Source: an uncultured virus (IMG/VR IMGVR_UViG_3300035181_002093) (Duplodnaviria; Heunggongvirae; Uroviricota; Caudoviricetes). From it: DNA of 64,000 nt. Below the pieces are notes generated by a model. That model did not search any database and was not told the DNA's origin. It worked only from the letters and a program-made list of their open reading frames with translations. The translations under genes were made by a program, and so were the position numbers. This document shows positions 1-64,000 of this stretch, one piece after another. How positions within the stretch are numbered: the first letter of the stretch is position 1; every line of letters starts with the position of its first letter. The DNA is taken from positions 62,001 through 126,000 of the IMG/VR virus record IMGVR_UViG_3300035181_002093. One strand, 5' to 3'.

Positions 1-2
1 CG

Positions 3-221
3 CTCGTGCGTGAGGGCATCAGCCGCCTGCCCTCACGAGAGCAGACAGTGCTCAACCTCTTCTATGGTGTCAAAGACGACCCGCGGAACCTGGTCCAGAT
101 CGCTTCCATCATGGGCATGTGCCCCGAGCGCGTCCGTCAGATCAAGCTCAGCGGGATGCAGCTCCTGCACAACGAGCTGAAGCAGCGTGTCGGCCTGTCG
201 ACTGAAGACGCGTACCTCTAG
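3..221 (+). CDS. Sigma-70-family RNA polymerase sigma factor, C-terminal region 4 (5'-truncated by window edge)
   Basis: LPSREQTVLNLFYG...NLVQIASIMGMCPERVRQIK matches the sigma region 4 HTH pattern (LxxRE..Vl.LryG...TL.EIg..lgvtrERVRQI); frame is open from the window start. Confidence 0.85.
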   Translation, partial: LVREGISRLPSREQTVLNLFYGVKDDPRNLVQIASIMGMCPERVRQIKLSGMQLLHNELKQRVGLSTEDAYL

Positions 222-685
222 AAGCCCAGGTACTTCAGCTCGTCGTAGCCGATGGTGAACTTCTTGATGTACGCCGTGCCGTCCGGTGCGTACGCCGTGA
301 TGTCCTTCAGGTTGCGGTTGATGGCGTCGAGCTTCTCGACCTCCGCCTTCTCTGCATCGATGTAGTCCTGCTCGGTCAGCAGAAAGTTGATGACGCCGGC
401 ACCAACGGTCACCTCTTCCTGCGAACCGCCACCGCTCGAGCGAGCGTTCGACGTGTAGGACTGGGACTCGACGCCACGCTTCTGCTGCGCCCGCATCTGG
501 TTCTGGATGTCGAGCAGGACGGCATCCGTGACCTTGTGCTCGTCACGCATCTTCTTGATACGCAGGCCGCGCTCTTCGATCTTGTTGCGGGTCTCCATCG
601 CCTTCTTGGTGGAGGCGGTGACGATCTCGGCAGTGGTCTTCTCGAACGTGAAGTTGAACATGTGGTCGATCCTTTTTGGAATCAC
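218..685 (-). CDS. Hypothetical coiled-coil protein
   Basis: 155-aa ORF with GC-rich codon usage; GGAG upstream on minus strand. Confidence 0.7.
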   Translation of the reverse strand: MIPKRIDHMFNFTFEKTTAEIVTASTKKAMETRNKIEERGLRIKKMRDEHKVTDAVLLDIQNQMRAQQKRGVESQSYTSNARSSGGGSQEEVTVGAGVINFLLTEQDYIDAEKAEVEKLDAINRNLKDITAYAPDGTAYIKKFTIGYDELKYLGF

Positions 686-693
686 GGGAACTC

Positions 694-1182
694 CTATGGT
701 TTGGTCTCACGTACTGCGGCAGCGACAGTCTCGTCGCACAGTGCTTGGATGTTGTTGAGGGTGTCAGGTCCTGGCTTGACCTCGAGCGTTTTGAAGATCG
801 TCAGCCGACCCGCCTGGTTCAATGCGAGCCCAGAAATCGACGCGCCCATGAGGTCGACATGGAGGGCGGCTGAAACCGTCTTCTTAGAGGTACGTGCAAG
901 CACGCGCATCATCGAGAAATCGATTGGAGAGAATCTCCAACTGTCAGGAGCCATCTGCATGAGCGTGGCCATCAGGTTGATGGGGTCGATGGGGGCTTGA
1001 CCCACCAGTGACATGATTGCTTCGGGCGTACAGATGCCGAGCTTCTTCAGCTTAGCGAGGTTCTTGAAGACCGACGGCGTCGGACGCTCGCTGAGCCGCA
1101 TCTCGAGGTCGATGGGCAGTGGCAGGTCGAACACCTCGTCGGTGTCGAACGCCGCCAACCCTTCGAGCGTCAGCTTGCTCAC
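694..1182 (-). CDS. Hypothetical protein, possible XRE-like HTH at C-terminus
   Basis: 162 aa, tightly packed with neighbours; C-terminal MRVLARTSKKTVSAAL...LEVKPGPDTLNNI resembles an XRE-type HTH. Confidence 0.55.
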   Translation of the reverse strand: MSKLTLEGLAAFDTDEVFDLPLPIDLEMRLSERPTPSVFKNLAKLKKLGICTPEAIMSLVGQAPIDPINLMATLMQMAPDSWRFSPIDFSMMRVLARTSKKTVSAALHVDLMGASISGLALNQAGRLTIFKTLEVKPGPDTLNNIQALCDETVAAAVRETKP

Positions 1183-1307
1183 AAGGCACGGGCCTTCTTG
1201 ATCAGCCCCAAGACGGACGCTCGCAGTGCGGGGTCTTTCCCGAATCGGTCAACGACCAACAAGGCCACCGCGGCCACTTCGAGCAATAGGAATCCGACGG
1301 CACGCAT
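1179..1307 (-). CDS. Small membrane protein
   Basis: MRAVGFLLLEVAAVALLVVDRFGK...; single hydrophobic helix; stop overlaps the next start. Confidence 0.45.
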   Translation of the reverse strand: MRAVGFLLLEVAAVALLVVDRFGKDPALRASVLGLIKKARAL

Positions 1308-1335
1308 GCGTGCCGACGTTACAATGCGCATGGAG

Positions 1336-1578
1336 TTACTCCTCAGCGTGCGCGATGACGCGCGCGCGATCGATGTTGCGCAGCGATAGCGAGCGGAGGG
1401 TCCGCCCCTCCAAGATCTCGCCCACGGCGTAGTAGAACTCCGCGGCGACGTCCGCCACGGTCTTGTTGGGGTCGTTCTGCACAGCGAACCAGACGGCGCG
1501 GATGTCGCGCAGGCGTCCAGCCACGTCGTTGGCGACGCGGACGCTAACTCCGCTCCGACCTCCACGACGACGACTCAC
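1336..1578 (-). CDS. Hypothetical protein
   Basis: GTG start overlaps the HNH stop, AAGGA upstream; VSRRRGGRSGVSVRVAND... Confidence 0.55.
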   Translation of the reverse strand: MSRRRGGRSGVSVRVANDVAGRLRDIRAVWFAVQNDPNKTVADVAAEFYYAVGEILEGRTLRSLSLRNIDRARVIAHAEE

Positions 1579-2081
1579 GTTTTTTCCTTGTGAGTTCGTT
1601 TGTTTCTGTGAGGACAGCACCCATAGCGGAATGTTGCGTAGTTACAGTTGAAACACAACACTTGAAATCCCGGAGGAAACCCCTGGTCACGAAGCCAACG
1701 ATACATTTTGTCTCCAGTACCAACTTCCTTTCGGTGAGCACTCCCTCCGCCGCCGATGTGATCGAGTGTTAAAAACTCAAGTTGAGTTTCTAAACAGCAC
1801 ACACAAACAGGACCTCCATACACGTTAAGAACTTCTGCACGTAAACGTTCACGATACGCCTTCCCGTTCCTACGGGTACGTTCCAAACACTCTTGGCAAA
1901 CCACAGACGTGCTTAGATGTTCTCGGCGTCCGCACTGGGCACATAGCCCTGCCGCACGGTATCGTGCCTGTGCCGTTGCATTTCTCAAACGTGAATCACG
2001 CCCGTATCGGGCTCTGTATTCAGGCGTGCGACTAGGCCTAGCTTTCCTCACACGGATTCGTTTCCCAAGGTTTGGTACCAC
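1575..2081 (-). CDS. HNH-type (His-Cys) endonuclease, free-standing
   Basis: CVCC-x-FLTLDHIGGGG...GFQVLCFNCN; extra N-terminal CxxC..CxxC; visibly lower GC than flanks. Confidence 0.85.
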   Translation of the reverse strand: MVPNLGKRIRVRKARPSRTPEYRARYGRDSRLRNATAQARYRAAGLCAQCGRREHLSTSVVCQECLERTRRNGKAYRERLRAEVLNVYGGPVCVCCLETQLEFLTLDHIGGGGSAHRKEVGTGDKMYRWLRDQGFPPGFQVLCFNCNYATFRYGCCPHRNKRTHKEKT

Positions 2082-2217
2082 ACCGTGGACACATCGGTAC
2101 GTTGGTTGATGGCACCAACGCGCTACTGCACAACGGACACCTAGGGTCCTCTTTCAATGCGGCTGTCTTCACAGCTTCAGGGTCAACATCAACGCCAAGT
2201 TTCTCCATGTCGCTACT

Positions 2218-2619
2218 CTAGCGCAGGGAGACCTTCTTGCTGGTACCGATTCGGTTGCCGCGAAGCACCGAGTACTCGGCCGGGGCTCCGTCGGCGTTCA
2301 GGAACTTCTCGGCCTTGTTGACCGAGTCGAACTCGTGGACTTGGCCGACGACCACGTAGACCTTGCGTGAGACGCGCGACTTCTTGTCGTCAGCGTCGTC
2401 GTCCTTCTCGCCATCCGGCTTGGCGTCCGGCTTGGCGTCCGGCTTGGCGTCCGCGGCCTTGGCGTCCGCGGCCTTGGCGTCCGCGGCCTTGGCGTCCGCG
2501 GCCTTGGCGTCCGCGGCCTTCTTGTCGTCCGGCTTCGCAGCGTTGGAGGTGGTGGCGGCGGCCGCAGCCTGAACGCCGAGCGGCTTGTTCTGATTCGTGT
2601 GTGCTTGCGTCATAAACAT
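2218..2619 (-). CDS. Small protein with KAADA/KPDA low-complexity repeats
   Basis: 133-aa ORF with 5x KAADA and 3x KPD(A/G). Confidence 0.7.
   Translation of the reverse strand: MFMTQAHTNQNKPLGVQAAAAATTSNAAKPDDKKAADAKAADAKAADAKAADAKAADAKPDAKPDAKPDGEKDDDADDKKSRVSRKVYVVVGQVHEFDSVNKAEKFLNADGAPAEYSVLRGNRIGTSKKVSLR
2414..2520. repeat. Coding tandem repeats: 3x 12 bp (TCCGGCTTGGCG) and 5x 15 bp (GGCGTCCGCGGCCTT)
   Basis: Read directly; 15-mers at 2446, 2461, 2476, 2491 and 2506. Confidence 0.95.
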
Positions 2620-2649
2620 GACGTAGCACGCACGCGAATCGCGCGTCTA

Positions 2650-3576
2650 CTATTTGCCGCGACAATGGCGCCACATGGAGCACCACTTCTTGTCGCACCA
2701 CCAGTTCGAGGGATCGGTCATCTGGAAGTGCCCCGTGGACACGCCGTAGGCGATCCCGTGTGCAACGCCCATGACGACCGCTTCGGCGTGCTTGACCATC
2801 TTGTCCGAGATGACGCCGGTGAGCTTCTCGTAGCGAGGACGTGGCACCTTCGCCCGTCCCTTGACGACCATGTCGACCTGAACATCGGGAACATGCTCGA
2901 CGCCGGCGTAGACTGCGAACTGCAGGTCGTTGGCGAGGTCGCTCTCGGACCACTTGTCCGTGACGACCTTGAGGTCATGTACACGCTTGGGCTTGACGGG
3001 CTGCTTGGACCCGAGTGCCTCGCGGATGTCCTGGTACTCCTGCTCGGTGTGCGACTGCACCTGGATGCTGTCGATACGGCCGAGCACCGGAAGCTTGACC
3101 TTGCCATCCGCGGAACGGAACACGGCGTGGAAGGTCTTCTCGACCTCGATCGGCGTCGCATCGACCGCCGCCTCGTCATAGTAGGCGTTCGTGCACTTCA
3201 CGCCGGTGTCCTTGACCGAGCCCTCGTCCTCACCCTCCCAGTCCTCGATCAGCTTCTTCGTCTCGTTGAACGAGTCCGAGTAGGCGTCCATCGCCATCTC
3301 CCGCGTGGGCAGGGTGCCGGTCTCGAGCCGCCCCTTGAGCACCTTCTCGACCGCGTTGTGCACCTGAATCCCCTGGAACATGCGCGCGACGGTGCGTCGC
3401 GGCTTGTGCTCGAGATAAGCGAGCTGCCACGACTTGGGACACTTGAGGAACATGCCGACCTGTGACGGCGACAGATAGCCGCGAGGCAAGATGTCGACCA
3501 GCTCGGGTTCGACGTCAGCGGGCACTTCGATCGCGGGGTCGAGAAACGCTTCGACCTCTTCCATTCCTGTGGTCAT
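2650..3576 (-). CDS. PD-(D/E)XK Cas4/RecB-like exonuclease
   Basis: YLSPSQ..F.KCPK, G...H, GRID...DLK, QFAVYA, and C-terminal C-x4-C-x5-C completing a 4-Cys cluster. Confidence 0.85.
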   Translation of the reverse strand: MTTGMEEVEAFLDPAIEVPADVEPELVDILPRGYLSPSQVGMFLKCPKSWQLAYLEHKPRRTVARMFQGIQVHNAVEKVLKGRLETGTLPTREMAMDAYSDSFNETKKLIEDWEGEDEGSVKDTGVKCTNAYYDEAAVDATPIEVEKTFHAVFRSADGKVKLPVLGRIDSIQVQSHTEQEYQDIREALGSKQPVKPKRVHDLKVVTDKWSESDLANDLQFAVYAGVEHVPDVQVDMVVKGRAKVPRPRYEKLTGVISDKMVKHAEAVVMGVAHGIAYGVSTGHFQMTDPSNWWCDKKWCSMWRHCRGK

Positions 3577-3965
3577 CGCTTTCCTCCTGGGAAGTCAAGG
3601 GACTCCCCTTCCATGAGTTGACGTTCGGGTGTCGGAAACTTGCCTGGGTTGGTCGCGGCTGCTTTGGCGGAGGCCCGCAGGATTGCATCCATGTCGACAG
3701 GCGCCTGGCCTCCATCAACAACAGCGAGTGCGGGCGGTGCCGCCGCCGACTCTTGTCGCGCGTACTCGTCGAGGGTGGTTACACCGCTCGAGGTGATCAC
3801 CGGCGATGACGACGGCACATCATCGCGCGTCACCTCGACCGACACGACCGCCTTGTTCTTGGAGAACTTGATGTCGTCCTCCGAGGCTGAAATGCCTTGT
3901 TGGGCCAAGTCCTGTTTGATCAGGCGCGTGATGTCGGACGCCTCGTACGTGACTACAATCTTCAT
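3573..3965 (-). CDS. Hypothetical protein
   Basis: 130 aa; 4-bp overlaps with both neighbours. Confidence 0.7.
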   Translation of the reverse strand: MKIVVTYEASDITRLIKQDLAQQGISASEDDIKFSKNKAVVSVEVTRDDVPSSSPVITSSGVTTLDEYARQESAAAPPALAVVDGGQAPVDMDAILRASAKAAATNPGKFPTPERQLMEGESLDFPGGKR

Positions 3966-5947
3966 TTGGCCCTCTCAGGTAGCATGGGCAAGGCATACGC
4001 CTTGATGACGGGGCGGTCCACCTTCTTGGGGTGGATGCACCCTAGCTGAAAGGGTTCAATCCCCTTCGCAAGACATATGATGTTTTTCGGACATAGCGCG
4101 CATTCAATCTTGTTCGTGAGCATCGAATCGACATCGATTTTGTGATCGAGCAAATGGGCTACCGCCAGCTCAAGCGTTCCCTGCCCGATCATCCTGTACA
4201 CGGTAACCTTGTCGTTCTGTCCAATCCGATAGTTTCGGTCCAAGCATTGCGAGTACGAATTCAGCGAATACGGCAACGAGCTGTAGATCATGTACGTCGC
4301 CGAATTCAACGTGATGCCGAGGCCTGTGGTGACTTGGCCGATGTAGACGCGGACGGCAGGGGCGTCGTTGAACGCGTCGACGGAGGCCATCGGGTCTCGT
4401 GAACCGCCATCGACCCGTACGTACCCAATCTCTTCGGCGTTCAACCGCTCCTCGATCAGGTCCATCTCAATGTGAAACGCGCACCAGATGATCACCTTGT
4501 GGTGCGGCGTTTCAAGAATCCCGTCGAGCAGCTCCATGATCGATTCGAGCTTGGGGTGCTCGTCAAACGTGATGGTCGTGGAGGGCCATGGCGTCGCGTC
4601 AACCAGGCACCGTGGGGTGCGTGGTTGAATCTGCCGCGCGACACAGGCGTCACGGTGTTCACACGGCAAGCCTCCCCGGGCCGAGTCGCAGTAGAAGGGA
4701 TCCTTCTCGCTCTTGATGAGGAAGCCTGACGTGATCTGCAAAAGCTTCATCAAGGCCGCCGCTCGGTGCGGCATCTCGATGGCAGAAAGTTGGTGCGGGA
4801 GAATGGGCTTCGCACCAATCTCCCCGGACCGAATCTGGATCCCTAGCTTACCCAGCACCTCGGGGTCGATGCCCATGTCGATGACGATCTTGTCGTACGC
4901 AACGGTCTGAGCGCGTGTAAGGGTATACTCTACGTCCACAAAGGAGCGTGTTGGCAGGTCCAAGCACTGCTCTTTGGTACGACGGATCGACAAGAAGGTC
5001 GTACGTGCATTGATGACGTCGAGATTCTTGTAACCAACCACGATAGGAGAGTTGGCGCCTCGCGTGACAACGAACGTTTTTTTGTACTTCCAGTACGTCT
5101 CGGGCATGAAGCAGTCGCCCAGGATTTTGTAGGGGCCGTACAGGTCGAGAGGATTCCCCTCGGTGGGGGACCCCGTCATGAGGATGCGGCGCATCGCCTT
5201 CTGTGCGATCTCATGCGTCGTCTTGGTGCGCTCGGACTGCCAGGTCTTCACGCCATGGCTTTCATCGCAGACCAGAACGCCGTAAGGCAGCCGTTCTACG
5301 AGGAAATCCACTAAACTTCTCGCAGTGTCGTACGTCGAAAGAACCATGTCGGTGCCCTCGGCGGCAGCGCGTTCGATGATCTCGCGCTTCTGCTTGGGCG
5401 TTCCGACCAGCGCGGCCCACGTGAGCTGGCGGCCCGAGTGAAGGTCGATCTGCCGACCCCAGTTCCGCACGGTGACGCGCGGCCCGAGCACCAGGGCCGT
5501 GGCGCGGTTGCCGGTGTGGCGCAACAAACGCAGGAGATCGATCGCGATCTTCGACTTGCCGAGACCAGGATCGTAGAACAACGCCGCCCGCATGTTGTAG
5601 AACACGTGGCAGAGTCCTTCAACCTGATGCTGGTATGGCGCCGTGACGTATTCAAATCCCGTGGGCAAGGTCAGCGCTTCCAAGCGTCGGCGCACATCCT
5701 CGAGCGCCTCGATGTGGCGTTGGGCCACGTCCGAGATCACCACGTCAACGTCGGAAGCCACTGCTTGAAGGTCCGCGATGACCTTGCTGGATGCAGGGAA
5801 GAACGCGGGGTACATCCACAAGGCCCGCGAAGCGTCCCATGTAGCGCCAAACACGCGACTGTACGTAGCATTCTGTCCGTGAACCAGAAACACGGGCGTG
5901 CCGTTGCCCGCGCGTCCGACGCGGATCTCCATTCGGGGTCGACCCAT
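3962..5947 (-). CDS. SNF2-family (SF2) helicase/ATPase
   Basis: PYQHQ, DPGLGKS (motif I), CDESH (II), MTGSP (III), GLGITL, QCLDRNYRIGQ (VI). Confidence 0.92.
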   Translation of the reverse strand: MGRPRMEIRVGRAGNGTPVFLVHGQNATYSRVFGATWDASRALWMYPAFFPASSKVIADLQAVASDVDVVISDVAQRHIEALEDVRRRLEALTLPTGFEYVTAPYQHQVEGLCHVFYNMRAALFYDPGLGKSKIAIDLLRLLRHTGNRATALVLGPRVTVRNWGRQIDLHSGRQLTWAALVGTPKQKREIIERAAAEGTDMVLSTYDTARSLVDFLVERLPYGVLVCDESHGVKTWQSERTKTTHEIAQKAMRRILMTGSPTEGNPLDLYGPYKILGDCFMPETYWKYKKTFVVTRGANSPIVVGYKNLDVINARTTFLSIRRTKEQCLDLPTRSFVDVEYTLTRAQTVAYDKIVIDMGIDPEVLGKLGIQIRSGEIGAKPILPHQLSAIEMPHRAAALMKLLQITSGFLIKSEKDPFYCDSARGGLPCEHRDACVARQIQPRTPRCLVDATPWPSTTITFDEHPKLESIMELLDGILETPHHKVIIWCAFHIEMDLIEERLNAEEIGYVRVDGGSRDPMASVDAFNDAPAVRVYIGQVTTGLGITLNSATYMIYSSLPYSLNSYSQCLDRNYRIGQNDKVTVYRMIGQGTLELAVAHLLDHKIDVDSMLTNKIECALCPKNIICLAKGIEPFQLGCIHPKKVDRPVIKAYALPMLPERAK

Positions 5948-5963
5948 AGGGCGTCCGCCTTTC

Positions 5964-5969
5964 TATCAT
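5964..5969 (+). promoter_or_regulatory. Putative late promoter -10 (TATCAT) upstream of portal
   Basis: Member of the recurring CTAT(A/C)AT motif; lies in the 43-bp divergent gap. Confidence 0.5.
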
Positions 5970-5990
5970 GTGATGATTGCGGGGTAAACC

Positions 5991-7781
5991 ATGGCCACTG
6001 ATGGAATGTTCGACCCGGGTATCTCCGACCTGTCGACGCAAAACACGTCGTCGCACGGAAGTCCGCTCTTCGATTTCCTCACGGCGTTCGCGCCACGGAA
6101 GCTCAAGGACCTCTTCCGACTGTGCGAGTACCTCTACTTCAACAGCGCGCAGATCTACGCCGCGCTCCAGAAGTTCTGCACGTACCCCGTCACCGACATC
6201 ATCTACGAGACGCAGAACGAGGCGCTCAAGAACTACTACGAGGACCTCCACGACAAGACGCTGAAGACGAAGCGCGTCTTGATCCGCGCGGCCGTCGACA
6301 AGTTCGTTTACGGCAACGCGTTCTTCTCGATGTACGCGCCGTTCGTGCGCTTCCTGAAGTGTCCGCGCTGCCAGTCGCTGACGAACATCCACCAGGTCAC
6401 CTACAAGTTCAACCTGAAGAAGCTCGCCTTCAACTACGCATGCAAAGGCTGCAACGTGAAGGTGGACATCGGTGAGAAGGACGTCATCGACCGCAAGATC
6501 ACACGCAAGGACCGCATCTCGGTGATCCGTTGGGACCCGAAGTTGATGGACATCGACTACAACCCCATCACCGGGCACAGCGAGTACTACTACACGATCC
6601 CCAAGGAGATTAAGGAACGCTGCGCCAAGGGGAACAAGCACCTCATCGACACGATGCCGATGGAGTTTTTGAAGACGATTCGCTCGGACAAGATCTTCAA
6701 GTTCGCGGAAGGTCAAGTCTTCCACATGCGCATGGACGCGCCCGCGGGCATCGAGGCTCAATGGGGCTTCCCGCCGCTCGCATCGACGATCAAGCTGTTC
6801 TTCTACGCGGCGGTGCTGCGCAAGGCGAACGAAGCGATCGCGCTCGACTACATCGTCCCGCTGCGCATCATCTCGCCGAAGCAGTCGTCGGCGAACGCCG
6901 ATCCGATGACCACCATCTCGTTGGCCAAGTGGTCCGACGAGATGAAGACCAGCGTCAAGAAGTGGCGGCGAGATCCCCTCCACATCATGTGGTCACCGAT
7001 CCCCGCGGAGGTCACGCACCTTGGTGGCCAAGCCCGTGCGCTCATGACGCTCGGCGAGGTCCAGGCTGCCGAAGACAACATCATCGCTGCAATGGGCCTG
7101 CCCAAGGAGTTCATCTACGGCGGCTTCTCTGCGATGGGCTCGGGCATCCAGCTTCGCGTGCTCGAGAACCAGCTCGTTCACCAAACGGGTGACCTCAACG
7201 ACCTCCTGCAGTGGGTCACAGACAAGTCGGCCAAGCAGCTGGGGCGTGGCACGGTGACGTGTTCGCTCGCACCCTTCCGCTTCATCGATGACGTTCAGCA
7301 GAAGGCGCTGCTCCTGCAGCTCAACGGCGCCGACCCTTCGACGGGCCCGTGGATCTCCAAGCGGACCATGGGCGAGGCGTTCGACATCGACCCGTCCGAC
7401 GAGCGCAAGTGGCGCATGCAGGAAGCAATCGACGACGCGCGAACTGCACAGGAGCTGCAGGTCGAGATGCAGAAGCGTCAGAACAATCTGGGCTCACAGG
7501 CACGAGCCCAAGCGCAGATGGGTCAGCAGGGTCTCTCCTACGACCAGCAGGCGGTGATCGCGCAGGCAGATCAGGTGATCCAGCAGCTGATGGGCCTGGA
7601 CCCCGGGAGCCGGCAATCGCAGATGCACGCGCTGCAGACCGAGGACATGGTGATGTACGCGGTCGTCAAGGAACGCATGCATGACCAGACCACTCAGCAG
7701 AACCAACAGGCGATCGCGGCAGCCCGTCAAGGCGGCGATCCTTCCGGCGGTGGCGCACCACCCGCAGCGCCAGGTATGTAA
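5991..7781 (+). CDS. Probable portal protein with Zn-ribbon insertion
   Basis: First gene of the virion block, 596 aa; portal-like D.FVYGNAF, WGFPPL, I.AAMGLPKEFIYGG; CPRC/CKGC insert; Q-rich tail. Confidence 0.75.
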   Translation: MATDGMFDPGISDLSTQNTSSHGSPLFDFLTAFAPRKLKDLFRLCEYLYFNSAQIYAALQKFCTYPVTDIIYETQNEALKNYYEDLHDKTLKTKRVLIRAAVDKFVYGNAFFSMYAPFVRFLKCPRCQSLTNIHQVTYKFNLKKLAFNYACKGCNVKVDIGEKDVIDRKITRKDRISVIRWDPKLMDIDYNPITGHSEYYYTIPKEIKERCAKGNKHLIDTMPMEFLKTIRSDKIFKFAEGQVFHMRMDAPAGIEAQWGFPPLASTIKLFFYAAVLRKANEAIALDYIVPLRIISPKQSSANADPMTTISLAKWSDEMKTSVKKWRRDPLHIMWSPIPAEVTHLGGQARALMTLGEVQAAEDNIIAAMGLPKEFIYGGFSAMGSGIQLRVLENQLVHQTGDLNDLLQWVTDKSAKQLGRGTVTCSLAPFRFIDDVQQKALLLQLNGADPSTGPWISKRTMGEAFDIDPSDERKWRMQEAIDDARTAQELQVEMQKRQNNLGSQARAQAQMGQQGLSYDQQAVIAQADQVIQQLMGLDPGSRQSQMHALQTEDMVMYAVVKERMHDQTTQQNQQAIAAARQGGDPSGGGAPPAAPGM

Positions 7782-7789
7782 GATAACCC

Positions 7790-8173
7790 ATGCCGCAAGA
7801 CTCAGAAGACTTCGCCGACGTCATCGAAAAGGCCCAGAAGGTCAGCAACGACCTGGGCAGCTTGTTCGGTGCGCAGAACGGACCGGGGCGTGTTGCGTTC
7901 GAACAGCGCGGCAACCGCGGCGGCCCCGAGCTGGACTACGAAGCCCACTCCGAGGTCTTCGCGCTGCCCGCGGATCGCGACAGCTACGAAGACGTCATGA
8001 ACCAGGTGCTGCGTGGCGAAGCCATCATGCGCTACGAGGACCGGACCTTCTCGAAAGAGGGCGACTTCCTGGTGGCCTTGGTCTACCTGACGCCCCGTGC
8101 ACGTCCAGCTCCCGTGAACAACCAAGACGCAGGCGACGCCGAACCTGCTGAACGACCGCGACGGCTGCCCTAA
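7790..8173 (+). CDS. Hypothetical protein
   Basis: 127-aa ORF between portal and RNAP. Confidence 0.7.
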   Translation: MPQDSEDFADVIEKAQKVSNDLGSLFGAQNGPGRVAFEQRGNRGGPELDYEAHSEVFALPADRDSYEDVMNQVLRGEAIMRYEDRTFSKEGDFLVALVYLTPRARPAPVNNQDAGDAEPAERPRRLP

Positions 8174-8190
8174 CGGAGCCTTGTACCAAA

Positions 8191-11100
8191 ATGCTGCCAA
8201 ATCTACGACCGATACTCGAGGACGCGGCAACGCGGCGCGAGATGATCCGCAAGAAGGTCGTCGAAGGCCTCGAGCAGTCGTTCCCGCTCAAGGCCGGCAA
8301 GCACACGGTCGAGGTATCGAACGTGCGCGTCGACCCGCAGGACTACTCGTCCCGGGACCAGAAGCGTGCCGTGCTCGAAGGCAAGACCTTGTCGGAACGT
8401 GTGCGCGGTGACGTCACCGTCAAGGACGCGGCGGGCGGCGTAGTCAACCACGCCAAGGACTTCACGCTGCTGCAACTGCCGTACTTCACGCCACGGCACA
8501 CCTTCATCCTCGATGGCACGGAGTACTCCGTCTCGAACCAGCTGAGGACGAAGCCAGGCGCGTACGTACGTCGCCGTGGCAACGACGAGCTGGAGGCGAC
8601 GTTCAACCTGTCGAAGGGCGCGAACTTCCGCGTGTCGATGGAGCCCGAGAAGGGTCTCCTCTACATGCAGCCATCGCACACGACCACGAAGATCCCGCTG
8701 CATCCAATCCTCCGCGCGCTTGGGATGCCTCACCAGGACATCGCGGCGAGCTGGGGCCCTGAGATCGCGGGCATGAATCGCGACGCTTGGAAGAACCCGG
8801 ACAAGCACGTCAGCAAGCTCTACGAGACGCTCGTGCATCCGGCCAAGCAGACCGCGACCACGACGGAAGAGAAATCCCGCGTGCTGCGCGAGTACTTCGA
8901 CCAGACCTCGATGGACCCCGAGGTCACGACCCACACGCTCGGCTACCCGTACGACAAGGCGTCGGCGTCTGCAATCCTGGCGGCGTCCAAGAAGCTGCTC
9001 GACGTACACAAGGCAGCCGCCGACGTTGACGATCGGGACTCGCTGGCGTTCAAGACGTTCCACTCGGCGGACGACTTCATCAAGGAACGCGTGCAGCTCG
9101 AGGCTCGGGCGATGCGTGCGAAGCTTGGCTGGAAGCTCGACGCGAGCCACGGGGACCTGAAGAAGGCGTTGCCGGCAGGCCCGTTCACGCGATCGATGCA
9201 CGGGCTCCTGGTGGGGTCATCGCTCTCGGCAGTCCCGATGCAGATCAACCCGATGGAGTTGCTCGACGAAGCGTCACGCGTCACGATGCTCGGCGAGGGT
9301 GCGATCGCGTCCGAGCGCGCCATCCCGCTCGAGGCTCGCGACGTCCATCCGACGCACTTCGGAATCCTTGACCCTGCAAGGACCCCAGAGTGCTACGACG
9401 CCATGACCGAGGTCTTCACGTCACGCGGGTGGAAGCGGTGGCCGGATGTCACTGCGAACGACTGGCTCGCATGTCGTGTCGATGAACGTCTCGAATTCCA
9501 CCGCGCGACCAACCTCACGGCACAGCCGTATGAGGGCCTCATGTATGGCCTAGAGACGGGCAAAATCAATTACCTGGTAACGCCCAACCACCGCGTCTTG
9601 TGTAAGCCGCTCGAAACGCGCGGACTCCAACACTGGCGCATCAACCGAGCGGACGAGGTACACGGCAAACCGCGTACATTCGACACGGGACACCTGCCGT
9701 ACGTTGGGGAGAGTGTTGATACGTTTCAGCTCCCCCGGGCCGCCGGCGGCAACGCGGTAAAGAATGTTGGCCCGATTGCCATGACGGACTGGGCGTCCTT
9801 TATGGGATGGTATCTGTCCGAAGGGTGTTTCAACTTCACCGAAAAAACATTCACGTATCACGTCCTGATCTCACAGGACGTGAAAAAGAATCCACAAAAC
9901 TGCGAGATTATCGAAGCACTGCTCCGGCGTATGCCGTTTGCATGGTCACAACGCGGGGGTGACACGTATGTCATCGGCGTTAAGCAGCTAGCGGCATATG
10001 TGCAGCAGTTCGGGCACGCGGGGGATAAATACATCCCGGAATACTTTTTTCAGGCGTCGTACGAAGTACGAGAGAATCTATTCGAAGCTCTCCTGTTGGG
10101 AGACGGTCGAAGGTGTAAGGTTCCGTTGCCAGGTGCAACACACGACCGAAATGTACTCTGTACTACCAGCGCACGCTTGGCCGTCGATTTTGACCGCCTC
10201 GCGATTTCCCTGGGACGCCCAACACGCACCGCGCGCTACGTCGACAAGCGTGAAGAGCGGTATCTGGACACGTACGAAGTACGTCCGTTGAAACAACGTT
10301 TTCGACAATCGCGGACACGTGAGGAGCAGCGGGGCTACTACACCGAGCACTATCGCGGCAACGTGTACTGCGCTGAAGTCCCCGGGGGACTGTTGTACGT
10401 GCGGCGGAACGGCAGCGTCCCGATTTGGTCGGGCAACTCGTTCAAGGTCGGCGTCGACCTTCGTGCCACGATCGGTGCGCGGCGCGACGACAAGGGCAAC
10501 CTCTACGCGCCGGTCTACGACGTCGCTGCGAAGAAGTCGACGTACCTCAAGGCCGGTGACATGGCGAAGTCGATCATCGCGTTCCCTGGTGAACACCTGG
10601 GACCGGGGAAGATCGTCGATGCGATGGCGCATGGCGTCGTATCGCGCGTGTCGTCGGATCGCGTGACCCACCAACTGGAGCATGTCGCAGACCAGTATGG
10701 GCCCACGTCGAACCTCCTGCCGCTGCTCTACGGCATCCAGGCGAACCGCGTGCTCATGGCGAGCAAGCACCAGGGCCAAGCACTGCCGTTGACGCATCGT
10801 GAGGCGCCGCTCGTCCAGGTTGCATCGTGGAAGCCAGGGACGTCGGTCGAACGGGAGATGGTCAAGCTGATCGTCCCGACCGCACGACAGGCCGGCACGA
10901 TCACGAAGATCGATGACGACTGGATCCACATCGAGCCGGACGCGAAGACGGCCGCGCTCACGACGAAGCTCCACTACGACACCAACCTTCCGCTCGCCGC
11001 CAAGACGATGCTGCACAACACGCTGACCGTGAAGGTCGGCGACCGTGTCGAGAAGGACCAGCTCCTCGCTGACTCGAACTTCACCAAGGACGGCACGCTC

Positions 11101-13599
11101 GCGTTGGGCACGAACCTGCGGGTGGCATACATGCCGTACCGCGGCCTCAACACCAACGACGGCATCGTCGTCTCGCAGGGCGCAGCGGACAAGCTGACGA
11201 GCGAACACATGTACCAGCACGCGCTTTCGCGTGAAGGGGACGTGCAGCTCGGACGTGAGAAGCACCGGACCTACTTCGGCAGCCGCTACACCAAGGACCA
11301 GTACGACAAGCTCGACGAAGACGGCGTTGTCAAGCCGGGGGTCACTCTTCACAAGGGCGACCTGATCGCTGCGGGCATCCGCGAGAACAAGGTGACGGGT
11401 GACGCACTCCTGCTGGGTAAGCTGTCCAAGTCGCTGGTCAAGCCCTACGAAGAAGTGGTCGAGACTTGGACGCACGATCGACCCGGCATTGTCGTAGACG
11501 TGGCGAAGACCGCCCGACAGGCAGCTGCGTCGATCCGCACCCAGGAGACACTGCAGATCGGCGACAAGCTGTGCAACCGCTTTGGCAACAAAGGCGTGAT
11601 CGCGAAGATCATCCCTGACCACCAGATGATCCAGGATGCGCAGGGGCGCCCTGTCGATCTTCTCTTCACGTCGGCGGGTATCGTCTCGCGCATCAACCCA
11701 GCGCAGGTCATCGAGACGGTGCTTGGAAAGGTTGCCGAAAAGACGGGTAAGCCGATCGTCATCCCGCAATACATGCCAGGCCGTGACAACGTCGCCTTCG
11801 CAAAGAAGTTGCTCGAGGAACACGGTCTCTCGGACAAAGAGACGGTCCTTGACCCTATCACGGGCAAGAAGGTTCCCGACGTGTTGGTCGGCAAGAGCTA
11901 CATCCTGAAGCTCTTCAAGACCACAGATTCCAACTGGGCAGCGCACGGCGCCGAGAAGTACGACTACAACCAACAACCGGCGCGTGGTGGTGACGAAGGT
12001 GCCAAGGGCATCGGCAAGATGGAATTCGATGGACTCGTCGCGCACAACGCACGCAACGTGCTGCGTGAAGCGGCGTCCATCAAGAGCCAGCGCAACGACG
12101 AGTTCTGGCGCGCGATCCAACTCGGGCTGCCGACGCCTTCGCCCAAGACGCCATTCGCCTACGACAAGCTGCAGAGCATGCTCACGGGCGCCGGCGTCAA
12201 GGTGACGAAGACCGGCTCACGCTTGGCGCTTGGTCCGCTCACCGACGCGGACGTCAAGTCGATGTCCTCAGGAGCGCTCAAGGACCCGAGCAAGTTGATC
12301 CGCGCGAAGGACCTACGCCCCGAGACCGATGGCCTCTTCGACCCAGGGATCACCGGCGGCATGTCGGGCACGAAGTGGTCGCACGTCGACCTGCACGAGC
12401 CGATCGTCAACCCCGTGTTTGAGGAACCCGTGCGACGCCTTCTCGGACTGACACAGAAGGAGTTCACGGAGCGTGTGGGCAAGGGCGGGAGCTGGTTCAA
12501 GACGGCGCTCGGCGAGATCAACATCGATGACAAGTTGAAGGATCTGCTGGCGCAATCGAAGAAGGCGCGTGGACCCGCACTCGACGGCGTGGTGAAGCAG
12601 ATCAAGTACCTCGAGGCGTTAAAGGACCGCGACCTCAAGCCTGCGGACGCCTACGTCATCTCGAAGGTGCCGGTGACGCCGCCGGTGATTCGTCCGATCC
12701 TGCCGCTCAAGGACGGGCGTCTGCAGGTCAGCGACGCGAACCTGCTCTACAAGGACGCGTTCCTCGCGAACGATCAGCTCAAGTCATCCGCCAAGTCGTT
12801 GCCGTCATCCGAGTTGCCCGGTCCACGGCAACACCTGTACGACGCGGTGAGCGCGCTCTACGGCGTCGGCGACCCTGTGAGCCCTGGCGCCGAGAAGCGC
12901 GGTGCGAAGGGGTACCTCGCGGCCATCACGGGCACGCGACCAGGCAGCGGCTTCTTCCAGTCGCGCCTCATGAAGCGGCAGCAAGACGTGAGCGGTCGCG
13001 CGACCATCGCACCTGACCCAACATTGTCGATGGACGAGATCGGCGTGCCCGAAGGGATGCTCTGGGGCATGTACAGTAAGTTCGTGATCGGACGCTTGGT
13101 CCGACGCGGCTATACAGCGACCGATGCGCAGAAGATGGTGGATGACCGCACGCCCGTCGCGCGGGAAGAGCTGGTCAACGAATCACGTGAACGTCCGGTC
13201 ATGGTGAATCGTGCACCGTCACTTCACCGCTTCAACATCGTGGGTGCATACCCCAAGATTGTTGAGGGCAAGACGCTCAAGCTCAATCCGTTCGCCGAGA
13301 AGGGCATGAATGCGGACTACGACGGCGACGCCCTTCAAATCCATGCCCCGGTGACACCGGGCGGTGTCGAGGACGTCAAGAAGATGACGCTCTCGCACAT
13401 GATCTTCGCCGACAAGCGCCCAGGCGTTCTGAACATCGCGCCCGACATGGAGGCTGTGCTGGGCTTGCACCGTGCGACGCAGGCGGCCAGCGGCAAGAAG
13501 ACGCGGCACTACGACTCCCAGGAGGAGGCGATGGCGGCCTACCACCGGGGCGACATCGCGCTCAACGATCCCATCGAAATCAGGGCCAAGCGCCTATAA
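8191..13599 (+). CDS. rpoB: DNA-directed RNA polymerase: beta subunit fused to N-terminal half of beta', intein-containing
   Basis: Beta motifs RDVHPTHFG, TPE, ANRVLMA...QALPL, GDKLCNRFGNKGVI, SRIN, GIGKME; then in frame beta' motifs DGLFD, DVSGRATI, NRAPSLHR and catalytic NADYDGD. Confidence 0.96.
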   Translation: MLPNLRPILEDAATRREMIRKKVVEGLEQSFPLKAGKHTVEVSNVRVDPQDYSSRDQKRAVLEGKTLSERVRGDVTVKDAAGGVVNHAKDFTLLQLPYFTPRHTFILDGTEYSVSNQLRTKPGAYVRRRGNDELEATFNLSKGANFRVSMEPEKGLLYMQPSHTTTKIPLHPILRALGMPHQDIAASWGPEIAGMNRDAWKNPDKHVSKLYETLVHPAKQTATTTEEKSRVLREYFDQTSMDPEVTTHTLGYPYDKASASAILAASKKLLDVHKAAADVDDRDSLAFKTFHSADDFIKERVQLEARAMRAKLGWKLDASHGDLKKALPAGPFTRSMHGLLVGSSLSAVPMQINPMELLDEASRVTMLGEGAIASERAIPLEARDVHPTHFGILDPARTPECYDAMTEVFTSRGWKRWPDVTANDWLACRVDERLEFHRATNLTAQPYEGLMYGLETGKINYLVTPNHRVLCKPLETRGLQHWRINRADEVHGKPRTFDTGHLPYVGESVDTFQLPRAAGGNAVKNVGPIAMTDWASFMGWYLSEGCFNFTEKTFTYHVLISQDVKKNPQNCEIIEALLRRMPFAWSQRGGDTYVIGVKQLAAYVQQFGHAGDKYIPEYFFQASYEVRENLFEALLLGDGRRCKVPLPGATHDRNVLCTTSARLAVDFDRLAISLGRPTRTARYVDKREERYLDTYEVRPLKQRFRQSRTREEQRGYYTEHYRGNVYCAEVPGGLLYVRRNGSVPIWSGNSFKVGVDLRATIGARRDDKGNLYAPVYDVAAKKSTYLKAGDMAKSIIAFPGEHLGPGKIVDAMAHGVVSRVSSDRVTHQLEHVADQYGPTSNLLPLLYGIQANRVLMASKHQGQALPLTHREAPLVQVASWKPGTSVEREMVKLIVPTARQAGTITKIDDDWIHIEPDAKTAALTTKLHYDTNLPLAAKTMLHNTLTVKVGDRVEKDQLLADSNFTKDGTLALGTNLRVAYMPYRGLNTNDGIVVSQGAADKLTSEHMYQHALSREGDVQLGREKHRTYFGSRYTKDQYDKLDEDGVVKPGVTLHKGDLIAAGIRENKVTGDALLLGKLSKSLVKPYEEVVETWTHDRPGIVVDVAKTARQAAASIRTQETLQIGDKLCNRFGNKGVIAKIIPDHQMIQDAQGRPVDLLFTSAGIVSRINPAQVIETVLGKVAEKTGKPIVIPQYMPGRDNVAFAKKLLEEHGLSDKETVLDPITGKKVPDVLVGKSYILKLFKTTDSNWAAHGAEKYDYNQQPARGGDEGAKGIGKMEFDGLVAHNARNVLREAASIKSQRNDEFWRAIQLGLPTPSPKTPFAYDKLQSMLTGAGVKVTKTGSRLALGPLTDADVKSMSSGALKDPSKLIRAKDLRPETDGLFDPGITGGMSGTKWSHVDLHEPIVNPVFEEPVRRLLGLTQKEFTERVGKGGSWFKTALGEINIDDKLKDLLAQSKKARGPALDGVVKQIKYLEALKDRDLKPADAYVISKVPVTPPVIRPILPLKDGRLQVSDANLLYKDAFLANDQLKSSAKSLPSSELPGPRQHLYDAVSALYGVGDPVSPGAEKRGAKGYLAAITGTRPGSGFFQSRLMKRQQDVSGRATIAPDPTLSMDEIGVPEGMLWGMYSKFVIGRLVRRGYTATDAQKMVDDRTPVAREELVNESRERPVMVNRAPSLHRFNIVGAYPKIVEGKTLKLNPFAEKGMNADYDGDALQIHAPVTPGGVEDVKKMTLSHMIFADKRPGVLNIAPDMEAVLGLHRATQAASGKKTRHYDSQEEAMAAYHRGDIALNDPIEIRAKRL
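9391..10437 (+). mobile_element. Intein (349 aa) with LAGLIDADG endonuclease in RNAP beta
   Basis: TPE|CYDAMTEVFT ... VTPNHR ... FMGWYLSEG ... LLLGDG ... VYCAEV ... WSGN|S; lower GC than exteins. Confidence 0.93.
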
Positions 13600-13600
13600 T
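13595..13600 (+). promoter_or_regulatory. Putative late promoter -10 (CGCCTATAAT)
   Basis: Overlaps the RNAP stop codon, 5 nt before the GTG of the LAGLIDADG gene. Confidence 0.55.
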
Positions 13601-13605
13601 AAAGC

Positions 13606-14154
13606 GTGCCCTTCGAGTCCCCGGCCGCCGCAGCCCACTACCTTGCCGCGATGATCGACGGTGAAGGAACGGTTGCGGTGCTCACCTCTCGATCGCGCAA
13701 TCGCGTGGTCAAGGTTTGCAACACCGACTGGGACATCATCACGGCTACCGTCGAAAGCTGCGAGACTCTCGGCATTCGATGTTGCGTTGTCGAACGGCCA
13801 CGTACAGGCCGTCCAAAACACTGGAAACAAGTTTGGGACGTCGCCATCCAAGATCGCGAAGCCCTCATGCGACTATTGACGCAAGTTCCGCTGCGGTCTC
13901 TTCGAAAACAGCAGCGACTCAAAACTTTGATTCAATCCTACCGAACGTCCAAACGGCCTCCGTTCGAGGATCTCCAACGAATGTACGTCGACGAAAAAAT
14001 GTCGTACACGGACATCATGCGAACGACAGGCGCTCGATCAACGGCAACGGTAGCGTACTGGCCCCGGACGTCAGGGATCGTCGCGCGCACCCGTTCAGTT
14101 GCGGGCCACTTGACGTGGCAGACGAAGCGAGGAGTTCTCCATGCCGTTCCGTAG
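13606..14154 (+). CDS. Free-standing LAGLIDADG homing endonuclease with C-terminal HTH
   Basis: YLAAMIDGEG motif, V.NTD, and LQRMYVDEKMSYTDIMR HTH-like tail. Confidence 0.85.
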   Translation: MPFESPAAAAHYLAAMIDGEGTVAVLTSRSRNRVVKVCNTDWDIITATVESCETLGIRCCVVERPRTGRPKHWKQVWDVAIQDREALMRLLTQVPLRSLRKQQRLKTLIQSYRTSKRPPFEDLQRMYVDEKMSYTDIMRTTGARSTATVAYWPRTSGIVARTRSVAGHLTWQTKRGVLHAVP

Positions 14155-14602
14155 CGAGGCTCAACGTCGCTACCTGTTCTCGCAACACCCGGATGTCGCC
14201 CGCGAGTTTGCGAACGCGACGCCCAAGGGCAAGAAGCTGCCCGAGCATGTCAAGAAGTCGCACGTGCGCGGCATCGCAGACGCGCTCGAGCAGTTCGGTT
14301 TCAAGCAAGCAGCAGAGGAGCTGCGCTTGAAGATCCCAAGCCGCACGTTCCACGGCTACGATGCAGCTCACAAGACGGAAGCGAACCGCGGCTCGAAGAA
14401 GGCGGATGTGGACGGCACCGCAGACAACCTCGCCGACGTGCTCAAGCAGATCGACGTGAACGTGTCGCCTGATGTACAGCTTGCAGCCCGCGATCCACTC
14501 GACCGTACTACTGCGTGGGGATCTCCCTCGAACCTTGCGGGCGGCGACTCGGCGAGCCGGCTCAGTGACATGGGACAGAACACTGCTTTTGGAGGCGTCT
14601 GA
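14141..14602 (+). CDS. Putative virion protein with MPFRSEAQRR N-terminus and shared motif
   Basis: SHVRGIADALEQFGFKQAA; GGAG upstream of the ATG. Confidence 0.7.
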   Translation: MPFRSEAQRRYLFSQHPDVAREFANATPKGKKLPEHVKKSHVRGIADALEQFGFKQAAEELRLKIPSRTFHGYDAAHKTEANRGSKKADVDGTADNLADVLKQIDVNVSPDVQLAARDPLDRTTAWGSPSNLAGGDSASRLSDMGQNTAFGGV

Positions 14603-15327
14603 TGTCACTCATGCCCCGTGAAGAGACGAGAACCTCTGAAAACTCGATCGGCCACATCATCGATCGAGCCACAGGTAAAGCCCCCAAACCTACAGCGGGT
14701 TCCCTCATCGACTCTTTGTTGAGCGGGGGAAAAATGGCGATGCCGATGCAAGGGCAACTGACGCCAGACCAGTTAGCAGTGAACGAAGAACTGAAGGGGC
14801 TCGGGGGACGCCCCAACATGCACGGAGGGATGGACATGCCTGAGTCTTTCCACGGAGACCTCATGTCGACATTCGAACGCCACAACATGCACCGTGCCCC
14901 CCTCGGGAATCCCAAGATGGCCGGGGTTTATCGTGTGGGTGTTGCCGACGCACTCGTGCGTTTCAAGATCGCAGCCCCTGCTCCCCTGCCTGCCCCTGCT
15001 GCGGGTCCTAGCTTCGCGTCCAAGGTCAAGGACTTCGGAGCCGGTCAGTGGGGCGCCGCGAAAGACTTCGCCGCGAATGTACGCGGTGGCATGGGTGGAA
15101 AGGCGAACCCGAACTTCATCACAGGCGCCGTACCCGAGCACAGCATGGACATGGCGCGTGCATCACAACGCGGTGCTGCAGTCGGCAACCTCAAGACCCT
15201 TGCACCGACGCTGCTCGCGGGCGGAGGTCTCTACATGTTGCACCAGCACAACCAGGCCGAGAAAGAGGAAGAGGCCCGGCAGCACGCGATGATGGGCGGC
15301 GGCATGTCGATGGGTGGAGGATACTGA
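14602..15327 (+). CDS. Putative internal virion protein with shared motif and C-terminal hydrophobic helix
   Basis: VYRVGVADALVRFKIAA; LAPTLLAGGGLYML. Confidence 0.65.
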   Translation: MSLMPREETRTSENSIGHIIDRATGKAPKPTAGSLIDSLLSGGKMAMPMQGQLTPDQLAVNEELKGLGGRPNMHGGMDMPESFHGDLMSTFERHNMHRAPLGNPKMAGVYRVGVADALVRFKIAAPAPLPAPAAGPSFASKVKDFGAGQWGAAKDFAANVRGGMGGKANPNFITGAVPEHSMDMARASQRGAAVGNLKTLAPTLLAGGGLYMLHQHNQAEKEEEARQHAMMGGGMSMGGGY

Positions 15328-15328
15328 C

Positions 15329-16108
15329 GTGCCGATGAACCCTCTACTAGCGCGCAGCCTCATGGGCGCGGCGATCGGCACAGCCGGCGGAGCCTTGACC
15401 GCTGAAAAAGGTCATCGTGAAGAAGGTGCGCTGCAAGGCGCAGCGATCGGAGGCGCCGGCGGTGCCCTTTACCACCTTGGTAAGCAGGCACCCACCGCAG
15501 GACCGCGTCCTCCGGGGCCAAGTGCTCCTGGTCCAAGCGCAGGTCCGCGTCCAGCAGGTCCAAGTGCTCCTGGTCCAAGCGCAGGTCCGCGTCCAGCAGG
15601 TCCGTCCTGGGAAGACAGAATGCGACAACAGTGGCGGGCGCAAGATGAGGCCCGTGCGTCCGCATCACGGCAGGCACGACAGAGCGCCAAAGAAGAGGCG
15701 TACAAACACACGCAACAAAGCCAGTCCGCACAAGACGGTTTCAAATACCGTCAACAAGCGGAGGACAAGCACTGGGGTGCGCAGAACGAAGATGTTTTCA
15801 ACAACTGGCGTAAGGCGCGACAGGGCGCTGGTGCGGGTCCAAGTGCTGTTATAGGACAATCAGCTCCACGCGGAGCGCCAAGTGGCGGACTTCCGTCGTG
15901 GATGAGCGGAGCGCAAACACAGGCGGAGGCGAAGAGTCGCTTCAGAGAACAAGCAATGAATATGCATCCAGACCGTGGCGGAAACACGGCCGACATGCAG
16001 TCATTGAATGCACAGTGGGCCGCTGCACGGAAACACCCTGACTTCTCGAGCATGAAAGAAGCGTGGTGGATGGGCAAAGCGGCTGCGTTACAACATTTCG
16101 GTCTCTAA
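15329..16108 (+). CDS. Glycine-zipper protein with C-terminal J-domain (HPD)
   Basis: GAAIGTAGG/GAAIGGAGG zippers; AKSRFREQAMNMHPDRGG..DMQSLNAQW; ends AWWMGKAAALQHFGL. Confidence 0.75.
   Translation: MPMNPLLARSLMGAAIGTAGGALTAEKGHREEGALQGAAIGGAGGALYHLGKQAPTAGPRPPGPSAPGPSAGPRPAGPSAPGPSAGPRPAGPSWEDRMRQQWRAQDEARASASRQARQSAKEEAYKHTQQSQSAQDGFKYRQQAEDKHWGAQNEDVFNNWRKARQGAGAGPSAVIGQSAPRGAPSGGLPSWMSGAQTQAEAKSRFREQAMNMHPDRGGNTADMQSLNAQWAAARKHPDFSSMKEAWWMGKAAALQHFGL
15517..15604. repeat. Coding 42-bp tandem duplication (PSAPGPSAGPRPAG x2)
   Basis: CCAAGTGCTCCTGGTCCAAGCGCAGGTCCGCGTCCAGCAGGT occurs twice in tandem. Confidence 0.9.
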
Positions 16109-16113
16109 CCAAC

Positions 16114-17895
16114 ATGGCGACAACGCTCGGACAGCACCTCGTCGACTCCATCCTCCCATCGAAGTGGCGAGGACAGGGGGCGCTCACCAAGGGGAACCTG
16201 AACAAGGTCCTCCTCGGTGTCGCAAAAGAGGACCCGAGCAAGTACCCCGACGTCGTGACCAAGCTCAAGCGTCTCGGTGACGAGGTCGCAACGCTCGACG
16301 GCATCTCCGTCGGCCTCGACGACATCGCGCCCCGTGTTGCTGAACGCGACGCTGCCTTGAAGCCGCACGTCGAAGCCTTTCGAAAGGCGACGACCAACGC
16401 GGACAAGGTCAAGACGCTCGTGGGCGGACAGAATGCGATGCTCATGCTGGCACGCAACCACCCAGGCACGATGGGCGAGATGGTTCGCGCCGGCGGTCGC
16501 GGCAATGCTGCACAACTCATGCGCACCGTGGGCGCACCCGTCTTCGCCGAAGACTCCAAGGGCAAGGTCATTCCGTGGCTCGTCGACAAGAGCTTCTCCG
16601 AAGGGCTCAAGCCTGCGGATGCGTGGATCATGGGCGGTCAGGCGCGTGTCAACGCGGTGGTCTCGAACATCTCGGTTGTCGAGCCCGGTGACCTTGCGAA
16701 GATCCTCGTCAACAACATGGGCGACCAGCTCGTGACGACGGTGGACTGCGGCACCAAGAACGGCATCGCGATGTTGCCGACCGACGCACACCTCATCGAC
16801 CGCTACCAGGCGGGCACGAACAAGCTGATCACGCCGCAGTACGCGTCTCACCTTGCCAAAGAAGGCAAGGAGGTCATCGTCCGTTCTCCGATGACCTGCG
16901 AAGCTGCGCACGGCGTCTGTCAGCGCTGCCAAGGCCTGTCGTCTTCGGGTGGCATGCATTCGATCGGAACGAACGTTGGCGTTCGCGCGGCTCAAGCGCT
17001 CGCCGAGCCGCTCACGCAGTTCGCCCTCAACGCGAAGCACGGCGGGCGCGTCGTCGGTGTTGACGACGAGAAGCGGCTCGAGGGCATCAAAGGCGTGCGA
17101 GCCTTGCTCGAGATTCCGACATCGTTCGCACACAAGGCGGTACTTGCTGACCGCGACGGTTCCATCACGAAGATCGACAAGGCTCCGCAGGGCGGTCACT
17201 ACGTCTTCGTCGGCGACGGTAGCCACTACGTGCCTCCCGCACACAAGGTCGTCGTGGGCATCGGGCAATCGATGTATGCAGGGGACTTGCTCTCCGATGG
17301 CGTACCCAAGCCTGACGAGATCGTTCAACACAAAGGCCTCGGTGAAGGTCGACGCTACCTCGTCGACGCGCTCTCCGATGTCTACAAGCGCGCAGGCTCC
17401 GAGGTCGACAAGCGCCACCTCGAGACGCTCGCCAAGTCCGTGCTCAACCACGTCCAGATCATTGATCCCGGTCCCGACGACGCATTCATCAAGGGTGACG
17501 TCGTCGACTACAATCGGTTCCATGCGTCCCTGGCCGCATCCAAGAAACGCCTCCCGACGACAGACGCGATCGGCGAGACGCTCGCGGACGGCATCCTCCA
17601 CCACACGGCGGGTACTGTCGTGACGCAGCCAATCGCAGACCAGCTCGTACGCCACGGCGTGACGTCGGTGATGACGTCCAGCCAGGGGCCGCGTGCACTG
17701 CCGTTCATGCGCCCGGCGTCGCGCACACCTCTTCTCAATCCGGATTGGATGGCACGCCTCGCACACCGCTACCTCAAGGAGTCATTGCTAACAGGCATCC
17801 ACCGCGGCGATGTCTCCAACCTACACGGGGCGTCCCCTGTTCCAGCGTACGCTGCAGGCACAGAGTTTGGCCTTGGTGAAGAGGGGCAATACTGA
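16114..17895 (+). CDS. rpoC: RNA polymerase beta' C-terminal half (bridge helix, Zn site, trigger loop)
   Basis: TTLG, GISVGLDD, AGGRGN..Q, SFSEGL, VDCGT, RSPMTC...VCQRCQG, GVRAAQALAEPLTQ...HGG, DKRHLE. Confidence 0.93.
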   Translation: MATTLGQHLVDSILPSKWRGQGALTKGNLNKVLLGVAKEDPSKYPDVVTKLKRLGDEVATLDGISVGLDDIAPRVAERDAALKPHVEAFRKATTNADKVKTLVGGQNAMLMLARNHPGTMGEMVRAGGRGNAAQLMRTVGAPVFAEDSKGKVIPWLVDKSFSEGLKPADAWIMGGQARVNAVVSNISVVEPGDLAKILVNNMGDQLVTTVDCGTKNGIAMLPTDAHLIDRYQAGTNKLITPQYASHLAKEGKEVIVRSPMTCEAAHGVCQRCQGLSSSGGMHSIGTNVGVRAAQALAEPLTQFALNAKHGGRVVGVDDEKRLEGIKGVRALLEIPTSFAHKAVLADRDGSITKIDKAPQGGHYVFVGDGSHYVPPAHKVVVGIGQSMYAGDLLSDGVPKPDEIVQHKGLGEGRRYLVDALSDVYKRAGSEVDKRHLETLAKSVLNHVQIIDPGPDDAFIKGDVVDYNRFHASLAASKKRLPTTDAIGETLADGILHHTAGTVVTQPIADQLVRHGVTSVMTSSQGPRALPFMRPASRTPLLNPDWMARLAHRYLKESLLTGIHRGDVSNLHGASPVPAYAAGTEFGLGEEGQY

Positions 17896-18341
17896 TGATC
17901 GCTCGAGCACATGCAAAGGGTATCGAAGATGCCCTTGCGCGCTTCCAAGTCAAAGACGCGGGCATCATGGAAGGCATCAAGCAGACCTTCATCGGACAGC
18001 CTGGGCGTGCTTTCGTGGAAGGACCGCGTACGTTCTCTCCGGGTGGAATGCTTTCCACCAAGAACGTATGGTGGCCCAGCGTCAAGGGCCAGCCGTTGAA
18101 CTGGATTGGACGTGCTGGCACGATCGCAGCACCGCTCATGGCACTCTCTGCCATGCGGTCAAACCCGCAAGAGGGCCACCTATCAAACGCGCTCGGTGCG
18201 CTTGGTGGAATCGCTGGGAGCGCATATGGTTTCCCGGCGCTTGGCATGCTTGGCGGACCTCTTCTCGCACAAGCGGGCGCACGAGCTGGACGTGGCCTCG
18301 GACATCTACTCGGCAGTAAACCGAAGGACCTCTATCAATGA
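17895..18341 (+). CDS. Glycine-zipper virion protein with shared N-terminal motif
   Basis: AHAKGIEDALARFQVKDA; GALGGIAGS...GLG. Confidence 0.7.
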   Translation: MIARAHAKGIEDALARFQVKDAGIMEGIKQTFIGQPGRAFVEGPRTFSPGGMLSTKNVWWPSVKGQPLNWIGRAGTIAAPLMALSAMRSNPQEGHLSNALGALGGIAGSAYGFPALGMLGGPLLAQAGARAGRGLGHLLGSKPKDLYQ

Positions 18342-18574
18342 TCAACGACGCCTATAATAAAGGCCGTACCGATGCACTCACCCGCTTCAAGCTCGCTCAA
18401 GGCATGGGCATGGGTGCTGGTGGTATGAATGTCGGTGGTGGCGTCGGCGGTGGCACGTCGGGCAGTCCTGGCGCAGCGGGAATGGCAGCACCACTGCCTC
18501 CCGCGATGGCCGCTCCAACATCCGCGGCGCCGCCCATGGCAGCGGGGGCTCAAAAGGCTCGCGCGCTCGGTTAG
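18338..18574 (+). CDS. Small G/A/P-rich protein with shared N-terminal motif
   Basis: AYNKGRTDALTRFKLA. Confidence 0.7.
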   Translation: MINDAYNKGRTDALTRFKLAQGMGMGAGGMNVGGGVGGGTSGSPGAAGMAAPLPPAMAAPTSAAPPMAAGAQKARALG

Positions 18575-18582
18575 CGCAACTG

Positions 18583-18611
18583 TTGGATATTTGAGAGTCT
18601 CGTCCTATCAT
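18583..18611 (+). promoter_or_regulatory. Putative promoter TTGGAT-17-TATCAT
   Basis: Intergenic, 17-bp spacer, upstream of the 18647 ORF. Confidence 0.55.
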
Positions 18612-18646
18612 TTCGTCAATCTCTGCACAGCTTCCCCGAGGCAAAA

Positions 18647-19966
18647 ATGTTCAAGCATGCGTACGTCCGTGGCATCCAGACCGCGTTGGTCAACAGCGGC
18701 GCAGCCGCGTTCCCCGACGAGACCACCGCGGCGAAGGTCGCGGACTACATCGCTGACCGTGTCGACATCGACCCTCTGAAGGGTGTGTCGCGCGAGGCGA
18801 CCCACAAGATCGGGACGGACCTGGTCGCAGCCTCCGACTGGATCAAGCAGCAGCCCGGCTTCAAGGCGGCGAGCTTCAACAAGCTCGCGACGTGGGAAGA
18901 CGTCGCGCAGCTCGCGGATCGCAACGCGACCCAGCTGATGACGAAGGCCGCCGAGGGCTCGACCATCGAGGGTGGCGACAAGGGGAACACCCAAGCCGAG
19001 GCGCCCGCGGGCGAGACCAAGATGGACGCCTCGCAGCGTCCTCCCGGCTATGCCGAGGACAGCCGCGGCAAGACCGAGATCGACACCCGGCCGGGCACGG
19101 TCGGCAAGGAAGAGGAGCAGCCGAACAAGCCCAAGGAGACCGACTCCAAGGACAACTCGGTGCAGGAGCACTCGCGCACCGCGTCGCTCGCTGACCTCTT
19201 CCGCAAGTCGGCCGAGGGCTCGACGATCATGGGTGGCGACAAGGGCAACACCGCCATGTCGTCGGCCGAGGCCAAGATGGACGCGGCACAACGTCCCGCA
19301 GGCTACGCCGTCCTGCCCACGCAGGGTGCACTCGGCGCGATGATGAACCTCGTCGGCGGCCCCGCGGTCGTCGGCAAGGAGACCGCGCAGCCGAACAAGC
19401 CCGGCGAGTCGCCGAGCGGTTCGAACTCGGTGACCCAGCAGTCCGCCAAGGCGGCTGCCGAGGACCCGTACATCGCGCTCTTCAAGAAGGTCGCTGCCGA
19501 GGTGCACGAGTACCTCCCGGGCGGTCTCCACGAGAACGCCAAGATCGCCGCGGTCCGCGCCTGCATGGGCATGACGACCGAGGAGAAGGCGTACTACCTC
19601 CGCGGCCTGCAGAAGGAGGCGGCGGATGCGTCGACGGGTTCTTCCAGCCTGCCGCCGGGCTCGCGCGGTGATCGCTACCGTGAGCACAACCCGGACGCGA
19701 CGCACTCGCGGCCCGGCGCCTACGATGGCCGCTCTGGCAACCAGGGCACCAAGCAGGCCGACGACCTCCCGCCCTTCATGAAGAAGGACGAGAAGGACGA
19801 GAAGAAGGACGACGACAAGGAGAAGGACAAGGGCGGCATGCCCGACTTCATCCGCGAGAAGATCGAGGGCAAGAAGCACGAGGAAGGCGAGTCGAAGAAG
19901 GAAGAGCACAAGGAGGCCTCGCTTCGCGACTTCTTCCGTCGCATCGACGCGGCACAGCGCGCGTGA
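18647..19966 (+). CDS. Putative scaffold/internal head protein with internal duplication and many K-x-A sites
   Basis: AYVRGIQTAL; two copies of K[AS]AEGSTI.GGDKGNT...KMDA.QRP.GYA; strongly biased codons. Confidence 0.7.
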   Translation: MFKHAYVRGIQTALVNSGAAAFPDETTAAKVADYIADRVDIDPLKGVSREATHKIGTDLVAASDWIKQQPGFKAASFNKLATWEDVAQLADRNATQLMTKAAEGSTIEGGDKGNTQAEAPAGETKMDASQRPPGYAEDSRGKTEIDTRPGTVGKEEEQPNKPKETDSKDNSVQEHSRTASLADLFRKSAEGSTIMGGDKGNTAMSSAEAKMDAAQRPAGYAVLPTQGALGAMMNLVGGPAVVGKETAQPNKPGESPSGSNSVTQQSAKAAAEDPYIALFKKVAAEVHEYLPGGLHENAKIAAVRACMGMTTEEKAYYLRGLQKEAADASTGSSSLPPGSRGDRYREHNPDATHSRPGAYDGRSGNQGTKQADDLPPFMKKDEKDEKKDDDKEKDKGGMPDFIREKIEGKKHEEGESKKEEHKEASLRDFFRRIDAAQRA

Positions 19967-20130
19967 GCCTTCCGCGCCACATCCGCGAAATGGGGCGTCT
20001 CGTCGTCGAAGAGAAGCTTGCTGAGATCCTGAACCCGACCCTCGGCTCGCTCAAGGCGCAGAAGACGAAGCAGCTGGGCGGTCTTCCTGACGCGAATCTC
20101 TCCAAAGTCGTCAGCTTCCCCAGTTCGTAG
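19963..20130 (+). CDS. Small hypothetical protein (55 aa, not in ORF track)
   Basis: GTG overlaps the upstream stop; MSLPRHIREMGRLVVEEKLAE...; fills the gap. Confidence 0.6.
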   Translation: MSLPRHIREMGRLVVEEKLAEILNPTLGSLKAQKTKQLGGLPDANLSKVVSFPSS

Positions 20131-20142
20131 ACGAGGTCCCAT

Positions 20143-23100
20143 ATGCCGGCAATGTCGCCCCGCACTCAACAGCTCCAGGCCGGCATGAACGCGGGTCCCG
20201 ACCAAGAGACAGCCCTGTTCGAACAGGGCATGTCGGAGATGGCGTACAACCTGCTGTCGACGCGTATGCCTGACCTGATGCAAGACGTCGTCACCTTCAA
20301 GGTGCTCGATGTCGACATCGACAAAGGGTCAGGTGTGGGGTCGTTCGTGGTCTTGCGCCACAACCAACCGATCTACGTTCCGGTGGTGATGGTCGACAAC
20401 GCCATCAAGCCGCTCGAGGTCTTCTATCACAAGGCCCTGAACGTCTTCCTGCCGCTCTCCAAGGGTTGGCTCGACGAGATCGACAAGACCGGACTCGCGT
20501 CCTTGGGCGCGGGTGTCAAGACGCCCGAGACGCTCTACACAGACGTCGACATCCGCAACGTCGTCGTGCCGCCGATCACCGGCCGATTCTCGTATGCCTC
20601 GTGGGTGCCCAAGGCGCTCATCGACGTCGCACGGGTGATGACGGTGGAGACGCTCGAGAAGGTCGCGAGCGAAGCAGACCTCATGCTCCCGTCGTTGCTC
20701 TCGGCCGCGCCGAACACGATGAAGGCTGCCTACGTCCGACTTCTCGAACGGAACCCGACGCTGTTCAAGCAGGCGGCGTCGACGTACGGCATGAAGACGC
20801 TCGCGGCCGCACTTCAGCCCCGCCTCGAGAAGGTCGCGGCCAGGCAGCAACATGGCGGTGCGCTGTGGATCGCCGACGCCGACAACACACCGACCGACTT
20901 CAAGCGCATCTTCGGTGACAAGGCCGGGGAGGCGTACACGGGTGTGCGCAAGAAGGGCTTCGCCGCCAAGGACGAGCGCCTGAACCGCAACATGGCGGTG
21001 CAAGAGCAGCCCTACGAGCACTGGGTCGAGCCCAAGCAGCCCGGCATCTACACGCTCTACGCATCGGACGGGAAGGAGCGCACCGCGTTCGTGATGCCCT
21101 TCCCGATCGATCTGTTCGATGAGGGCACGCGTTACGGCCGACGTCCGGCCGTTCCCGCACACAACCCACTCGTCGACAACTCGTACACCGATCCCGAGAC
21201 GCACGGCAGCTCGAACAAGGTCTACCCGCACGGGCGGCCAGACGAGGGCAGCTACGCCACGCGCCGTGGGTATGACGCCAAGCCGTTCCTCGCGGTGTTC
21301 GACAACGGTGACTACATCGAGCCGAACAGGCTCGTGGGCCGTGATTCGATCGCGGACGGTGTCGGCGGTTCGTTGCATGCCCGCATGTTCACGGACGTCA
21401 GTGGTGAGCCCAAGGCGGGCAAGGGCTTCTTCGTCCGCCAGCGCGGCACCACGTTCCAAGCGACGGGTCCCGTCACGATCAAGTCGATCTCGACGGGGTC
21501 GGATGGCGTCCGTCGCATCAAGGCGACGCCTGGAGACTTCGGTCCCGAGAAGACGCTCTCGACCGACGCAGCGTATCCGTACAACACGATCTGGATGCCC
21601 AAGGGCGCCGATGTCGTCTACCTTCCGACGGACTTCATCTGGGTGCCGCTTAAGGTGCGCCTCAACGAGCGCGGCTGGTTCCAGTCAGCGCTCGACCTAC
21701 AGGCATGTGTCTCGAACATGCTCTCCGCGGTCGGCGCGAAGAAGGTCTCGATCAAGGACGCAGGCGCCAAGCAGTTCTCCATCAACGGGATGGCACCGCT
21801 GAGCTTCGTGCCCGCGCTCAAGAAGCTCGCATTCGCGTGCAACATCTCGGTCGTCGATGCCGAGGCGTTGCTCGTCAAGACGGCAGCAGACCACAAGGCG
21901 ACTGCGTGGATTGCGACGAGCCAACAGCTCGCGCGGGTGCAGATGCGCCTCGACAAGCTTGCGGATCAAACACCCGGTTGGTGGCGTCAGTACGCGCCGC
22001 ACGCCGAACATGCAACCGTGATGCATGACGCGCACGCCGACATGCGCCTGCCGGACGGTCACGTCATTCAGAAGGGTGAGAGCATCGCGATCCTGCCCTA
22101 CGACCATGATCGTGGTTGCGTTCCAATCGTGACATCCACCGGACATCACTTCTCGATCGGTCACGAAAAGTCGGCAGCGTTGAAGTCGTACTTCAAAGGC
22201 GCGGCGGACGACGACAAGAAGAAGTCCGACTCCGACAAGCCGAAGAAGAAGGCGCCCCCGAGCGACGGACCTCCGGGCGGCGATCCCGGCATGGACCCGA
22301 GCATGGGCGGCGACCCGAACCTCGGCCAGGACGCGGCGATGGCCGCCATGGGCCAGGCTCCTCCGGCCCCGCCTCCGCCCGCTCCACTCGACCTCGCGGC
22401 GATGGAGATGGACCAGCACATCCAGCAGGAGATGCAGAAGCTGGTCGAGAAGCAGCAGACCATCCAGATGCTGCTCCAGCGCTCGTCCGAGATCGCGGGT
22501 GGCGCGCCTCCTGCGCCGAGCGTGCAGACGCAGGCGATGGGCGCTCCTCCGTCTTCGATGAATCTCGCGACGGGGCAACCCGGCATGCCGCCTGGCATGA
22601 CGGCAGGCATGGGTGCACCGCCCCAAGACCCGTCGATGGGTGCCGCTGTTCCGCCGGGCATGCCGCCGGGCGGCGCGTTCCCGCCGGCTGCAGGTGACCC
22701 GTCGATGATGGGTGGCCAGGCGCAACAGGACCCGTCGATGAGCATGGGCGGACAGCCCGGCATGGATCCGTCGATGAGCATGGGCGGACAGCTCGGCATG
22801 GATCCGTCGATGGGCATGGGCGGACAGCCCGGCATGGGACAAGACCCATCGATGATGAGTGGCATGGGCGGACAGCCCGGCATGGATCCGTCGATGGGTC
22901 AGCAGCAACAGCCGCCCAACGCGACGATGCCGCCAGACGGCCCGAACGCGCAGACGCTTCCGCAGGAGGTCAATCCGCACTTCCTCGATCAAGCCGCGCA
23001 GTTGCATTCGGCAGACATGTTCGACGCAGCTGCTGTGGCAACGCTCGCGCAGTCGCCGGCACTTCATAGCGTGGTGGGCCAGTACCTGCCGAACCTCGAG

Positions 23101-23298
23101 AAGGCGGTCGACAACCTCGCGCGCGTCATGTTGACGCTGTGGATGCAGGAGTCCGCCCTCAAGCCGCAGATCGGTGAGCAGACCTTCTCGGGACTCGAGG
23201 ACAACCTCCAGTCGACGTTCAAGGGGCTTGGTGACCTGGTCCTGCGCTTGAGCCGCGGGGTGCAGGCCGTCAAGGAGCCGGACGACCATGCGTCGTGA
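20143..23298 (+). CDS. Large virion-block protein (1051 aa) with M/G/P/Q-rich disordered repeats
   Basis: GAGG upstream; multiple K-x-A; MDPSM.MGGQPG repeats. Confidence 0.75.
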   Translation: MPAMSPRTQQLQAGMNAGPDQETALFEQGMSEMAYNLLSTRMPDLMQDVVTFKVLDVDIDKGSGVGSFVVLRHNQPIYVPVVMVDNAIKPLEVFYHKALNVFLPLSKGWLDEIDKTGLASLGAGVKTPETLYTDVDIRNVVVPPITGRFSYASWVPKALIDVARVMTVETLEKVASEADLMLPSLLSAAPNTMKAAYVRLLERNPTLFKQAASTYGMKTLAAALQPRLEKVAARQQHGGALWIADADNTPTDFKRIFGDKAGEAYTGVRKKGFAAKDERLNRNMAVQEQPYEHWVEPKQPGIYTLYASDGKERTAFVMPFPIDLFDEGTRYGRRPAVPAHNPLVDNSYTDPETHGSSNKVYPHGRPDEGSYATRRGYDAKPFLAVFDNGDYIEPNRLVGRDSIADGVGGSLHARMFTDVSGEPKAGKGFFVRQRGTTFQATGPVTIKSISTGSDGVRRIKATPGDFGPEKTLSTDAAYPYNTIWMPKGADVVYLPTDFIWVPLKVRLNERGWFQSALDLQACVSNMLSAVGAKKVSIKDAGAKQFSINGMAPLSFVPALKKLAFACNISVVDAEALLVKTAADHKATAWIATSQQLARVQMRLDKLADQTPGWWRQYAPHAEHATVMHDAHADMRLPDGHVIQKGESIAILPYDHDRGCVPIVTSTGHHFSIGHEKSAALKSYFKGAADDDKKKSDSDKPKKKAPPSDGPPGGDPGMDPSMGGDPNLGQDAAMAAMGQAPPAPPPPAPLDLAAMEMDQHIQQEMQKLVEKQQTIQMLLQRSSEIAGGAPPAPSVQTQAMGAPPSSMNLATGQPGMPPGMTAGMGAPPQDPSMGAAVPPGMPPGGAFPPAAGDPSMMGGQAQQDPSMSMGGQPGMDPSMSMGGQLGMDPSMGMGGQPGMGQDPSMMSGMGGQPGMDPSMGQQQQPPNATMPPDGPNAQTLPQEVNPHFLDQAAQLHSADMFDAAAVATLAQSPALHSVVGQYLPNLEKAVDNLARVMLTLWMQESALKPQIGEQTFSGLEDNLQSTFKGLGDLVLRLSRGVQAVKEPDDHAS
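22696..22900. repeat. Imperfect coding repeats (DPSM[SG]MGGQPGM)
   Basis: About six GA(C/T)CC(G/A)TCGATG units, several 36 bp apart. Confidence 0.85.
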
Positions 23299-23959
23299 AC
23301 GCAGCCCCGACGACCGCTACCAAGCGGTGATGCGGTCGCCGCACGCGCCTGCACACGCGTACGAAGCTGCCCTTTGGAACTTCAAGACCCAAGGCGTTGC
23401 GGACGACGTGATCGAACGCGTGGTCGACGTGTACGAAGACGCGTTCGAACGCGAGCTGCTTCAAGCGTGGATCATCGCCGGTGCGTCTGACGAGGACATC
23501 AGCACACGGGGCGGCGTGCCTCCTGAACTTCTCTCGCCCTATCGCCATCTCTGCTGCAACGTTGCCGCGTTCCGCGATCGACTTGAGATGATGCGCTGGG
23601 TCAACATGTACAAGGGCTCGCGAACGGGCAAAGTCATGCTCGAGCGCGCGCTGCACTTCGACGGCATCGAGGCGATCGCACACCTCAGCGGTCGCAAGAC
23701 TGTGCTTTCACCAGACCACGTCAACGAACAAGCCATGCGCGAGTCATACTTCCGCAGCATCAGCACGCTGCGTGCTTCGAGCATCGCAGGCCCGGATGCG
23801 CTCGCGGCTCACCAGCTGATGAAGACGGCGATGACGGCTGCGCAAGCGGCGGCAAACCGCGGCGAGCCGAACATGGCGGAGACGCTGCTCAAGCTCAAGC
23901 ACCGCGAGGTGACGTGGCATGTCGAGGACATCGTGCCTCACGGGGAGATCCTTCACTGA
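23288..23959 (+). CDS. Hypothetical protein
   Basis: 223 aa, overlapping both neighbours. Confidence 0.7.
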   Translation: MRRERSPDDRYQAVMRSPHAPAHAYEAALWNFKTQGVADDVIERVVDVYEDAFERELLQAWIIAGASDEDISTRGGVPPELLSPYRHLCCNVAAFRDRLEMMRWVNMYKGSRTGKVMLERALHFDGIEAIAHLSGRKTVLSPDHVNEQAMRESYFRSISTLRASSIAGPDALAAHQLMKTAMTAAQAAANRGEPNMAETLLKLKHREVTWHVEDIVPHGEILH

Positions 23960-24888
23960 TGCGTGCATTTCGCGAACAAGACTTCGATCAGATGGCCGAG
24001 CGGGTCGTCGATCGGTTCATGAACGGTGACAAGCTTGCCGATGCTGCGACCGCTGAGGCCGCACAAGGTTCGCTGAACCCTGACCAGATCGCGCGCATGG
24101 TCCAGGCCGCGAACACGCAGGCGTTCCTGCGTCTCATGGACCAGCAGAAGGCCCAAGGACAGCCGGACATGACGAACGAGTTCGATCCGATCGACGCTCG
24201 TCAGATCGTTCAACAGCTCATCGGGCAGGTCGACGTTCCGCACATGGCTCCTGGTGGCGACGCTGGGGGCATGCCCCACGCGGAGCCCGACGGCGACGAA
24301 GGGCCGCTGCCCAACGAGATGCAGCGCCACGATCTCGCGGGCGACGAACCTGCGGTGCCTGCTGACGACGACGACGGCGCTGACGACAACGACGGTCCGT
24401 TCCCCAAAGGACCGAAGCAGAAGGCCAAGGACGACGAGGACAAGCCGAAGAAGAAGGCGCCGCCGTTCCCGCCCAAGAAGGACGAAGCCAAAGAGGCGGC
24501 GTTCCGCGATCGCCGCATCATGAAGCTGGCAGCGGTCCTCGAGGACCAGTACAAGCAGGCCGAGTGGGCGTTCGAAGACGCGTTCACCAACCTCGGAACG
24601 TTGCTCAAGCGCGCATCGGGGGCGCCCACCGCGGCTGCGTTCGAGAAGGACGCGCTCGCGCTGCACAACCACGAGATCGGTCTCGTGGTGTTGAACATGG
24701 TCAAGGAGAGCCAGGGCCTCGCGCCGATCTCCTTCGACGACGCGCACGCGAAGGTCGCGGCACTCGCAGATCGTCATCTCGTCGACGAGACCGACGCCAA
24801 CCGAACGTTCGCCACGCTGGTCAAGATCGCCGTCGAGGCCAACCGGCTCCGTCTCGGTGCCGCACACGCGAGGTCCCAGTGCAGCTAG
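23959..24888 (+). CDS. Putative virion protein with K-x-A sites
   Basis: TGATG coupling; LNPDQIARMVQAANTQAF; KEAA, KLAA, KVAA. Confidence 0.7.
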   Translation: MRAFREQDFDQMAERVVDRFMNGDKLADAATAEAAQGSLNPDQIARMVQAANTQAFLRLMDQQKAQGQPDMTNEFDPIDARQIVQQLIGQVDVPHMAPGGDAGGMPHAEPDGDEGPLPNEMQRHDLAGDEPAVPADDDDGADDNDGPFPKGPKQKAKDDEDKPKKKAPPFPPKKDEAKEAAFRDRRIMKLAAVLEDQYKQAEWAFEDAFTNLGTLLKRASGAPTAAAFEKDALALHNHEIGLVVLNMVKESQGLAPISFDDAHAKVAALADRHLVDETDANRTFATLVKIAVEANRLRLGAAHARSQCS

Positions 24889-26159
24889 CGGACGTGCTCG
24901 AACTGGCCGTGCGTCACGGCGTTGGTCGCTTCGTCGAGAAGCGCGCAGGCGTCATGCTGCCTCTTGCAGTGGGTGCGATGATCCCGGGCATCGTGCACAA
25001 GGCGATCGATCGTGCACACTCGACGGAGCAACAGCTCAACCGCGCCGAGTACAACCCGATGAAGACGGCCGCGGCGAACCCGTGGTCAGCGATCCTCGGA
25101 CACATGCTCGGTCAGGGCGCGAGTGCGACAGGACAAGCCATCGGAGGCAACATCGCGCACGCAGGTCGCGAGATGTCAGGCCAGGGCGCCGAGTTCGGAG
25201 CTGGCGGTGCGAGCGGCCTCAAGGGCAGCTTCGGACAGCTCGGGGCATCGCCCGTAACGGGCGTCGCACAAGGCATCTCGGGCGGCATCGGCGACCTCAT
25301 CAAACGCAAGATCACCGGACGCGAATTCGGTGAGAAGAAGGATCCGTTCTCCATGGGAGCGGGCGCGGCCATCCAGACGTTCGGCAAGGAGATGGGCACC
25401 ACCGGCGCCAACCTCCTGCGCGACATGGCCAACAAGGCGATGGAGACCGCAAGCCATGCCGGAGACGAGGCCGCACGTCAAGCCATCTTGGGTGAGCTGA
25501 AGAAGACCGACTCGGTCCTCGCCAACGCGGACGACAAGACGCTCATGGAGGCCTACCACACGATGTCTCGCTTCGCGCCGGTGCTCTCGACCGACAAGAA
25601 TGCAGTACGGTCGTTCCTGCGTCAGGCTGTGATGTCGGGCTCGGGTCCGGACTACATGTCGATCAAGCTGCTCGCGGATTCGGAACGCGCGGTGACCGGC
25701 GGCAACGACAAGCGCGCCATGGTGCTGCCGCCCGCGCTCGCCGAACTGCTTCCCTCGCTCGGCCGAGGAGCGTTGATGGGCGGCGGTGTCGGCGCAATCA
25801 GCGGTGCGCTTGCTGACAAGGACGACCGAGCCGGCGGCGCGATGCGCGGCGCTCTCGGCGGTGCAGCCGCGGGCGGGCTCGGCGGCGCATTGCACACGCA
25901 CATGAACAAGGCGCCTGAAGCGTCGACACATCAAGGCTACGCTCGCGGCGTGGTTCCCAACCGACAACCGCGCGAGGAGTGGCCCCTTACTGCGCTCCGC
26001 GATCTGCACCCCTATCCAGCAGGCAACACCGGCGGTGACCTCAAGAACCTGAAGTACGACGGACAGGTCCACTCCGACAACCATCGCTGGGTGACGCCTC
26101 CCGTCCAGGATCTCGCGCGCGACCTCGAAAAACTGCAACTGCCTGGAGGCAACTCGTGA
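24879..26159 (+). CDS. Modular glycine-zipper virion protein
   Basis: GTG after GAGG; modules bounded by EKRA, MKTAA and DKRA; GGGVGAISG/GALGGAAAGGLGG. Confidence 0.7.
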   Translation: MQLADVLELAVRHGVGRFVEKRAGVMLPLAVGAMIPGIVHKAIDRAHSTEQQLNRAEYNPMKTAAANPWSAILGHMLGQGASATGQAIGGNIAHAGREMSGQGAEFGAGGASGLKGSFGQLGASPVTGVAQGISGGIGDLIKRKITGREFGEKKDPFSMGAGAAIQTFGKEMGTTGANLLRDMANKAMETASHAGDEAARQAILGELKKTDSVLANADDKTLMEAYHTMSRFAPVLSTDKNAVRSFLRQAVMSGSGPDYMSIKLLADSERAVTGGNDKRAMVLPPALAELLPSLGRGALMGGGVGAISGALADKDDRAGGAMRGALGGAAAGGLGGALHTHMNKAPEASTHQGYARGVVPNRQPREEWPLTALRDLHPYPAGNTGGDLKNLKYDGQVHSDNHRWVTPPVQDLARDLEKLQLPGGNS

Positions 26160-26602
26160 CCCTCGATGACCTCATCCCTCCGCACGTCACCTCCGCCGTC
26201 CGTGACCTCGGCCTCCACAAGGTCGCCGGCGCGATGCTCGGCGTTCCCGAGCTGACGATCAAGGAAGCCGTCGCGACGATCGGCATGAAGGCCTTCGTGC
26301 GTCGCAAGGAAGCGCGCGCAATCGCAGATGGCATCGCCGCGTACGCCACGCTCACCAACGAGAAGATCGCCGAGAGCCCCGCGCTCATGGCGCTGCTTCG
26401 CCGTGCCGCGATGCCGGCTGCTGCCGGTGCAGGCATCGGCATGGCACCGCACTTCCTGTCGAGCGATCCGTACGAGCAGCAGAAGAGCGCGGTCCCCGCG
26501 GGCGCTCTCGGCGCTCTGCTCGGCGGCCTGACCGGCATCGCTTCTGGGATGCACGGCCTCCCGCCGGAACTCAGCCAGGGAGTCGCGCAAGCGCTTCGCT
26601 GA
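26156..26602 (+). CDS. Glycine-zipper virion protein
   Basis: EKIA followed by two hydrophobic Gly/Ala helices. Confidence 0.7.
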   Translation: MTLDDLIPPHVTSAVRDLGLHKVAGAMLGVPELTIKEAVATIGMKAFVRRKEARAIADGIAAYATLTNEKIAESPALMALLRRAAMPAAAGAGIGMAPHFLSSDPYEQQKSAVPAGALGALLGGLTGIASGMHGLPPELSQGVAQALR

Positions 26603-26604
26603 TC

Positions 26605-27174
26605 ATGACACCCTTCACACAAGCCCTCGAGACGTCGGTCTTCCTCGCCGAGAAGATCGCGTCCGCGCGTCCTGCAAGCGCCACGCTGCGTGAGAAGCTC
26701 GCGATGGCGGACTTCGCCGCGTTCGGGTTGTTCAAGCGTGCAGCGTTCGACCCCGCGGCGCTCTCTGCGTTGCAGAAGGGGTTGGGATGGGGTGTCGGTC
26801 TCGGCGTGCCTGCGCTTGGCGTCGGACACATGATGCTCGGCGATGCAAAGCGCCACAGCGCCGACGTTCTACGTGACGCACGCAACCAGGCGCTTCTGAC
26901 AGCCGCCGGTGTCGGAAGCATGCAGGCCCTCGGTGACATCTTTCGTGGAGGCCCCAAGCCGTCGCAATCGAGCGGCCTGGGGTCGATGGTAGACACGGGA
27001 ATGTCGCCAGCCACGACGACGGCGCAGAAGCTCGCGGCTGCGATCATGGTCGATGACGTGCTTGAAGACGGCTGCTATCTGCTCGACGACCCAAGCCTCA
27101 AGCACGCGATGCTCGTCCAGCTCGTTCGCCATCGCAGCGATGCGACCAGCCTACTGCGGAGCCTTCTGCCGTGA
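26605..27174 (+). CDS. Glycine-rich virion protein
   Basis: EKIA, EKLA, KRAA, QKLA; GLGWGVGLGV. Confidence 0.7.
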   Translation: MTPFTQALETSVFLAEKIASARPASATLREKLAMADFAAFGLFKRAAFDPAALSALQKGLGWGVGLGVPALGVGHMMLGDAKRHSADVLRDARNQALLTAAGVGSMQALGDIFRGGPKPSQSSGLGSMVDTGMSPATTTAQKLAAAIMVDDVLEDGCYLLDDPSLKHAMLVQLVRHRSDATSLLRSLLP

Positions 27175-30008
27175 AGAAGATCATCGAGCTGGACGACTAC
27201 TTCCCGACGGGAGAGCCGACAGTGCAGACCGTGCTCACCTGGAACAACGGGCGCAGCGTCGACACCAGCCGCATCACGAAGTACGCGTCCGAGGCGCTCG
27301 ACTACATCAAGGCGGTCGCGCCCGAACCGGGCAAGACGTCGCTCCTTCTCAACGCTCTCGGCGCCGAAGAGACCTACGGCCCGAACCGCAACGGTGACGG
27401 GTTCCCCGAGTTCCCTGTTCCCGCGCGTGGCAAGATCGCGTCTGTCGATCGCCGCTGGTTCGTGCCGCCCGGTGAAGAGCTGACCGAGCACTACGCGTCG
27501 TTCGAGAAGAACCCTGCCCACGCTTTCAAGCACCACGTGAACCGAGATCCGTCCAAAGCGTCCGGCGTGGTCAAGAAGGCGTTCTGGAACCCGCGCATGC
27601 ACCGCGTGGAGCTGCTCGTCTCGGTCGACAACGACAAGGACCCCGAGTGGGTCAAGCGCGCCAGCGACGGTGAGTTCGTGCCTGTATCCATGGGCTGTTT
27701 CCTCGCGGGGGCCAAGGTCACGATGGCCGACGGCACCCAGAAGTGCATCGAAGACGTGCTGGTCGGTGACGAGGTAGTCACGCACCGGGGACGTGTGCGT
27801 CGCGTACTCGAGACACACAAGCGTCCGTATCGCGGGAACGTCTACACGATCCGTGCGGAAGCGCATCCGGAGATTAACGCAACCGAAGAACATCCGTTCT
27901 TCGCGACGCCGCTCGAGAGCGTCAAGCGTTTTCAGCCTGGGGGCGCGAAGTGGAAGTGGCGGGACGATGCCAAGGTGCAGGGTGATTGGACGCACGCGAA
28001 CTGTCTCGATGACCAGCTCCTGCTTGCACCCATCGATCGGACAGAGACGTCGCCCGAGTACCTGACCCGCGCGTTCGCACGCCTGTTCGGCTACTACCTT
28101 GCCGAAGGTCACATCATCTGGCGCGACGGCGCGCCCTACGCCATCGAGCTGACAACGCACAAGGACGACGCGGTCCACGGCGAGATTGCTGCGCTGTGCG
28201 CCGAGTTCGGAACACGAAACGCGCCCTGGACGTTCGAACGCAAGAACACGTCCGAGGCGCGCGGCATTCTGGTCTGTGACGATCGTCTTGCGGCCCTGTG
28301 TTACACGCACGGCAGCGCCTTGGCGAAGACCAAGCAGTTGTCACCGGCGGCAATGCAGTGGAACACGGCGATGCAGCGCGAGATGTTCGGCGCGTACGCC
28401 AACGGCGACGGGTGCGGACGTGACGGGTGGCTCAAGATTTCAACGGCGTCGGACGCGCTCGCCGCGCAGTGGACGCGCATGTTGCCGCGTTTGGGCATCC
28501 TCGCCTCGTGCAATCAACTCACCCACAAAGCGGGCAGCGGCTTCAGCGCGACAGACACGTACGAATGGGTCGTCCACATCGGCGCACAATGGGCCCATCG
28601 ACTGCGAGGGGTCTGCGCCAAGGTGGTGGCGCACGAAGTCCTGGCCAAGAAGGAAAGCCGGAAAATCGTCGACGAGTACGTTTGCACCCCCATCCGCGAG
28701 ATCGACGCGCGTTACATGGAGACGGACGTCTACAATCTAGAGGTCGAGGAAGACGAGAGCTACCTCATCGAGGGGCTAGCGGTTCACAACTGTCGCATCA
28801 AGCGCGATGTCTGCGCCCGTTGTGGCAACGAAGCGCCCACGCGCGCGGACTACTGCGATCACGTGAAGTTCGCGATGAACCAGGTCGACGAGAACGGGTT
28901 CAAGGACTACGTCCACAACCCCTCGCCCGACTTCTTCGACATCTCGCGCGTGTTCCGTCCCGCCGATCGCACCGGCTACACGCTCAAGAAGGTCGCCTAC
29001 GTTCACGAGGTACGGCTCTCCGCAGAGCTTGGAGCGATCGCGGAGCGTCTCGCGCTCAAGAGTGGTGCATCGCAAAAACTCTCCGACATCGACAAGGTGA
29101 TCCGCGCCGAGCCTCTCGCCTCGAGCACGCTCACGCCTGACGAGCGGTCGTTCATCGTGAAGTTCCGTGATCACGCAGGCCCCAAGCTCGCGTCGTCCGA
29201 GAACATCAACACAAACCAGCTGCTCATGTACCCACTTGGTGAAGTGCTCAGCGCTGCAGCGACCAACGGCGTTGTCTTCAAGGACGCCGAGTTCATTGCG
29301 CTTGCATCTACCAAGCTTGCCGGTCAGATATTGCAGCTGTCTCCGTACACGCTTGCCAAGGTGGCTGCAGCCGCGCGTTGGTCGCTCAACATATTCGCTG
29401 ACCGTCCAGAGATTCTGGACGAGCTGATCGAGAGTAGCGCGCTCGAGTCGTCGAAGATCGCGAACACCTTGATGCCGTTCTTCGCGAACGTTCGCGAGAA
29501 GCGCGCGTACGCTGGCGAGATGCTCTACCGACGGCTCGTGCCCGAGGGCATCGGTCTTCGTCCTGATGCGGCGCCGACGACGGACGTGCTACACACGCCG
29601 TACGGTGACACCACACGCGGTGCTGCGATCGATGCACAAGACGCGGTCACGCGTGCGCATGTCGGCAAGGTTCTCGGTGGAACGGGTTTGCTGTTGGGCG
29701 GCTACAAGGCGCTCACCGCGTTCCCGTGGATGCGCAAGTTCAAGGTGCCGCTTGCCGTCGGTACGACGGCTCTCGGTGCAGCAACGCTGGGCAAGCGCCC
29801 AGGTGGAACGATGCGCACTGACGAAGGCTACGACATCCCCGACATCACCGAGCTGTCAGCAAAGACTGCGTCGCAAGCAGCGATCGTCCATCTCATCGAA
29901 TGCGCGCAACCGAAGGCGCGCGGGTTCGATTTCTCGAGTATCAAGATCTCGTCCCTGGCAACTTTGGATCAGGTGGCGGAAGCTCTCGGTTCCATCGTCT
30001 TGACTTGA
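27171..30008 (+). CDS. Prohead (maturation) serine protease with intein, Zn-finger and long C-terminal extension
   Basis: NRNGDGF, FKHH, VSMG|C, C..CGN....C.H, FFDISRV..PAD; lies upstream of the capsid genes. Confidence 0.78.
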   Translation: MKKIIELDDYFPTGEPTVQTVLTWNNGRSVDTSRITKYASEALDYIKAVAPEPGKTSLLLNALGAEETYGPNRNGDGFPEFPVPARGKIASVDRRWFVPPGEELTEHYASFEKNPAHAFKHHVNRDPSKASGVVKKAFWNPRMHRVELLVSVDNDKDPEWVKRASDGEFVPVSMGCFLAGAKVTMADGTQKCIEDVLVGDEVVTHRGRVRRVLETHKRPYRGNVYTIRAEAHPEINATEEHPFFATPLESVKRFQPGGAKWKWRDDAKVQGDWTHANCLDDQLLLAPIDRTETSPEYLTRAFARLFGYYLAEGHIIWRDGAPYAIELTTHKDDAVHGEIAALCAEFGTRNAPWTFERKNTSEARGILVCDDRLAALCYTHGSALAKTKQLSPAAMQWNTAMQREMFGAYANGDGCGRDGWLKISTASDALAAQWTRMLPRLGILASCNQLTHKAGSGFSATDTYEWVVHIGAQWAHRLRGVCAKVVAHEVLAKKESRKIVDEYVCTPIREIDARYMETDVYNLEVEEDESYLIEGLAVHNCRIKRDVCARCGNEAPTRADYCDHVKFAMNQVDENGFKDYVHNPSPDFFDISRVFRPADRTGYTLKKVAYVHEVRLSAELGAIAERLALKSGASQKLSDIDKVIRAEPLASSTLTPDERSFIVKFRDHAGPKLASSENINTNQLLMYPLGEVLSAAATNGVVFKDAEFIALASTKLAGQILQLSPYTLAKVAAAARWSLNIFADRPEILDELIESSALESSKIANTLMPFFANVREKRAYAGEMLYRRLVPEGIGLRPDAAPTTDVLHTPYGDTTRGAAIDAQDAVTRAHVGKVLGGTGLLLGGYKALTAFPWMRKFKVPLAVGTTALGAATLGKRPGGTMRTDEGYDIPDITELSAKTASQAAIVHLIECAQPKARGFDFSSIKISSLATLDQVAEALGSIVLT
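27696..28790 (+). mobile_element. Intein (365 aa) with LAGLIDADG endonuclease in prohead protease
   Basis: SMG|CFLAGAKVTMADG ... ATEEHPF ... FGYYLAEG ... YANGDG ... VYNLEV ... AVHN|C. Confidence 0.95.
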
Positions 30009-30010
30009 AT

Positions 30011-30039
30011 TTGTTTTTCCGCGCACGGCCCACTATCAT
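30011..30039 (+). promoter_or_regulatory. Putative promoter TTGTTT-17-TATCAT
   Basis: Intergenic; same hexamers and spacing as 47245-47273. Confidence 0.6.
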
Positions 30040-30065
30040 TTTCACCGTAACGGAGACGGCAATCC

Positions 30066-30638
30066 ATGAAGCTCTCAAACGCACTCGGGATGATCAAAGG
30101 CGGCGAGAAGACCGCGAGCGCGTCTGCGCCCACCGGATCTGCGTCTCCAACCACAGACGCCGGCGAGCGTCTGAAGCAAGCGCTCAAGGAAGCGACCGCT
30201 CCGGCGGTGCAGTCCAAGACCGCGAGCCAGACTTCGCCGATCGAAGACCTCACCAAGATCGCGGCTGACCTGAGCAAGGCCGAGCACGAGGCCCTCGCCA
30301 AGGAGGCGCAGCTCTATGGCGCCGCCATGTGCGACGGCTTCATGGCTCGCGCGTCTCAGTACAAGGAGGCGGCCGACAAGGCCGCGCCCCTCGCGAAGAC
30401 CGCCGCAGTCGCAGGAGGGTCATCGGACTTCGAGAAGTTCGCTGCCGAGAACCCGGACCTCGTGAAGGAAGCGGCCACCCTCGGCTACACGTCCACGATG
30501 GGTCAGCTCGAAAAGCTGGCCGAGTCGGCGTACGCCAAGGGCTGGAACGACACGGTCGAGCAGATCCACAAGGTGGCGAGCGAGTCCTTCGTCGCCGGCT
30601 TCCGTGACACTCTTCAGCTGATCGAGGGCGCTCGCTGA
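30066..30638 (+). CDS. Putative scaffold-like protein, very K-x-A-rich
   Basis: At least 10 K-x-A in 190 aa; AYAKGWNDTV motif variant. Confidence 0.7.
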   Translation: MKLSNALGMIKGGEKTASASAPTGSASPTTDAGERLKQALKEATAPAVQSKTASQTSPIEDLTKIAADLSKAEHEALAKEAQLYGAAMCDGFMARASQYKEAADKAAPLAKTAAVAGGSSDFEKFAAENPDLVKEAATLGYTSTMGQLEKLAESAYAKGWNDTVEQIHKVASESFVAGFRDTLQLIEGAR

Positions 30639-30641
30639 GCC

Positions 30642-30914
30642 ATGGCTGACGTGGTTCACATCGACGCGCTCGCTCGCCTCAAGCAGGCAGCGGAAGCGAA
30701 GACGGCCGCGGATCCCGCGCTCGTCAAGGCGTTGCTTGGTGGTGGTGCGTTGCTTGGCGGCGGTGCCCTTGGCGCCGGCCTCATGCATGCCCATGACGAA
30801 GCCGCGCGCGAACGCGCCAAGAACACAGGCTTCGGCGCAGGGATTGCGACTGGCATGGCCGGGCCGCAGATCATCGACGCGCTGCACGCCGTGATGCATC
30901 GAGGCGCGCCGTGA
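30642..30914 (+). CDS. Small glycine-zipper protein
   Basis: KQAAEAKTAA followed by LLGGGALLGGGALGAGL. Confidence 0.7.
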   Translation: MADVVHIDALARLKQAAEAKTAADPALVKALLGGGALLGGGALGAGLMHAHDEAARERAKNTGFGAGIATGMAGPQIIDALHAVMHRGAP

Positions 30915-31126
30915 ACCGCACGCATCAACACCTATCGCTCGTCGTGGACGAGGTGCTCGCGGAAGCGAACGCCGCGTCCCATCGCAAGACGGCCGAGACG
31001 CATGCGATCAAAGTCGCAGCGGCACAACCCAAGACCGAGACGGCGCGCGGTCTGCGCGCCCTCGCCGACGAAGTTCGTACCGCATCGAGCGACGTGTCGT
31101 ACGATGATCTCATGGGGGCCCTGTGA
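30911..31126 (+). CDS. Small hypothetical virion-block protein
   Basis: 71 aa, overlapping starts/stops; KTA, KVAA. Confidence 0.65.
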   Translation: MNRTHQHLSLVVDEVLAEANAASHRKTAETHAIKVAAAQPKTETARGLRALADEVRTASSDVSYDDLMGAL

Positions 31127-31278
31127 AGGAATCCGAGATGCTTCGTACGATCGCAAGTGACCTGCGTGCGCAGGGCTTGAAGCAAGCCGAAGACCGCAAG
31201 ATCAAGGCGGCCAGCGTGCTCGTCGCAGCGACGGGTTTCGGCATGCTGCGTTCCAAGCTCGGAGGCGCTCGTGGTTGA
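31123..31278 (+). CDS. Small hypothetical protein (51 aa, not in ORF track)
   Basis: MKESEMLRTIASDLRAQGLKQAEDRKIKAASVLVAATGFG...; couples to both neighbours. Confidence 0.6.
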   Translation: MKESEMLRTIASDLRAQGLKQAEDRKIKAASVLVAATGFGMLRSKLGGARG

Positions 31279-31627
31279 TCACACCAAGCTCGCGGCGGTC
31301 TTCGATGCCATGGCCGACTATGTCGACCAGGTCGAGACTGAGAAGACCTCATCGGTCGCAGCCGCACGTCAGGTGCGTCTCGACAAGATCGCCACGGCAC
31401 ACGCCGTGGCACACGGAGAAGAGCTGCCGGACATCGCCCGGCAGAAGCTCGCGAAGGCCGACGACGCGACTCTCGATGTGGTCGAGGACTTGCTCTCCAA
31501 GCAAGCCGGCGTCGTCACTCCCCTCGGCGGCGGCGTTTCGGCCGACGACGATCTCCAACCCAAGACCCCCAAGCAAGCAGCTGATGCGGCGGACGAACGA
31601 TTCGTCAGCTGGATCGTTTCCTCGTAG
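31271..31627 (+). CDS. Putative capsid scaffold protein
   Basis: GGAGG upstream; helical; ends AADERFVSWIVSS; precedes the capsid genes. Confidence 0.55.
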   Translation: MVDHTKLAAVFDAMADYVDQVETEKTSSVAAARQVRLDKIATAHAVAHGEELPDIARQKLAKADDATLDVVEDLLSKQAGVVTPLGGGVSADDDLQPKTPKQAADAADERFVSWIVSS

Positions 31628-31650
31628 CGCATTCCCGGAGGCAGACTCAG

Positions 31651-32115
31651 ATGATCCTGAACAGCAAGTTCGACGTTCTGCGCGGTTGGCCCCGTGAAGG
31701 TGCAATCGACGAATCCTTCACCATCAAGCAGACGGTGCCCGGCACCGACGACGCCCTGCCTCTGGGCACGGTCGTGTTCGTCGATACCGACGGCACAGCC
31801 AAGGCTGCATCCACCCCGAACCGCGCGGCCGCCAACGCCGTCGCGACCTGGGTCGTGGTCGCCGGCAACGACGACTTCTCGTCGCAGTTCGTCCACAAGG
31901 TCGTCGGTCTCCGCTCGAACGCAGAGTTCAAGCTCGACCCGGCGAACTTCAACGCGGGCACGTACACCCCGGGCGTCAAGCTGACGTTCGTCTCCGGCAA
32001 GTGGCAGCCCGCTGTCGCCGGCAACCAGATCATCGGCGAGGTTCTCCAGGACCTCACCGCGACGGACGGCACGATCGTCGTCTTCTACACCGGCGGCGAC
32101 GCCAACTCGTTCTAG
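31651..32115 (+). CDS. Putative head decoration/cement protein
   Basis: 154 aa, beta-rich, immediately before the major capsid gene; GGAGG upstream. Confidence 0.6.
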   Translation: MILNSKFDVLRGWPREGAIDESFTIKQTVPGTDDALPLGTVVFVDTDGTAKAASTPNRAAANAVATWVVVAGNDDFSSQFVHKVVGLRSNAEFKLDPANFNAGTYTPGVKLTFVSGKWQPAVAGNQIIGEVLQDLTATDGTIVVFYTGGDANSF

Positions 32116-32142
32116 TCCACCTGGGTCAAGGAGAACCACACA

Positions 32143-33081
32143 ATGTCGGCAGCGTACAAGACACAGACCCAGCAGGTTTCTAATCAGTTCATCAACTCGA
32201 ACTTCGTCCGCAAGGTCGAAGACGGGCGGACGAAGGAGGCAGCGGCCGAGGGTACGGCGTTCATTCGCCAGAAGCTCCGTCAGGAGTCCTTCGCACGCGA
32301 GATCATCGAGCCCGTCATGCTGGCGGACGACGAGATCGACCGTGACGAGAACACCGACCAGCCCAAGAAGATCGTCGAGAAGGAGCCCGACTCCGTCGCC
32401 ACGTTCGTGCCGTTCAACGGCACGGCGCAGCGTACGTGGTTCCGTGGCAAGCGCTTCTCGGTCTACTTCGGCAAGACCGAGTCGCAGCGGTACACCAAGA
32501 ACAAGTTCGAGCTGATGACGTATCAGAACGACATCCGCAAGATCCTGTCGGACAACTCCGTCAAGGACATGGCGGACCAGGAAGACCAGAAGTTCCTGGA
32601 CACCATCAACGCGATCATCGCGCTGAACCTCGCGACGCAACGCACCCTCGCGGGCGCGTTCAACTCGAGCGCGTTCAAGCTCGGCTTCCAGGGCCTCGTC
32701 AACCGGCGCCAGCCGATCGGCAAGCTCCTGATGTCGAAGTCGACGTACTACGAGGCCCTCGACCTGCCGGCGACCTCCGTCGGCAACGACGTGGCGTCGC
32801 GGCACTACGACATGGGCATCGAGGCCGAGGAGAAGCTGTGGGGCATCCCCGTGGTTTCGACCATCAAGCGCGAGATCGTCGACGACGTCGCCGGTTCGAC
32901 TCGCCGCTCGGTCTACGTGTTCGCGCCGCAGAACTACCTCGGCGTGTTCTTCCTCCTGCAGGATGCGACCCTGTACATCAAGCAGGAAGCCGACATCATC
33001 GAGTTCTGGAGCTACGCAGCGCCGGGCATCGGCATCGGCAACACGCTGGCGACCCAGCGCATCGACCTGCCGTTCGCCTGA
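32143..33081 (+). CDS. Major capsid protein (probable HK97 fold)
   Basis: 312 aa, extreme codon bias, AAGGAG RBS, follows protease/scaffold, precedes a hairpin; IRQKLRQESFAR.I, QEDQKFL. Confidence 0.75.
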   Translation: MSAAYKTQTQQVSNQFINSNFVRKVEDGRTKEAAAEGTAFIRQKLRQESFAREIIEPVMLADDEIDRDENTDQPKKIVEKEPDSVATFVPFNGTAQRTWFRGKRFSVYFGKTESQRYTKNKFELMTYQNDIRKILSDNSVKDMADQEDQKFLDTINAIIALNLATQRTLAGAFNSSAFKLGFQGLVNRRQPIGKLLMSKSTYYEALDLPATSVGNDVASRHYDMGIEAEEKLWGIPVVSTIKREIVDDVAGSTRRSVYVFAPQNYLGVFFLLQDATLYIKQEADIIEFWSYAAPGIGIGNTLATQRIDLPFA

Positions 33082-33108
33082 ACAACATCCCTGCCCCAGG
33101 GTAGGCTG

Positions 33109-33153
33109 AGGCCTTCTTCCTCCCTTGTTCGGGGATTCAGGAAGAAGGCTTTC
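33109..33153 (+). terminator. Stem-loop downstream of major capsid gene
   Basis: AGGCCTTCTTCCT ... AGGAAGAAGGCTTT inverted repeat. Confidence 0.55.
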
Positions 33154-33175
33154 GTCGTTTCACCCTTGGAGAACC

Positions 33176-33601
33176 ATGTCGAATCTGATCATCAAGAACA
33201 CGCAAGCGAGCACCCTCGATCTGACGCCGATGCGCGACGTGTTCGACGTCATCGTCGTGCTTCGGCCTGCGGGAACGAAGGGAGACTCGCGTGAGATCTC
33301 CGAGGAGACCGCAAGCCACGAGATCGTCGAGCGTGTGATGAAGGCGCGCTGGGTCTCGCTGGAAGCGGTTGACACGGGCGCACCGTCTGCGCCGACCGAG
33401 GTCCCCCGTACGCCTGTCGAGAACGTGGCCGTCGCGGCGACCGTGGAGTCTGCGCCCACCCCCGCCCCCGAACCTGTCGAGGACGAGCCTGAGCCTGAGA
33501 TCGAAGCCGAACCCGCGCCCGAGCCTGTGCCCGAGCCCATGCCCGTGCCTGCACCGACGGAGACGTCCGCGTCCTCCAAGCCCCGCCAGTCCCGCAAGTA
33601 G
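33176..33601 (+). CDS. Hypothetical protein with P/E-rich tail
   Basis: GGAG upstream of ATG; PEP repeats. Confidence 0.65.
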   Translation: MSNLIIKNTQASTLDLTPMRDVFDVIVVLRPAGTKGDSREISEETASHEIVERVMKARWVSLEAVDTGAPSAPTEVPRTPVENVAVAATVESAPTPAPEPVEDEPEPEIEAEPAPEPVPEPMPVPAPTETSASSKPRQSRK

Positions 33602-33630
33602 TCCTCGAGCCGCTACAATAGAGGCACCCC

Positions 33631-34137
33631 ATGGCTTCCCCTTCGATCACCGTTGTCACGTCGCGCACCGCGCAGTCCATCTCGACGGCGATCCAACAAC
33701 AGGTCGCCACCGGGAAGAAGTTCACGGGGGTACTGCCGCAAGCAGGTGCTGTGCGCGCGGACAGCCCCGTGCAGCCCGGCAACAGCTGCTACAAGTACGC
33801 GTCGCTCGCAGCAGACGGCGGGGGGCTGTTCTTCTGGAACAACGTCGAGTCCCTGGTCTGCAGCCAGATCCATGTGGACCTGGGTGCTGCGGGGGACATC
33901 ACCGTGTCGCTCGTGAACCTCGATCCGACGAAAATCAACGATGACCAGCCCGCTATCCTGGCGGGCGAGTCGATCATCATCGAGCAATCGACGGGCGTGC
34001 GCTTCATCGCGCTCGACGAAGCGCGCTTCAAGACGATCCTCCTGCCGTACCAAGCAATCCAGATCGTGACGACGGCGACTGCGGGCGCACAAATCGCGCA
34101 GGTCGTGGCCAGCCTCGAGAAGACGTACGTGCGCTGA
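33631..34137 (+). CDS. Putative virion structural protein
   Basis: 168 aa, beta-rich; CTACAAT upstream. Confidence 0.6.
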   Translation: MASPSITVVTSRTAQSISTAIQQQVATGKKFTGVLPQAGAVRADSPVQPGNSCYKYASLAADGGGLFFWNNVESLVCSQIHVDLGAAGDITVSLVNLDPTKINDDQPAILAGESIIIEQSTGVRFIALDEARFKTILLPYQAIQIVTTATAGAQIAQVVASLEKTYVR

Positions 34138-34616
34138 TGCCGATCGTCGGCACACCCACAACGCCGACAGTGGTCTCCAAAGACCAAGTCCGCATGTTTA
34201 TGCGCGACTACGCGAACAACAACATCTTGTTGGATGACGTACAGTTCACGGATGCAGAACTGAACCTGGCGCTCGAGATGACGGTGAGTTCGTTCAATAC
34301 GGTGACGCCGCAGACGAACTTCACGCCGTCGTCGTTCCCTACACATCTACGGTATCTGCTGCTTGTGGGCACGACCCGCTTTCTGCTCATGAGCGAGTCG
34401 TTCATGCAGGTCAGAAACCAGGCGACCGTGCAAGATGGCGACATCTCGCCGATCGGCATTTCTGACAAGGCTGCGCTCTACGCGCAACTCGCACAACAAC
34501 TCAAGGGCGAGTGGGATGAACTGACGCGCGGCGTGAAGACACAGAACAACATGGAGAGCGCGTATGCGACCCTGGGTTCTGGGTATCGCAACGTGAGCCG
34601 GTTCAACAAGTCATGA
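34137..34616 (+). CDS. Putative head-tail adaptor (neck)
   Basis: VRMFMRD...FTDAELNLAL pattern typical of adaptors; position after capsid. Confidence 0.6.
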   Translation: MPIVGTPTTPTVVSKDQVRMFMRDYANNNILLDDVQFTDAELNLALEMTVSSFNTVTPQTNFTPSSFPTHLRYLLLVGTTRFLLMSESFMQVRNQATVQDGDISPIGISDKAALYAQLAQQLKGEWDELTRGVKTQNNMESAYATLGSGYRNVSRFNKS

Positions 34617-34906
34617 CGCTCGTTGCTGCATATACACAAGGCAAGAACGCAGCGCTTGCGCATTTCAAGCTCGCTAACTCGATGGGCGCGAATGCAGGCG
34701 TGCAGCCGCGGGGCGATGAGTTCAGCCATGGCACCGAGCGCATCCCGTACGCACACCGCGAAACACCCGGAGACGGGGCTCACACGGAAGCCGCAAGTAA
34801 CGCCCGCGCGAACATGCCCGCCTGGCTGTGGGACCACTTCACGACCTACGACAACATTGCGCCGGGACGTGCGGATGGGTCGTTCGGACAAGAGGTCATC
34901 GGGTGA
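34613..34906 (+). CDS. Small protein with shared N-terminal motif
   Basis: AYTQGKNAALAHFKLA. Confidence 0.7.
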   Translation: MTLVAAYTQGKNAALAHFKLANSMGANAGVQPRGDEFSHGTERIPYAHRETPGDGAHTEAASNARANMPAWLWDHFTTYDNIAPGRADGSFGQEVIG

Positions 34907-34915
34907 AATTCGCCC

Positions 34916-34921
34916 TATAAT
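34916..34921 (+). promoter_or_regulatory. Putative late promoter -10 (CGCCCTATAAT)
   Basis: 6 nt upstream of ATG 34928, consistent with a leaderless transcript. Confidence 0.6.
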
Positions 34922-34927
34922 TCAACC

Positions 34928-35107
34928 ATGTCGAACAACCACCTGAAGACCGCGCACGAGTACGGCATCCAGAAGGCTCTCGAAGCTGTCGGCTACAAGA
35001 GCGCGGAGGAAGTCCGTCGCGATGCCGAGGCGCTCGGCCTGATCGAGGCACCCAAGACGGCCGCCGCGAACCCGCTCGCAGACCTGTTCCGCGCGATCCA
35101 GAAGTAG
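34928..35107 (+). CDS. Small protein with shared motif (59 aa, not in ORF track)
   Basis: MSNNHLKTAHEYGIQKALEAVGYKSAEE...PKTAAANPL. Confidence 0.7.
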   Translation: MSNNHLKTAHEYGIQKALEAVGYKSAEEVRRDAEALGLIEAPKTAAANPLADLFRAIQK

Positions 35108-35116
35108 TTCCCCGCC

Positions 35117-35494
35117 ATGTCGCTGCTGCGCCAAAAGTCGGCTGAGGGCGGGCGCGCAGCGCTCGCGGCCTTCGGCTTGCCTGCGCCGCAGCAGCCAGGT
35201 CTCAAGTCTGTTGGGATCAAGACGCCACACGCGTCGGATCTTCCACACCTGCCACGGCCCGGATCGACCAACGCACCATCGGTTGGAGACTCGATGGGCG
35301 TTGACGCTGCGAAGATCGCGTTCAACGTCGGCATGGGTGCGTCGACATCGAGCGACGGTGCAGGTGCTCAGGCGGGTGAGCCGACGGACACCGGACGTCG
35401 TCAACGCAGCGTCATCGATCGCGCACTCCAGCGCAACGACGACGACTACGCAACCAGCAGCATGCCGTTGCCAGGAGACGTCGTTTCGCCATGA
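35117..35494 (+). CDS. Small protein with shared N-terminal motif
   Basis: KSAEGGRAALAAFGL; KIAFN. Confidence 0.7.
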   Translation: MSLLRQKSAEGGRAALAAFGLPAPQQPGLKSVGIKTPHASDLPHLPRPGSTNAPSVGDSMGVDAAKIAFNVGMGASTSSDGAGAQAGEPTDTGRRQRSVIDRALQRNDDDYATSSMPLPGDVVSP

Positions 35495-36354
35495 CCCTCG
35501 AGCTGGCATACGCGAACGGGCAACACGCGGCGCTCGAGCGCTACAAGCTGGGCTGGCCTGCGCCAACGAACCCGACCGTGGCAGGGAGCGCCGTGCTCCG
35601 TGCCAAGGACGGTCCGTCGTCGTTGTCACCGCAGGCGCAGCAAGCGATGGCACCTCCGGCGACACCTGCATCCGTCGCGCAGATCTTCAGCGCGCACGAG
35701 CAGGGCGAGACCCGTGGCGAACCTCGTCGCAAGCTCTCTGCGGACATCTGCACGTCGTGTCGCAAGGCCAAGCACTACGGCACGTGCAGCCAGCCCCGGC
35801 CGATTCCAATGAAGGCTGCGGACTTCAATCCGGGCATGCTCGGTGGTGACCCCAAGCAGGGCGACAATCCGTCGACCAGCCCTCACTACCACTCGGCGAC
35901 GAGCAGCATCAGCGCGCTTGGGCGCTCAAGCGACGGACGTCCTGCGGACGAGCAGGCAGGTTCGGGTTTCGCTGACCTGTTTCGACACCAAGGCATCCGC
36001 AACAGCGCGGATGAGCCGGGACGGATGACGGGCGGCCTGAACAAGGTCGCGATCGACGCAGACCGTGAACGTACTCGCCGTCACGCGATTCTGTACCGCA
36101 TGTACGGCGTCAAGCTCAGCGACTTCTTCACCAACATGCCAGGCGCGGCGACGCACTCGATGCACGAGCAGCGTGGCACGCCGATCAATCCCTACGAAGA
36201 ACGTCTGACCCGCAAGTCCCCGCCCGTCGGCTGGGGTGACGAAGGTGACCAGCGCATCAACCGCGCATTCGGTCAGATCGACAACGCGGCCGACACATCC
36301 AGCATCGGGGGCGGCGCCGGTTCACCTGATACCGGGCCGGCGGTCCTTGGCTGA
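35491..36354 (+). CDS. Modular protein with shared N-terminal motif and small CxxC..H..C knuckle
   Basis: AYANGQHAALERYKLG; CTSCRKAKHYGTC. Confidence 0.7.
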   Translation: MTLELAYANGQHAALERYKLGWPAPTNPTVAGSAVLRAKDGPSSLSPQAQQAMAPPATPASVAQIFSAHEQGETRGEPRRKLSADICTSCRKAKHYGTCSQPRPIPMKAADFNPGMLGGDPKQGDNPSTSPHYHSATSSISALGRSSDGRPADEQAGSGFADLFRHQGIRNSADEPGRMTGGLNKVAIDADRERTRRHAILYRMYGVKLSDFFTNMPGAATHSMHEQRGTPINPYEERLTRKSPPVGWGDEGDQRINRAFGQIDNAADTSSIGGGAGSPDTGPAVLG

Positions 36355-37189
36355 AGTTCGCATCACCCGCACCACGGCGTTGTTCCCAACGGCGGTGTTC
36401 GTTCAGTGGGATGTTGAATCGGACGAGAGCGGCGCGTTCTTCGTCGACATCGCACGTTCGGAAAGTCCCAGCGGCCCCTGGGAGTCCGTCGCAACGGGCT
36501 TGCGCGACGCGTACAACTTCATCGACGACAAGTTCAACCTCCCGCCTGCAGACCCGAAGAACGCAGGGCGCGAAGGCGTGAACCTGTTCTCGCTCGCGCG
36601 CGTCCTGTACTACCAGCTCACGGTCACGCCTCCGTCGGGATCCGCGAACATGTTCACGAGCGAGCCGACGCCAGTCGAGCCGGGTCTCGATCGGCGAACC
36701 CGGTTGTTCAAACGCAAGATCCTCCACGATCAAGCGGTGGGCTATCGCCGTCTCAACGGCATCCCACTCATCGTGCTCAAGCGGAAGCGTTGGGGCGACC
36801 GCTGTCCTCAGTGTTACGACCCGGTGACCAAAGAGTCTACGCTCGAGCATTGCCTCATCTGCTATGGCACGACGTTCGTGGGCGGGTACTGGGCCCCGAC
36901 ATTGATCCGCGGACGGCGCGAAGCTGCAACGGTCGCTACGAACATCACGTCGCATGGCGACAGTGACGTCAAGTTCAACGACTTTAATATCCTCGACTAC
37001 CCGCTCGTCGAATACAAAGACATCCTTGTCGACCTCGTGCGCAACGAACGCTACCAGGTTCAGCGTACACACCACACGGAACTCAAGAGTGTCACGGTTC
37101 ACCAGAAGGTGACGACGTCGCTACTGGGACACAACTCGGTCGAATACAAGCTACTCGTTGACCCAACAGCTGTTCCACCGCTGTACTAA
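36347..37189 (+). CDS. Putative neck/head-closure protein
   Basis: TTG start overlaps upstream stop; FN3-like N-terminus; RCPQC...CLICYGT..VGGY. Confidence 0.6.
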   Translation: MAEVRITRTTALFPTAVFVQWDVESDESGAFFVDIARSESPSGPWESVATGLRDAYNFIDDKFNLPPADPKNAGREGVNLFSLARVLYYQLTVTPPSGSANMFTSEPTPVEPGLDRRTRLFKRKILHDQAVGYRRLNGIPLIVLKRKRWGDRCPQCYDPVTKESTLEHCLICYGTTFVGGYWAPTLIRGRREAATVATNITSHGDSDVKFNDFNILDYPLVEYKDILVDLVRNERYQVQRTHHTELKSVTVHQKVTTSLLGHNSVEYKLLVDPTAVPPLY

Positions 37190-37192
37190 TTC

Positions 37193-37900
37193 ATGAGCGA
37201 CAACTACCCCAACTACGTACCGGACCCGAAGAATCAACCTTCGCCGGAAGAAACGCAGCAAGTCAGCATCCGTCCAGGGTCAAAGCTTGCGGTGTTGGGC
37301 GTGTTTGTTGAAATCATCCGGAAGCGGTTTGCACGCGAAGTCGTTGGGGACGAATTCCAGTGGCGGTGGGATCCGGACATCAAAGTCACGCGACTCGCCG
37401 TCGAAAGTGCGTTCAACGAAGACAAGACACACCGGAACTTTCGGCCTGCAGTCTATGTCGACTGTGATGACCAGACGATGGGGCGTGTCGTACTGGGTGA
37501 CCGTGTTGGCGTGAACCTCAAGACGGGCCTCGAAGGGTTCTGGAACCTTCAATCCGTGCCGATTCTGATCGAGTGCGTGACCGGAAAACGTGCCGAGAGC
37601 GCGGTGCTTGGCGACATTGTTGGGATCTTCCTGCAGGCATCGAGCGACCTCATCCAGGGGAAATTCGGGCTGCACGACATGACGCCAATCACGGTTGGAC
37701 GCACGCAACCCGCGCAGCGCGACAAAGATCAGTGGGTGACGTCCGTGACCTTCGTGGCGCAGTACCCACAACGCTGGACGAATGCGCCAACCGCGCCCCT
37801 GCTGCGAAGCGTAGAATTGGACGTCGTCCGTTCGGGTGCAGATTCTGCCACCGCGTATTTCGAAACCATCGCCCTCTCTGGGTCCGCTCCGTCCAAGTAG
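37193..37900 (+). CDS. Putative tail terminator/completion protein
   Basis: 235 aa, directly before the sheath gene. Confidence 0.5.
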   Translation: MSDNYPNYVPDPKNQPSPEETQQVSIRPGSKLAVLGVFVEIIRKRFAREVVGDEFQWRWDPDIKVTRLAVESAFNEDKTHRNFRPAVYVDCDDQTMGRVVLGDRVGVNLKTGLEGFWNLQSVPILIECVTGKRAESAVLGDIVGIFLQASSDLIQGKFGLHDMTPITVGRTQPAQRDKDQWVTSVTFVAQYPQRWTNAPTAPLLRSVELDVVRSGADSATAYFETIALSGSAPSK

Positions 37901-37932
37901 TCGCCAACATCGCGATCCGACCGTCAACACCC

Positions 37933-37938
37933 TATAAT
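37933..37938 (+). promoter_or_regulatory. Putative late promoter -10 (CCCTATAAT) before sheath
   Basis: Intergenic copy of the recurring motif. Confidence 0.6.
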
Positions 37939-37971
37939 TTCCGCAACCCTATGGACTCGGAGCACTGACCC

Positions 37972-40377
37972 ATGGCCATTCGACCAGTCGTACTCGTTTA
38001 CCAGGACCTGGCCACGCCGACGGTCACGCCGACGTCTCCAGACCTGAACTGCCTTGTCGTGGGGCCCGCGTTCCACATCCAGGACTACTTCAAGCCCGGC
38101 ACCACGGACTACGCCGACAAGACCGACATCCAGGTCACGCCGGCGTATGGCACGTTGGAAGCATCCCCTGACGGGACGCTGCCGACGGGCCCTGCCGTGA
38201 TCACGGTTGCCGAGCCGCCGAACAACGCTGTCGGGGCCATCCTGGATGGCTCGAGCGTCGCGATCTACTTCGACCAAGCGCGCGTCCGTATCGCGGGCAA
38301 GGGCGTCGACGCGGGTGGTGGCATCAAGGGCACGACCACGGTCCTGACGCCCAACCAGTTCGACACCGCCGAGACCCTCCCAGGGCCGACCACGTTCGCC
38401 ACGGCAGGGCCGGGCAAGGTGTTGCCGGGCGACCGTCTCGTCATCGTCGATGCGGGCACGGTCGTCATCGCGCGCACGGTGCTCTCGGTTGTCTCGGACA
38501 CCCAGCTGCTGCTCACAGCAGACGTCACCGGCGGAACGTTCGTGCCGGCAGCCAACCAGCACTGGTACATCGAGCGGCAGATCAACGACGTCCAGATCGC
38601 TTCGTCGTTCGTCTCGCACACCAACAACGCCGTGAAGATCGCCGGCAGCGTGACGCTGGCAGTGACCGGGCAGGGTAGCAAGCCCGTGTCGTACGCCGTC
38701 GTGTACGAGGCGTACCGCTCGCTTCGTCAAGACATCGTCGACCTCGACACCATCGAGTCCGAGGCCGACATCCTGTCGAAGATCGGCCGTCTCGACGTGC
38801 GCAACCCGCTCGCGGCAGGTGCGTTCGTCGCGCTCGAGAACACGACCTCGGTCGTTCAGTTCATCGGCGTGCTGTCCGACGACCTCGCGGGACACGTCAC
38901 CGTGCGAGACCACATCTCGGCACGCCCCGATGTCTACGCCATCATCCCGATGACGACCGACGTGTCGATCTTCGCGATGTGGAACTCGGACTGCGTCGGA
39001 CTCGCGCTGCCCGACAACGTTCACGGTCGTCCGCAGCGCTTCCGCGTCGTCATCGGCAACGGCACGCTGCCGGTGACCAAGACGATCGTGGGTGCGTCGG
39101 CCACGGGCGCACCACTGCAGCTCAGCGGAAGCGCGCCCAGTGCGATCACGAAGATCGTGCTGACGGGCGTGGCGACCCTGCTCACCACGGGCGGCGGCGT
39201 CATCCCGGGCGACATCCTCCGCGTGACAATCTCGTCTGTCCTCGGCGATGTCGCACTCGGCGACTATCCGATCGCGTCCGTCGAGAGCGCGACCACGATC
39301 GAGGTCGACGTCGCGACACCGTTCGCGGGCGCGGGCACGTGCAACATCACCTGCGCGATCGTCTATGCGGACGGGACCACGGTTCGCGTGCCTTCGGCCG
39401 CGCTCATTGGTGTCATCACGTCGGCCGGCGATGACCTGTTCCTGATCCTCAAGGACCCGAGCGGCACGTTCATCGCGAGCGGCGTCGCTGCGGGTGACCT
39501 CATCAAGATCCCGGTCGACCCGAACGCAGCGATCACCTCGGCCACCGTCTTCACGACGCTCGTCGTCAACAACGTCATCAGCGATCAACGTCTGCAGATC
39601 GTCAACAACGGGCAGGACAGCTCGACGGTCCAGAACGAGCTGCCACACGGCGTGAAGCGGATCGGCGGCGCCCTCGTCGGCCTGACAACGGTCAACTTCG
39701 AGATCGTTCGTACGCTCTCGAAGAGCCAGCAAGTCACCGAGCTGGTGGCGGTCGCGCAGTCATTCAACTCCAAGCGCACGGTCCTCGTGTGGCCGGACAA
39801 GTGCGACGTCGCAGGTGTCACGGGCGGCACCAAGCAGCCGGGCTACTACCTGGCATGCGCGGTCGGCGGCATGACCGCGGGTCTGCCGTCGCAGCAGGGG
39901 TTCACCAACCTCGGCATCGCGGGCGTGTCCCAGATCTACGACTCGAACACGTACTTCACGGACAGCCAGCTCACCGACATCTCGAACGGTGGGTGGTACG
40001 TGTTCGCGCAGCAGACGACCACGTCGCTGCCGTACACCATCCACCAGCTGACCACGGACCCGGCGACGCTCGAGTCGGGCGAGTTCTCCGTCGTCAAGAA
40101 CTTCGACTTCGTGTCGTTGTTCTTCGTCGACATCCTCGAGGACTTCCTCGGTCAGTACAACGTCACGCTCGACACGCTGACGCAGCTGCACGGTGCGCTG
40201 ATCACCGGCTCGCAGCTCCTGTTGCTGCGCACGGCAGCGAAGATCGGTGCGCCGCTGACCTCGTTCGCCATCACGGCGCTCGAGGTCTCGCCGACGTCGG
40301 CGGACCGCGTGCTGATGTACTGCGCGATCGGCTTGCCCAAGCCGCTCAACGTCATCGAACTCCACCTGGTGGCGTAA
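37972..40377 (+). CDS. Contractile tail sheath protein
   Basis: 801 aa; N-terminal RPVVLVYQ; C-terminal PGYYLACAVGG...GFTN...HQLTTD...EFSVVKNFDF...PKPLNVIELHL. Confidence 0.75.
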   Translation: MAIRPVVLVYQDLATPTVTPTSPDLNCLVVGPAFHIQDYFKPGTTDYADKTDIQVTPAYGTLEASPDGTLPTGPAVITVAEPPNNAVGAILDGSSVAIYFDQARVRIAGKGVDAGGGIKGTTTVLTPNQFDTAETLPGPTTFATAGPGKVLPGDRLVIVDAGTVVIARTVLSVVSDTQLLLTADVTGGTFVPAANQHWYIERQINDVQIASSFVSHTNNAVKIAGSVTLAVTGQGSKPVSYAVVYEAYRSLRQDIVDLDTIESEADILSKIGRLDVRNPLAAGAFVALENTTSVVQFIGVLSDDLAGHVTVRDHISARPDVYAIIPMTTDVSIFAMWNSDCVGLALPDNVHGRPQRFRVVIGNGTLPVTKTIVGASATGAPLQLSGSAPSAITKIVLTGVATLLTTGGGVIPGDILRVTISSVLGDVALGDYPIASVESATTIEVDVATPFAGAGTCNITCAIVYADGTTVRVPSAALIGVITSAGDDLFLILKDPSGTFIASGVAAGDLIKIPVDPNAAITSATVFTTLVVNNVISDQRLQIVNNGQDSSTVQNELPHGVKRIGGALVGLTTVNFEIVRTLSKSQQVTELVAVAQSFNSKRTVLVWPDKCDVAGVTGGTKQPGYYLACAVGGMTAGLPSQQGFTNLGIAGVSQIYDSNTYFTDSQLTDISNGGWYVFAQQTTTSLPYTIHQLTTDPATLESGEFSVVKNFDFVSLFFVDILEDFLGQYNVTLDTLTQLHGALITGSQLLLLRTAAKIGAPLTSFAITALEVSPTSADRVLMYCAIGLPKPLNVIELHLVA

Positions 40378-40386
40378 GGCGCCTTC

Positions 40387-41028
40387 ATGTCCGACAACTT
40401 CTTCGACAAGTTCATCGCGGACCTCGTCAAGGGCGCGGAAGCCTCGCAAGGCTTCATGCCCGGGTCGAAGGTCAACGTCGAGATCTCGCGCGAGCATCGT
40501 GGTCGCGAGGAGAAGCTCGCGTCATTCGGTGGCGCCCTCGGCGGCGGTCTTCTCGGTGGTGGTGCTGGTGCACTTGGTGGCGGCCTCGCCGGCGCTGGCA
40601 CGGGTGCACTGCTCGGCAAGCTGCTCCATCTCGACCCCGCGGTCGCCCAAGACATGGGTGCGCTGCTTGGCGTGGGAGGTGCTGCCGCAGGAGGTCTCGG
40701 CGGTGCGGCCGCAGGCACGGCGGCTGGCATGGAACCGCACCGTCCTTCGTTGATGGAGCGCATGAAGGGCGGGGCCCTCGAGTCCCGCTACACCGACGGC
40801 ATCAAGGCCGCCGCCGCAGCGTTCGGCATCAAGGAGGCCTTCCTCCCTGCGCTGCTTGGCGCGGCTGCCCCGATGCTCGGTCGCTCTCTGCTTGGCAAGG
40901 CTGCGCCTGCCATCGCGGGGCGTGTGGGCAGCGGGCTAGCAGGCGCTGCATTCGACACCGCAGCCCAAGCCGGTGGCCAGGCGATTGGCAACAAGCTGAT
41001 GCCGCCGAAGCCCCCGATGCCAAACTGA
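40387..41028 (+). CDS. Glycine-zipper protein with shared motif
   Basis: EKLA then long GGxxG zipper; RYTDGIKAAAAAFGIKEA. Confidence 0.7.
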   Translation: MSDNFFDKFIADLVKGAEASQGFMPGSKVNVEISREHRGREEKLASFGGALGGGLLGGGAGALGGGLAGAGTGALLGKLLHLDPAVAQDMGALLGVGGAAAGGLGGAAAGTAAGMEPHRPSLMERMKGGALESRYTDGIKAAAAAFGIKEAFLPALLGAAAPMLGRSLLGKAAPAIAGRVGSGLAGAAFDTAAQAGGQAIGNKLMPPKPPMPN

Positions 41029-41032
41029 CCAA

Positions 41033-41344
41033 ATGATCAAGCGCGCCTACCACAGCGGAGTCGAAGCGGCGTCGAAGCGATTCGGCGTTCGCGAGGGCTC
41101 GATCATGGGCATGATCCAGGACACGCTTCCGTTGCTTGCGATGGGCGCTGCCAAAAGCACCGCGAAGGCGCTTGTGCCGGGCGCCTTCGCACACATCGAT
41201 CGCTTGCAGGAAGCGCCCGGCAAGTTCCTGCGTCGCAACCTACTGCCCGCGCACATGCAAGTGTCACCTGCTGACGCGCTTGCACGACACCTCGAGACCG
41301 CGTCACTACCCCCAACAGGTCCTCACATGATGGGGATTCGATGA
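41033..41344 (+). CDS. Small protein with shared N-terminal motif
   Basis: AYHSGVEAASKRFGV. Confidence 0.7.
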   Translation: MIKRAYHSGVEAASKRFGVREGSIMGMIQDTLPLLAMGAAKSTAKALVPGAFAHIDRLQEAPGKFLRRNLLPAHMQVSPADALARHLETASLPPTGPHMMGIR

Positions 41345-42273
41345 GCGTCGAGCAGTTCAAGATCGCAGCCCTTCCGGTGGACGTCAGCAAGTTGCTGACG
41401 AATACACCTCTGGGCGGTGCGCTCGCCGGCGCCGGCATCGGTGGCCTCACGAGCTTGCTCAGCAGCGACGAGCACCCTCTGCGCGACATGGCGGTGGGTG
41501 CGGGTGCCGGCGGTCTTCATGGCCGCCTCGGGCAGCAGGCGAACGTTCTCGGGCAGCAGGCGGGACAGCTCGAGTCCCGCATGGGTGACGTCGAGCGCAC
41601 GCTGGCAGCACGCCGCGCAGTTCCCGCATCCTCCGCAACGCCTGCGGCAGGCGGCTTCATGCGCATGTTGGGCGACCTTCTGGGTGGTCGAAAGAACGCA
41701 AGTTTCGCGTCGATTTTCCCGGCGGTCGCAGCTCCTGCGCTGGGTAGCTTTGCGGGCCGTGCGATCGGCGCGAAGTTCAAGCAGCCGGACCTGGGCATGT
41801 TGCTCGGTGGCATCACCGGCGGCACCACCGGCCAGCTCCTCAAGGAGAAGGTCGAAGAGGCGGAAGACGCCACCGTGCCGCCCGGTGCACCGTACAACCT
41901 CGACGCGACGTCTCAGGATATCCCGTCGTGGGCGCTGCAGGGCGCACACCTCCTGCAGCCACGCATGAAGCAATCGGCACACGCGCATGGGCGTGAGCCC
42001 ATTGGGGACGTACTGAAGGGTGAGATCCCGGGCTACCCCGTTGCGGAAGCCTTGGTCAAACACGGCCCTGAAGCAGGGGCACGTACGTTCGGCGGCATGG
42101 CAGGCGGCGGCTTGGTGGGTGGCGGTCTCGGCGCGCTCGGAGCCTACGGCATCGAAAAGCTTCTCGGTCACCAGGTCAACGTGCCCGGCATCGGCATGTC
42201 ACTTCCTGATCTACTCGCATCCGTTGGTGGCACAATTGGAGCCACCAAGGGCCTGCGCTACATGAAAGCCTGA
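41341..42273 (+). CDS. Multi-module glycine-zipper protein
   Basis: Three zipper modules after FKIA, RKNA and MKQSA. Confidence 0.7.
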   Translation: MSVEQFKIAALPVDVSKLLTNTPLGGALAGAGIGGLTSLLSSDEHPLRDMAVGAGAGGLHGRLGQQANVLGQQAGQLESRMGDVERTLAARRAVPASSATPAAGGFMRMLGDLLGGRKNASFASIFPAVAAPALGSFAGRAIGAKFKQPDLGMLLGGITGGTTGQLLKEKVEEAEDATVPPGAPYNLDATSQDIPSWALQGAHLLQPRMKQSAHAHGREPIGDVLKGEIPGYPVAEALVKHGPEAGARTFGGMAGGGLVGGGLGALGAYGIEKLLGHQVNVPGIGMSLPDLLASVGGTIGATKGLRYMKA

Positions 42274-42284
42274 AGGAGAACGTT

Positions 42285-43040
42285 ATGGCACTCGGCGTAG
42301 TTCAAGGATTCGATACCTGGGCGTTCCAGCAGAGCTACGTCGAGCGTGTGATGGACAACGCTGCATACACCGCAGCGCATCCTGACGACACGCTCGTGCT
42401 GGCAGGCCCCGCCCGTCGGCAGAATGTGGGGTCACAAAACCTGCTCGCCATCGGCATGCTGCAAGCCGTCAACTTCACGCAGACCAAGCCGACGCAGCCG
42501 ATGATGGCGATCGGCTCGGGGCGTTCGTTCTACGTCAGCGGCAAGGCCCAGACCCAGTGGACGATGGGCCGTCTGTTCGTGAACGGGCGCAACCTGCTTC
42601 GCGTGCTGTCGCACAACGCGGTCGCCGGTGGCATCAATCCGTCGCTGTTCGATGACCAGGCATCCGACGCGGATCCGAACAGCAAGAAGTACTTCATCAA
42701 CCTCGACTCCGAGCTGTTCCTGATCCCGTTCGGCATGGGCGCGGTGTTCCGCGACAAGACGCACGGCTTCTGCGGCGGCTTCTACGCCGAGCTGTCGATG
42801 ATCACCAGCTACGCCATCGGCTGGAACGCCGGCCAGAACCTCGTGCTCGAGAACGTCTCGGGCATGTCGGATCGCCTTCTGCCATTCGGCAGCCTGACCA
42901 AGCCGGGCACGCGTCCGAACGCGGGCGGTGGCTCGGGCATCACGGCGACGTCGATCGATGCCGTGCTCGGGTTCATCGACAACACTACCACCGGCGAGAA
43001 CCAGACGAACGCGCCTGGCGATACGGTTCCGCTCGAGTGA
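42285..43040 (+). CDS. Putative tail tube protein
   Basis: 251 aa; AIGMLQAVNFTQ...MAIGSGR tube-like pattern; AAGGAG RBS. Confidence 0.65.
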   Translation: MALGVVQGFDTWAFQQSYVERVMDNAAYTAAHPDDTLVLAGPARRQNVGSQNLLAIGMLQAVNFTQTKPTQPMMAIGSGRSFYVSGKAQTQWTMGRLFVNGRNLLRVLSHNAVAGGINPSLFDDQASDADPNSKKYFINLDSELFLIPFGMGAVFRDKTHGFCGGFYAELSMITSYAIGWNAGQNLVLENVSGMSDRLLPFGSLTKPGTRPNAGGGSGITATSIDAVLGFIDNTTTGENQTNAPGDTVPLE

Positions 43041-43318
43041 CCATGCGCACGGTACGTGAATGGTCGGTGCTGGTTGTCATCGTCGCCCTGTGCATGGGTG
43101 CTGATGGTGGCGGCAATGGCACTGCGGATGCAGCCGCGTTGCTGCGTGAGTTCGGGTTCCCCATCTTCGTCAGCCTCTGGTTCATGTGGCGCGTCGAAAA
43201 GCGCATGGACCGCTTCACGGACAGCATCCAGAACCTCCTCACTGCCGTCACGGTCATGGCGAAGACCGTCGACGGACTGCCGGCCGCGCGCCCGCCGACA
43301 CACCCACCTCACGCCTGA
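43037..43318 (+). CDS. YvrJ-like/holin-like small membrane protein
   Basis: FGFPIFVSLWFMWRVEKRMDRFTDSI..L. Confidence 0.6.
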   Translation: MTMRTVREWSVLVVIVALCMGADGGGNGTADAAALLREFGFPIFVSLWFMWRVEKRMDRFTDSIQNLLTAVTVMAKTVDGLPAARPPTHPPHA

Positions 43319-43327
43319 AGGAGCCCC

Positions 43328-43561
43328 GTGTCCTGGATCGTAACGGGTGTTTTGGCGATGATTGTCGGGTTGATCGTGTGGACCGAAGTCCGTTGCGGAC
43401 GTCGCAACAAGGTCTTCCACGCGCAGCTCGACCCTGAGGTCAACGCCCTCAAGAACAGCGTCATGACGAAGTACCGTGAACGCTTCGGCAAGGACCCCAC
43501 CGAGCAATTCACGACGGTCAGCGAGCCCAAGACGCACGGCCGGTTCGCGAAGAAGGCATGA
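43328..43561 (+). CDS. Small single-TM protein
   Basis: N-terminal hydrophobic helix; AGGAG upstream. Confidence 0.6.
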   Translation: MSWIVTGVLAMIVGLIVWTEVRCGRRNKVFHAQLDPEVNALKNSVMTKYRERFGKDPTEQFTTVSEPKTHGRFAKKA

Positions 43562-43905
43562 AGCTCGCGCTCGCAGGTTTGTCGGTGGCCCTCGCGGTCG
43601 CATGGCTTCCGCTTGCCTGGCGCTTCTTGCGCGGGTGGCGCAATCGGAAGAACCCGGTGAGCCTCGCGATCTGCGCGGCCTTGTGCTTGTTCGCGTACAC
43701 GAACATCATGTTGGCGCTGGAGCTGGTGGATGGTGAGTCGTGGGAATTCTTCACCATCGCAACACGCATCTTTGATCTCGTTGTGATCGTGAACTTCTAC
43801 GTCGCGTTCCGATGGTCGGCGAAACGGTTTCCAGATGCACGCAGCCACCCGGTCGAGTACACCGTGCCGCCCATGAACTCGTCGAACACGCCGCGCGGGT
43901 CGTGA
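43558..43905 (+). CDS. Three-TM membrane protein
   Basis: Three hydrophobic segments. Confidence 0.65.
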   Translation: MKLALAGLSVALAVAWLPLAWRFLRGWRNRKNPVSLAICAALCLFAYTNIMLALELVDGESWEFFTIATRIFDLVVIVNFYVAFRWSAKRFPDARSHPVEYTVPPMNSSNTPRGS

Positions 43906-43917
43906 TACGGTCGGGAC

Positions 43918-45336
43918 GTGAAGGACCCTCTACGCGCACGACGCGGTGCTGCCAATCTCGGCGCCGCAGGTCTCGGGCGCACGGGTAAGGGGAATTGGGA
44001 GCTGGGCGTCGTCGTCGCATACAACTCCGCAACGCACACGTCGATCGTGCGGACGCACAGCGGACGCCCGCTTCAAGACGTCCCTCAGATCAAGTCGACT
44101 GCCACGGGCTTCGACCACATCCCGACGGGCACGACCGTCGTGATCTCCTACGACTTGGGCATTCCCGCGATCGTTGGCTGCATGGACTTTCCAAGTCCGT
44201 CGCAACCGTCGGTTCAGGCACCGACGTTGACGGGCGTCGAAGGCGTGGGTGATGCCGATCCCACGCAGCTGACACAGGGCACCAACAACTTCAAGCCGCC
44301 CAACGCGCCCACCGACATGGGAGCCGGTGATTGGGCCCAGGTGGGCACCCTGGGGAACCACGTCGCCGTGCTCGAGGGCGGGGTTACCTTGATGGGTAGC
44401 CCGAGCGCTCACGTGCAGTCGATTGGACCTTCTGGAACGCTGCGAACGATCGCACGCCGCATCCAGCAATTCTCAGACTTCGGGCAGATGCGCATCGAGA
44501 ACGACCAAGGGCGGACGTCGTTCGTGCTTCGCGCAGGTTCCAACCAGGCGACCCAGTCCGGGATGGACGAACAGCACTGGACGATCCGCTTGGACCTCGG
44601 CGCGACAGGTGATGTGTTGGATTTTCGAATCCTCGAGCCCGAGGGCAAGCTCTTGTTCCGGCTCCATGCCGGCTCGGATGGGCGCGTGCAGATCTATGGG
44701 GATGGTGGCGTTGACCTGTCGTCTGGCGACAAGGGAACGTCCGAGATGCGGCACGATGTTGCAGGGTCGAGGACCGCCACCGTCGGCGGAGACGAGACGC
44801 ACGTCGTGGGCGGGAGCATGTCGTCCTCGATCGGGGCATCAGCAACCACCACGGTCAGCACCGACGAGACGCGATCGGTGGGGCGCAATTCGACCGCGTT
44901 CGTCGGGGGCGACCGCGATGTCGGCGTGAGCGGTGCTGAAACGCAAGCGATCGCAGGCAACCGTGGCGTTCAAGTCGGCGGAGACGACACTGTCGACGTT
45001 AGCGGAAGTTCTACGTCCAAGGCAGGCAGCATCTACACGGTCGACGGCGGCACCGCAGTGAAGCTAGGCGCCAACGCGGTCGAGCCAGTGATCAAGGGCA
45101 CCGCGTACGGAAGTACGGTGATGTCGCCTCTCGGAGCCGCCGGCGCTGCTGCAGAAACGATTGCAGCGACCGCCCTCGTGACGATCGCCCCGGACGCGTT
45201 TATCGGGTCACCAACCGCGCTCACCCTCACCGCAGTGACGCAGCTTGCAGGCGGGCTTGCCGCTCTTGGCGCCCAGCTGTCTGCGATCGCGGCGGCATAC
45301 CCAGGAACTCTCTCCACCAAGGTACGCACCGAGTAA
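43918..45336 (+). CDS. Baseplate central spike (gp5/gpV/VgrG-like)
   Basis: N-terminal OB-fold-like region; beta-helix repeats VGGDETHVVGG, VGGDRDVGVSG, VGGDDTVDVSG. Confidence 0.75.
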   Translation: MKDPLRARRGAANLGAAGLGRTGKGNWELGVVVAYNSATHTSIVRTHSGRPLQDVPQIKSTATGFDHIPTGTTVVISYDLGIPAIVGCMDFPSPSQPSVQAPTLTGVEGVGDADPTQLTQGTNNFKPPNAPTDMGAGDWAQVGTLGNHVAVLEGGVTLMGSPSAHVQSIGPSGTLRTIARRIQQFSDFGQMRIENDQGRTSFVLRAGSNQATQSGMDEQHWTIRLDLGATGDVLDFRILEPEGKLLFRLHAGSDGRVQIYGDGGVDLSSGDKGTSEMRHDVAGSRTATVGGDETHVVGGSMSSSIGASATTTVSTDETRSVGRNSTAFVGGDRDVGVSGAETQAIAGNRGVQVGGDDTVDVSGSSTSKAGSIYTVDGGTAVKLGANAVEPVIKGTAYGSTVMSPLGAAGAAAETIAATALVTIAPDAFIGSPTALTLTAVTQLAGGLAALGAQLSAIAAAYPGTLSTKVRTE

Positions 45337-45338
45337 CT

Positions 45339-45497
45339 ATGGTGGATGACCTCCGGTGGAGTGGTACGCCTGCGCTAGGCGCTATCTTGGCAAAGATGGC
45401 TGAGTTGTATGCACGTGCAGTTCGCGTCGACCTAGAGAGGCGTCGACAGAACGCAGAGCGTGTGTTGGCGATGTTCAACAAGAGCGTGCCCAAATGA
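45339..45497 (+). CDS. Small hypothetical protein (52 aa, not in ORF track)
   Basis: Fills the gap exactly; ATGA overlap with the next gene. Confidence 0.5.
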   Translation: MVDDLRWSGTPALGAILAKMAELYARAVRVDLERRRQNAERVLAMFNKSVPK

Positions 45498-47236
45498 CCT
45501 GGACCGCGGTCAACCCGAACCAGCTGATACCCAGCAACATGGTGACTGCGATCACCGCTATGGGTGACGTGCTCGCGGGTGCGTTGAGCATCGACAACCC
45601 CCTGACGGGGCTTCCACCATTGCCTTCAATAGGTATTGGACCGGATGCAGTGCTTCTGGTGGTCAACGCGATTCTTGATACCTTGACCGGCATCTTGAAA
45701 GCGGGACGTATCCACACGCTCGCGATTCCGATCGTCAAGACAGTTCCAAACCAACCCCCACCGGCGTTGCCGCCGACTCTGCGCGATCTTCAGGCAGGGT
45801 TGAACGCGGCGCTTGGACCGCCGACGACGGCGGCAGCAGACGCCTATACAAAGATGATTGTTCGTACAGGCGGGAATGCAGGGTTTTACAAAGCGTTTGC
45901 AACGGCAACGAACAACCCCCAGGACCCCAACCGTCCGCAATACGACAACAAGAAAGACGCTGTCGTCATGGCGGTGCTGCTTGTGGGGGCTCCGCGGTTC
46001 TCCTCGATTGCTTCGGCAGCGAGGACGCTCGACATCCTGACACGCCCCTCGGGCGACAACAGTTACATCGCCCGCACGATCCCTATCCCGCAGAACCTGA
46101 TTGCAAAGGTAGTCGGGTCTTCGACCGCGCCTGGTATCGGTGTCCGTCTCGACTGGGACGCCCCAAGCCCAGTCAATACGCTGCGTTATTTCCCCGGCGT
46201 ATCAATCGTCGTCAATCGATACGCGGTGATTCGAACGACAGACGCGAAAGCAGCACAAGCACGCACGGTCCTCGACCTATTTACTACCGCGACACTGTCC
46301 GAAGGTCTAACGTCCGGGAAAAACAAGGTTGTCAAAATCGGGTCAGGTAAGAACACCGCGTATCTAGACACGGACGACGGCATCGATCGGTCAGTGCCCG
46401 TCTACTACTTCATCGCATGGGAATGCTCCGTTCAAGAGCATGGTGAGACCGTCACACTTCCTTTCGACCGCTTGTCAAACGTGTCCAAGATTGCGGTCAA
46501 AGCTCCGACGCCGCCACAGACGGGAAGTTCTCCCAGCTGGAAGGCGACAGACGCCGCGATTGACGCATTCCCCGCGTTGAGCGATGCCGCACAACGTTTC
46601 CTTGCAGAAGCGAACGTCTTACTCAAACCGTCGGCACACTCGGCTTCACGCATCGGCGATGCCGTCAAACTGGCACAAGGTGCAGCCACACGGCTTGCTG
46701 CCAGGTCTACCGAACTGATCAACGACATCAAGCGCCTGTCGGCGGCGTTGTCAGCACCTATCCCAAGCCTCTACGTCACACAGATGTCGAGCGAAAAGGG
46801 TGGAACGGCGTTCTTGCTTGCGGAGCTGGCCAAGCGTTTGGGCGATACGACAGACGAAACGCGGCCACCGTTTGACAATGGTGAGTACGTATGCGGCGTG
46901 TGCTTTGTTGCAGGGGCTCCGCGTCTCGCGGACCTTGCCAAGGTGATCACCTTCTTCAATGCAATCTTCGGGACGGCAACCGCCGCGAATCCGTTACTGG
47001 GCCTCCTCGCTTCGATCGACACCTTGGTGACCCAAGCGGAGACGGTCGTCTTCCAGCCCAACATGACGCCATTCCCGTCGGGCACTGACCTTACCAGCGT
47101 CGACCCCGCGACCGGGAAACCCGTCGTCCCGACGACGCCTGCAATTGCTGCAGATGGAACGCCCGTGGCGACGCTCGACGCAGCAAACCCGAACGCGGGC
47201 GACACGAACGTCACGCCCACCTCGGAACTCTGCTGA
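45494..47236 (+). CDS. Putative baseplate/tail-associated protein
   Basis: 580 aa after the spike gene; FN3-like PQNLIAKVV...VRLDWDAP. Confidence 0.55.
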   Translation: MTWTAVNPNQLIPSNMVTAITAMGDVLAGALSIDNPLTGLPPLPSIGIGPDAVLLVVNAILDTLTGILKAGRIHTLAIPIVKTVPNQPPPALPPTLRDLQAGLNAALGPPTTAAADAYTKMIVRTGGNAGFYKAFATATNNPQDPNRPQYDNKKDAVVMAVLLVGAPRFSSIASAARTLDILTRPSGDNSYIARTIPIPQNLIAKVVGSSTAPGIGVRLDWDAPSPVNTLRYFPGVSIVVNRYAVIRTTDAKAAQARTVLDLFTTATLSEGLTSGKNKVVKIGSGKNTAYLDTDDGIDRSVPVYYFIAWECSVQEHGETVTLPFDRLSNVSKIAVKAPTPPQTGSSPSWKATDAAIDAFPALSDAAQRFLAEANVLLKPSAHSASRIGDAVKLAQGAATRLAARSTELINDIKRLSAALSAPIPSLYVTQMSSEKGGTAFLLAELAKRLGDTTDETRPPFDNGEYVCGVCFVAGAPRLADLAKVITFFNAIFGTATAANPLLGLLASIDTLVTQAETVVFQPNMTPFPSGTDLTSVDPATGKPVVPTTPAIAADGTPVATLDAANPNAGDTNVTPTSELC

Positions 47237-47244
47237 CCTCCGAC

Positions 47245-47273
47245 TTGTTTATCGGGTAAGCGACGCCTATCAT
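47245..47273 (+). promoter_or_regulatory. Putative promoter TTGTTT-17-TATCAT
   Basis: Intergenic, 5 nt before GTG 47279. Confidence 0.6.
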
Positions 47274-47278
47274 TCCGC

Positions 47279-47542
47279 GTGCCCAAAATCCGGGAGTACT
47301 CGTGCGACTGCGGGAATCGCTTCGAGTACATGCACATGACCGACGAGGATTTGGCAAAATGCCCCTCGTGCGGAGAACCTGTCACCAGCGCGGACGAGCT
47401 GCTGGGTGGCCACTCGTGCACGACGATCGTGCCTATGTCGCGCACCTCACTGAAGAACAAGGCAGGATACGTTCACACACACGCTGACCGTCCAGCCGAG
47501 AAGGGCTCGGTCTCGGTGCCACGCAACAAGGGAGATATCTGA
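47279..47542 (+). CDS. FmdB-family zinc-ribbon protein
   Basis: MP..EYSCDCGNRFE...CPSCG. Confidence 0.75.
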   Translation: MPKIREYSCDCGNRFEYMHMTDEDLAKCPSCGEPVTSADELLGGHSCTTIVPMSRTSLKNKAGYVHTHADRPAEKGSVSVPRNKGDI

Positions 47543-47826
47543 TGGTGACTGCACTCAAAGATCTGCTCGCGTCGAAGAAGTTCCTCGTCCTACTGGCTGC
47601 GATCATCGTCGCGATCGCCAGCAAGCTGGGGCTCAACCTCGACCCCGACATGTTGACCCAGATCATCGCTCTCGCGGGCGCCTACATCGTGGGTCAGGGA
47701 ATCGCCGATCATGGCAAAGAAGCCGCCAAGATCAACGCGGCAGCAAACGACAACGCTGCTCCGGCCGCTCCGGCCGCTCCGGCCGCTCCGGCTGCTCCGG
47801 GCGCTGCAACCACAGTCGCGGTCTGA
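47542..47826 (+). CDS. Holin-like two-TM protein
   Basis: SKKFLVLLAAII...AYIVGQGIADHG; PAA-repeat tail. Confidence 0.7.
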   Translation: MVTALKDLLASKKFLVLLAAIIVAIASKLGLNLDPDMLTQIIALAGAYIVGQGIADHGKEAAKINAAANDNAAPAAPAAPAAPAAPGAATTVAV

Positions 47827-47837
47827 AGGAGTCCGTC

Positions 47838-48287
47838 ATGAACAAAATCTTCGTCATCGCTCTCACGTTCTTCATCGCGACGTCCTCTGGCTGCGGTGCC
47901 GCCCAGGACTGCAAGAAGCCCGAGAACATGAACTCGGTAACGTGCACCGCGCTCAACAGCGTCATCGACTGCACCAAGGGCGAGCTGCCCGCCGTGATCA
48001 TGCAGTTCGGTCCTGTGGTCAGCCAGCTCATCGACGAGGCAACGGGCGCCGACGGTACGGTCGACTGGGCACACGTCGAGAAGATGCTCGGCTCGCTCGG
48101 CGCCGCGTATGGCACGTGCGTGCTCGGCACCATCATCCAGAACTACATGGCGTCGCCGCCGAAGCTCTCGCCGGGTGAAGTGAAGCCGTCGGTGGCTGCA
48201 CTCAAGGACGGCCTGAACCACACGCGCGCGACCCTGTGGAAGCTCGACCCGAAGGTGAAGATCCACACCGCCAAGGGGGACCTGTGA
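47838..48287 (+). CDS. Predicted lipoprotein
   Basis: Signal peptide ending SSGC (lipobox-like); several Cys. Confidence 0.6.
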   Translation: MNKIFVIALTFFIATSSGCGAAQDCKKPENMNSVTCTALNSVIDCTKGELPAVIMQFGPVVSQLIDEATGADGTVDWAHVEKMLGSLGAAYGTCVLGTIIQNYMASPPKLSPGEVKPSVAALKDGLNHTRATLWKLDPKVKIHTAKGDL

Positions 48288-49069
48288 GCACCACCCAGAT
48301 CGCCGGCGTCACCCGCAAGCTCAACTGGAAGCGTCAGCCGTCCGATCCGCGCGACCTCGTGCTCGTGCACAGTCCTGCGTTGATGGCGGCGCTACCGCCA
48401 CACGCGACCACACGCACGCGCGCAGAGCCGCCGATCCGTGATCAGGGCCAGCTCGGTAGCTGCACGCAGAACGCCGGCGCCGAGGCCATGGGCTTCGCGT
48501 ACATGGTCGCGACGGGCAAGCCTGACCCGATGTTCTCGCGCCTGTTCGGCTACTACCGTACACGTGTGAACATCGAGGGCAACCCGCCGTCCGAGGACAG
48601 CGGCTGCAACGTGCGTGACGTGTTCCGTGCGTACCGCCGGTTCGGCATCTGCCTCGAGCAGACGTGGCCGTATGACGTCTCGAAGTTCGAGATCGAGCCC
48701 AACGCCTCGGCCGTTGCCGAGGCGCTCAATCACCAGGCGCTCAAGTTCTACGCGTGCATGACCCTGCACGCGATCAAAAAAAGCATCGCGGATGGCTGGC
48801 CCGTCATCTTCGGCTTCGACTGCTTCGACTCGCTCGACAGCGAGGAGACCGCGCGCACCGGCGTCATCCCGCTGCCGAAGTACGGCGAGGGGTCCATCGG
48901 CGGCCACTGCATGATGTTCGACAGCTACGACGACGCAACCCAGCTGTTCTCGGGTCCCAACTCGTGGGGCACGGGCTGGGGAGACCACGGGCGCTTCCAC
49001 CTGCCGTACGGGTACTGGGAGCAGGGATACGCCTCGGACGCGCACACGCTTCGCCAAGAAGAGATCTGA
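48284..49069 (+). CDS. Papain-like cysteine peptidase (C1 family)
   Basis: RDQGQLGSCT, GGHCM, NSWGTGWGDHG catalytic motifs. Confidence 0.92.
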   Translation: MSTTQIAGVTRKLNWKRQPSDPRDLVLVHSPALMAALPPHATTRTRAEPPIRDQGQLGSCTQNAGAEAMGFAYMVATGKPDPMFSRLFGYYRTRVNIEGNPPSEDSGCNVRDVFRAYRRFGICLEQTWPYDVSKFEIEPNASAVAEALNHQALKFYACMTLHAIKKSIADGWPVIFGFDCFDSLDSEETARTGVIPLPKYGEGSIGGHCMMFDSYDDATQLFSGPNSWGTGWGDHGRFHLPYGYWEQGYASDAHTLRQEEI

Positions 49070-49081
49070 CGCGTAACCGCC

Positions 49082-49087
49082 TATAAT
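49082..49087 (+). promoter_or_regulatory. Putative late promoter -10 (CGCCTATAAT)
   Basis: 6 nt upstream of ATG 49094. Confidence 0.6.
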
Positions 49088-49093
49088 TAGGCC

Positions 49094-49459
49094 ATGGCGC
49101 AGAACCTGACCGTCGCTGGTGCGGCCGCGATCCCTCTCGAGGACGGGGGTGCCACTGCACCTATCAACCTGGCGGTCGCGCTCGGTTTCACGTCGCGTGT
49201 GGACTTCCAGCGGTCCTACTCAGGCGCCGTCACCGACGACGTCGTCAACTTCGGCACGCTCGCGCTCGCGGGCGCCAAAGGCCTCATCGTGAAGTGCACC
49301 GCCGGTGGCTGCACGATCAAGTTCAACGGCGGCCTCGACGCGTGGCCCCTCGCGCCAGGAGGCTACTTCATCTGGATCAACACCGCGCAGGCGTTCCCGA
49401 CCGCGGCGTTGATCACGACCACGGGCGCAGCCGCGGTCCTCTTCATCGCGGTGGGATGA
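49094..49459 (+). CDS. Putative virion structural protein
   Basis: 121 aa, beta-rich. Confidence 0.6.
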   Translation: MAQNLTVAGAAAIPLEDGGATAPINLAVALGFTSRVDFQRSYSGAVTDDVVNFGTLALAGAKGLIVKCTAGGCTIKFNGGLDAWPLAPGGYFIWINTAQAFPTAALITTTGAAAVLFIAVG

Positions 49460-49462
49460 CCC

Positions 49463-49936
49463 GTGCTGCGCACGGCGTTCCAACGCGGCCGTGAAGGCGC
49501 ACTTGCACGCTTCGGCGTGAAGGTTGCAGCGGTTCCGCTCGCACGTCCGATGCCTGCCGCCAAGGGCCTCGCAACGCCTCATGCGGCACCTACAGCGGCA
49601 CCCTACACACCGTCAGGCCCGCCGGGCCATGCAGACACGGTGCAGCAGTTCGCCGCGCGCGATAAGCAGCACGCGATGGAGATGCGCGAACCGCTGATGG
49701 CGGACGTTCACAACATGGCAGCACAGCACATGGCACAGCCGAGCCCCGCAGTCCCGACGCCTGCGCCTGCTGCAGGCCCCTCAGGGATGCAGCGCTTCAT
49801 GCGTCCGGTGAAACGCGGCCTCGGGCTTGCTGCACTCGGAGCAGGCGGCGCGCTTGCCTACGGCCTCCATCAACAGAACCAAGAAGACCGCGACAAGCGG
49901 TCGCTCGTGTACGCACCGTTGCAGGGGGCTTACTGA
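49463..49936 (+). CDS. Protein with shared N-terminal motif and C-terminal hydrophobic helix
   Basis: AFQRGREGALARFGVKVAA; GLGLAALGAGGALAYGL. Confidence 0.7.
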   Translation: MLRTAFQRGREGALARFGVKVAAVPLARPMPAAKGLATPHAAPTAAPYTPSGPPGHADTVQQFAARDKQHAMEMREPLMADVHNMAAQHMAQPSPAVPTPAPAAGPSGMQRFMRPVKRGLGLAALGAGGALAYGLHQQNQEDRDKRSLVYAPLQGAY

Positions 49937-50250
49937 TGACACTCAAGCAGGCGTACACGAAGGGTCGGCGCGACGCGTTCAAGAAGTTCGCACTCGGGCC
50001 ACCGACGCAGGTCGATCAGTTCGTCGCGAGCGTCGAGCACGGCAAGGACGTTCCACCCGAAGCGGGCATGCCTCCGATGTCTCACGTGCCAGGGGGCACG
50101 CTACCTGCGCTCGACGGCACCGTCCCGCTCGACATGTCGACGTCGCCGCCGACGCCCCCGGGTCTCGGGTCCACGGTTGGAACACCGCCCGCGCTCGCAG
50201 GAGATCCCGCCATGCAGCCACCGCCCTCGATGGGCGCCTTGGGCGGGTGA
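49936..50250 (+). CDS. Small Pro-rich protein with shared N-terminal motif
   Basis: AYTKGRRDAFKKFALG. Confidence 0.7.
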   Translation: MTLKQAYTKGRRDAFKKFALGPPTQVDQFVASVEHGKDVPPEAGMPPMSHVPGGTLPALDGTVPLDMSTSPPTPPGLGSTVGTPPALAGDPAMQPPPSMGALGG

Positions 50251-50253
50251 CCT

Positions 50254-52554
50254 GTGGGTTCCGGCTGGGTCAAGTTCGCGATCCTTGGCAGCACGTACGC
50301 GCGTGCGCTGCAGAACCGCGCCGTGCGCACACACGGTGCCGAGAACGTCAACCCATCGACGTTCGCCGCGACTGCGGCGCAGCCCCAAGCGCGCTTCGAC
50401 ACAGACCTCTCGTCGTACGCACGACAGCGTGGTGCGCTTGTGCCGACGCAGCAGAGCCGTGCGATGTCCGGGCTCGCACATGATCTGCCGTGGCAGGGCG
50501 AGGAGCACCAGGCTCCCGTGAGCGCGTACGGTGCCGCGAACAAGATGCTCGAGGCGCGCGGGCTCTCACACAACGCGCGCCCGCCAGAAACGACGTCACA
50601 CCAACGAATCGAACAGGCGTTCGGCAAACCAACCGAGGCGAGTGGTGGCACGGAAGTCGGGCGCGCACGTTTGAACGCGCGCCCACAAGGTCCGAACCCG
50701 CTGCAACACCTCGACCAGTGGCAGCACGAGAACCCAGACAAGCCGCGCAACTGGATGCCGCCCGCCGGGGGCGCTGCGGTTCAACCCGCACAACAACAAC
50801 AACAGACGCACGCGCAGACGCAGGTGGGCTCGATGAGCGGCTGGAAGCCTCAGGCAACCACGAGTCCGATCACGACGACACGTCCTGCGGGGTCACCTTC
50901 GACAACGCAGCTCCTGCGAGACATGCGCGCCGAGCACGCGCCCGCGATGGCGGCGCCAGGCGGCGCCTCGACCGCCGTGTTGACCAAGCGGCCAGCGCCG
51001 AACATGGCGACGCAAGTCCTCAAGGCAGGCGCCGCTCGATTCAAGATCGCAAACCCTGCGTCTCTCATGACAAGCATCGGGCTTCCGCTTGCCGTGGGCG
51101 GAAGCATGTTGCTCAACAAGCCCGGCATCAAAGCGGACATCGCAGATCGTCTACACGGGCAAGGCGACATTCATCAAAAGGACGTCGCACAGGCGATCCC
51201 CGAAGAGCTGCAGGGCACTGCAGCACGCGCTGCACAAGCGCTCGCGGAACGTGGCATCGACCCCAAGGCTATGCGTTTCGCGGTCGACGCACCGTCGGGG
51301 GCAGGCAAGACCGTCTTGTCGAAGGCGTTGGCGCAGCAGATGGGGTTGCAGCACCACGGACTCGACTGGCGTCCGCACCTGCGTCTCCACCAGTTGATGG
51401 GCGGTGGAGACATCGAGAAGATGCCGTACACCCCGCATGCGGGCGAAGTCCTCGAGCACCAGCAACTCTTGCGCAGCTACGACCCGGAGATGTTCGACGT
51501 CGCGCTTCACATCCACAAGGATCCGAACACCATCAAGCAGCAGGTGCTCAAGCGGGGACGTGGGGCACGGACCGCAGACCTCCTCGACTACGACAAGTCG
51601 ATCGACGTCGGTCGCAAGGCGTTCGAGACGCTCGGTGGAGAGCCGATCGATCTGGGCGGCGGCATCATCATGAAGGTTCGTCCGCAAGAGGGCTGGGGCA
51701 ACCAGCTCGAGCAGCGACTGGCCCAGCAGGGCATCGACGCCACGGGCCTCACACGGCACCAGAAGCTGCTCTCGCTGCACAGCGGCAAGCGCGAAGAACA
51801 TGGCGCGGGCTGGACGCCGTACATAAAGAACCCGTTCTCGGGCGCGGAAACGTCTGCGCTGGGATCGACGGGACCATTGGGCGCGTCGATCGCGGGGATG
51901 CTTGGAAAACAAGCAAGCCGACGAAGCGATGAACGGGAGGCGCGTCATACCGCGATCGCAGGAGGTGCTGCAGTGGGTGGGCACCTATTGAAGGGACTGA
52001 TGCATCGCGCCACTGATGCGCTCGTTACCAAAGAACGCACGCCAAAAAATCTAGAAAACACAGTTCAGACATTTGCAAAGAGAATGCTGCCAGCAGACGC
52101 TGAAAACGATCTGAACGTGTATGTTGGGCCGCATCTGGATGAGGGTGCTGGAAAGCGCCTTCTTAACCTAAAACCAACAAGTTCAGATGCGGCTGTTGCG
52201 CATGAGTTGGGGCACGTTTCGAACTACGAATCCCCGTTGACCAAGTGGAGACCGTCGACAGTTCCATTGGACAACGTTCTCCCTTACACAGGCATGGGTG
52301 CAACTGGGTATGGCATTATGGCAAAACACCCAAGCTATGCTCCTGCGCTTGCACATCTCGCTGTGTCATCGCCGAGGCTTCTAGACGAGGGCCTAGCGAG
52401 TCTACGTGCGTCAAAGCACCTAATCAGTGAACACGGCGTGCGCGGTTTGGGACAAGCCCTATCGTTGGCATTTCCGTTTGGAACGTATGCACTTCCTGCT
52501 GCAATGCCGCTGGGCATAACCGCACTCAAACGGCACCTCGACGATAACGACTAA
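50254..52554 (+). CDS. Modular protein: disordered region, P-loop kinase-like domain and zincin metallopeptidase
   Basis: FAVDAPSGAGKT; VAHELGH...LLDEGLAS; modules start after FKIA and GKQA. Confidence 0.75.
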   Translation: MGSGWVKFAILGSTYARALQNRAVRTHGAENVNPSTFAATAAQPQARFDTDLSSYARQRGALVPTQQSRAMSGLAHDLPWQGEEHQAPVSAYGAANKMLEARGLSHNARPPETTSHQRIEQAFGKPTEASGGTEVGRARLNARPQGPNPLQHLDQWQHENPDKPRNWMPPAGGAAVQPAQQQQQTHAQTQVGSMSGWKPQATTSPITTTRPAGSPSTTQLLRDMRAEHAPAMAAPGGASTAVLTKRPAPNMATQVLKAGAARFKIANPASLMTSIGLPLAVGGSMLLNKPGIKADIADRLHGQGDIHQKDVAQAIPEELQGTAARAAQALAERGIDPKAMRFAVDAPSGAGKTVLSKALAQQMGLQHHGLDWRPHLRLHQLMGGGDIEKMPYTPHAGEVLEHQQLLRSYDPEMFDVALHIHKDPNTIKQQVLKRGRGARTADLLDYDKSIDVGRKAFETLGGEPIDLGGGIIMKVRPQEGWGNQLEQRLAQQGIDATGLTRHQKLLSLHSGKREEHGAGWTPYIKNPFSGAETSALGSTGPLGASIAGMLGKQASRRSDEREARHTAIAGGAAVGGHLLKGLMHRATDALVTKERTPKNLENTVQTFAKRMLPADAENDLNVYVGPHLDEGAGKRLLNLKPTSSDAAVAHELGHVSNYESPLTKWRPSTVPLDNVLPYTGMGATGYGIMAKHPSYAPALAHLAVSSPRLLDEGLASLRASKHLISEHGVRGLGQALSLAFPFGTYALPAAMPLGITALKRHLDDND

Positions 52555-52775
52555 GGCTTGTCGTCGACGATCGCCACGAGGTCGTCCGCCTCGAGCGTCT
52601 GCCCACACGCGGCCAGCCACGTAACCTCGCCATCGACAGGAGTCTCCACTGGAAACTCCGTCTTCATGACCTCGCAGATGAGCAACGTGGTGCCCGCGAC
52701 AACACGCTGACCTACGCCCACCGAGTGTGTCCACACGCTGCCCCCGACAGGGGACCGGATCGAATGCTTGGCCAT
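52551..52775 (-). CDS. Biotinyl/lipoyl carrier domain protein
   Basis: IRSPVGGSVW...VGQRV..G..LLICEVMKTEFPVETPVDGEV; EAMKM-like lysine. Confidence 0.85.
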   Translation of the reverse strand: MAKHSIRSPVGGSVWTHSVGVGQRVVAGTTLLICEVMKTEFPVETPVDGEVTWLAACGQTLEADDLVAIVDDKP

Positions 52776-52789
52776 GTTTACTAGATAAA

Positions 52790-53251
52790 CTAGAACACAG
52801 ACCCGCGCACGAAGACACGCAAGAATTCGGTGGGCTCCGAACCGACGTTCTTCACTTGGACACGAAAGTAGCGCCCGAAGATGGTGCAGAAGTACTTGCC
52901 GGTGGGACCCTGCTTGGCCGGTTCGTACATCTGCTTGAGGGCCTCCGCGTCGAAGTTCAAGCTCGAGATGTTGTCGTCGGTGACGTAGAAACCCTGCGCG
53001 TCGGTCTCTTCGTTCGAGAACGACAGCGTCATCTCGAGCGGTTGATCCGACGCGACCGAGCCGTAGAACCGTGTGAACGGCTGAGCATCGTGAAACGCTG
53101 AAACGACGGTGCCGGGCTCAAGCGGCTTCTCGAAACGGTTCAGCGTCGAGAACCGAGGCTGTCCAAAAAAGGGCGTCTGATCGGGCGGCGGAGGCTGCAC
53201 CCACGCGAAGATCAGGTTGAAGGAGTTCTTGGGGTAGTGCGTGAACGGCAC
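52790..53251 (-). CDS. Hypothetical protein
   Basis: 153 aa; GGAGG upstream. Confidence 0.65.
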   Translation of the reverse strand: MPFTHYPKNSFNLIFAWVQPPPPDQTPFFGQPRFSTLNRFEKPLEPGTVVSAFHDAQPFTRFYGSVASDQPLEMTLSFSNEETDAQGFYVTDDNISSLNFDAEALKQMYEPAKQGPTGKYFCTIFGRYFRVQVKNVGSEPTEFLRVFVRGSVF

Positions 53252-53252
53252 G

Positions 53253-53573
53253 TCAGCCTCCCAACTCTTCGTCGGTAGGTGAAGGTGTCTTGGGCTCGAG
53301 CAGGTTCAACGAGAGCCCGTTGACGACGAACGCGGTCATCCCAAGCTGTGTGCAATACCAGAACCCCGCCACCGTCACGCGGTCGTCCCAAGACGTGCCT
53401 GCGGCCACATCGAACCACGCCTGTCGATCGAAGCTGATCCACAACGTGTTCGTTCCGGTGTTGCGCATCGAGACCTGCCGCGTGGAGGTCTCGAACTTGT
53501 GATACCGGATGGTCGCACGCGCGACGCATTCGGCCGGCATTGCCTGGCCGGCGTCGGCGTGATGCGACCCCAC
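53253..53573 (-). CDS. Hypothetical protein
   Basis: 106 aa; start uncertain. Confidence 0.6.
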   Translation of the reverse strand: MGSHHADAGQAMPAECVARATIRYHKFETSTRQVSMRNTGTNTLWISFDRQAWFDVAAGTSWDDRVTVAGFWYCTQLGMTAFVVNGLSLNLLEPKTPSPTDEELGG

Positions 53574-53584
53574 CTACGAAGAAC

Positions 53585-54478
53585 TCAGGTGAACGAGACG
53601 CCGGAGCCGCCGTAGCCGACGACGTTCCATGCCGCCCCCGACCACTCGAACTCGATGAAGTCCTTCACGACCGACACGGTGGCGGTTGCGAAGTTGCCTG
53701 CAGTCGCGGGCGTCAGCACGCCGCTGCCGCCGTCGACGGTGTGGAACAGTGTCTTGCGCTGACCTGCGCGCGTGCCGTTCGCGAGGGTCAGCGCGTTGAC
53801 GCCCGTCGACGTGAACAGGGTGGTACGCGTGGTGACGTTGACCGCACCTGCGCCCGACAGCGCCTGAGGCGCGCTGACGAACATCGCGTTGAGCGTCGGG
53901 TTCGGGTAGGTGCCTGCGAGATCACCACCCGCTGCGCCGGACGAGATGGACGCGCTCGAGACCGAGACCCAGGCGTTGGTGCCGGTCTTCATCAGCCACG
54001 CCATGCCGCGGTTGGTGTTGATGACGACGTTGGCGCCGCCGTTGATGGTGCCGGCAGATGCGACCGTGATGGTCACATTGTTCGCGCCAGCGTCGCCCTT
54101 GGCGTCGATGACCTGCACGAGCTGGCCGATCTTCGCGGCGGCCGATAGGACCACCGAAACCGCACCGGGCACGGTCAGGTTGGTCAGGATGGCTTGGTCG
54201 CCAGCGATCCCGTTGTACGGAGACGCCAGCACGGTGCTGATGTGTTCCGGCAGTGTGTCTGCCGACGACGCAGGGTCGTCTGCGACGGTCCACGTGATGT
54301 TCGCCAGGGTCGCTTCGGCGATGAGCTGTGGCTCGATCGACGCGAGCGCCAGGAGCGTCATCGCCAGGTTGGTCACGCTACCGCTAGCGGGAACCGTGAA
54401 AGAGACGCCCGAGAGACCCGAGGGGTCCGCGAGCGCGATCGGGCTGGTGCGAAGATTGGCTACCGTCAGAAGGGGCAT
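53585..54478 (-). CDS. Putative tail fibre/virion appendage protein
   Basis: T/A/G/V-rich; VIDAKGDAGANNVTI and AGGDLAGTYPNPT motifs common in fibres; preceded by the late promoter motif. Confidence 0.65.
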   Translation of the reverse strand: MPLLTVANLRTSPIALADPSGLSGVSFTVPASGSVTNLAMTLLALASIEPQLIAEATLANITWTVADDPASSADTLPEHISTVLASPYNGIAGDQAILTNLTVPGAVSVVLSAAAKIGQLVQVIDAKGDAGANNVTITVASAGTINGGANVVINTNRGMAWLMKTGTNAWVSVSSASISSGAAGGDLAGTYPNPTLNAMFVSAPQALSGAGAVNVTTRTTLFTSTGVNALTLANGTRAGQRKTLFHTVDGGSGVLTPATAGNFATATVSVVKDFIEFEWSGAAWNVVGYGGSGVSFT

Positions 54479-54503
54479 CTGGAACCTCTCGGGGTGTGCA
54501 GGA

Positions 54504-54509
54504 ATTATA
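54504..54509 (-). promoter_or_regulatory. Putative late promoter -10 (CCCCTATAAT on minus strand)
   Basis: ATTATAGGGG on plus strand, 25 nt upstream of ATG 54478. Confidence 0.6.
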
Positions 54510-54565
54510 GGGGATTGGGGTCAAAAAAAGAGATTGCGCCTCGAGGATGGTTTACCGTCGAGAGA

Positions 54566-55444
54566 ATGTCGTTGGTGATCCCCGTTCATGAACAGCACTA
54601 CCCGGACAAGCTCCTCCCCTACCGACTCGAGGAGTACGTCCGGGACGACGGCAGCCCGCCCACACAGAACCGCGCGTACGCCAAGCGGGTGACCGGGCAG
54701 CAGACCTACGACGCCGTCGTCGCCGCGCAGGCCCGTCTGGGCCTGGCCAACATCGACCCCCGCTACTACGTCGGCACGTGCTTCCACGAAGCAGGGTGTG
54801 CCAACGAGTGGGACACCGAGATCGCGAGCGCGTCCTGCCCGCCCGGCTTCCAGAGCGTGGGCGCCTATCAGATCGGCGATGAGGAGGCACGGCGCTACGG
54901 CTACGCGCTCGCGGACATGCTGGACTTCAACAAGGCTACCGAGTGCATGGTCAAGCTGGCCGAGGCGAACCGCAGCCAGCTGCGCCTGTACGCCAAACTT
55001 CCGCCGGGAGCCCCCGATCCCGACTACGGAACGTGGGCGGGCGGAACGATGCGCGCGTACCTGGCGATCGCGCACAACCACGGCACCGGCTACGCACGCC
55101 TGACGATCGCGAAGTATGGCATGGACTGGACCGCGTACAAGACGCGCAACACGACCGACAACGTCGTGACCCACGGCTATGGCGAGGACTGTGTGACGGG
55201 CGGCGCGTACTACCCGACAGCGCCGCCGGCCCCGCAACCGGCACAGCGCACGCTCATGCTGAAGGACCCGCGGATGACGGGACCTGATGTGGCCGACCTG
55301 CAGAAGCACCTGAAGATCTCCAACGATGGGATCTTCGGCGTGGGCACCGACACGGCGGTCCGCAAGTTTCAGCAAGCCAAGGGTCTCGTCATCGACGGCA
55401 TCGTTGGTCCCAAGACGTGGGACGCGATCATGGCTACTTCGTAG
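54566..55444 (+). CDS. Putative endolysin: lysozyme-like domain plus C-terminal peptidoglycan-binding domain
   Basis: HEAG...GAYQI...AHNHG (SLT-like); GPDVADLQ..L..DGIFG..T..AVRKFQ...L..DGIVGPKTW. Confidence 0.8.
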   Translation: MSLVIPVHEQHYPDKLLPYRLEEYVRDDGSPPTQNRAYAKRVTGQQTYDAVVAAQARLGLANIDPRYYVGTCFHEAGCANEWDTEIASASCPPGFQSVGAYQIGDEEARRYGYALADMLDFNKATECMVKLAEANRSQLRLYAKLPPGAPDPDYGTWAGGTMRAYLAIAHNHGTGYARLTIAKYGMDWTAYKTRNTTDNVVTHGYGEDCVTGGAYYPTAPPAPQPAQRTLMLKDPRMTGPDVADLQKHLKISNDGIFGVGTDTAVRKFQQAKGLVIDGIVGPKTWDAIMATS

Positions 55445-55718
55445 CGACGTCCGCCTGGTCACGGTCCGGGTTCGCACGACGGAGCCCGTACAGGATGTAG
55501 ATCGCCGCCGGCTTGCCTGCACGCGTCTTGCGCCGCGCAGCGCGTGCCTCGATGAGCTTCATCGCGGCCAGTTCGTTCACGCGCGCGGATACGCTCTGGT
55601 GCGTGCGCTTCACGACCACCTCGATCTCGTCCGTGGTGGCACCTTCCCACCCCGCCGTCCGGATCACGTTGTAGACCTGCAACTGCAGGTCGCTCAGCTT
55701 GCTTTCGACGTCAGCCAT
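55434..55718 (-). CDS. Winged-HTH DNA-binding protein
   Basis: GATTDEIE...HQSVSARVNEL...RKTRAGK.A.IY. Confidence 0.7.
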   Translation of the reverse strand: MADVESKLSDLQLQVYNVIRTAGWEGATTDEIEVVVKRTHQSVSARVNELAAMKLIEARAARRKTRAGKPAAIYILYGLRRANPDRDQADVATK

Positions 55719-55920
55719 CAGTCTTCTCCTTCGTGGGTTCGTAGCAAGCCGGACATTTGTCCGCGCCGACCGGAACGAGCTGTGACAGGCACCGCGCGCA
55801 GGGCGCGTCCTCGTATGCATGACTCATGTCGAGGAACGCAGTCTCCAGGGCCCACGCGACACGTGCGACCTGATTCATCAGGTCCATGATCGCGACGACG
55901 ACACGATCCTCGTCAGGCAT
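55711..55920 (-). CDS. Small Zn-ribbon protein
   Basis: CARC...CPAC. Confidence 0.5.
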   Translation of the reverse strand: MPDEDRVVVAIMDLMNQVARVAWALETAFLDMSHAYEDAPCARCLSQLVPVGADKCPACYEPTKEKTDG

Positions 55921-56134
55921 CACCGAGCACATTCTTCTCGGCCCACCACATCTTCACGATGAGCTTGCCGGCGTCGTCCTTCTTCCACACCTCTGAGTCG
56001 TCGTGCACGACGGACTTCGGGATCCACTTCTCACCGGCGCCGGCTAGGGCAACCAGGATTGCTTTCTCGGTCTCGCGGGTGACCTTGCCTTCACCCATGT
56101 CATGCGGCTCGTCGCCGCTACTATCCCTTGGCAT
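55913..56134 (-). CDS. Hypothetical protein
   Basis: RETEKAILV...WIPKS phage-type motif; AGGAG upstream. Confidence 0.65.
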   Translation of the reverse strand: MPRDSSGDEPHDMGEGKVTRETEKAILVALAGAGEKWIPKSVVHDDSEVWKKDDAGKLIVKMWWAEKNVLGDA

Positions 56135-56155
56135 GCGTTCTCCTTTCGTTGAATT

Positions 56156-56686
56156 TCACAGCAACACCGACTCGATGGCCTGCACGATGCCCGGCCACGT
56201 GTGCGACGACATCCCTTCCCACAGGTCGCGATCGTTGTACGCACGGCGAAACAAGATGCCTTGGCTCTTGGGCCAGGCGTTCGCCCATGTCACCAACGTC
56301 TCCGTCTTGTCCTCGACGAGGATGTCCCCGAAGATGCCGTGCTTGCGCTTGCTGCGCACGTGAAGGACGTCGTTGATGTCGAACTCCATCTTCTCGACGA
56401 GCCACTGGTCACGCTCGTGCATCCAGTGCTCGCCACCGAACGGCGATGTCACCGCCCAGACGTCGGCGAACTCACGGACGCGCTCGACGCCTTCGCGCGC
56501 GCCCTCGTACGCAGGAATGCCAAGACAGAGACCGGGCTTCTCCATCGCCTTGTAGATAGCCTTGGCCTGCGCGGGCTCGATGTCCAAGGACTTCATGATG
56601 TCCCAGTCCTGGACATCGTCATGCGTGTATCGCTTAAGGGTAGCGGGAAAATACTTCGTACATTTCTTACATAAACGTCGTTTCAA
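56156..56686 (-). pseudogene. 5'(3')-deoxyribonucleotidase (NT5C/HAD-like), N-terminally truncated
   Basis: P.EGA.EGV..., VTSP, R..WL, K...GDILVEDK, YN present; no DxD motif I; N-terminus lies in an AT-rich patch. Confidence 0.65.
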
Positions 56687-56875
56687 GACGTCGCTCCGTA
56701 TGACGTAATAATGACTTCAGGAACAGGGGTTTATGCCGCAAGCGTCAACTGCGGACCAAAAAACAACTCGGGGCGAGCAAGCGCCAGGACCATCGTCCCT
56801 TGTGCCATCGCCACCACGCGAATGCCCGCCCATGCAAGTAGGCATGTTCGGCGAGCACGCGCGCGATGTCGGAGG

Positions 56876-57106
56876 TCACGGCTTGCGTTCCTCATCGGTC
56901 AGCTCGCTTTTGAAGGCGAACAGCTTATCCAGTTCGTCCGCGAATCCGATGAGTGCTTGCGAGGTAGCCGCTTCAACAGTCTCGTCGATAGCGTGATACC
57001 AGTACGCGCGCGTGCGAAGGCGCTTGGCCAGTTGGAACATCTGCCCAACGGACACAGCTCGCGACATCATCGGAGGCTGCCACATCTGTTCGTCATCGTC
57101 GGTCAC
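56876..57106 (-). CDS. Hypothetical protein
   Basis: 76 aa in an overlapping chain. Confidence 0.5.
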   Translation of the reverse strand: MTDDDEQMWQPPMMSRAVSVGQMFQLAKRLRTRAYWYHAIDETVEAATSQALIGFADELDKLFAFKSELTDEERKP

Positions 57107-57405
57107 GGTGCGACAGGTGCAAAGTCCAAGTAGTCGAGAAGCGTCTTCGGCGGCTCGCCGTCACTGCTCAGCAAGAACACGGACACGCCCTCGTCCTTGA
57201 GCTTGCCCACCGCCCACCCCGCCGCGGCTCGCGGCGTCGTGAACCCCATCTGTCCCACGTGCACCGCGCGTCGGACTGGCATCATCGGATGCGTCGGGGT
57301 GAGCACGATGGTTGCGGACCAACGTCCGTTGTTGCCGTCGAGAAGGACTTCCCAGTTCTGACACTGGGCAGCCCACAAACCTTCGGGAAGTTTCGAAGCG
57401 AGCAT
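57103..57405 (-). CDS. Hypothetical protein
   Basis: 100 aa; AGGA upstream. Confidence 0.6.
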   Translation of the reverse strand: MLASKLPEGLWAAQCQNWEVLLDGNNGRWSATIVLTPTHPMMPVRRAVHVGQMGFTTPRAAAGWAVGKLKDEGVSVFLLSSDGEPPKTLLDYLDFAPVAP

Positions 57406-57406
57406 G

Positions 57407-57628
57407 TTAGGTCCTTTCTTCGTCGTCCGAGATTCGGATGACGATGGGTTGTTCGAGAGGGTTGTCGACGGGCGTTAGCTCGTCGTCTTCATCTTCCTGC
57501 TCGCCTTCAAGCAGAAGGCGAACCTGAAACTCCGTAGCCAGTGCTGCTTTGACTGTCCGAGCAACCGCCAGAACTTCTTCTGACGACTGCTCCGGCAAGC
57601 AAAGCAAGACGCGGCGGCGGCGTCGCAT
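57407..57628 (-). CDS. Hypothetical protein
   Basis: 73 aa; TGATG coupling. Confidence 0.5.
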   Translation of the reverse strand: MRRRRRVLLCLPEQSSEEVLAVARTVKAALATEFQVRLLLEGEQEDEDDELTPVDNPLEQPIVIRISDDEERT

Positions 57629-57954
57629 CAGTGCACCAAGCGCATGTGTTTCATCAGGCCGTCTCGTTGACGGTCGTAGAGCACATACGTATCGTGGTCA
57701 TCACTGATGCCCGCGACTTGAAATTCACCCCTCTTACGCGACCCGTCGCGCAAGAAGACTTCGATCTCGTACATGACGCTGTCGTCCGCGTGCTGAGGGC
57801 ACTGATGGACGGTCACCGCGCGTACGTCCTCGACGCCTACGTCTCCAACCAGCTCCCGCACGCGAACCGGAACCGCGAACGCCACAGGGAGTTCGCAGCG
57901 CAGACCCGCTTGTAGGAGCTGGTTGCTCAGGCAGTTGAACTCGTTGGTGCTCAC
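57628..57954 (-). CDS. Hypothetical protein
   Basis: 108 aa. Confidence 0.55.
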   Translation of the reverse strand: MSTNEFNCLSNQLLQAGLRCELPVAFAVPVRVRELVGDVGVEDVRAVTVHQCPQHADDSVMYEIEVFLRDGSRKRGEFQVAGISDDHDTYVLYDRQRDGLMKHMRLVH

Positions 57955-57968
57955 TGCCTAAGTGTAGG

Positions 57969-58238
57969 TCACGGGGACGCCGGAAGGGGATCTCGATCCC
58001 CTAACACCACTTCGTCGATCTGCTCCTCGGTGAGCTTGCGCTCCTCGATGCACAAGGCCTCGACGTGCCGTGCGATGCGGTGGACGTGTCGGATCAAGAA
58101 GAGCAGCGCCTCTTCTTCCGTGGTGCCGCCTGCATGAAGAACCTCACGGTTGTTCACGTAGAGCACCTTGAAGATGCGGTCGCCGTCCTGCTCCGTCTCG
58201 ATGCGCGGCTTTGACGAGGGTTTGAGAATCCTCGCCAC
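57969..58238 (-). CDS. Hypothetical protein
   Basis: 89 aa. Confidence 0.55.
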   Translation of the reverse strand: MARILKPSSKPRIETEQDGDRIFKVLYVNNREVLHAGGTTEEEALLFLIRHVHRIARHVEALCIEERKLTEEQIDEVVLGDRDPLPASP

Positions 58239-58241
58239 GGC

Positions 58242-59909
58242 TCAAGCCTTCTTCCCGACGAAGGCCCCCTCAAAGACCTTCGCGAGGACGCCCTCGTCCT
58301 TCTCGTCCTTCGACAACATGTTGTCGAGCGCGTTACGCGCGTCCGACACGATGTCGTAGACGAGGCGCTTCGCCGCGACCTCACTGCGGTCCGACCCGTC
58401 GACTGCCTTGAGCGTTTCGCCCAATGCGTTCGTCGTGAACCGGCGGGTGTCGTTGTCGTAGACGACCGTTCCCACGACATCGCCCGCATCGAGCAGGCTC
58501 CACTCGCGCGGATGCTCGACGTTGTCCCGCGTGCGGAACTTCACGGTCACCAACCACTGGAGGGGCGTGGCCGGGTTCTTCGACGCAACGTACGCCGGCT
58601 GGGCTTCCATGCCCGCCTGCGTCAGCGGCACACGCACGTTCCGCGCCTTGAGCGACACTCCCGTACGGATCAGCGCCTCGTCTTCGAGTTTCGCACCAAC
58701 GCACTTGATGCAGAACGTGTCTGACTGCCAGCTGCCCGCCATCGACTCGCCGCACGCCTGGCAATCGCCTGCCGAGTGCACTTCGTCGCCGTCGTCGACG
58801 TCCACATACGACGCGGGGTCAACATCGTGCGACGTGCCCCACAGCTCCTCGGTACCCTTCGCGCACAGGAAGTTCCCACGCGTCCAGAGGTGCGGCTGGC
58901 CCGGAGCGTTTGCCGGCGTGATGTCCTTCTGAACCGAAGCCTGCTTGGGCGCCGCGCGATCCCACATCGGCTTCGTCTCACGCATGAACGCCTCGTGCTC
59001 CGCCTGCGCAGCTTGCTCCTGTGCGGCATACCGTACCTGTGCCGCGCGCAGGGACTCCTCGTACTTCGTACGCAAAGATTCCTCGTACTTCTCCTGCTCC
59101 TGCTCCTGCGCCGCGCGCCGAGTCTGCGCCGAACGAGAGCGCATCAAGTAGAGCGTCGAATCGAGAAGCGCGAAGAGCAGCAGCGTGCCCCAGCTGCCGG
59201 TCGCCACGCACCAGACGTAGAACGCGAAGCTGCTCGCGCCCCGCACCTGGAGATACGACAGCACGATGAACGTCGCGACGTAGAGTGCGGTGGCCGCGCT
59301 CGCCATGCACGCCACGACCACCAGAGCGCCTGCTGCCGTGTACAGCACCGCACGCCCGATGCGTGCAATGATCTCGAGACCGCGCAGCGTGAACCGCGCC
59401 GCCTTCGAGTGGCCTTCTGCAGCCTCGAGCGCCTGGAGAGCGCGCGCGAGAAGCAGCGTGAGAACGGCCGTACCTGCGAGCACGAGGATCGTCGTGACCG
59501 GCGCGATGGCCGCACCGACGAAGAGCAGCGTGACCGCCACAACACCGAGCACCACCTGGCAGATGGGCTTGAGCGACCATTGCCAGAGCTTGCCGAAGAA
59601 GTTCGTGACGGGCTTCGCCGCGTACTTCGCACGGTACATCATGTACTGCGCGTACTTCGGGGTCCAGCGCAGCGCCGGAACAACCTTCTTCGCGACCTTC
59701 GTGAGCGCCGCCGCCATGCGCTTCGCGAGGCTCTTGGTCGTCCGTCCGATCGCCTTGAACGGCTTCGCGATGAACGCCGCGGTCTTCTTGGCCGCAGTCT
59801 TGATACGCGTCCAGATGGACGGCTTGTTGTTGGTGGCGGGAACCTCCGCCTTGGTGTCCATCTTCGGGATGGACGTCCGATTCGATGCCGTAGCAGTAGC
59901 CTTGGACAT
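58242..59909 (-). CDS. Multi-TM membrane protein with basic amphipathic N-terminus and Zn-finger-like C-terminal region
   Basis: K-rich helix, about 5-6 hydrophobic segments, coiled coil, CQAC...CIKC; AAGGAG upstream. Confidence 0.75.
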   Translation of the reverse strand: MSKATATASNRTSIPKMDTKAEVPATNNKPSIWTRIKTAAKKTAAFIAKPFKAIGRTTKSLAKRMAAALTKVAKKVVPALRWTPKYAQYMMYRAKYAAKPVTNFFGKLWQWSLKPICQVVLGVVAVTLLFVGAAIAPVTTILVLAGTAVLTLLLARALQALEAAEGHSKAARFTLRGLEIIARIGRAVLYTAAGALVVVACMASAATALYVATFIVLSYLQVRGASSFAFYVWCVATGSWGTLLLFALLDSTLYLMRSRSAQTRRAAQEQEQEKYEESLRTKYEESLRAAQVRYAAQEQAAQAEHEAFMRETKPMWDRAAPKQASVQKDITPANAPGQPHLWTRGNFLCAKGTEELWGTSHDVDPASYVDVDDGDEVHSAGDCQACGESMAGSWQSDTFCIKCVGAKLEDEALIRTGVSLKARNVRVPLTQAGMEAQPAYVASKNPATPLQWLVTVKFRTRDNVEHPREWSLLDAGDVVGTVVYDNDTRRFTTNALGETLKAVDGSDRSEVAAKRLVYDIVSDARNALDNMLSKDEKDEGVLAKVFEGAFVGKKA

Positions 59910-59955
59910 GACCGTCAGGTCTCCTTGGTCCGTCAGGACCGTTAGAATTGTGTCG

Positions 59956-60027
59956 AGCCCCTCGTAGGAATTGAACCCACGACCTGCTGATTACAAATCA
60001 GCTGCTCTACCTCTGAGCTAGAAGGGC
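59956..60027 (-). tRNA. tRNA-Thr(UGU)
   Basis: GCCCTTC/GAGGGGC acceptor, GCTC/GAGC D arm, GCTGA-TT TGT AA-TCAGC, GTGGG TTCAATT CCTAC; no encoded CCA. Confidence 0.92.
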
Positions 60028-60539
60028 CGGGCCATTATGGCCTAGTTAGTTCGCGTTCGGTGACACGTCTCGCGTCTCGCTCATCCGCGCATGCATTGCC
60101 ACCCTCGACGTCAGGCCTGCCATGAACAGCGCGACCTGAATCTTCAGCTCTGCCGCTGTCGAGTCCGCACGCACGATGGCAACCACGACGTCAAGGAGCA
60201 TGTGCGCAACCGGCATCACGACGACCGCATCGCTGATGAAGCCTACTACCATGTCGCGGTTGGTGAGCTTTGCGAACTTGAGCGCCGCGACGACGACGTG
60301 GTCGAGCGCGTCTTTTGTTTCATCGCAAATCCCGCGGTACGCAGCATGTTGATTGCTTGATCTCGTTCACGCGACATCGAATGAACGAGCACCGGCAAAT
60401 CTGGGTCGAGCGTCTCGACCATCTTCCGAGCGATGTCCAGCCCGGTTAGCGGTTTCTCTCGGCTGTTTCGCTTGTTCTATTAGCGGAGGTCTCGGATATC
60501 CATGTAGATATCACCTCCTTTCTTGGCCAGCCGGGCCTT

Positions 60540-60752
60540 CTAGGGAGTGAAGACGATCTTCGAGTCGCCGTGAACCCGGGTTCCAGGGTCCAGGGTTACA
60601 ACCCCGTCCACCGAGACCCTGCCTCGCAGGATGGCCTTCTTGGCCTTCCCTTTAGATAGCTTCATGTCTTCGGAGACCGCGTCGATGAGTGCGAACGTGA
60701 TGACCCGAGACATCGCCTCGAGCGTCGGCTTCATTGGAGGACGATATGCCAT
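60540..60752 (-). CDS. S4 RNA-binding domain protein
   Basis: [30 protein letters not shown]. Confidence 0.75.
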
Positions 60753-61519
60753 GGCATCGACCCAACAGGGTCAATGGGCGACCCCACGCTCGTCATCGCG
60801 TGTAGTTGTGTACCCAGGCTCGAGGACATACAACTCCCGCCTCCTGTCGAGAACGACTGGACAGCCAAGTTTCCCGTCAGGGACGCGGATGCCGTGTACA
60901 AGGCGTTGCCGAAGCCGATGTACACGTAGTCGTCGTTGGCCACATAGCCGTGCCCAGGCACGGCGTACGGCGTACCTGTGCAGTTGTTGTTGGTGTAGTA
61001 CACCGGTTGGGTGGTGTGGTTCATCGGAACGATGAGCCCATCAGGCACCAGCGTGTACTGGTCACCTTGAGAGATGTACGCCTCTTGGCCAGGCGTCGCG
61101 CTCAGCAAGACGCCGAGACGAGCCCCGCCGTAATCGAACACTACGGCACCCGGGCCTACGGGGCCTACGGGGCCCACGCTGCCCTTGGGCCCCTGCGGCC
61201 CGGCAGAGCCTTGAGGGCCTTGAGCGCCCGTTGCGCCTTGCGACCCCGTCGCGCCAGGACTGCCTGCGGGACCTTGTGGACCCATCGGTCCTACCGCACC
61301 CGTGGCACCCGTGGCACCCGTGGCGCCTTGAAGCCCCTGAGGACCTTGCAGGCCTTGCGCCCCCTGAGGGCCTTGCGGCCCCTGCGGCCCCGCCGAGCCC
61401 TGCGGCCCCGCCGAGCCTTGCGGGCCCTCAGGTCCCGGATCACCCATCGTACCGTTGGCGCCAGCACCTGCGGGGCTACACGCTGAAACCAGAACCAGGC
61501 AGAGGAAGACTGTCTTCAT
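60731..61519 (-). CDS. Collagen-like lipoprotein
   Basis: Lipobox LVSAC; about 33 consecutive G-X-Y triplets; globular C-terminus. Confidence 0.85.
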
Positions 61520-61596
61520 GATGAACCTTGAGCGGATGTTTATGCCGCATACCCTTCACATCCTTATGCCCGATTCCAGAGGTCAGTTTAGCCCCC

Positions 61597-61625
61597 TTGA
61601 CAGGGGCGGGGAGCCGCCCTACCGT
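61597..61625 (+). promoter_or_regulatory. Sigma-70-type promoter TTGACA-17-TACCGT
   Basis: Perfect -35 and 17-bp spacer, upstream of the Pth2/tRNA cluster. Confidence 0.65.
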
Positions 61626-61684
61626 AGGGACACAAATGCATCGACCGTAAGGATTCGCCGGCGTCGCCGGTCAGCTCTCCCTCC

Positions 61685-61738
61685 CAGGTTCTCTATGTCG
61701 TCGTGCGCTCGGATCTCCCCCACGGGGTGCAGGTCGCG
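61685..61738 (+). pseudogene. Remnant 5' end of a second Pth2-like gene
   Basis: [18 protein letters not shown] versus KVLYTVIRNDLPHGVQMA in the intact copy. Confidence 0.75.
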
Positions 61739-61951
61739 CTACCGCCGGTGAGGACAGGTCCCGCTGATGCCGATGGCGAGGTTGCAGTTCATGCAAAGCA
61801 CGCGGTACCCACTCGGGTAGCCGTTGTTCTTCAACCACAAGGCGAAACTCGCGGCCTTGCCACGCAGGGACTCTCGATGCTTGCCGCCCCCGCCGTCGAT
61901 GTGGAGGAGTTGTGGGATCGACAAGACCTGCTTCCGGGTGAGCTTGCGCAT
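61739..61951 (-). pseudogene. Truncated HNH endonuclease, paralogous to 1575-2081
   Basis: HIDGGGGKHR...WLKNNGYPSGYRVLCMNCN...CPH; lacks the N-terminal CxCC. Confidence 0.75.
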
Positions 61952-61989
61952 CGTGCCACGCTACCGTGTAGCGAAGGTCGCGTGTGGTC

Positions 61990-62307
61990 ATGAGCGACGA
62001 GCAACCCAAGGTCCTGTATACGGTGATCCGCAACGATCTTCCGCACGGCGTCCAGATGGCGCAGGTGTGCCACGCTGCCTCCGAGGCTTCAGGCTACCCG
62101 CCGACGATCGTCATCGCGCTCGCGGTACCCGATGAGGCCTCGTTGCGGCGTATCGCGCTCGCGCTAGGCGAGCAGTCGCTGACCTACAAGCTCATCGTCG
62201 AGGACGCCGGCCCGTTTGCGGGTCAGGCAATGGCCCTCGGCTTGCCCCCGTCCACGGATCGCAAGGCGATCGGAAAGGTCACGAGTGCCTTGCCCCTCGT
62301 GAAGTAA
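61990..62307 (+). CDS. Peptidyl-tRNA hydrolase 2 (Pth2)-like protein
   Basis: LYTVIRNDL..G..MAQVCHA, V.DE..L, IVEDAG, ALGL.P, LPL. Confidence 0.8.
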   Translation: MSDEQPKVLYTVIRNDLPHGVQMAQVCHAASEASGYPPTIVIALAVPDEASLRRIALALGEQSLTYKLIVEDAGPFAGQAMALGLPPSTDRKAIGKVTSALPLVK

Positions 62308-62315
62308 CCCTCTTT

Positions 62316-64000: not shown

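Follow-up and report, generated by a model that had tools for sequence, protein, structure and literature searches.

In several described RNA polymerases (RNAPs), the large subunits are joined or broken. The families PRK09603 and PRK14844, rpoB-rpoC fusions of the Helicobacter or Wolbachia type, are full fusions of 2839-2890 aa working with α and ω, in which the C-terminal end of β is joined in operon order to the N-terminal end of β′. In cyanobacteria and plastids, β′ is broken after its double-psi barrel (DPBB) into the products of rpoC1 (gamma) and rpoC2; gamma is not fused to β, and rpoC2 covers 1230-1338 positions with a large insert. The phage-encoded RNAPs of the phiKZ/AR9 type are, as described in two papers (PMC7598289, PMC7824862), devoid of α and ω, found in a virion form and composed of a β in two to three pieces and a β′ broken after the DPBB, with two enzyme sets per genome and no sigma-70 homologue. 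According to Sokolova 2020 (PMC7598289), this β′ split coincides with the cyanobacterial one. Finally, the mReC RNAPs belong to uncultured tailed phages, some of ∼180 kb, and are encoded beside structural genes (Weinheimer and Aylward 2020, PMC7481178). Their β and β′ are bacterial-like and alignable, form a clade apart from cells and are defined as separate proteins of at least 800 aa each. The main text of that paper uses "fused" or "fusion" for crAssphage only and never "split".

Here, we analysed a window of 64,000 nucleotides (positions 62,001 to 126,000 of IMG/VR record IMGVR_UViG_3300035181_002093) from an uncultured tailed phage, whose only multisubunit RNAP is encoded as two polypeptides (Table 1). 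Chain 1 contains the whole of β and the N-terminal part of β′ (β′-N), with the Mg-binding DPBB and the clamp helices. The remaining β′ (β′-C), with the bridge helix, the second Zn site and the trigger loop, forms chain 2, which carries no large insert. No description of this fused-then-split layout was found in the literature searched.

Table 1. Features of the RNAP locus and its surroundings, in window coordinates.
Feature	Position	Strand	Basis or remark
Sigma-70-family gene, 3′ end	1..221	+	334 aa; starts 783 nt before the window
Probable portal gene	5991..7781	+	Synteny with Arash gp204 (annotated portal); directly upstream of the RNAP genes
β + β′-N fusion gene (chain 1)	8191..13599	+	Pfam and PDB matches; alignment to Arash gp206 / D69 0261
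Predicted intein, 349 aa, LAGLIDADG endonuclease domain	9391..10437	+	Clean insert in β between TPE and S
β active-site motif GDKLCNRFGNKG (β DPBB)	11560..11595	+	Residues 1124-1135, within Rpb2_6
β′-N portion, clamp helices and NADYDGD	12223..13599	+	From the junction with the β C-terminal end to the stop
Probable free-standing LAGLIDADG homing endonuclease gene	13606..14154	+	Directly after the TAA TAA stop; YLAAMIDGEGTV motif visible
Conserved small gene, 153 aa	14141..14602	+	Leader-like motif at residues ∼41-57
ORF, 241 aa	14602..15327	+	Only the C-terminal half (from residue ∼113) conserved in relatives
ORF, 264 aa: glycine zipper, PGPSA repeats, C-terminal J-domain-like HPD motif	15314..16108	+	
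β′-C gene (chain 2), bridge helix, Zn site, trigger loop	16114..17895	+	Rpb1_5, TIGR02386, PDB β′

Chain 1 is a stop-free ORF of 1802 aa (1453 aa once the intein is removed) that aligns from end to end with gp206 of Salmonella phage Arash and 0261 of Vibrio phage D69. On this single chain, Pfam places Rpb2_3 at residues 351-400 and Rpb2_6 at 945-1264 (E 2e-45), followed by Rpb1_1 at 1460-1536 and Rpb1_2 at 1666-1732 (E 1.1e-20), and PDB matches are to β chains along residues 764-1367 and to β′ chains along 1413-1801. The motif GDKLCNRFGNKG corresponds to the GDK...GNKG lysine motif of the β DPBB and is invariant in 3/3 aligned sequences (G1124, D1125, K1126 and G1132-G1135). Since the NADYDGD motif of the β′ DPBB (residues 1707-1713, nt 13309-13329) lies in the same ORF, both barrels are located on one chain. 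The β′ N-terminal motif aligns directly behind the end of β with almost no linker.

Chain 2 sits in an ORF spanning 16063..17895, and its ATG start (MATTLG, 593 aa), 2514 nt past the chain 1 stop, was set by alignment with Arash gp216 and D69 0264, relatives beginning at the same place. It matches Rpb1_5 (E 1.4e-17) and a bacterial β′ structure (E 1.3e-36) in an alignment that spans the bridge helix and the trigger loop, retains the β′ C-terminal region and displays an invariant Cys cluster (C229/C279/C286/C289). Along the 1147 positions of the rpoC profile TIGR02386, chain 1 covers 160-536 and chain 2 covers 549-1067. A preliminary description of this DNA, made from its letters alone, had proposed an 1802-aa ORF running from β motifs into NADYDGD, with the rest of β′ resuming at MATTLG ∼2.5 kb later past four genes, and both proposals are confirmed. 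Its view of a bacterial-type, streamlined enzyme is likewise supported by a β part of ∼995 aa, a β′ part of ∼1050 aa without SI3-like insert, and the deletion of the N-terminal four-Cys zinc ribbon of β′ in 6/6 phage rows, which is present in 6/6 bacterial rows. Scores for the NCBIfam equivalogs remain under their cut-offs (rpoB, 286 bits vs 896; rpoC, 190 and 172 bits vs 963.5).

This layout is not an assembly error. Contigs (not raw reads) from a second assembler in four runs, possibly the source samples, cover 7500-15547 and 15574-18500 with zero differences or indels. Moreover, in a set of 51 loci that includes several near-duplicates, β-N, β-C and β′-N share one stop-free frame in 49, the other two (L019 and L045) being cut by contig ends, and β′-C is separate in all 51, complete cultured phage genomes included, with 500-5724 nt between the chains. 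One observation could point to a single gene interrupted through faulty assembly or sequencing, or to halves rejoined after translation, for instance by a split intein: both RNAP ORFs and the ORF of the endonuclease lie in the same reading frame. Such an origin is nevertheless barely credible: chain 1 ends on a double stop codon (TAA TAA) followed by 2.5 kb with four ORFs, the same break recurs in all 51 loci, and the ends are not intein-like (...IRAKRL for chain 1 and MATTLG for chain 2, with matching chain 2 starts in relatives).

The layout is common to a large group of phages on which little work exists and of which two kinds have been grown in the laboratory. Arash (gp206, 1525 aa; gp216, 606 aa; OQ632216) and the Vibrio phages D69, D181 and D148 have the same two chains, identity being 37% in chain 1 and 32-33% in chain 2. 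They also carry two sigma genes and keep the same order, in which the portal and a small gene precede chain 1 and a gap separates it from chain 2. They differ by lacking the intein and by their gap genes, which are nine in Arash and two small ORFs in D69. The Arash paper names the proteins β and β′, and its text contains neither "fus" nor "split", so that it does not describe the architecture (PMC10585845). Uncultured phage contigs of 170-198 kb encode single chains of ∼2000-2090 aa (e.g. P0006, P0007, P0014 and P0016) that belong to the same family, with 33-37% identity over β plus β′-N, 29-33% over β′-C and the same loss of the zinc ribbon. In these proteins, on which no literature was found, β′ is unbroken and the whole core is one polypeptide.

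Compared with the described systems, chain 1 has PRK09603 as its best NCBIfam match (340 bits vs a cut-off of 5372) and the same β-to-β′ junction, but the phage enzyme is far smaller than a full rpoB-rpoC fusion and its β′ is broken, stopping in chain 1 at TIGR02386 position 536. The break lies near that of cyanobacteria, in agreement with the proximity proposed earlier: in PDB alignments with two solved cyanobacterial β′ chains, the N-terminus of β′-C is ∼10-16 residues ahead of their residue 1. Chain 1 aligns to positions 175-553 of 619 of the gamma profile, and all gamma and rpoC2 scores are far below cut-offs. Unlike gamma, β′-N is fused to β, and chain 2 has 593 aa vs 1230-1338 positions in rpoC2. 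The accompanying claim that phiKZ-like RNAPs are split differently was wrong for β′, as the β′ pieces of Ralstonia phage RP13 and Escherichia phage IME392 break within ∼2-40 residues of the present point. In contrast to the phiKZ type, β is whole here and, among five compared genomes (the present record, Arash, D69 and two complete relatives), each has one Rpb2_6 locus and Sigma70_r2 above cut-off. Similarity to phiKZ/AR9-type enzymes (E 1e-11 to 1e-20) is much lower than to bacteria (1e-36). As for mReC, the comparison covered protein layout in 59 of the 104 phage rows of Supplementary Dataset 2: unlike in the present family, β and β′ in those rows are always separate proteins of at least 900 aa each, e.g. 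1371 + 1010 aa (PMC7481178).

The fused relatives shed light on the history of the split. Single-chain proteins of ∼2000-2900 aa account for 32 of the 243 retrieved proteins matching β′-C, and the end of chain 1 meets the start of chain 2 seamlessly in them. The β′-C tree unites 36/37 split rows in a single clade, and the β′-N and the combined two-part trees each unite 20/20 (SH-aLRT 100 in both); in all three trees, this clade is nested among fused rows. All three trees result from quick searches (LG+G4) and are rooted on 10-14 bacterial β′ sequences. The most basal fused row, P0037, is on a long branch. The family forms one deep clade outside these sampled bacteria. The independent phage capture of a bacterial rpoBC that was initially proposed is not demonstrated.

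From this nesting, a single-chain β::β′ enzyme most likely came first and was broken secondarily, a direction also favoured by parsimony since the outgroup β′ is unsplit, and the immediate ancestor was likely a fully fused chain rather than a β-plus-β′-N design. Alternatively, the 2000-aa chains could be re-fusions of an ancestral split form. That form may have come from a cyanobacterium, a phiKZ-like phage or another donor in which β′ was split beforehand, the first two having their break at about the same place. For a fused group named by architecture, the first tree having been seen before the tests, AU tests on either half alone leave fused monophyly unrejected (p 0.266 and 0.181), but the combined columns reject it (ΔlnL 80.6, p-AU 0.0055). 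Re-fusion also costs one extra event, and the junction in the fused chains is seamless and free of linker. This order of events is improbable. The family would rather have begun with a ∼2000-aa β::β′ chain, broken once in the lineage of the present phage, Arash and Vibrio phage D69. The break would have occurred in a poorly conserved stretch after the β′ DPBB, a permissive region also broken in cyanobacteria and phiKZ-type phages. As a bolder extension, the multi-split phiKZ-type enzymes might descend from this lineage by further breaks after the shared one in β′.

The phage record has 137.5 kb and is an estimated 74% complete, its relatives reaching 179-188 kb. Neither α (PF01000, PF01193) nor ω above cut-off (PF01192) was detected in any of the five genomes, which extends the absence noted earlier in the window to the full record and four relatives, the same searches matching 14/14 control genomes. 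As these searches used Pfam profiles only, and on a record 74% complete, a platform protein that is analogous, or that has diverged, would escape them, and host α or ω could be recruited. Two sigma-70-family genes are conserved. The first (334 aa) contains Sigma70_r2 and r4, is RpoS/RpoH-like in NCBIfam and is the orthologue of Arash gp196; the second encodes a 250-aa sigma-like protein with 34% identity to Arash Gp10 (E 8e-39). The complex model of β′-N with the latter scores 0.74 (best of three controls, 0.00), a mark reached by 116/157 solved complexes and 2/215 mismatched pairs, these rates being rough since the alignments were made for this analysis. At least 60% of contacts are common to the runs, the partner pLDDT is 71 or higher, and the modelled interface faces the clamp helices to sigma region 2. 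The model supports binding of the sigma-like protein by β′-N, although β′/sigma is a textbook pair and the result may merely reflect likeness to solved holoenzymes.

Upstream of the RNAP gene, 43 related loci have a portal homologue (a 44th match is a flank of the present genome), and the RNAP genes are found between portal and head genes in these loci. With the portal gene directly upstream, the RNAP genes sit in a virion module. In the Arash paper, purified particles contain Gp206 (3516 spectra, the top of all proteins), Gp216 (1210) and the sigma factor Gp10 (467) (PMC10585845), which is evidence from another phage with 31-37% identity. The same list includes RNR, primase, ligases and many replication enzymes, so that carry-over, a possibility named by its authors, could account for the RNAP in the particles (PMC10585845). 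The enzyme would then be an ordinary intracellular core, not packaged and borrowing host α and ω, in line with its retained β′ C-terminal region. This reading remains unlikely given the first rank of Gp206, the flanking portal and head genes, the common leader-like motif of the neighbouring small genes, and the phiKZ and AR9 enzymes, which function without α (PMC7598289).

We give a probability of about 0.7 to the overall explanation of a two-chain, α-less core that is guided by sigma, packed in the virion and derived from a fused ancestor broken once. Chain 1 would first excise its intein from a conserved β segment, before joining chain 2 in a catalytic core of bacterial type that lacks α and ω, the covalent β-to-β′ link standing in for the α assembly platform. 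Promoter choice would be provided by the two sigma-70-family factors of the phage. Relatives and the position of the genes suggest that the virion would carry the enzyme together with one sigma and inject it, so that phage transcription can begin. It is conceivable, though somewhat doubtful, that this core without α, ω and N-terminal zinc ribbon constitutes a minimal self-sufficient holoenzyme, packed in the capsid with one sigma and injected, so that all of the infection would proceed free of host RNAP, with a switch from one phage sigma to the other. If so, the version of the sister lineages would be a one-chain core.

The insert in β (residues 401-749 of chain 1) is classed as an intein with a homing endonuclease, and its splicing is predicted, based on a precise in-frame insertion, Cys1, a C-terminal Asn, a +1 nucleophile and a Hint plus LAGLIDADG fold. 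Cys1, TPNH and the terminal Asn are kept in seven homologous inserts; the usual penultimate His is lacking, the sequence ending with S-G-N. Its sequence has no match in Pfam, NCBIfam or PDB, and the best fold matches of its AF2 model (pLDDT 85) are endonuclease-bearing inteins: 7qsu (E 1.9e-14, TM 0.59), PI-SceI and PI-PfuI. Besides Arash and D69, it is absent from the related locus L012.

Following the break, the gap may have become a slot for variable cargo genes. Among the four ORFs that separate the chains, the homing endonuclease ORF matches Pfam Hom_end slightly below cut-off (E 4.6e-4, 20.7 bits vs 21.1); a copy at the same site in locus L021 (52% identical) matches LAGLIDADG_3 above it (26.7 bits vs 22.5), and L012 has none. 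The 153-aa gene has no Pfam family and is found by tblastn in 22 related loci, besides three contigs identical to the window, the sole contigs with the 264-aa ORF. The latter has weak Pfam matches to Gly-zipper (1.9e-4) and DnaJ (0.014), and nt 15304-16111 are missing from L012. GC3 reaches 0.80 in the RNAP gene vs 0.63 in the endonuclease ORF, and values of 0.69 and 0.52 in the 241- and 264-aa ORFs accompany less certain frames. Three elements are recent insertions: the intein, the probable homing endonuclease gene behind chain 1 and the J-domain-like gene.

The RNA polymerase (RNAP) genes of this phage, carried by an IMG/VR virus record made up of one contig (137,503 bp, 62% GC, completeness estimate 74%), encode a first chain of β plus the N-terminal part of β′ (β′-N) and a second chain with the C-terminal part (β′-C). 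Every testable detail of this layout, as read in the preliminary description, was borne out by the open reading frames, Pfam domains, solved chains and the rpoC profile TIGR02386. Chain 1 contains the β domains Rpb2_3 (residues 351-400) and Rpb2_6 (945-1264, E 2e-45), together with the β′ domains Rpb1_1 (1460-1536) and Rpb1_2 (1666-1732); its residues 764-1367 match solved bacterial β chains and 1413-1801 match β′ chains. Chain 2 contains Rpb1_5, and its match to bacterial β′ (E 1.3e-36) is to the C-terminal half of that subunit. In TIGR02386 coordinates, chain 1 ends at 536 and chain 2 starts at 549 of 1147; since these positions nearly adjoin, no part of β′ is missing. Alignment of the β-β′ junction with six bacterial β′ N-termini places the conserved N-terminal motif of β′ almost straight after the end of β, and the ~30-residue four-cysteine zinc ribbon kept in all six bacterial sequences is missing in all six phage ones (three split over two chains, three fully fused). 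The second zinc cluster is retained, chain 2 contains no large trigger-loop insert, and the RNAP parts of both chains sum to ~2046 aa. At the DNA level, 8191-17895 had no match in the phage collection.

Features of the RNAP locus and its surroundings (window coordinates unless prefixed by C1, the record's own contig in full coordinates, or L0xx, a related locus)
Feature	Coordinates	Strand	Properties
SNF2-family helicase	3962-5947	-	adjoins portal/RNAP block
Chain 1 gene (β + β′-N)	8191-13599	+	1802 aa, stop-free
Insert 1	9391-10437		349 aa between TPE and S of β
Insert 2	13602-14154		LAGLIDADG endonuclease ORF, immediately 3′ of TAA TAA stop; low GC3
Insert 3	15304-16111		ORF with glycine zipper, PGPSA repeats, J-domain-like HPD motif
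Chain 2 gene (β′-C)	16114-17895	+	best start ATG 16114 (MATTLG); 593 aa
Leader-like motif	17895-18341, 18338-18574, 18647-19966, 34928-35107, 35491-36354		
Leader-like motif, internal	within ORFs 14141-14602 and 14602-15327		
Structural-region ORF	27171-30008		945 aa; another intein, Hint and LAGLIDADG Pfam matches at or below cut-off
Collagen-like ORF	60731-61519	-	collagen triple-helix repeats (Pfam E 8.7e-17)
Ribonucleotide reductase	C1:38621-41803 (L006:4722-7904)		outside window; ATP-cone; also contains intein-splicing domain
DNA polymerase	C1:52667-55624 (L007:68-3025)		family A; N-terminal uracil-DNA-glycosylase-superfamily domain
SNF2-family helicases of relatives	L019:4932-6566, L054:7012-8490		within RNAP gap
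Release-factor-like protein	L054:9409-10041		PCRF and RF-1 domains; directly upstream of β′-C gene

The two-gene layout is not an artefact. The region is 100% identical in three other IMG/VR contigs, and in contigs that a second assembler built from four runs, 7500-15547 and 15574-18500 are covered without differences or indels, the sole interruption being at a short repeat within the ORF 15314-16108; this check rests on contigs, not reads, and the runs may be the source samples. A misassembly or frameshift at the fusion or the split, named at the outset as refuting the layout, was not seen in these contigs, and the same arrangement recurs in relatives. Among 51 loci (49 from IMG/VR and one each from Salmonella phage Arash and Vibrio phage D69, several being near-duplicates of one another), a single stop-free frame with β-N, β-C and β′-N is present in 49, the remaining two being truncated by contig ends, and all 51 encode β′-C separately, at a distance of 500-5724 nt downstream. 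The two chains measure 1525 and 606 aa in Arash (gp206 and gp216) and 1527 and 609 aa in D69 (0261 and 0264). A split intein or a read-through rejoining the two halves was considered and rejected.

The relatives of chain 2 also include single proteins of ~2000-2090 aa (longer with inteins), found on contigs of up to 198 kb, which comprise β, β′-N and β′-C, with no seam where the end of chain 1 passes into the start of chain 2. When chain 2 was used in an exhaustive profile-free search, 5113 representatives reached E<=1e-3 and 1118 reached E<=1e-30. Among the 243 retrieved proteins matching it, 123 are of the split type and 32 are fully fused; a further 14 are intermediate (bacterial β′ or probable fragments), and the other 74 are partial. 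Three trees of this family were computed by IQ-TREE quick search (LG+G4, outgroup bacterial β′), and in each of them the phage family forms one clade with the split sequences nested among the fused ones. In the β′-C tree (82 rows x 617 columns), which omitted all partial and intermediate proteins, alternate split representatives and proteins with inteins in the region, 36 of the 37 split rows fall in one nested clade, the exception being a 671-aa probable fragment. All 20 split rows group in one clade with an SH-aLRT of 100 both for β′-N (61 x 449) and for the two parts side by side (60 x 1055). Forcing the fused sequences into monophyly gave AU p-values of 0.266 for β′-C, 0.181 for β′-N and 0.0055 for both parts (dlnL 80.6). 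Parsimony likewise points to a fusion that preceded the split, because the bacterial outgroup β′ is unsplit. From these sequence comparisons, we put at roughly 80% the probability that the fused form came first, with the quick searches, the simple model, the long basal branch of the retrieved protein P0037 and the small outgroup as caveats.

The β′-C part itself varies in length among relatives. It is extended by ~400-650 residues at its C-end in many of them; in P0003 (1263 aa), the extension contains GNAT acetyltransferase domains. Others have a ~390-aa insert near residue 180 or 305, which is probably an intein. Such longer forms include many representatives of ~940-1100 aa (e.g. P0098, P0100-P0104) and those of loci L031-L033. 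Finally, P0151 (1087 aa) begins within β C-terminal-tail homology and continues through the entire β′; it is a fragment, or else represents a third architecture in which β and β′ are separate.

Compared with known enzymes, profiles of the Helicobacter/Wolbachia-type fusions give the best NCBIfam match of chain 1, yet with 340 bits against a cut-off of 5372, and these enzymes are full fusions, unlike that of the window. The break in β′ lies ~10-16 residues from the N-terminus of solved cyanobacterial β′ chains. In phages RP13 and IME392, whose RNAP pieces are of phiKZ type, β′ is broken ~2-40 residues from the break seen here, in agreement with passages of a review in which the phiKZ-type and cyanobacterial β′ breaks coincide (PMC7598289). 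The preliminary description held that phiKZ RNAPs are split differently; on the strength of these two phages and passages, this contrast is therefore wrong for β′, and it stands for β, the number of enzyme sets and the absence of sigma. The 'β/β′' annotations of RP13 and IME392, taken as candidate fusions, turned out to be small phiKZ-type pieces. According to passages of Weinheimer and Aylward (2020, PMC7481178), mReC phages (multimeric-RNAP-encoding Caudovirales) have alignable β and β′ that branch apart from cells. In their Supplementary Dataset 2, β and β′ are separate proteins of at least 900 aa in every one of the 59 phage rows covered, out of 104, and the main-text passages mention a fusion for crAssphage only; our comparison with mReC is one of architecture. 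Passages of three reviews (PMC7598289, PMC7824862, PMC13282480) cover phiKZ/AR9-type enzymes, and YonO-type ones in PMC7824862, and do not show the window layout. Full-text literature searches found no description of the two-chain layout, nor anything further on D69/D181/D148 and 'Arashvirus'; the moraphages (PMC12619734) proved unrelated, being phages without RNAP. The layout is thus a new architectural variant of an enzyme type already known, widespread and essentially undescribed in print. The earlier interpretation as a whole is partly supported, and its underlying observation is confirmed.

To our knowledge, all cellular RNA polymerases require an alpha-like platform to join β and β′, and the sole studied alpha-less exceptions are the phiKZ and AR9 phage enzymes; these have, in addition, lost any recognisable sigma factor, and their sequences are difficult to align. 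Unlike these, the window family aligns residue by residue with bacterial enzymes and retains sigma-70-type factors, and it appears to replace the alpha platform with a covalent β-to-β′ link that would stand in for it. As the family exists in nature in a one-chain form as well as in a form broken at a defined site, it offers an experimental handle on the minimal requirements of sigma-dependent transcription, on the true purpose of alpha and omega, and on why the region after the β′ barrel recurs as a break point. Cultured members (Arash and the Vibrio phages) put such tests within reach.

The absence of visible alpha and omega genes, first noted in the window, extends to the full record and four relatives. 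The five genomes searched (own record, Arash, D69 and two relatives whose complete genomes have terminal repeats) have one Rpb2_6 locus each, no match to alpha (PF01000, PF01193) and none over cut-off to omega, while all 14 control genomes were positive in the same searches. A sigma-70 region-2 match over cut-off occurs in each of the five. The own genome encodes a 334-aa sigma-like protein with regions 2 and 4, orthologous to Arash gp196, and a 250-aa one, orthologous to Arash Gp10 (34% identity, E 8e-39), whose gene adjoins M23-peptidase giant proteins. A complex model of β′-N with the 250-aa factor scored 0.74 (best of three controls 0.00). Of 157 solved complexes, 116 reached this mark, as did 2 of 215 mismatched pairs; these rates apply only roughly here, since the alignments used were our own. 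The runs have at least 60% of contacts in common, with a partner pLDDT of at least 71, and set the clamp helices against sigma region 2. The model supports a putative binding of this factor by β′-N; its pass may only mirror likeness to solved holoenzymes, because the interface is the textbook sigma-core contact.

In purified Arash particles, passages of PMC10585845 report 3516 spectra for Gp206, the highest of all proteins, 1210 for Gp216 and 467 for Gp10, and the authors allow carry-over of abundant enzymes. In 43 related loci, a gene for a portal homologue immediately precedes the RNAP genes. A leader-like motif, approximately A-Y-x-x-G-x-x-x-A-L-x-R-F-K-[LV]-[AG], is shared by small proteins encoded around the RNAP genes, which carry it N-terminally and are otherwise unrelated; the 153-aa gap protein begins right at it in L016 and L034, in an alignment that took in two wrong-frame rows (L030, L041). 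No leader or capsid-targeting tag was seen on the RNAP chains themselves, in chain 1 because its N-terminus aligns with the native β N-terminus. From the absence of alpha and omega, the sigmas, the complex model, the Arash spectra, the portal synteny and the leader-like motifs, we judge it about as likely as not that the polymerase is delivered by the virion, works without alpha and depends on sigma.

A homing endonuclease was weighed as the cause of the split and rejected: a LAGLIDADG gene is present in just 2 of 39 gaps between the two RNAP genes (window and L021) and missing from the close relative L012, so it arrived late. Gap cargo differs widely among the 38 non-redundant relatives surveyed, with a LigD primase-polymerase plus phosphoesterase in 11, ferritin-like proteins in two, SNF2 helicases in two, and an RF-1-domain protein and a LAGLIDADG gene in one each; the gap is therefore a slot of variable content, and the split was not caused by the endonuclease. 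The other two gap ORFs of the window (153 aa, and the C-terminal half of a 241-aa ORF) are conserved within the subclade. The LigD-like protein (L026, L027, L029, L037, L042, L043, L047, L048, L051, L053, L056) combines primase-polymerase and 3′-phosphoesterase without ligase; the L056 version additionally bears a fused P-loop kinase-like domain. As passages of PMC7824862 associate a helicase similar to the SNF2-family one with phiKZ-type RNAP genes, the SNF2-family helicase may be a RapA-like partner.

Relative to L012 (91% DNA identity), the window has three extra blocks (inserts 1 to 3 of the table). Searches of Pfam, NCBIfam and the PDB sequences gave nothing for the first, which also does not resemble the window's other intein. 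Seven homologous inserts have in common Cys1, TPNH, two LAGLIDADG-like motifs and a terminal Asn, and the AlphaFold model (pLDDT 85) best matches the endonuclease-bearing inteins 7qsu (E 1.9e-14), PI-SceI and PI-PfuI; insert 1 is thus a predicted intein, assigned by fold. Insert 2 has a 52% identical copy at the same place in L021, over the Pfam cut-off, and the ORF of insert 3 was found only in the window's phage. Intein, homing endonuclease and J-domain gene are recent passengers, and the locus illustrates the colonisation of an essential phage gene by inteins, homing endonucleases and cargo genes. Across relatives, inserts in the RNAP genes occupy three conserved sites, two directly at catalytic motifs. 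Homologues of the window's intein occur in at least seven loci, at the same site in L022, L024 and L044 and at the β GDK motif in L014/L015, L026 and L047. Further inserts lie at the GDK motif in L048, L050, L051 and L057 and at the β′ NADYDGD site in L019 and L042; that of L019 may be another homologous intein, the match lying beside the GDK motif and not at the NADYDGD site. After the RNAP intein and that of the structural-region ORF, the one in the ribonucleotide reductase is the third of the record.

Follow-up and report, generated by a model that had tools for sequence, protein, structure and literature searches.

Within one late/virion block of this phage DNA, small proteins with no other resemblance to one another carry the same short peptide, which raises the question of what such a peptide might do there. 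The window, that is, the whole stretch of 64,000 nucleotides that was analysed, contains the block between 14,141 and 50,250. An initial annotation of this DNA had described about 15 copies of the peptide and read it as a capsid-loading or scaffold-binding signal. The shared tag is real, and 14 of the copies are present on the + strand, in frame with plausible genes; the remaining one, assigned to the scaffold-like protein 30066–30638, lacks statistical support. The coordinates in that annotation were gene starts and not motif positions, and the motifs themselves (A1 to F13) have been placed separately for the 14 copies.

The tag and its carriers

The core of the tag, A-[YHF]-x-x-G-x-x-x-A-L-x-x-F, is carried by 14 + strand ORFs and belongs to a portable module of about 16–22 residues with the consensus M-x-[LI]-x-x-A-[YHF]-x-x-G-x-x-x-A-L-x-[RK]-[FY], often prolonged by (G)-hydrophobic-K-x-A. 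Ten copies are N-terminal, at residues 5–22, in line with the original statement that most lie within the first 20 residues or so; three are internal (ORFs 14141, 14602 and 40387) and one occupies the final 14 residues of ORF 15314–16108. The aromatic residue of the N-terminal copies is position 6, 7 or 10 (6 or 7 in eight of the ten) and is missing from ORF 35117. No Pfam or PHROG family spans the tag.

With an HMM trained on them the 14 copies score 11.0–19.8 bits, values that are high by construction, and the best other site scores 7.2. The search covered the 137,503-bp contig in all six frames (2,760 pieces, 242,047 aa) and found no further copy elsewhere in these 137.5 kb, so that the claimed absence of the tag from the flanking genes holds for the whole contig. 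The downstream flank, on the - strand, nevertheless also includes tail-fibre-like and baseplate-like genes, which are tag-free. When each copy is left out of the model in turn, six of the 14 outscore every non-copy; the other eight (14929, 16064, 18662, 34955, 35138, 35509, 40789 and 41048) reach 2.6–6.0 bits and ranks 16–39, against 7.1–7.8 bits for the best non-copy, and are individually non-significant. The regular expression [YHFW]xxGxxxA[LAFS]xx[FYVL], composed after the copies were known, was applied to the 54 proteins of the block (15,541 aa) and matches 14 times, at 12 tag copies and two other places. Residue shuffles of the virion block yield a mean of 0.83 +/- 0.92 matches and a maximum of 5, with none of 2000 reaching the observed number. 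Eight of the 14 matches begin within the first 12 residues, which make up 4.2% of all residues.

In the upstream part of the block, ORF 14141–14602 (153 aa) has its tag at residues 40–52 (14258..14296; 15.6 bits, 9.5 when left out, above all non-copies), followed by K-Q-A and retained in the ortholog of the relative G001. The tag of ORF 14602–15327 (241 aa), at residues 109–121 (14926..14964; 12.9 bits, left out 6.0, below the best non-copy), lies between K-M-A and K-I-A, and the G001 ortholog is a 130-aa protein with the tag at its start. ORF 15314–16108 ends in a tag at residues 250–262 of 264 (16061..16099; 17.5 bits, left out 3.7), preceded by K-E-A; its other features are a Gly-zipper and a weak HPD motif resembling that of J-domains. 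The N-terminal tag of ORF 17895–18341 (148 aa, with a Gly-rich, hydrophobic C-terminal half) is the highest scoring (17907..17945; 19.8 bits, left out 18.0, rank 2) and is followed by K-D-A. ORF 18338–18574 (78 aa, Gly/Ala/Pro-rich) starts with a tag at 18350..18388 (18.7 bits, left out 11.9), then K-L-A, and has the database matches P0144, P0154 and P0158. The N-terminal copy of the charged, 439-aa ORF 18647–19966 is weaker, with S for the final F (18659..18697; 13.5 bits, left out 4.2), and is retained in the G001 ortholog.

Four N-terminal copies follow the capsid gene. Those of ORF 34613–34906 (97 aa; 34628..34666; 17.8 bits, left out 13.1) and ORF 34928–35107 (59 aa, aromatic at position 10; 34952..34990; 15.6 bits, left out 3.2) continue with K-L-A and K-S-A, respectively. 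ORF 35117–35494 (125 aa) has the weakest copy (35135..35173; 11.0 bits, left out 2.6, rank 39), in which the aromatic is absent and G-x-x-A-A-L-x-x-F is intact; it is retained in orthologs. The tag of ORF 35491–36354 (287 aa, with a conserved Cys motif) is at 35506..35544 (14.8 bits, left out 4.5), followed by K-L-G, and this family has 12 representatives in the database profile search. Further downstream, the Gly-zipper-like ORF 40387–41028 (213 aa) carries an internal tag at residues 134–146 (40786..40824; 13.0 bits, left out 2.6), with K-G-G before and K-E-A after it. The remaining copies are N-terminal: ORF 41033–41344 (103 aa; 41045..41083; 15.8 bits, left out 4.7; then R-E-G; database matches P0149, P0151 and P0157), ORF 49463–49936 (157 aa, GTG start; 49475..49513; 15.1 bits, left out 7.3, above all non-copies; then K-V-A; database match P0140) and the Pro-rich ORF 49936–50250 (104 aa; 49951..49989; 16.6 bits, left out 8.6; database match P0146).

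Selection, conservation and distribution

The carriers were said to be otherwise unrelated, which is supported by an all-against-all BLASTP of 15 proteins with the tag masked (best E 0.022): the tag is borne by at least a dozen unrelated small proteins, low-complexity or with Gly-zippers. The DNA of the copies had been described as not conserved, and it is indeed only 49% identical, with a longest common word of 10 nt. At the invariant Gly and Ala positions the copies use all four codons of each amino acid, and the same codon is found at 209 of 463 identical-residue positions between copies. Judged from this codon usage, selection on the tag acts at the protein and not at the DNA level.

Positional orthologs in related uncultured phages of 110–190 kb retain the tag, even where capsid identity falls to 80% and GC to 55% (orthologs span 55–68% GC), and G7 and A11 of the G-x-x-x-A are invariant in 44 instances, with the tag no better conserved within orthologous families than other family-specific parts. 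Across 80 related loci, 41 of the 42 matches of at least 9 bits lie on the strand of the capsid gene. In whole records every match falls on one strand and in one block, with nine matches in G001 (20,093–53,623 of 187,862 bp), 14 in G006 and 11 in G007; in every relative examined, the tag is limited to one strand and to one late/virion block of roughly 36 kb. Salmonella phage Arash and Vibrio phage D69, the two nearest isolates, yield no tag match. Genes 34613–36354 and 40387–42273 are missing between conserved neighbours in Arash, and the 34613–36354 cassette has no gene in the uncultured relative L051 and two in L062. For the carrier genes the pattern is that of accessory cassettes, with which the tag travels.

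A profile made from 36-residue N-termini was searched against 1.84 billion proteins and found 38 proteins of 65–579 aa at E <= 0.001, four of them repeat artefacts; the match begins at residues 1–5 in 31 of the 38. On this search the tag is restricted to this phage lineage. Two proteins, P0129 and P0132, are fusions with two tags. Furthermore, in three of 15 aligned homologs an enzyme-like domain with invariant R, S-S-W and E-x-E-like residues directly precedes the tag and the 34613-type module. This domain looks like an ADP-ribosyltransferase; its nearest named Atlas clusters, which serve as leads only, include DRAT (0.92) and ADP-ribosyl exotoxin and Mod ADP-ribosylase (0.87–0.88). T4 Alt is an ADP-ribosyltransferase.

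Head genes and a possible route into the prohead

The major capsid protein (312 aa, 32143..33081, + strand), 41% identical to the annotated major capsid protein of Arash, anchors the block as structural. The copy previously assigned to the scaffold-like protein 30066–30638, AYAKGWNDTVEQI, is not among the HMM matches listed. In a profile–profile comparison the tag does align best to this segment in the C-terminal helix (30528..30578, + strand; A-Y-x-x-G ... H-K-x-A), at a non-significant P of 0.05–0.06 and about 1% probability, and the data do not support placing the segment in the tag family. Across 31 orthologs the G of the segment never varies and the K and A hardly do, and there is no conservation at the position of the tag's invariant Ala. 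The model of this protein is all-helical (helix 130–189 at pLDDT 80–90), and its K15/A17 are invariant.

Just upstream, 27171..30008 (+ strand) encodes a 945-aa protein with an intein, the intein-free orthologs of which have about 580 aa. Weak leads make this product a candidate prohead protease. K37/A39 of the 580-aa protein are invariant; it has no Pfam match and no PDB sequence match, its N-domain model is poor (pLDDT 30–68), and Foldseek returned nothing at E <= 0.001, with T4 gp21 at rank 42 (E 2.5). These Pfam, PDB sequence and Foldseek searches of the candidate confirmed no head protease.

The tag had also been described as often followed by K-x-A, and this agrees with the counts. Within six residues after the tag, strict K-x-A occurs in eight of 14 copies and [KR]-x-[AG] in ten, against 9.5% of background windows, K-x-A being a common triplet in Ala/Lys-rich helices and the shuffles not having preserved local composition. 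Four tags are without [KR]-x-[AG] after them, and three of the four non-N-terminal tags have it before them (K-M-A, K-G-G, K-E-A). Small proteins encoded ahead of the capsid gene often contain conserved [KR]-x-[AG] triplets (six in the scaffold-like protein, four in 26605, three in 26156, five in 23914), and none was found in 33631, 34137 or 36236.

The reading that we tentatively favour, with a chance put a little short of even, is that the tag is an incorporation signal for the prohead, similar to the capsid-targeting sequence (CTS) of T4 and possibly clipped at the adjacent K-x-A. The tag would form a short helix and, through its invariant G-x-x-x-A face, would pack onto a helix or into a groove of some prohead component, be it scaffold/core, capsid protein or portal. 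The phage would thereby mark a changeable set of small accessory proteins, largely disordered or Gly-zipper, from late-operon cassettes; the tag would carry them into the head during assembly, and they could later exit together with the DNA. A head-maturation protease could clip the tag from many carriers at the adjacent K-x-A, as gp21 does with the T4 sequence. The original proposal of a portable loading signal is partly and circumstantially supported by the portability of the tag, its near-fixed N-terminal place, protein-level selection, conservation in orthologs, confinement to one block and association with accessory cassettes. The claimed copy in the scaffold-like protein is statistically weak. 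Several observations count against the prohead reading: the eight leave-one-out failures, the four tags that lack [KR]-x-[AG], the conservation of the tag within orthologous families at no higher level than other parts, the searches that confirmed no head protease, and the ordinary hydrophobic moment of the predicted helix (mean 0.31 vs a background of 0.26 +/- 0.14). The three internal copies and the C-terminal one fit poorly with a strictly N-terminal propeptide. Moreover, the RNA polymerase subunits (8191–13599 and 16114–17895), which would be the largest cargo if the polymerase were packaged, have no tag.

Competing explanations and known systems

The same invariant G and A, four residues apart, could serve hetero-oligomerisation, with the G-x-x-x-A faces of about 14 proteins packing mutually into one multi-protein body (an ejection complex, an inner-body-like core or a tail-lumen plug), with no docking on capsid or scaffold and no removal. 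Small-xxx-small spacing is a classic helix–helix packing motif, and N-terminal, internal and C-terminal placement, two-tag fusions, Gly-zipper segments in several carriers and the four tags with no [KR]-x-[AG] after them would all suit such a body. However, a simple pairing helix needs no aromatic at position 6 or 7, and we consider this explanation unlikely; it overlaps with prohead loading, since the assembled body would be packaged all the same. We regard as improbable a tag that chiefly reflects common descent and serves as a recombination handle, being a shared 5´ segment for cassette swaps with no common biochemical function. Its carriers do lie in variable cassettes, fusions and truncated remnants exist (two-tag proteins, or the 18-codon tail of ORF 15314–16108 starting M-K-E-A), and a Met stands 4–9 residues ahead of three of the four non-N-terminal copies; but the low DNA identity and short common words of the copies are too little for homologous recombination, and the residues are under purifying selection, with synonymous codon turnover among the copies and retention across orthologs of 55–68% GC.

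There is a slim chance that the tag acts after delivery or in the infected cell, where its partner would be no head component but a host or phage target such as the membrane, the phage RNA polymerase, or DnaK via the J-like protein. This would agree with the membrane-active look of several Gly-zipper carriers, the six tagged genes that flank the RNA polymerase genes and the weak DnaJ-like HPD motif of one carrier (E 0.014, below the Pfam cut-off), although the tag is neither hydrophobic (mean hydrophobicity -0.47 to 0.36) nor strongly amphipathic, and other tagged genes lie a long way from those of the polymerase, interspersed with head, neck and tail genes. Finally, many short precursors with a conserved leader common to variable cores, and a Peptidase_C1-like gene (28.7 bits vs a cut-off of 20.7) just upstream of two tagged genes, recall a RiPP/bacteriocin-type leader, which an enzyme of modification or export would recognise and the papain-like peptidase 48236–49069 would cut. 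This seems very improbable indeed: none of the 14 tags has a double-glycine end, no RiPP-type enzyme family was seen in the block, and carriers reach 439 aa. A peptidase homolog was not found in G001 (9 tags), G004, G005, Arash or D69, in a weak search run without a positive control.

Among known systems, the cargo-loading peptides of encapsulins are mostly C-terminal and extended, with another consensus, and encapsulins have no scaffold, protease or genome; the likeness is that a short portable peptide, variable in its position in the carrier, would send diverse cargo inside an HK97-fold shell. P22 gp8-type scaffolding proteins have a C-terminal coat-binding helix, and the scaffold-like protein here has the conserved A-Y-x-x-G...K-x-A segment in its C-terminal helix; the difference is that the alignment of the tag to it is non-significant and the Ala of the tag is not conserved there.

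In phiKZ-like phages (SPN3US, phiKZ and 201phi2-1), according to PMC5694885, N-terminal propeptides, mostly of more than 100 residues and proposed to target proteins to the prohead, are removed by the prohead protease at A/S-x-E sites, and the SPN3US paralogs gp53 and gp54 have identical first 15 residues. These phages share with the present one a multisubunit RNA polymerase of their own and many ejection or inner-head proteins, but the sharing is between paralogs there, and the present tag is spread across a dozen unrelated proteins. Our searches found no phiKZ-like relative of the present clade, and Arash is only distantly related.

The parallel behind the favoured reading is T4, in which the internal proteins and Alt enter the prohead core by N-terminal CTS peptides of 10–20 residues that gp21 removes (for IPI–III and Alt, Mullaney and Black 1996, cited through PMC5694885). 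The tag here has a different consensus, organised around an invariant G-x-x-x-A, and four copies are not N-terminal. The T4 cleavage site ends in Glu, while the candidate cut motif here is the predicted K-x-A. T-even internal-protein loci are hypervariable, and the carrier genes here likewise differ among related phages. The likeness is that of a contractile-tailed phage in which several accessory proteins, unrelated to one another, carry a short N-terminal peptide of about 10–20 residues that is conserved in sequence across otherwise diverged proteins and often precedes a short candidate cleavage motif.

The tag and its setting in the virion block

The peptide A-[YHF]-x-x-G-x-x-x-A-L-x-x-F is present in 14 supported copies on the plus strand of the late, or virion, block (14,141–50,250). 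The initial annotation had listed 15, and the additional one, in the helical scaffold-like protein (30066–30638), is unsupported. The motif does lie in the genes that were listed, although the positions assigned to it were gene starts and not motif sites. Ten copies are N-terminal, as had been described, and begin at ORF residues 4–9, so that the short N-terminal peptide typical of a T4-type capsid targeting sequence (CTS) is a feature of most of them. Three others are internal (ORFs 14141, 14602 and 40387, named by their start coordinates), and one forms the end of ORF 15314–16108.

When all six frames of the whole contig (242,047 residues) were scored with a hidden Markov model (HMM), the 14 copies reached 11.0–19.8 bits and the best other place 7.2, a separation that is partly by construction, the model having been built from the same 14 copies. 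With each copy left out in turn, six of the 14 outscored every non-copy; the other eight scored 2.6–6.0 bits (ranks 16–39), under the best non-copy at 7.1–7.8. The tag family as a whole is solid, and its weakest members (35135, 40786, 34952, 16061 and 18659) rest on context and orthologs. A regular expression, composed after the copies were seen, finds 14 matches in the 54 block proteins (12 copies and two other places) against a mean of 0.83 ± 0.92 in residue shuffles, and 14 was reached in none of 2000 shuffles. The first 12 residues account for 4.2% of all residues, yet eight of the 14 matches start there.

The DNA of the copies is not conserved, as had been proposed: 209 of 463 identical-residue positions share the codon, the longest common word is 10 nt, and each of the four codons for Gly and each of the four for Ala occurs at the invariant positions. 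Since codons vary and no word longer than 10 nt is common to the copies, selection acts on the peptide, and a DNA-level repeat was rejected on this codon variation. The claim that the tagged proteins (carriers) are otherwise unrelated also held, the best E value in a tag-masked BLASTP comparison among 15 proteins being 0.022.

The window, bases 62,001–126,000 of a virus contig of 137,503 bp (GC 58–66%), carries a tightly packed chain of plus-strand genes from about 5,991 to 52,554. The RNA polymerase encoded there is split into a fusion of beta with the N-terminal part of beta' (1802 aa, 8191–13599) and a separate piece with the C-terminal remainder of beta' (16114–17895, the start at 16114 being probable from comparison with the related phage record G001). 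A LAGLIDADG-like ORF (13606–14154), whose Pfam hits do not reach the gathering score, lies between the two polymerase genes together with three tagged genes, and the polymerase subunits have no tag. In G001 the same interval holds two tagged genes, the 14141 and 14602 orthologs, and lacks an equivalent of the J-like ORF 15314–16108. Further along the plus strand are genes for a 1051-aa protein (20143–23298), a 945-aa protein with an intein (27171–30008), the scaffold-like protein, the major capsid protein (32143–33081), a sheath-like protein (37972–40377), a gp5-like spike (43918–45336) and, at the tail end of the block, a papain-like peptidase of the Peptidase_C1 family (48236–49069, 28.7 bits against a cut-off of 20.7). 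The flanks are on the minus strand, with helicase, exonuclease and HNH endonuclease genes upstream and, among others, tail-fibre-like and weak baseplate-like genes downstream. Among isolates, similarity was detectable only in Salmonella phage Arash, whose capsid protein is 41% identical, and in three Vibrio phages, and a literature search found no paper on this phage clade.

Spread of the tag and content of its carriers

With the capsid protein as query, 80 related IMG/VR loci were collected (68–100% capsid identity, contigs of at most 198 kb). The window HMM, applied to their six-frame translations (1.51 million residues), found 42 places at 9 bits or more, 41 of them on the strand of the capsid gene. 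The tag is kept in positional orthologs at both 80% capsid identity and 55% GC (L024) and 90% identity and 68% GC (L012). An alignment of 44 instances has just two invariant positions, the G and the A that follows it four residues on. Scans of whole records with this alignment gave nine matches in G001 (complete, 187,862 bp, with terminal repeats), all on one strand between 20,093 and 53,623; four other complete records, more distantly related, have 2, 3, 0 and 2. Three further records, G006, G007 and G008, have 14, 11 and 4 matches, each on one strand and in one block, those of G006 not being independent because this record is near-identical to the window. Arash and Vibrio phage D69, which are the nearest isolates, had no match in the same scan. 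In G001, tags are borne by the counterparts of 14141, 14602, 17895, 18338 and 18647; the 14602 ortholog is 130 aa long and has the tag at its start.

A profile of the 36-residue N-terminus, searched against 1.84 billion representative proteins, returned 38 proteins at E ≤ 0.001, of which 31, with lengths of 65–579 aa, have a match that begins at residues 1–5. Four repeat proteins (P0137, P0141, P0150 and P0152) were taken as artefacts, and the remaining proteins belong to families present in the window. No Pfam or PHROG entry matches the tags at default thresholds. With Pfam matches admitted at E values up to 10, the tag lies outside every family in 13 of the 14 window carriers and in four database relatives, and it does so at E up to 5 in the fourteenth carrier, ORF 15314–16108.

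The carriers, of 59–439 aa, are rich in Gly, Ala and Pro or have Gly-zipper-like hydrophobic stretches, and no known domains were found in them. Because orthologous families conserve their family-specific parts alongside the tag, such as the C-terminal third in families 34613 and 35117, each carrier combines a function of its own with the common tag. Arash has its homologs of 34137 and 36236 side by side, and likewise the sheath gene and the homolog of 42285. The window holds four tagged genes at the first of these two junctions and three genes, two of them tagged, at the second, and the comparison of gene order shows the tagged genes as insertions relative to Arash. At the first site the uncultured relatives vary as well, with no gene in L051, two genes (one tagged) in L062 and four to five in L021 and L024. 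Two hot spots, at which gene content varies, lie between conserved structural genes (34613–36354 and 40387–42273 of the window, 16549–17858 of L051 and 12027–14513 of L062); across relatives the first holds 0 to 5 genes, mostly tagged.

Two database relatives, P0129 and P0132, have two tags each. Furthermore, three of 15 aligned homologs (P0143, P0170 and P0172) have an enzyme-like domain, about 135 residues long, directly before the tag and a 34613-type module; in the other 12 this domain stops just ahead of the expected tag start. Its conserved residues are the R of Y/F-R-G and S-S-W, both invariant, and E-Y-L, which resembles E-x-E, and its nearest named Atlas clusters include DRAT (0.92), ADP-ribosyl exotoxin (0.88) and Mod ADP-ribosylase (0.87). 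It had no meaningful Pfam or PDB sequence match and is probably an ADP-ribosyltransferase, an assignment at the level of a lead. A profile of the 45-residue tag region, sought in fusion to known domains, found 14 proteins, none of them with a Pfam domain.

Several carriers have features of their own. In ORF 15314–16108, a Gly-zipper at the N-terminus is accompanied by a weak likeness to DnaJ helix II that includes an HPD motif; the Pfam DnaJ match (E 0.014, 15.9 bits) falls short of the cut-off, 27.8. If this match is real, the protein could be a phage-carried co-chaperone for host DnaK. The first 30 residues of ORF 14141–14602 (14141–14230) match PHROG 1375, of unknown function, at E 4.6e-4. 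This module, with an N-terminal F-R/K-S-x-A-Q-R-R-like sequence, is missing in P0132, whose tag is N-terminal. Several unrelated tagged families end in two hydrophobic residues and Gly (V-I-G, V-L-G, A-L-G), namely ORFs 18338–18574, 34613–34906, 35491–36354 and 49936–50250 with their database relatives, and such an end could be a second shared terminal feature of the carriers.

K-x-A triplets, a candidate protease and the scaffold-like protein

Strict K-x-A follows eight of the 14 tags. The wider [KR]-x-[AG] occurs within six residues after ten, against 9.5% of background windows, a count for which the related copies are not 14 independent trials. Such a triplet also stands ahead of three of the four non-N-terminal tags (K-M-A, K-G-G and K-E-A). 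Conserved triplets, defined as [KR]-x-[AG] in at least 85% of orthologs, abound in the small proteins encoded ahead of the capsid gene (23914–31278): the scaffold-like protein has six, 23914 five, 26605 four, 26156 three, 31123 two, and 30642 and 30911 one each. None is present in 23288, 31651, 33631, 34137 or 36236; the neck genes lack them. In the scaffold-like protein, K15 and A17 are invariant, and its motif-like segment is flanked on both sides by conserved triplets, K-L-A and K-V-A. K37 and A39 are invariant in the 580-aa protein, the intein-free ortholog of 27171–30008, and K31-E32-A33 of the capsid protein (32233–32241) is invariant in 43 sequences. The pattern K.A[SGA] was observed 66 times against 26.6 ± 4.8 in shuffles, by which local composition is not preserved. 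The triplets would be consistent with cleavage behind K-x-A by a maturation protease, and Ala/Lys-rich helices could equally explain them.

The best candidate for such a head protease is 27171–30008, directly upstream of the scaffold-like gene. Its intein (Hint and LAGLIDADG, residues about 176–540) is inserted at residue 176 within an invariant V-S-M-G|C that adjoins invariant C-x-x-C...C residues, and intein-free orthologs have about 580 aa. The family has 699 database homologs; among the 120 listed, 15 have intein domains and none is named. The nearest named Atlas clusters of the 580-aa ortholog are those of three families of prohead proteases, Peptidase_S78, S78_2 and S77, at 0.81–0.82, a level that the tool calls 'often chance'. 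The ortholog had no Pfam match, and a PDB sequence profile search was empty. An AF2 model from 27 sequences has a mean pLDDT of 56 with a poor N-domain, and Foldseek found nothing at E ≤ 0.001 (best E 0.34; T4 gp21 at rank 42, E 2.5). As only the Atlas clusters point to a protease, the candidate is a lead and not a finding.

The papain-like peptidase (48236–49069) is disfavoured as the remover of the tag, since no homolog of it was found in G001, where there are nine tags. It looks accessory, since a search, run without a positive control, found no homolog in five related or distant records (G001, G004, G005, Arash and D69).

The initial annotation had also placed a copy of the tag in the scaffold-like protein. 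This copy is absent from the listed HMM matches, and hhalign of two tag alignments (A2 and A1) against that of the scaffold-like protein selects just the claimed segment (residues 153–164 or 155–163) with P 0.062 or 0.05, respectively, and about 1% probability, so that homology between tag and scaffold is not significant. Complex prediction with alignments of the capsid protein, the scaffold-like protein and the 36-residue tag gave 0.00 twice and, with no controls and an uncertain partner fold, is uninformative either way.

Readings of the tag and comparison with known systems

By analogy, the tag may be a prohead-incorporation signal of the T4 CTS kind, a reading held with slightly less than even confidence. 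It would probably form a short helix and, through the small residues on its G-x-x-x-A face, dock on a surface of the scaffold or core, the capsid or the portal. Accessory proteins, in a set that can change, would thereby be carried into the head, and cleavage of the tag at K-x-A may follow in many carriers. Against this reading stand the four non-N-terminal copies, the four tags without a triplet, the untagged polymerase subunits, the non-significant scaffold resemblance and the candidate level of the protease. A more specific version makes the tag a scaffold mimic: the K-x-A-bracketed helix of the scaffold-like protein would have been copied onto fast-changing cargo, would dock at the scaffold's site on the HK97-fold shell or core, and would be released by the same head protease cutting after Ala. 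This we consider quite unlikely. Herpesvirus assemblin sites are Ala|Ser, which would parallel the proposed cut after Ala. If the mimic reading were true, the lineage would possess a code for cargo loading that is programmable and is the phage equivalent of the loading peptides of encapsulins, and by which enzymes such as the ADP-ribosyltransferase-like domain would also be carried into the host.

Other roles have been weighed for a peptide that is shared by otherwise unrelated proteins of one block and keeps an invariant G and A. It could be a helix through which the carriers oligomerise with one another, which is unlikely although worth keeping in mind. That it is a module of recombination or common ancestry without any common function seems improbable, and the same low probability is given to a role of the tag within the infected cell. 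A leader peptide like those of RiPPs or bacteriocins is very improbable: no RiPP enzyme family was found in the block, G-G follows none of the 14 tags, and no homolog of the block's peptidase was found in the tag-bearing G001. Several further candidates were rejected. The 13-residue core has a mean hydrophobicity of -0.47 to 0.36, no hydrophobic run and no twin-arginine, unlike a Sec or Tat signal peptide, and its hydrophobic moment is ordinary, unlike that of a membrane-binding amphipathic helix. A peptidoglycan-binding domain was considered from P0152, which matched via four repeats that look peptidoglycan-binding by eye; their spacing was read as different, and no peptidoglycan-binding Pfam match was found on the tagged proteins.

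Should the tag serve to load proteins, the whole set of internal and ejected proteins in an abundant lineage of uncultured phages would be defined by a single short peptide, and about a dozen 'hypothetical proteins' per genome would become a defined class of delivered effectors. It would also provide a simple sequence rule for finding new effectors, enzyme fusions included, and, next to the T4 CTS, another natural tag with which foreign proteins could be packed into phage heads. The K-x-A pattern linked to it could be read as the code that directs cleavage by a head protease not yet described. At present, the value of the tag lies in a hypothesis that is precise and can be tested, and in a cleanly defined motif, rather than in a demonstrated mechanism.

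The closest known system is that of phage T4, whose internal head proteins all enter the core via a CTS of 10–20 residues and have N-terminal propeptides that are removed by the prohead protease gp21 (PMC5694885). The same source reports that the paralogs gp53 and gp54 of phage SPN3US share identical N-terminal 15 residues, read by the authors as a CTS-like sign (PMC5694885). The tag resembles the T4 CTS in every sequence-visible feature, a likeness judged by features and not by the T4 peptide sequences; as a CTS is defined by its removal, by the location of its carriers in the head and by its sufficiency for loading, membership is not claimed. It differs from the T4 CTS in its consensus, in its uncultured lineage, in the unusually clear invariant core and in the tolerance of its position within the carrier.
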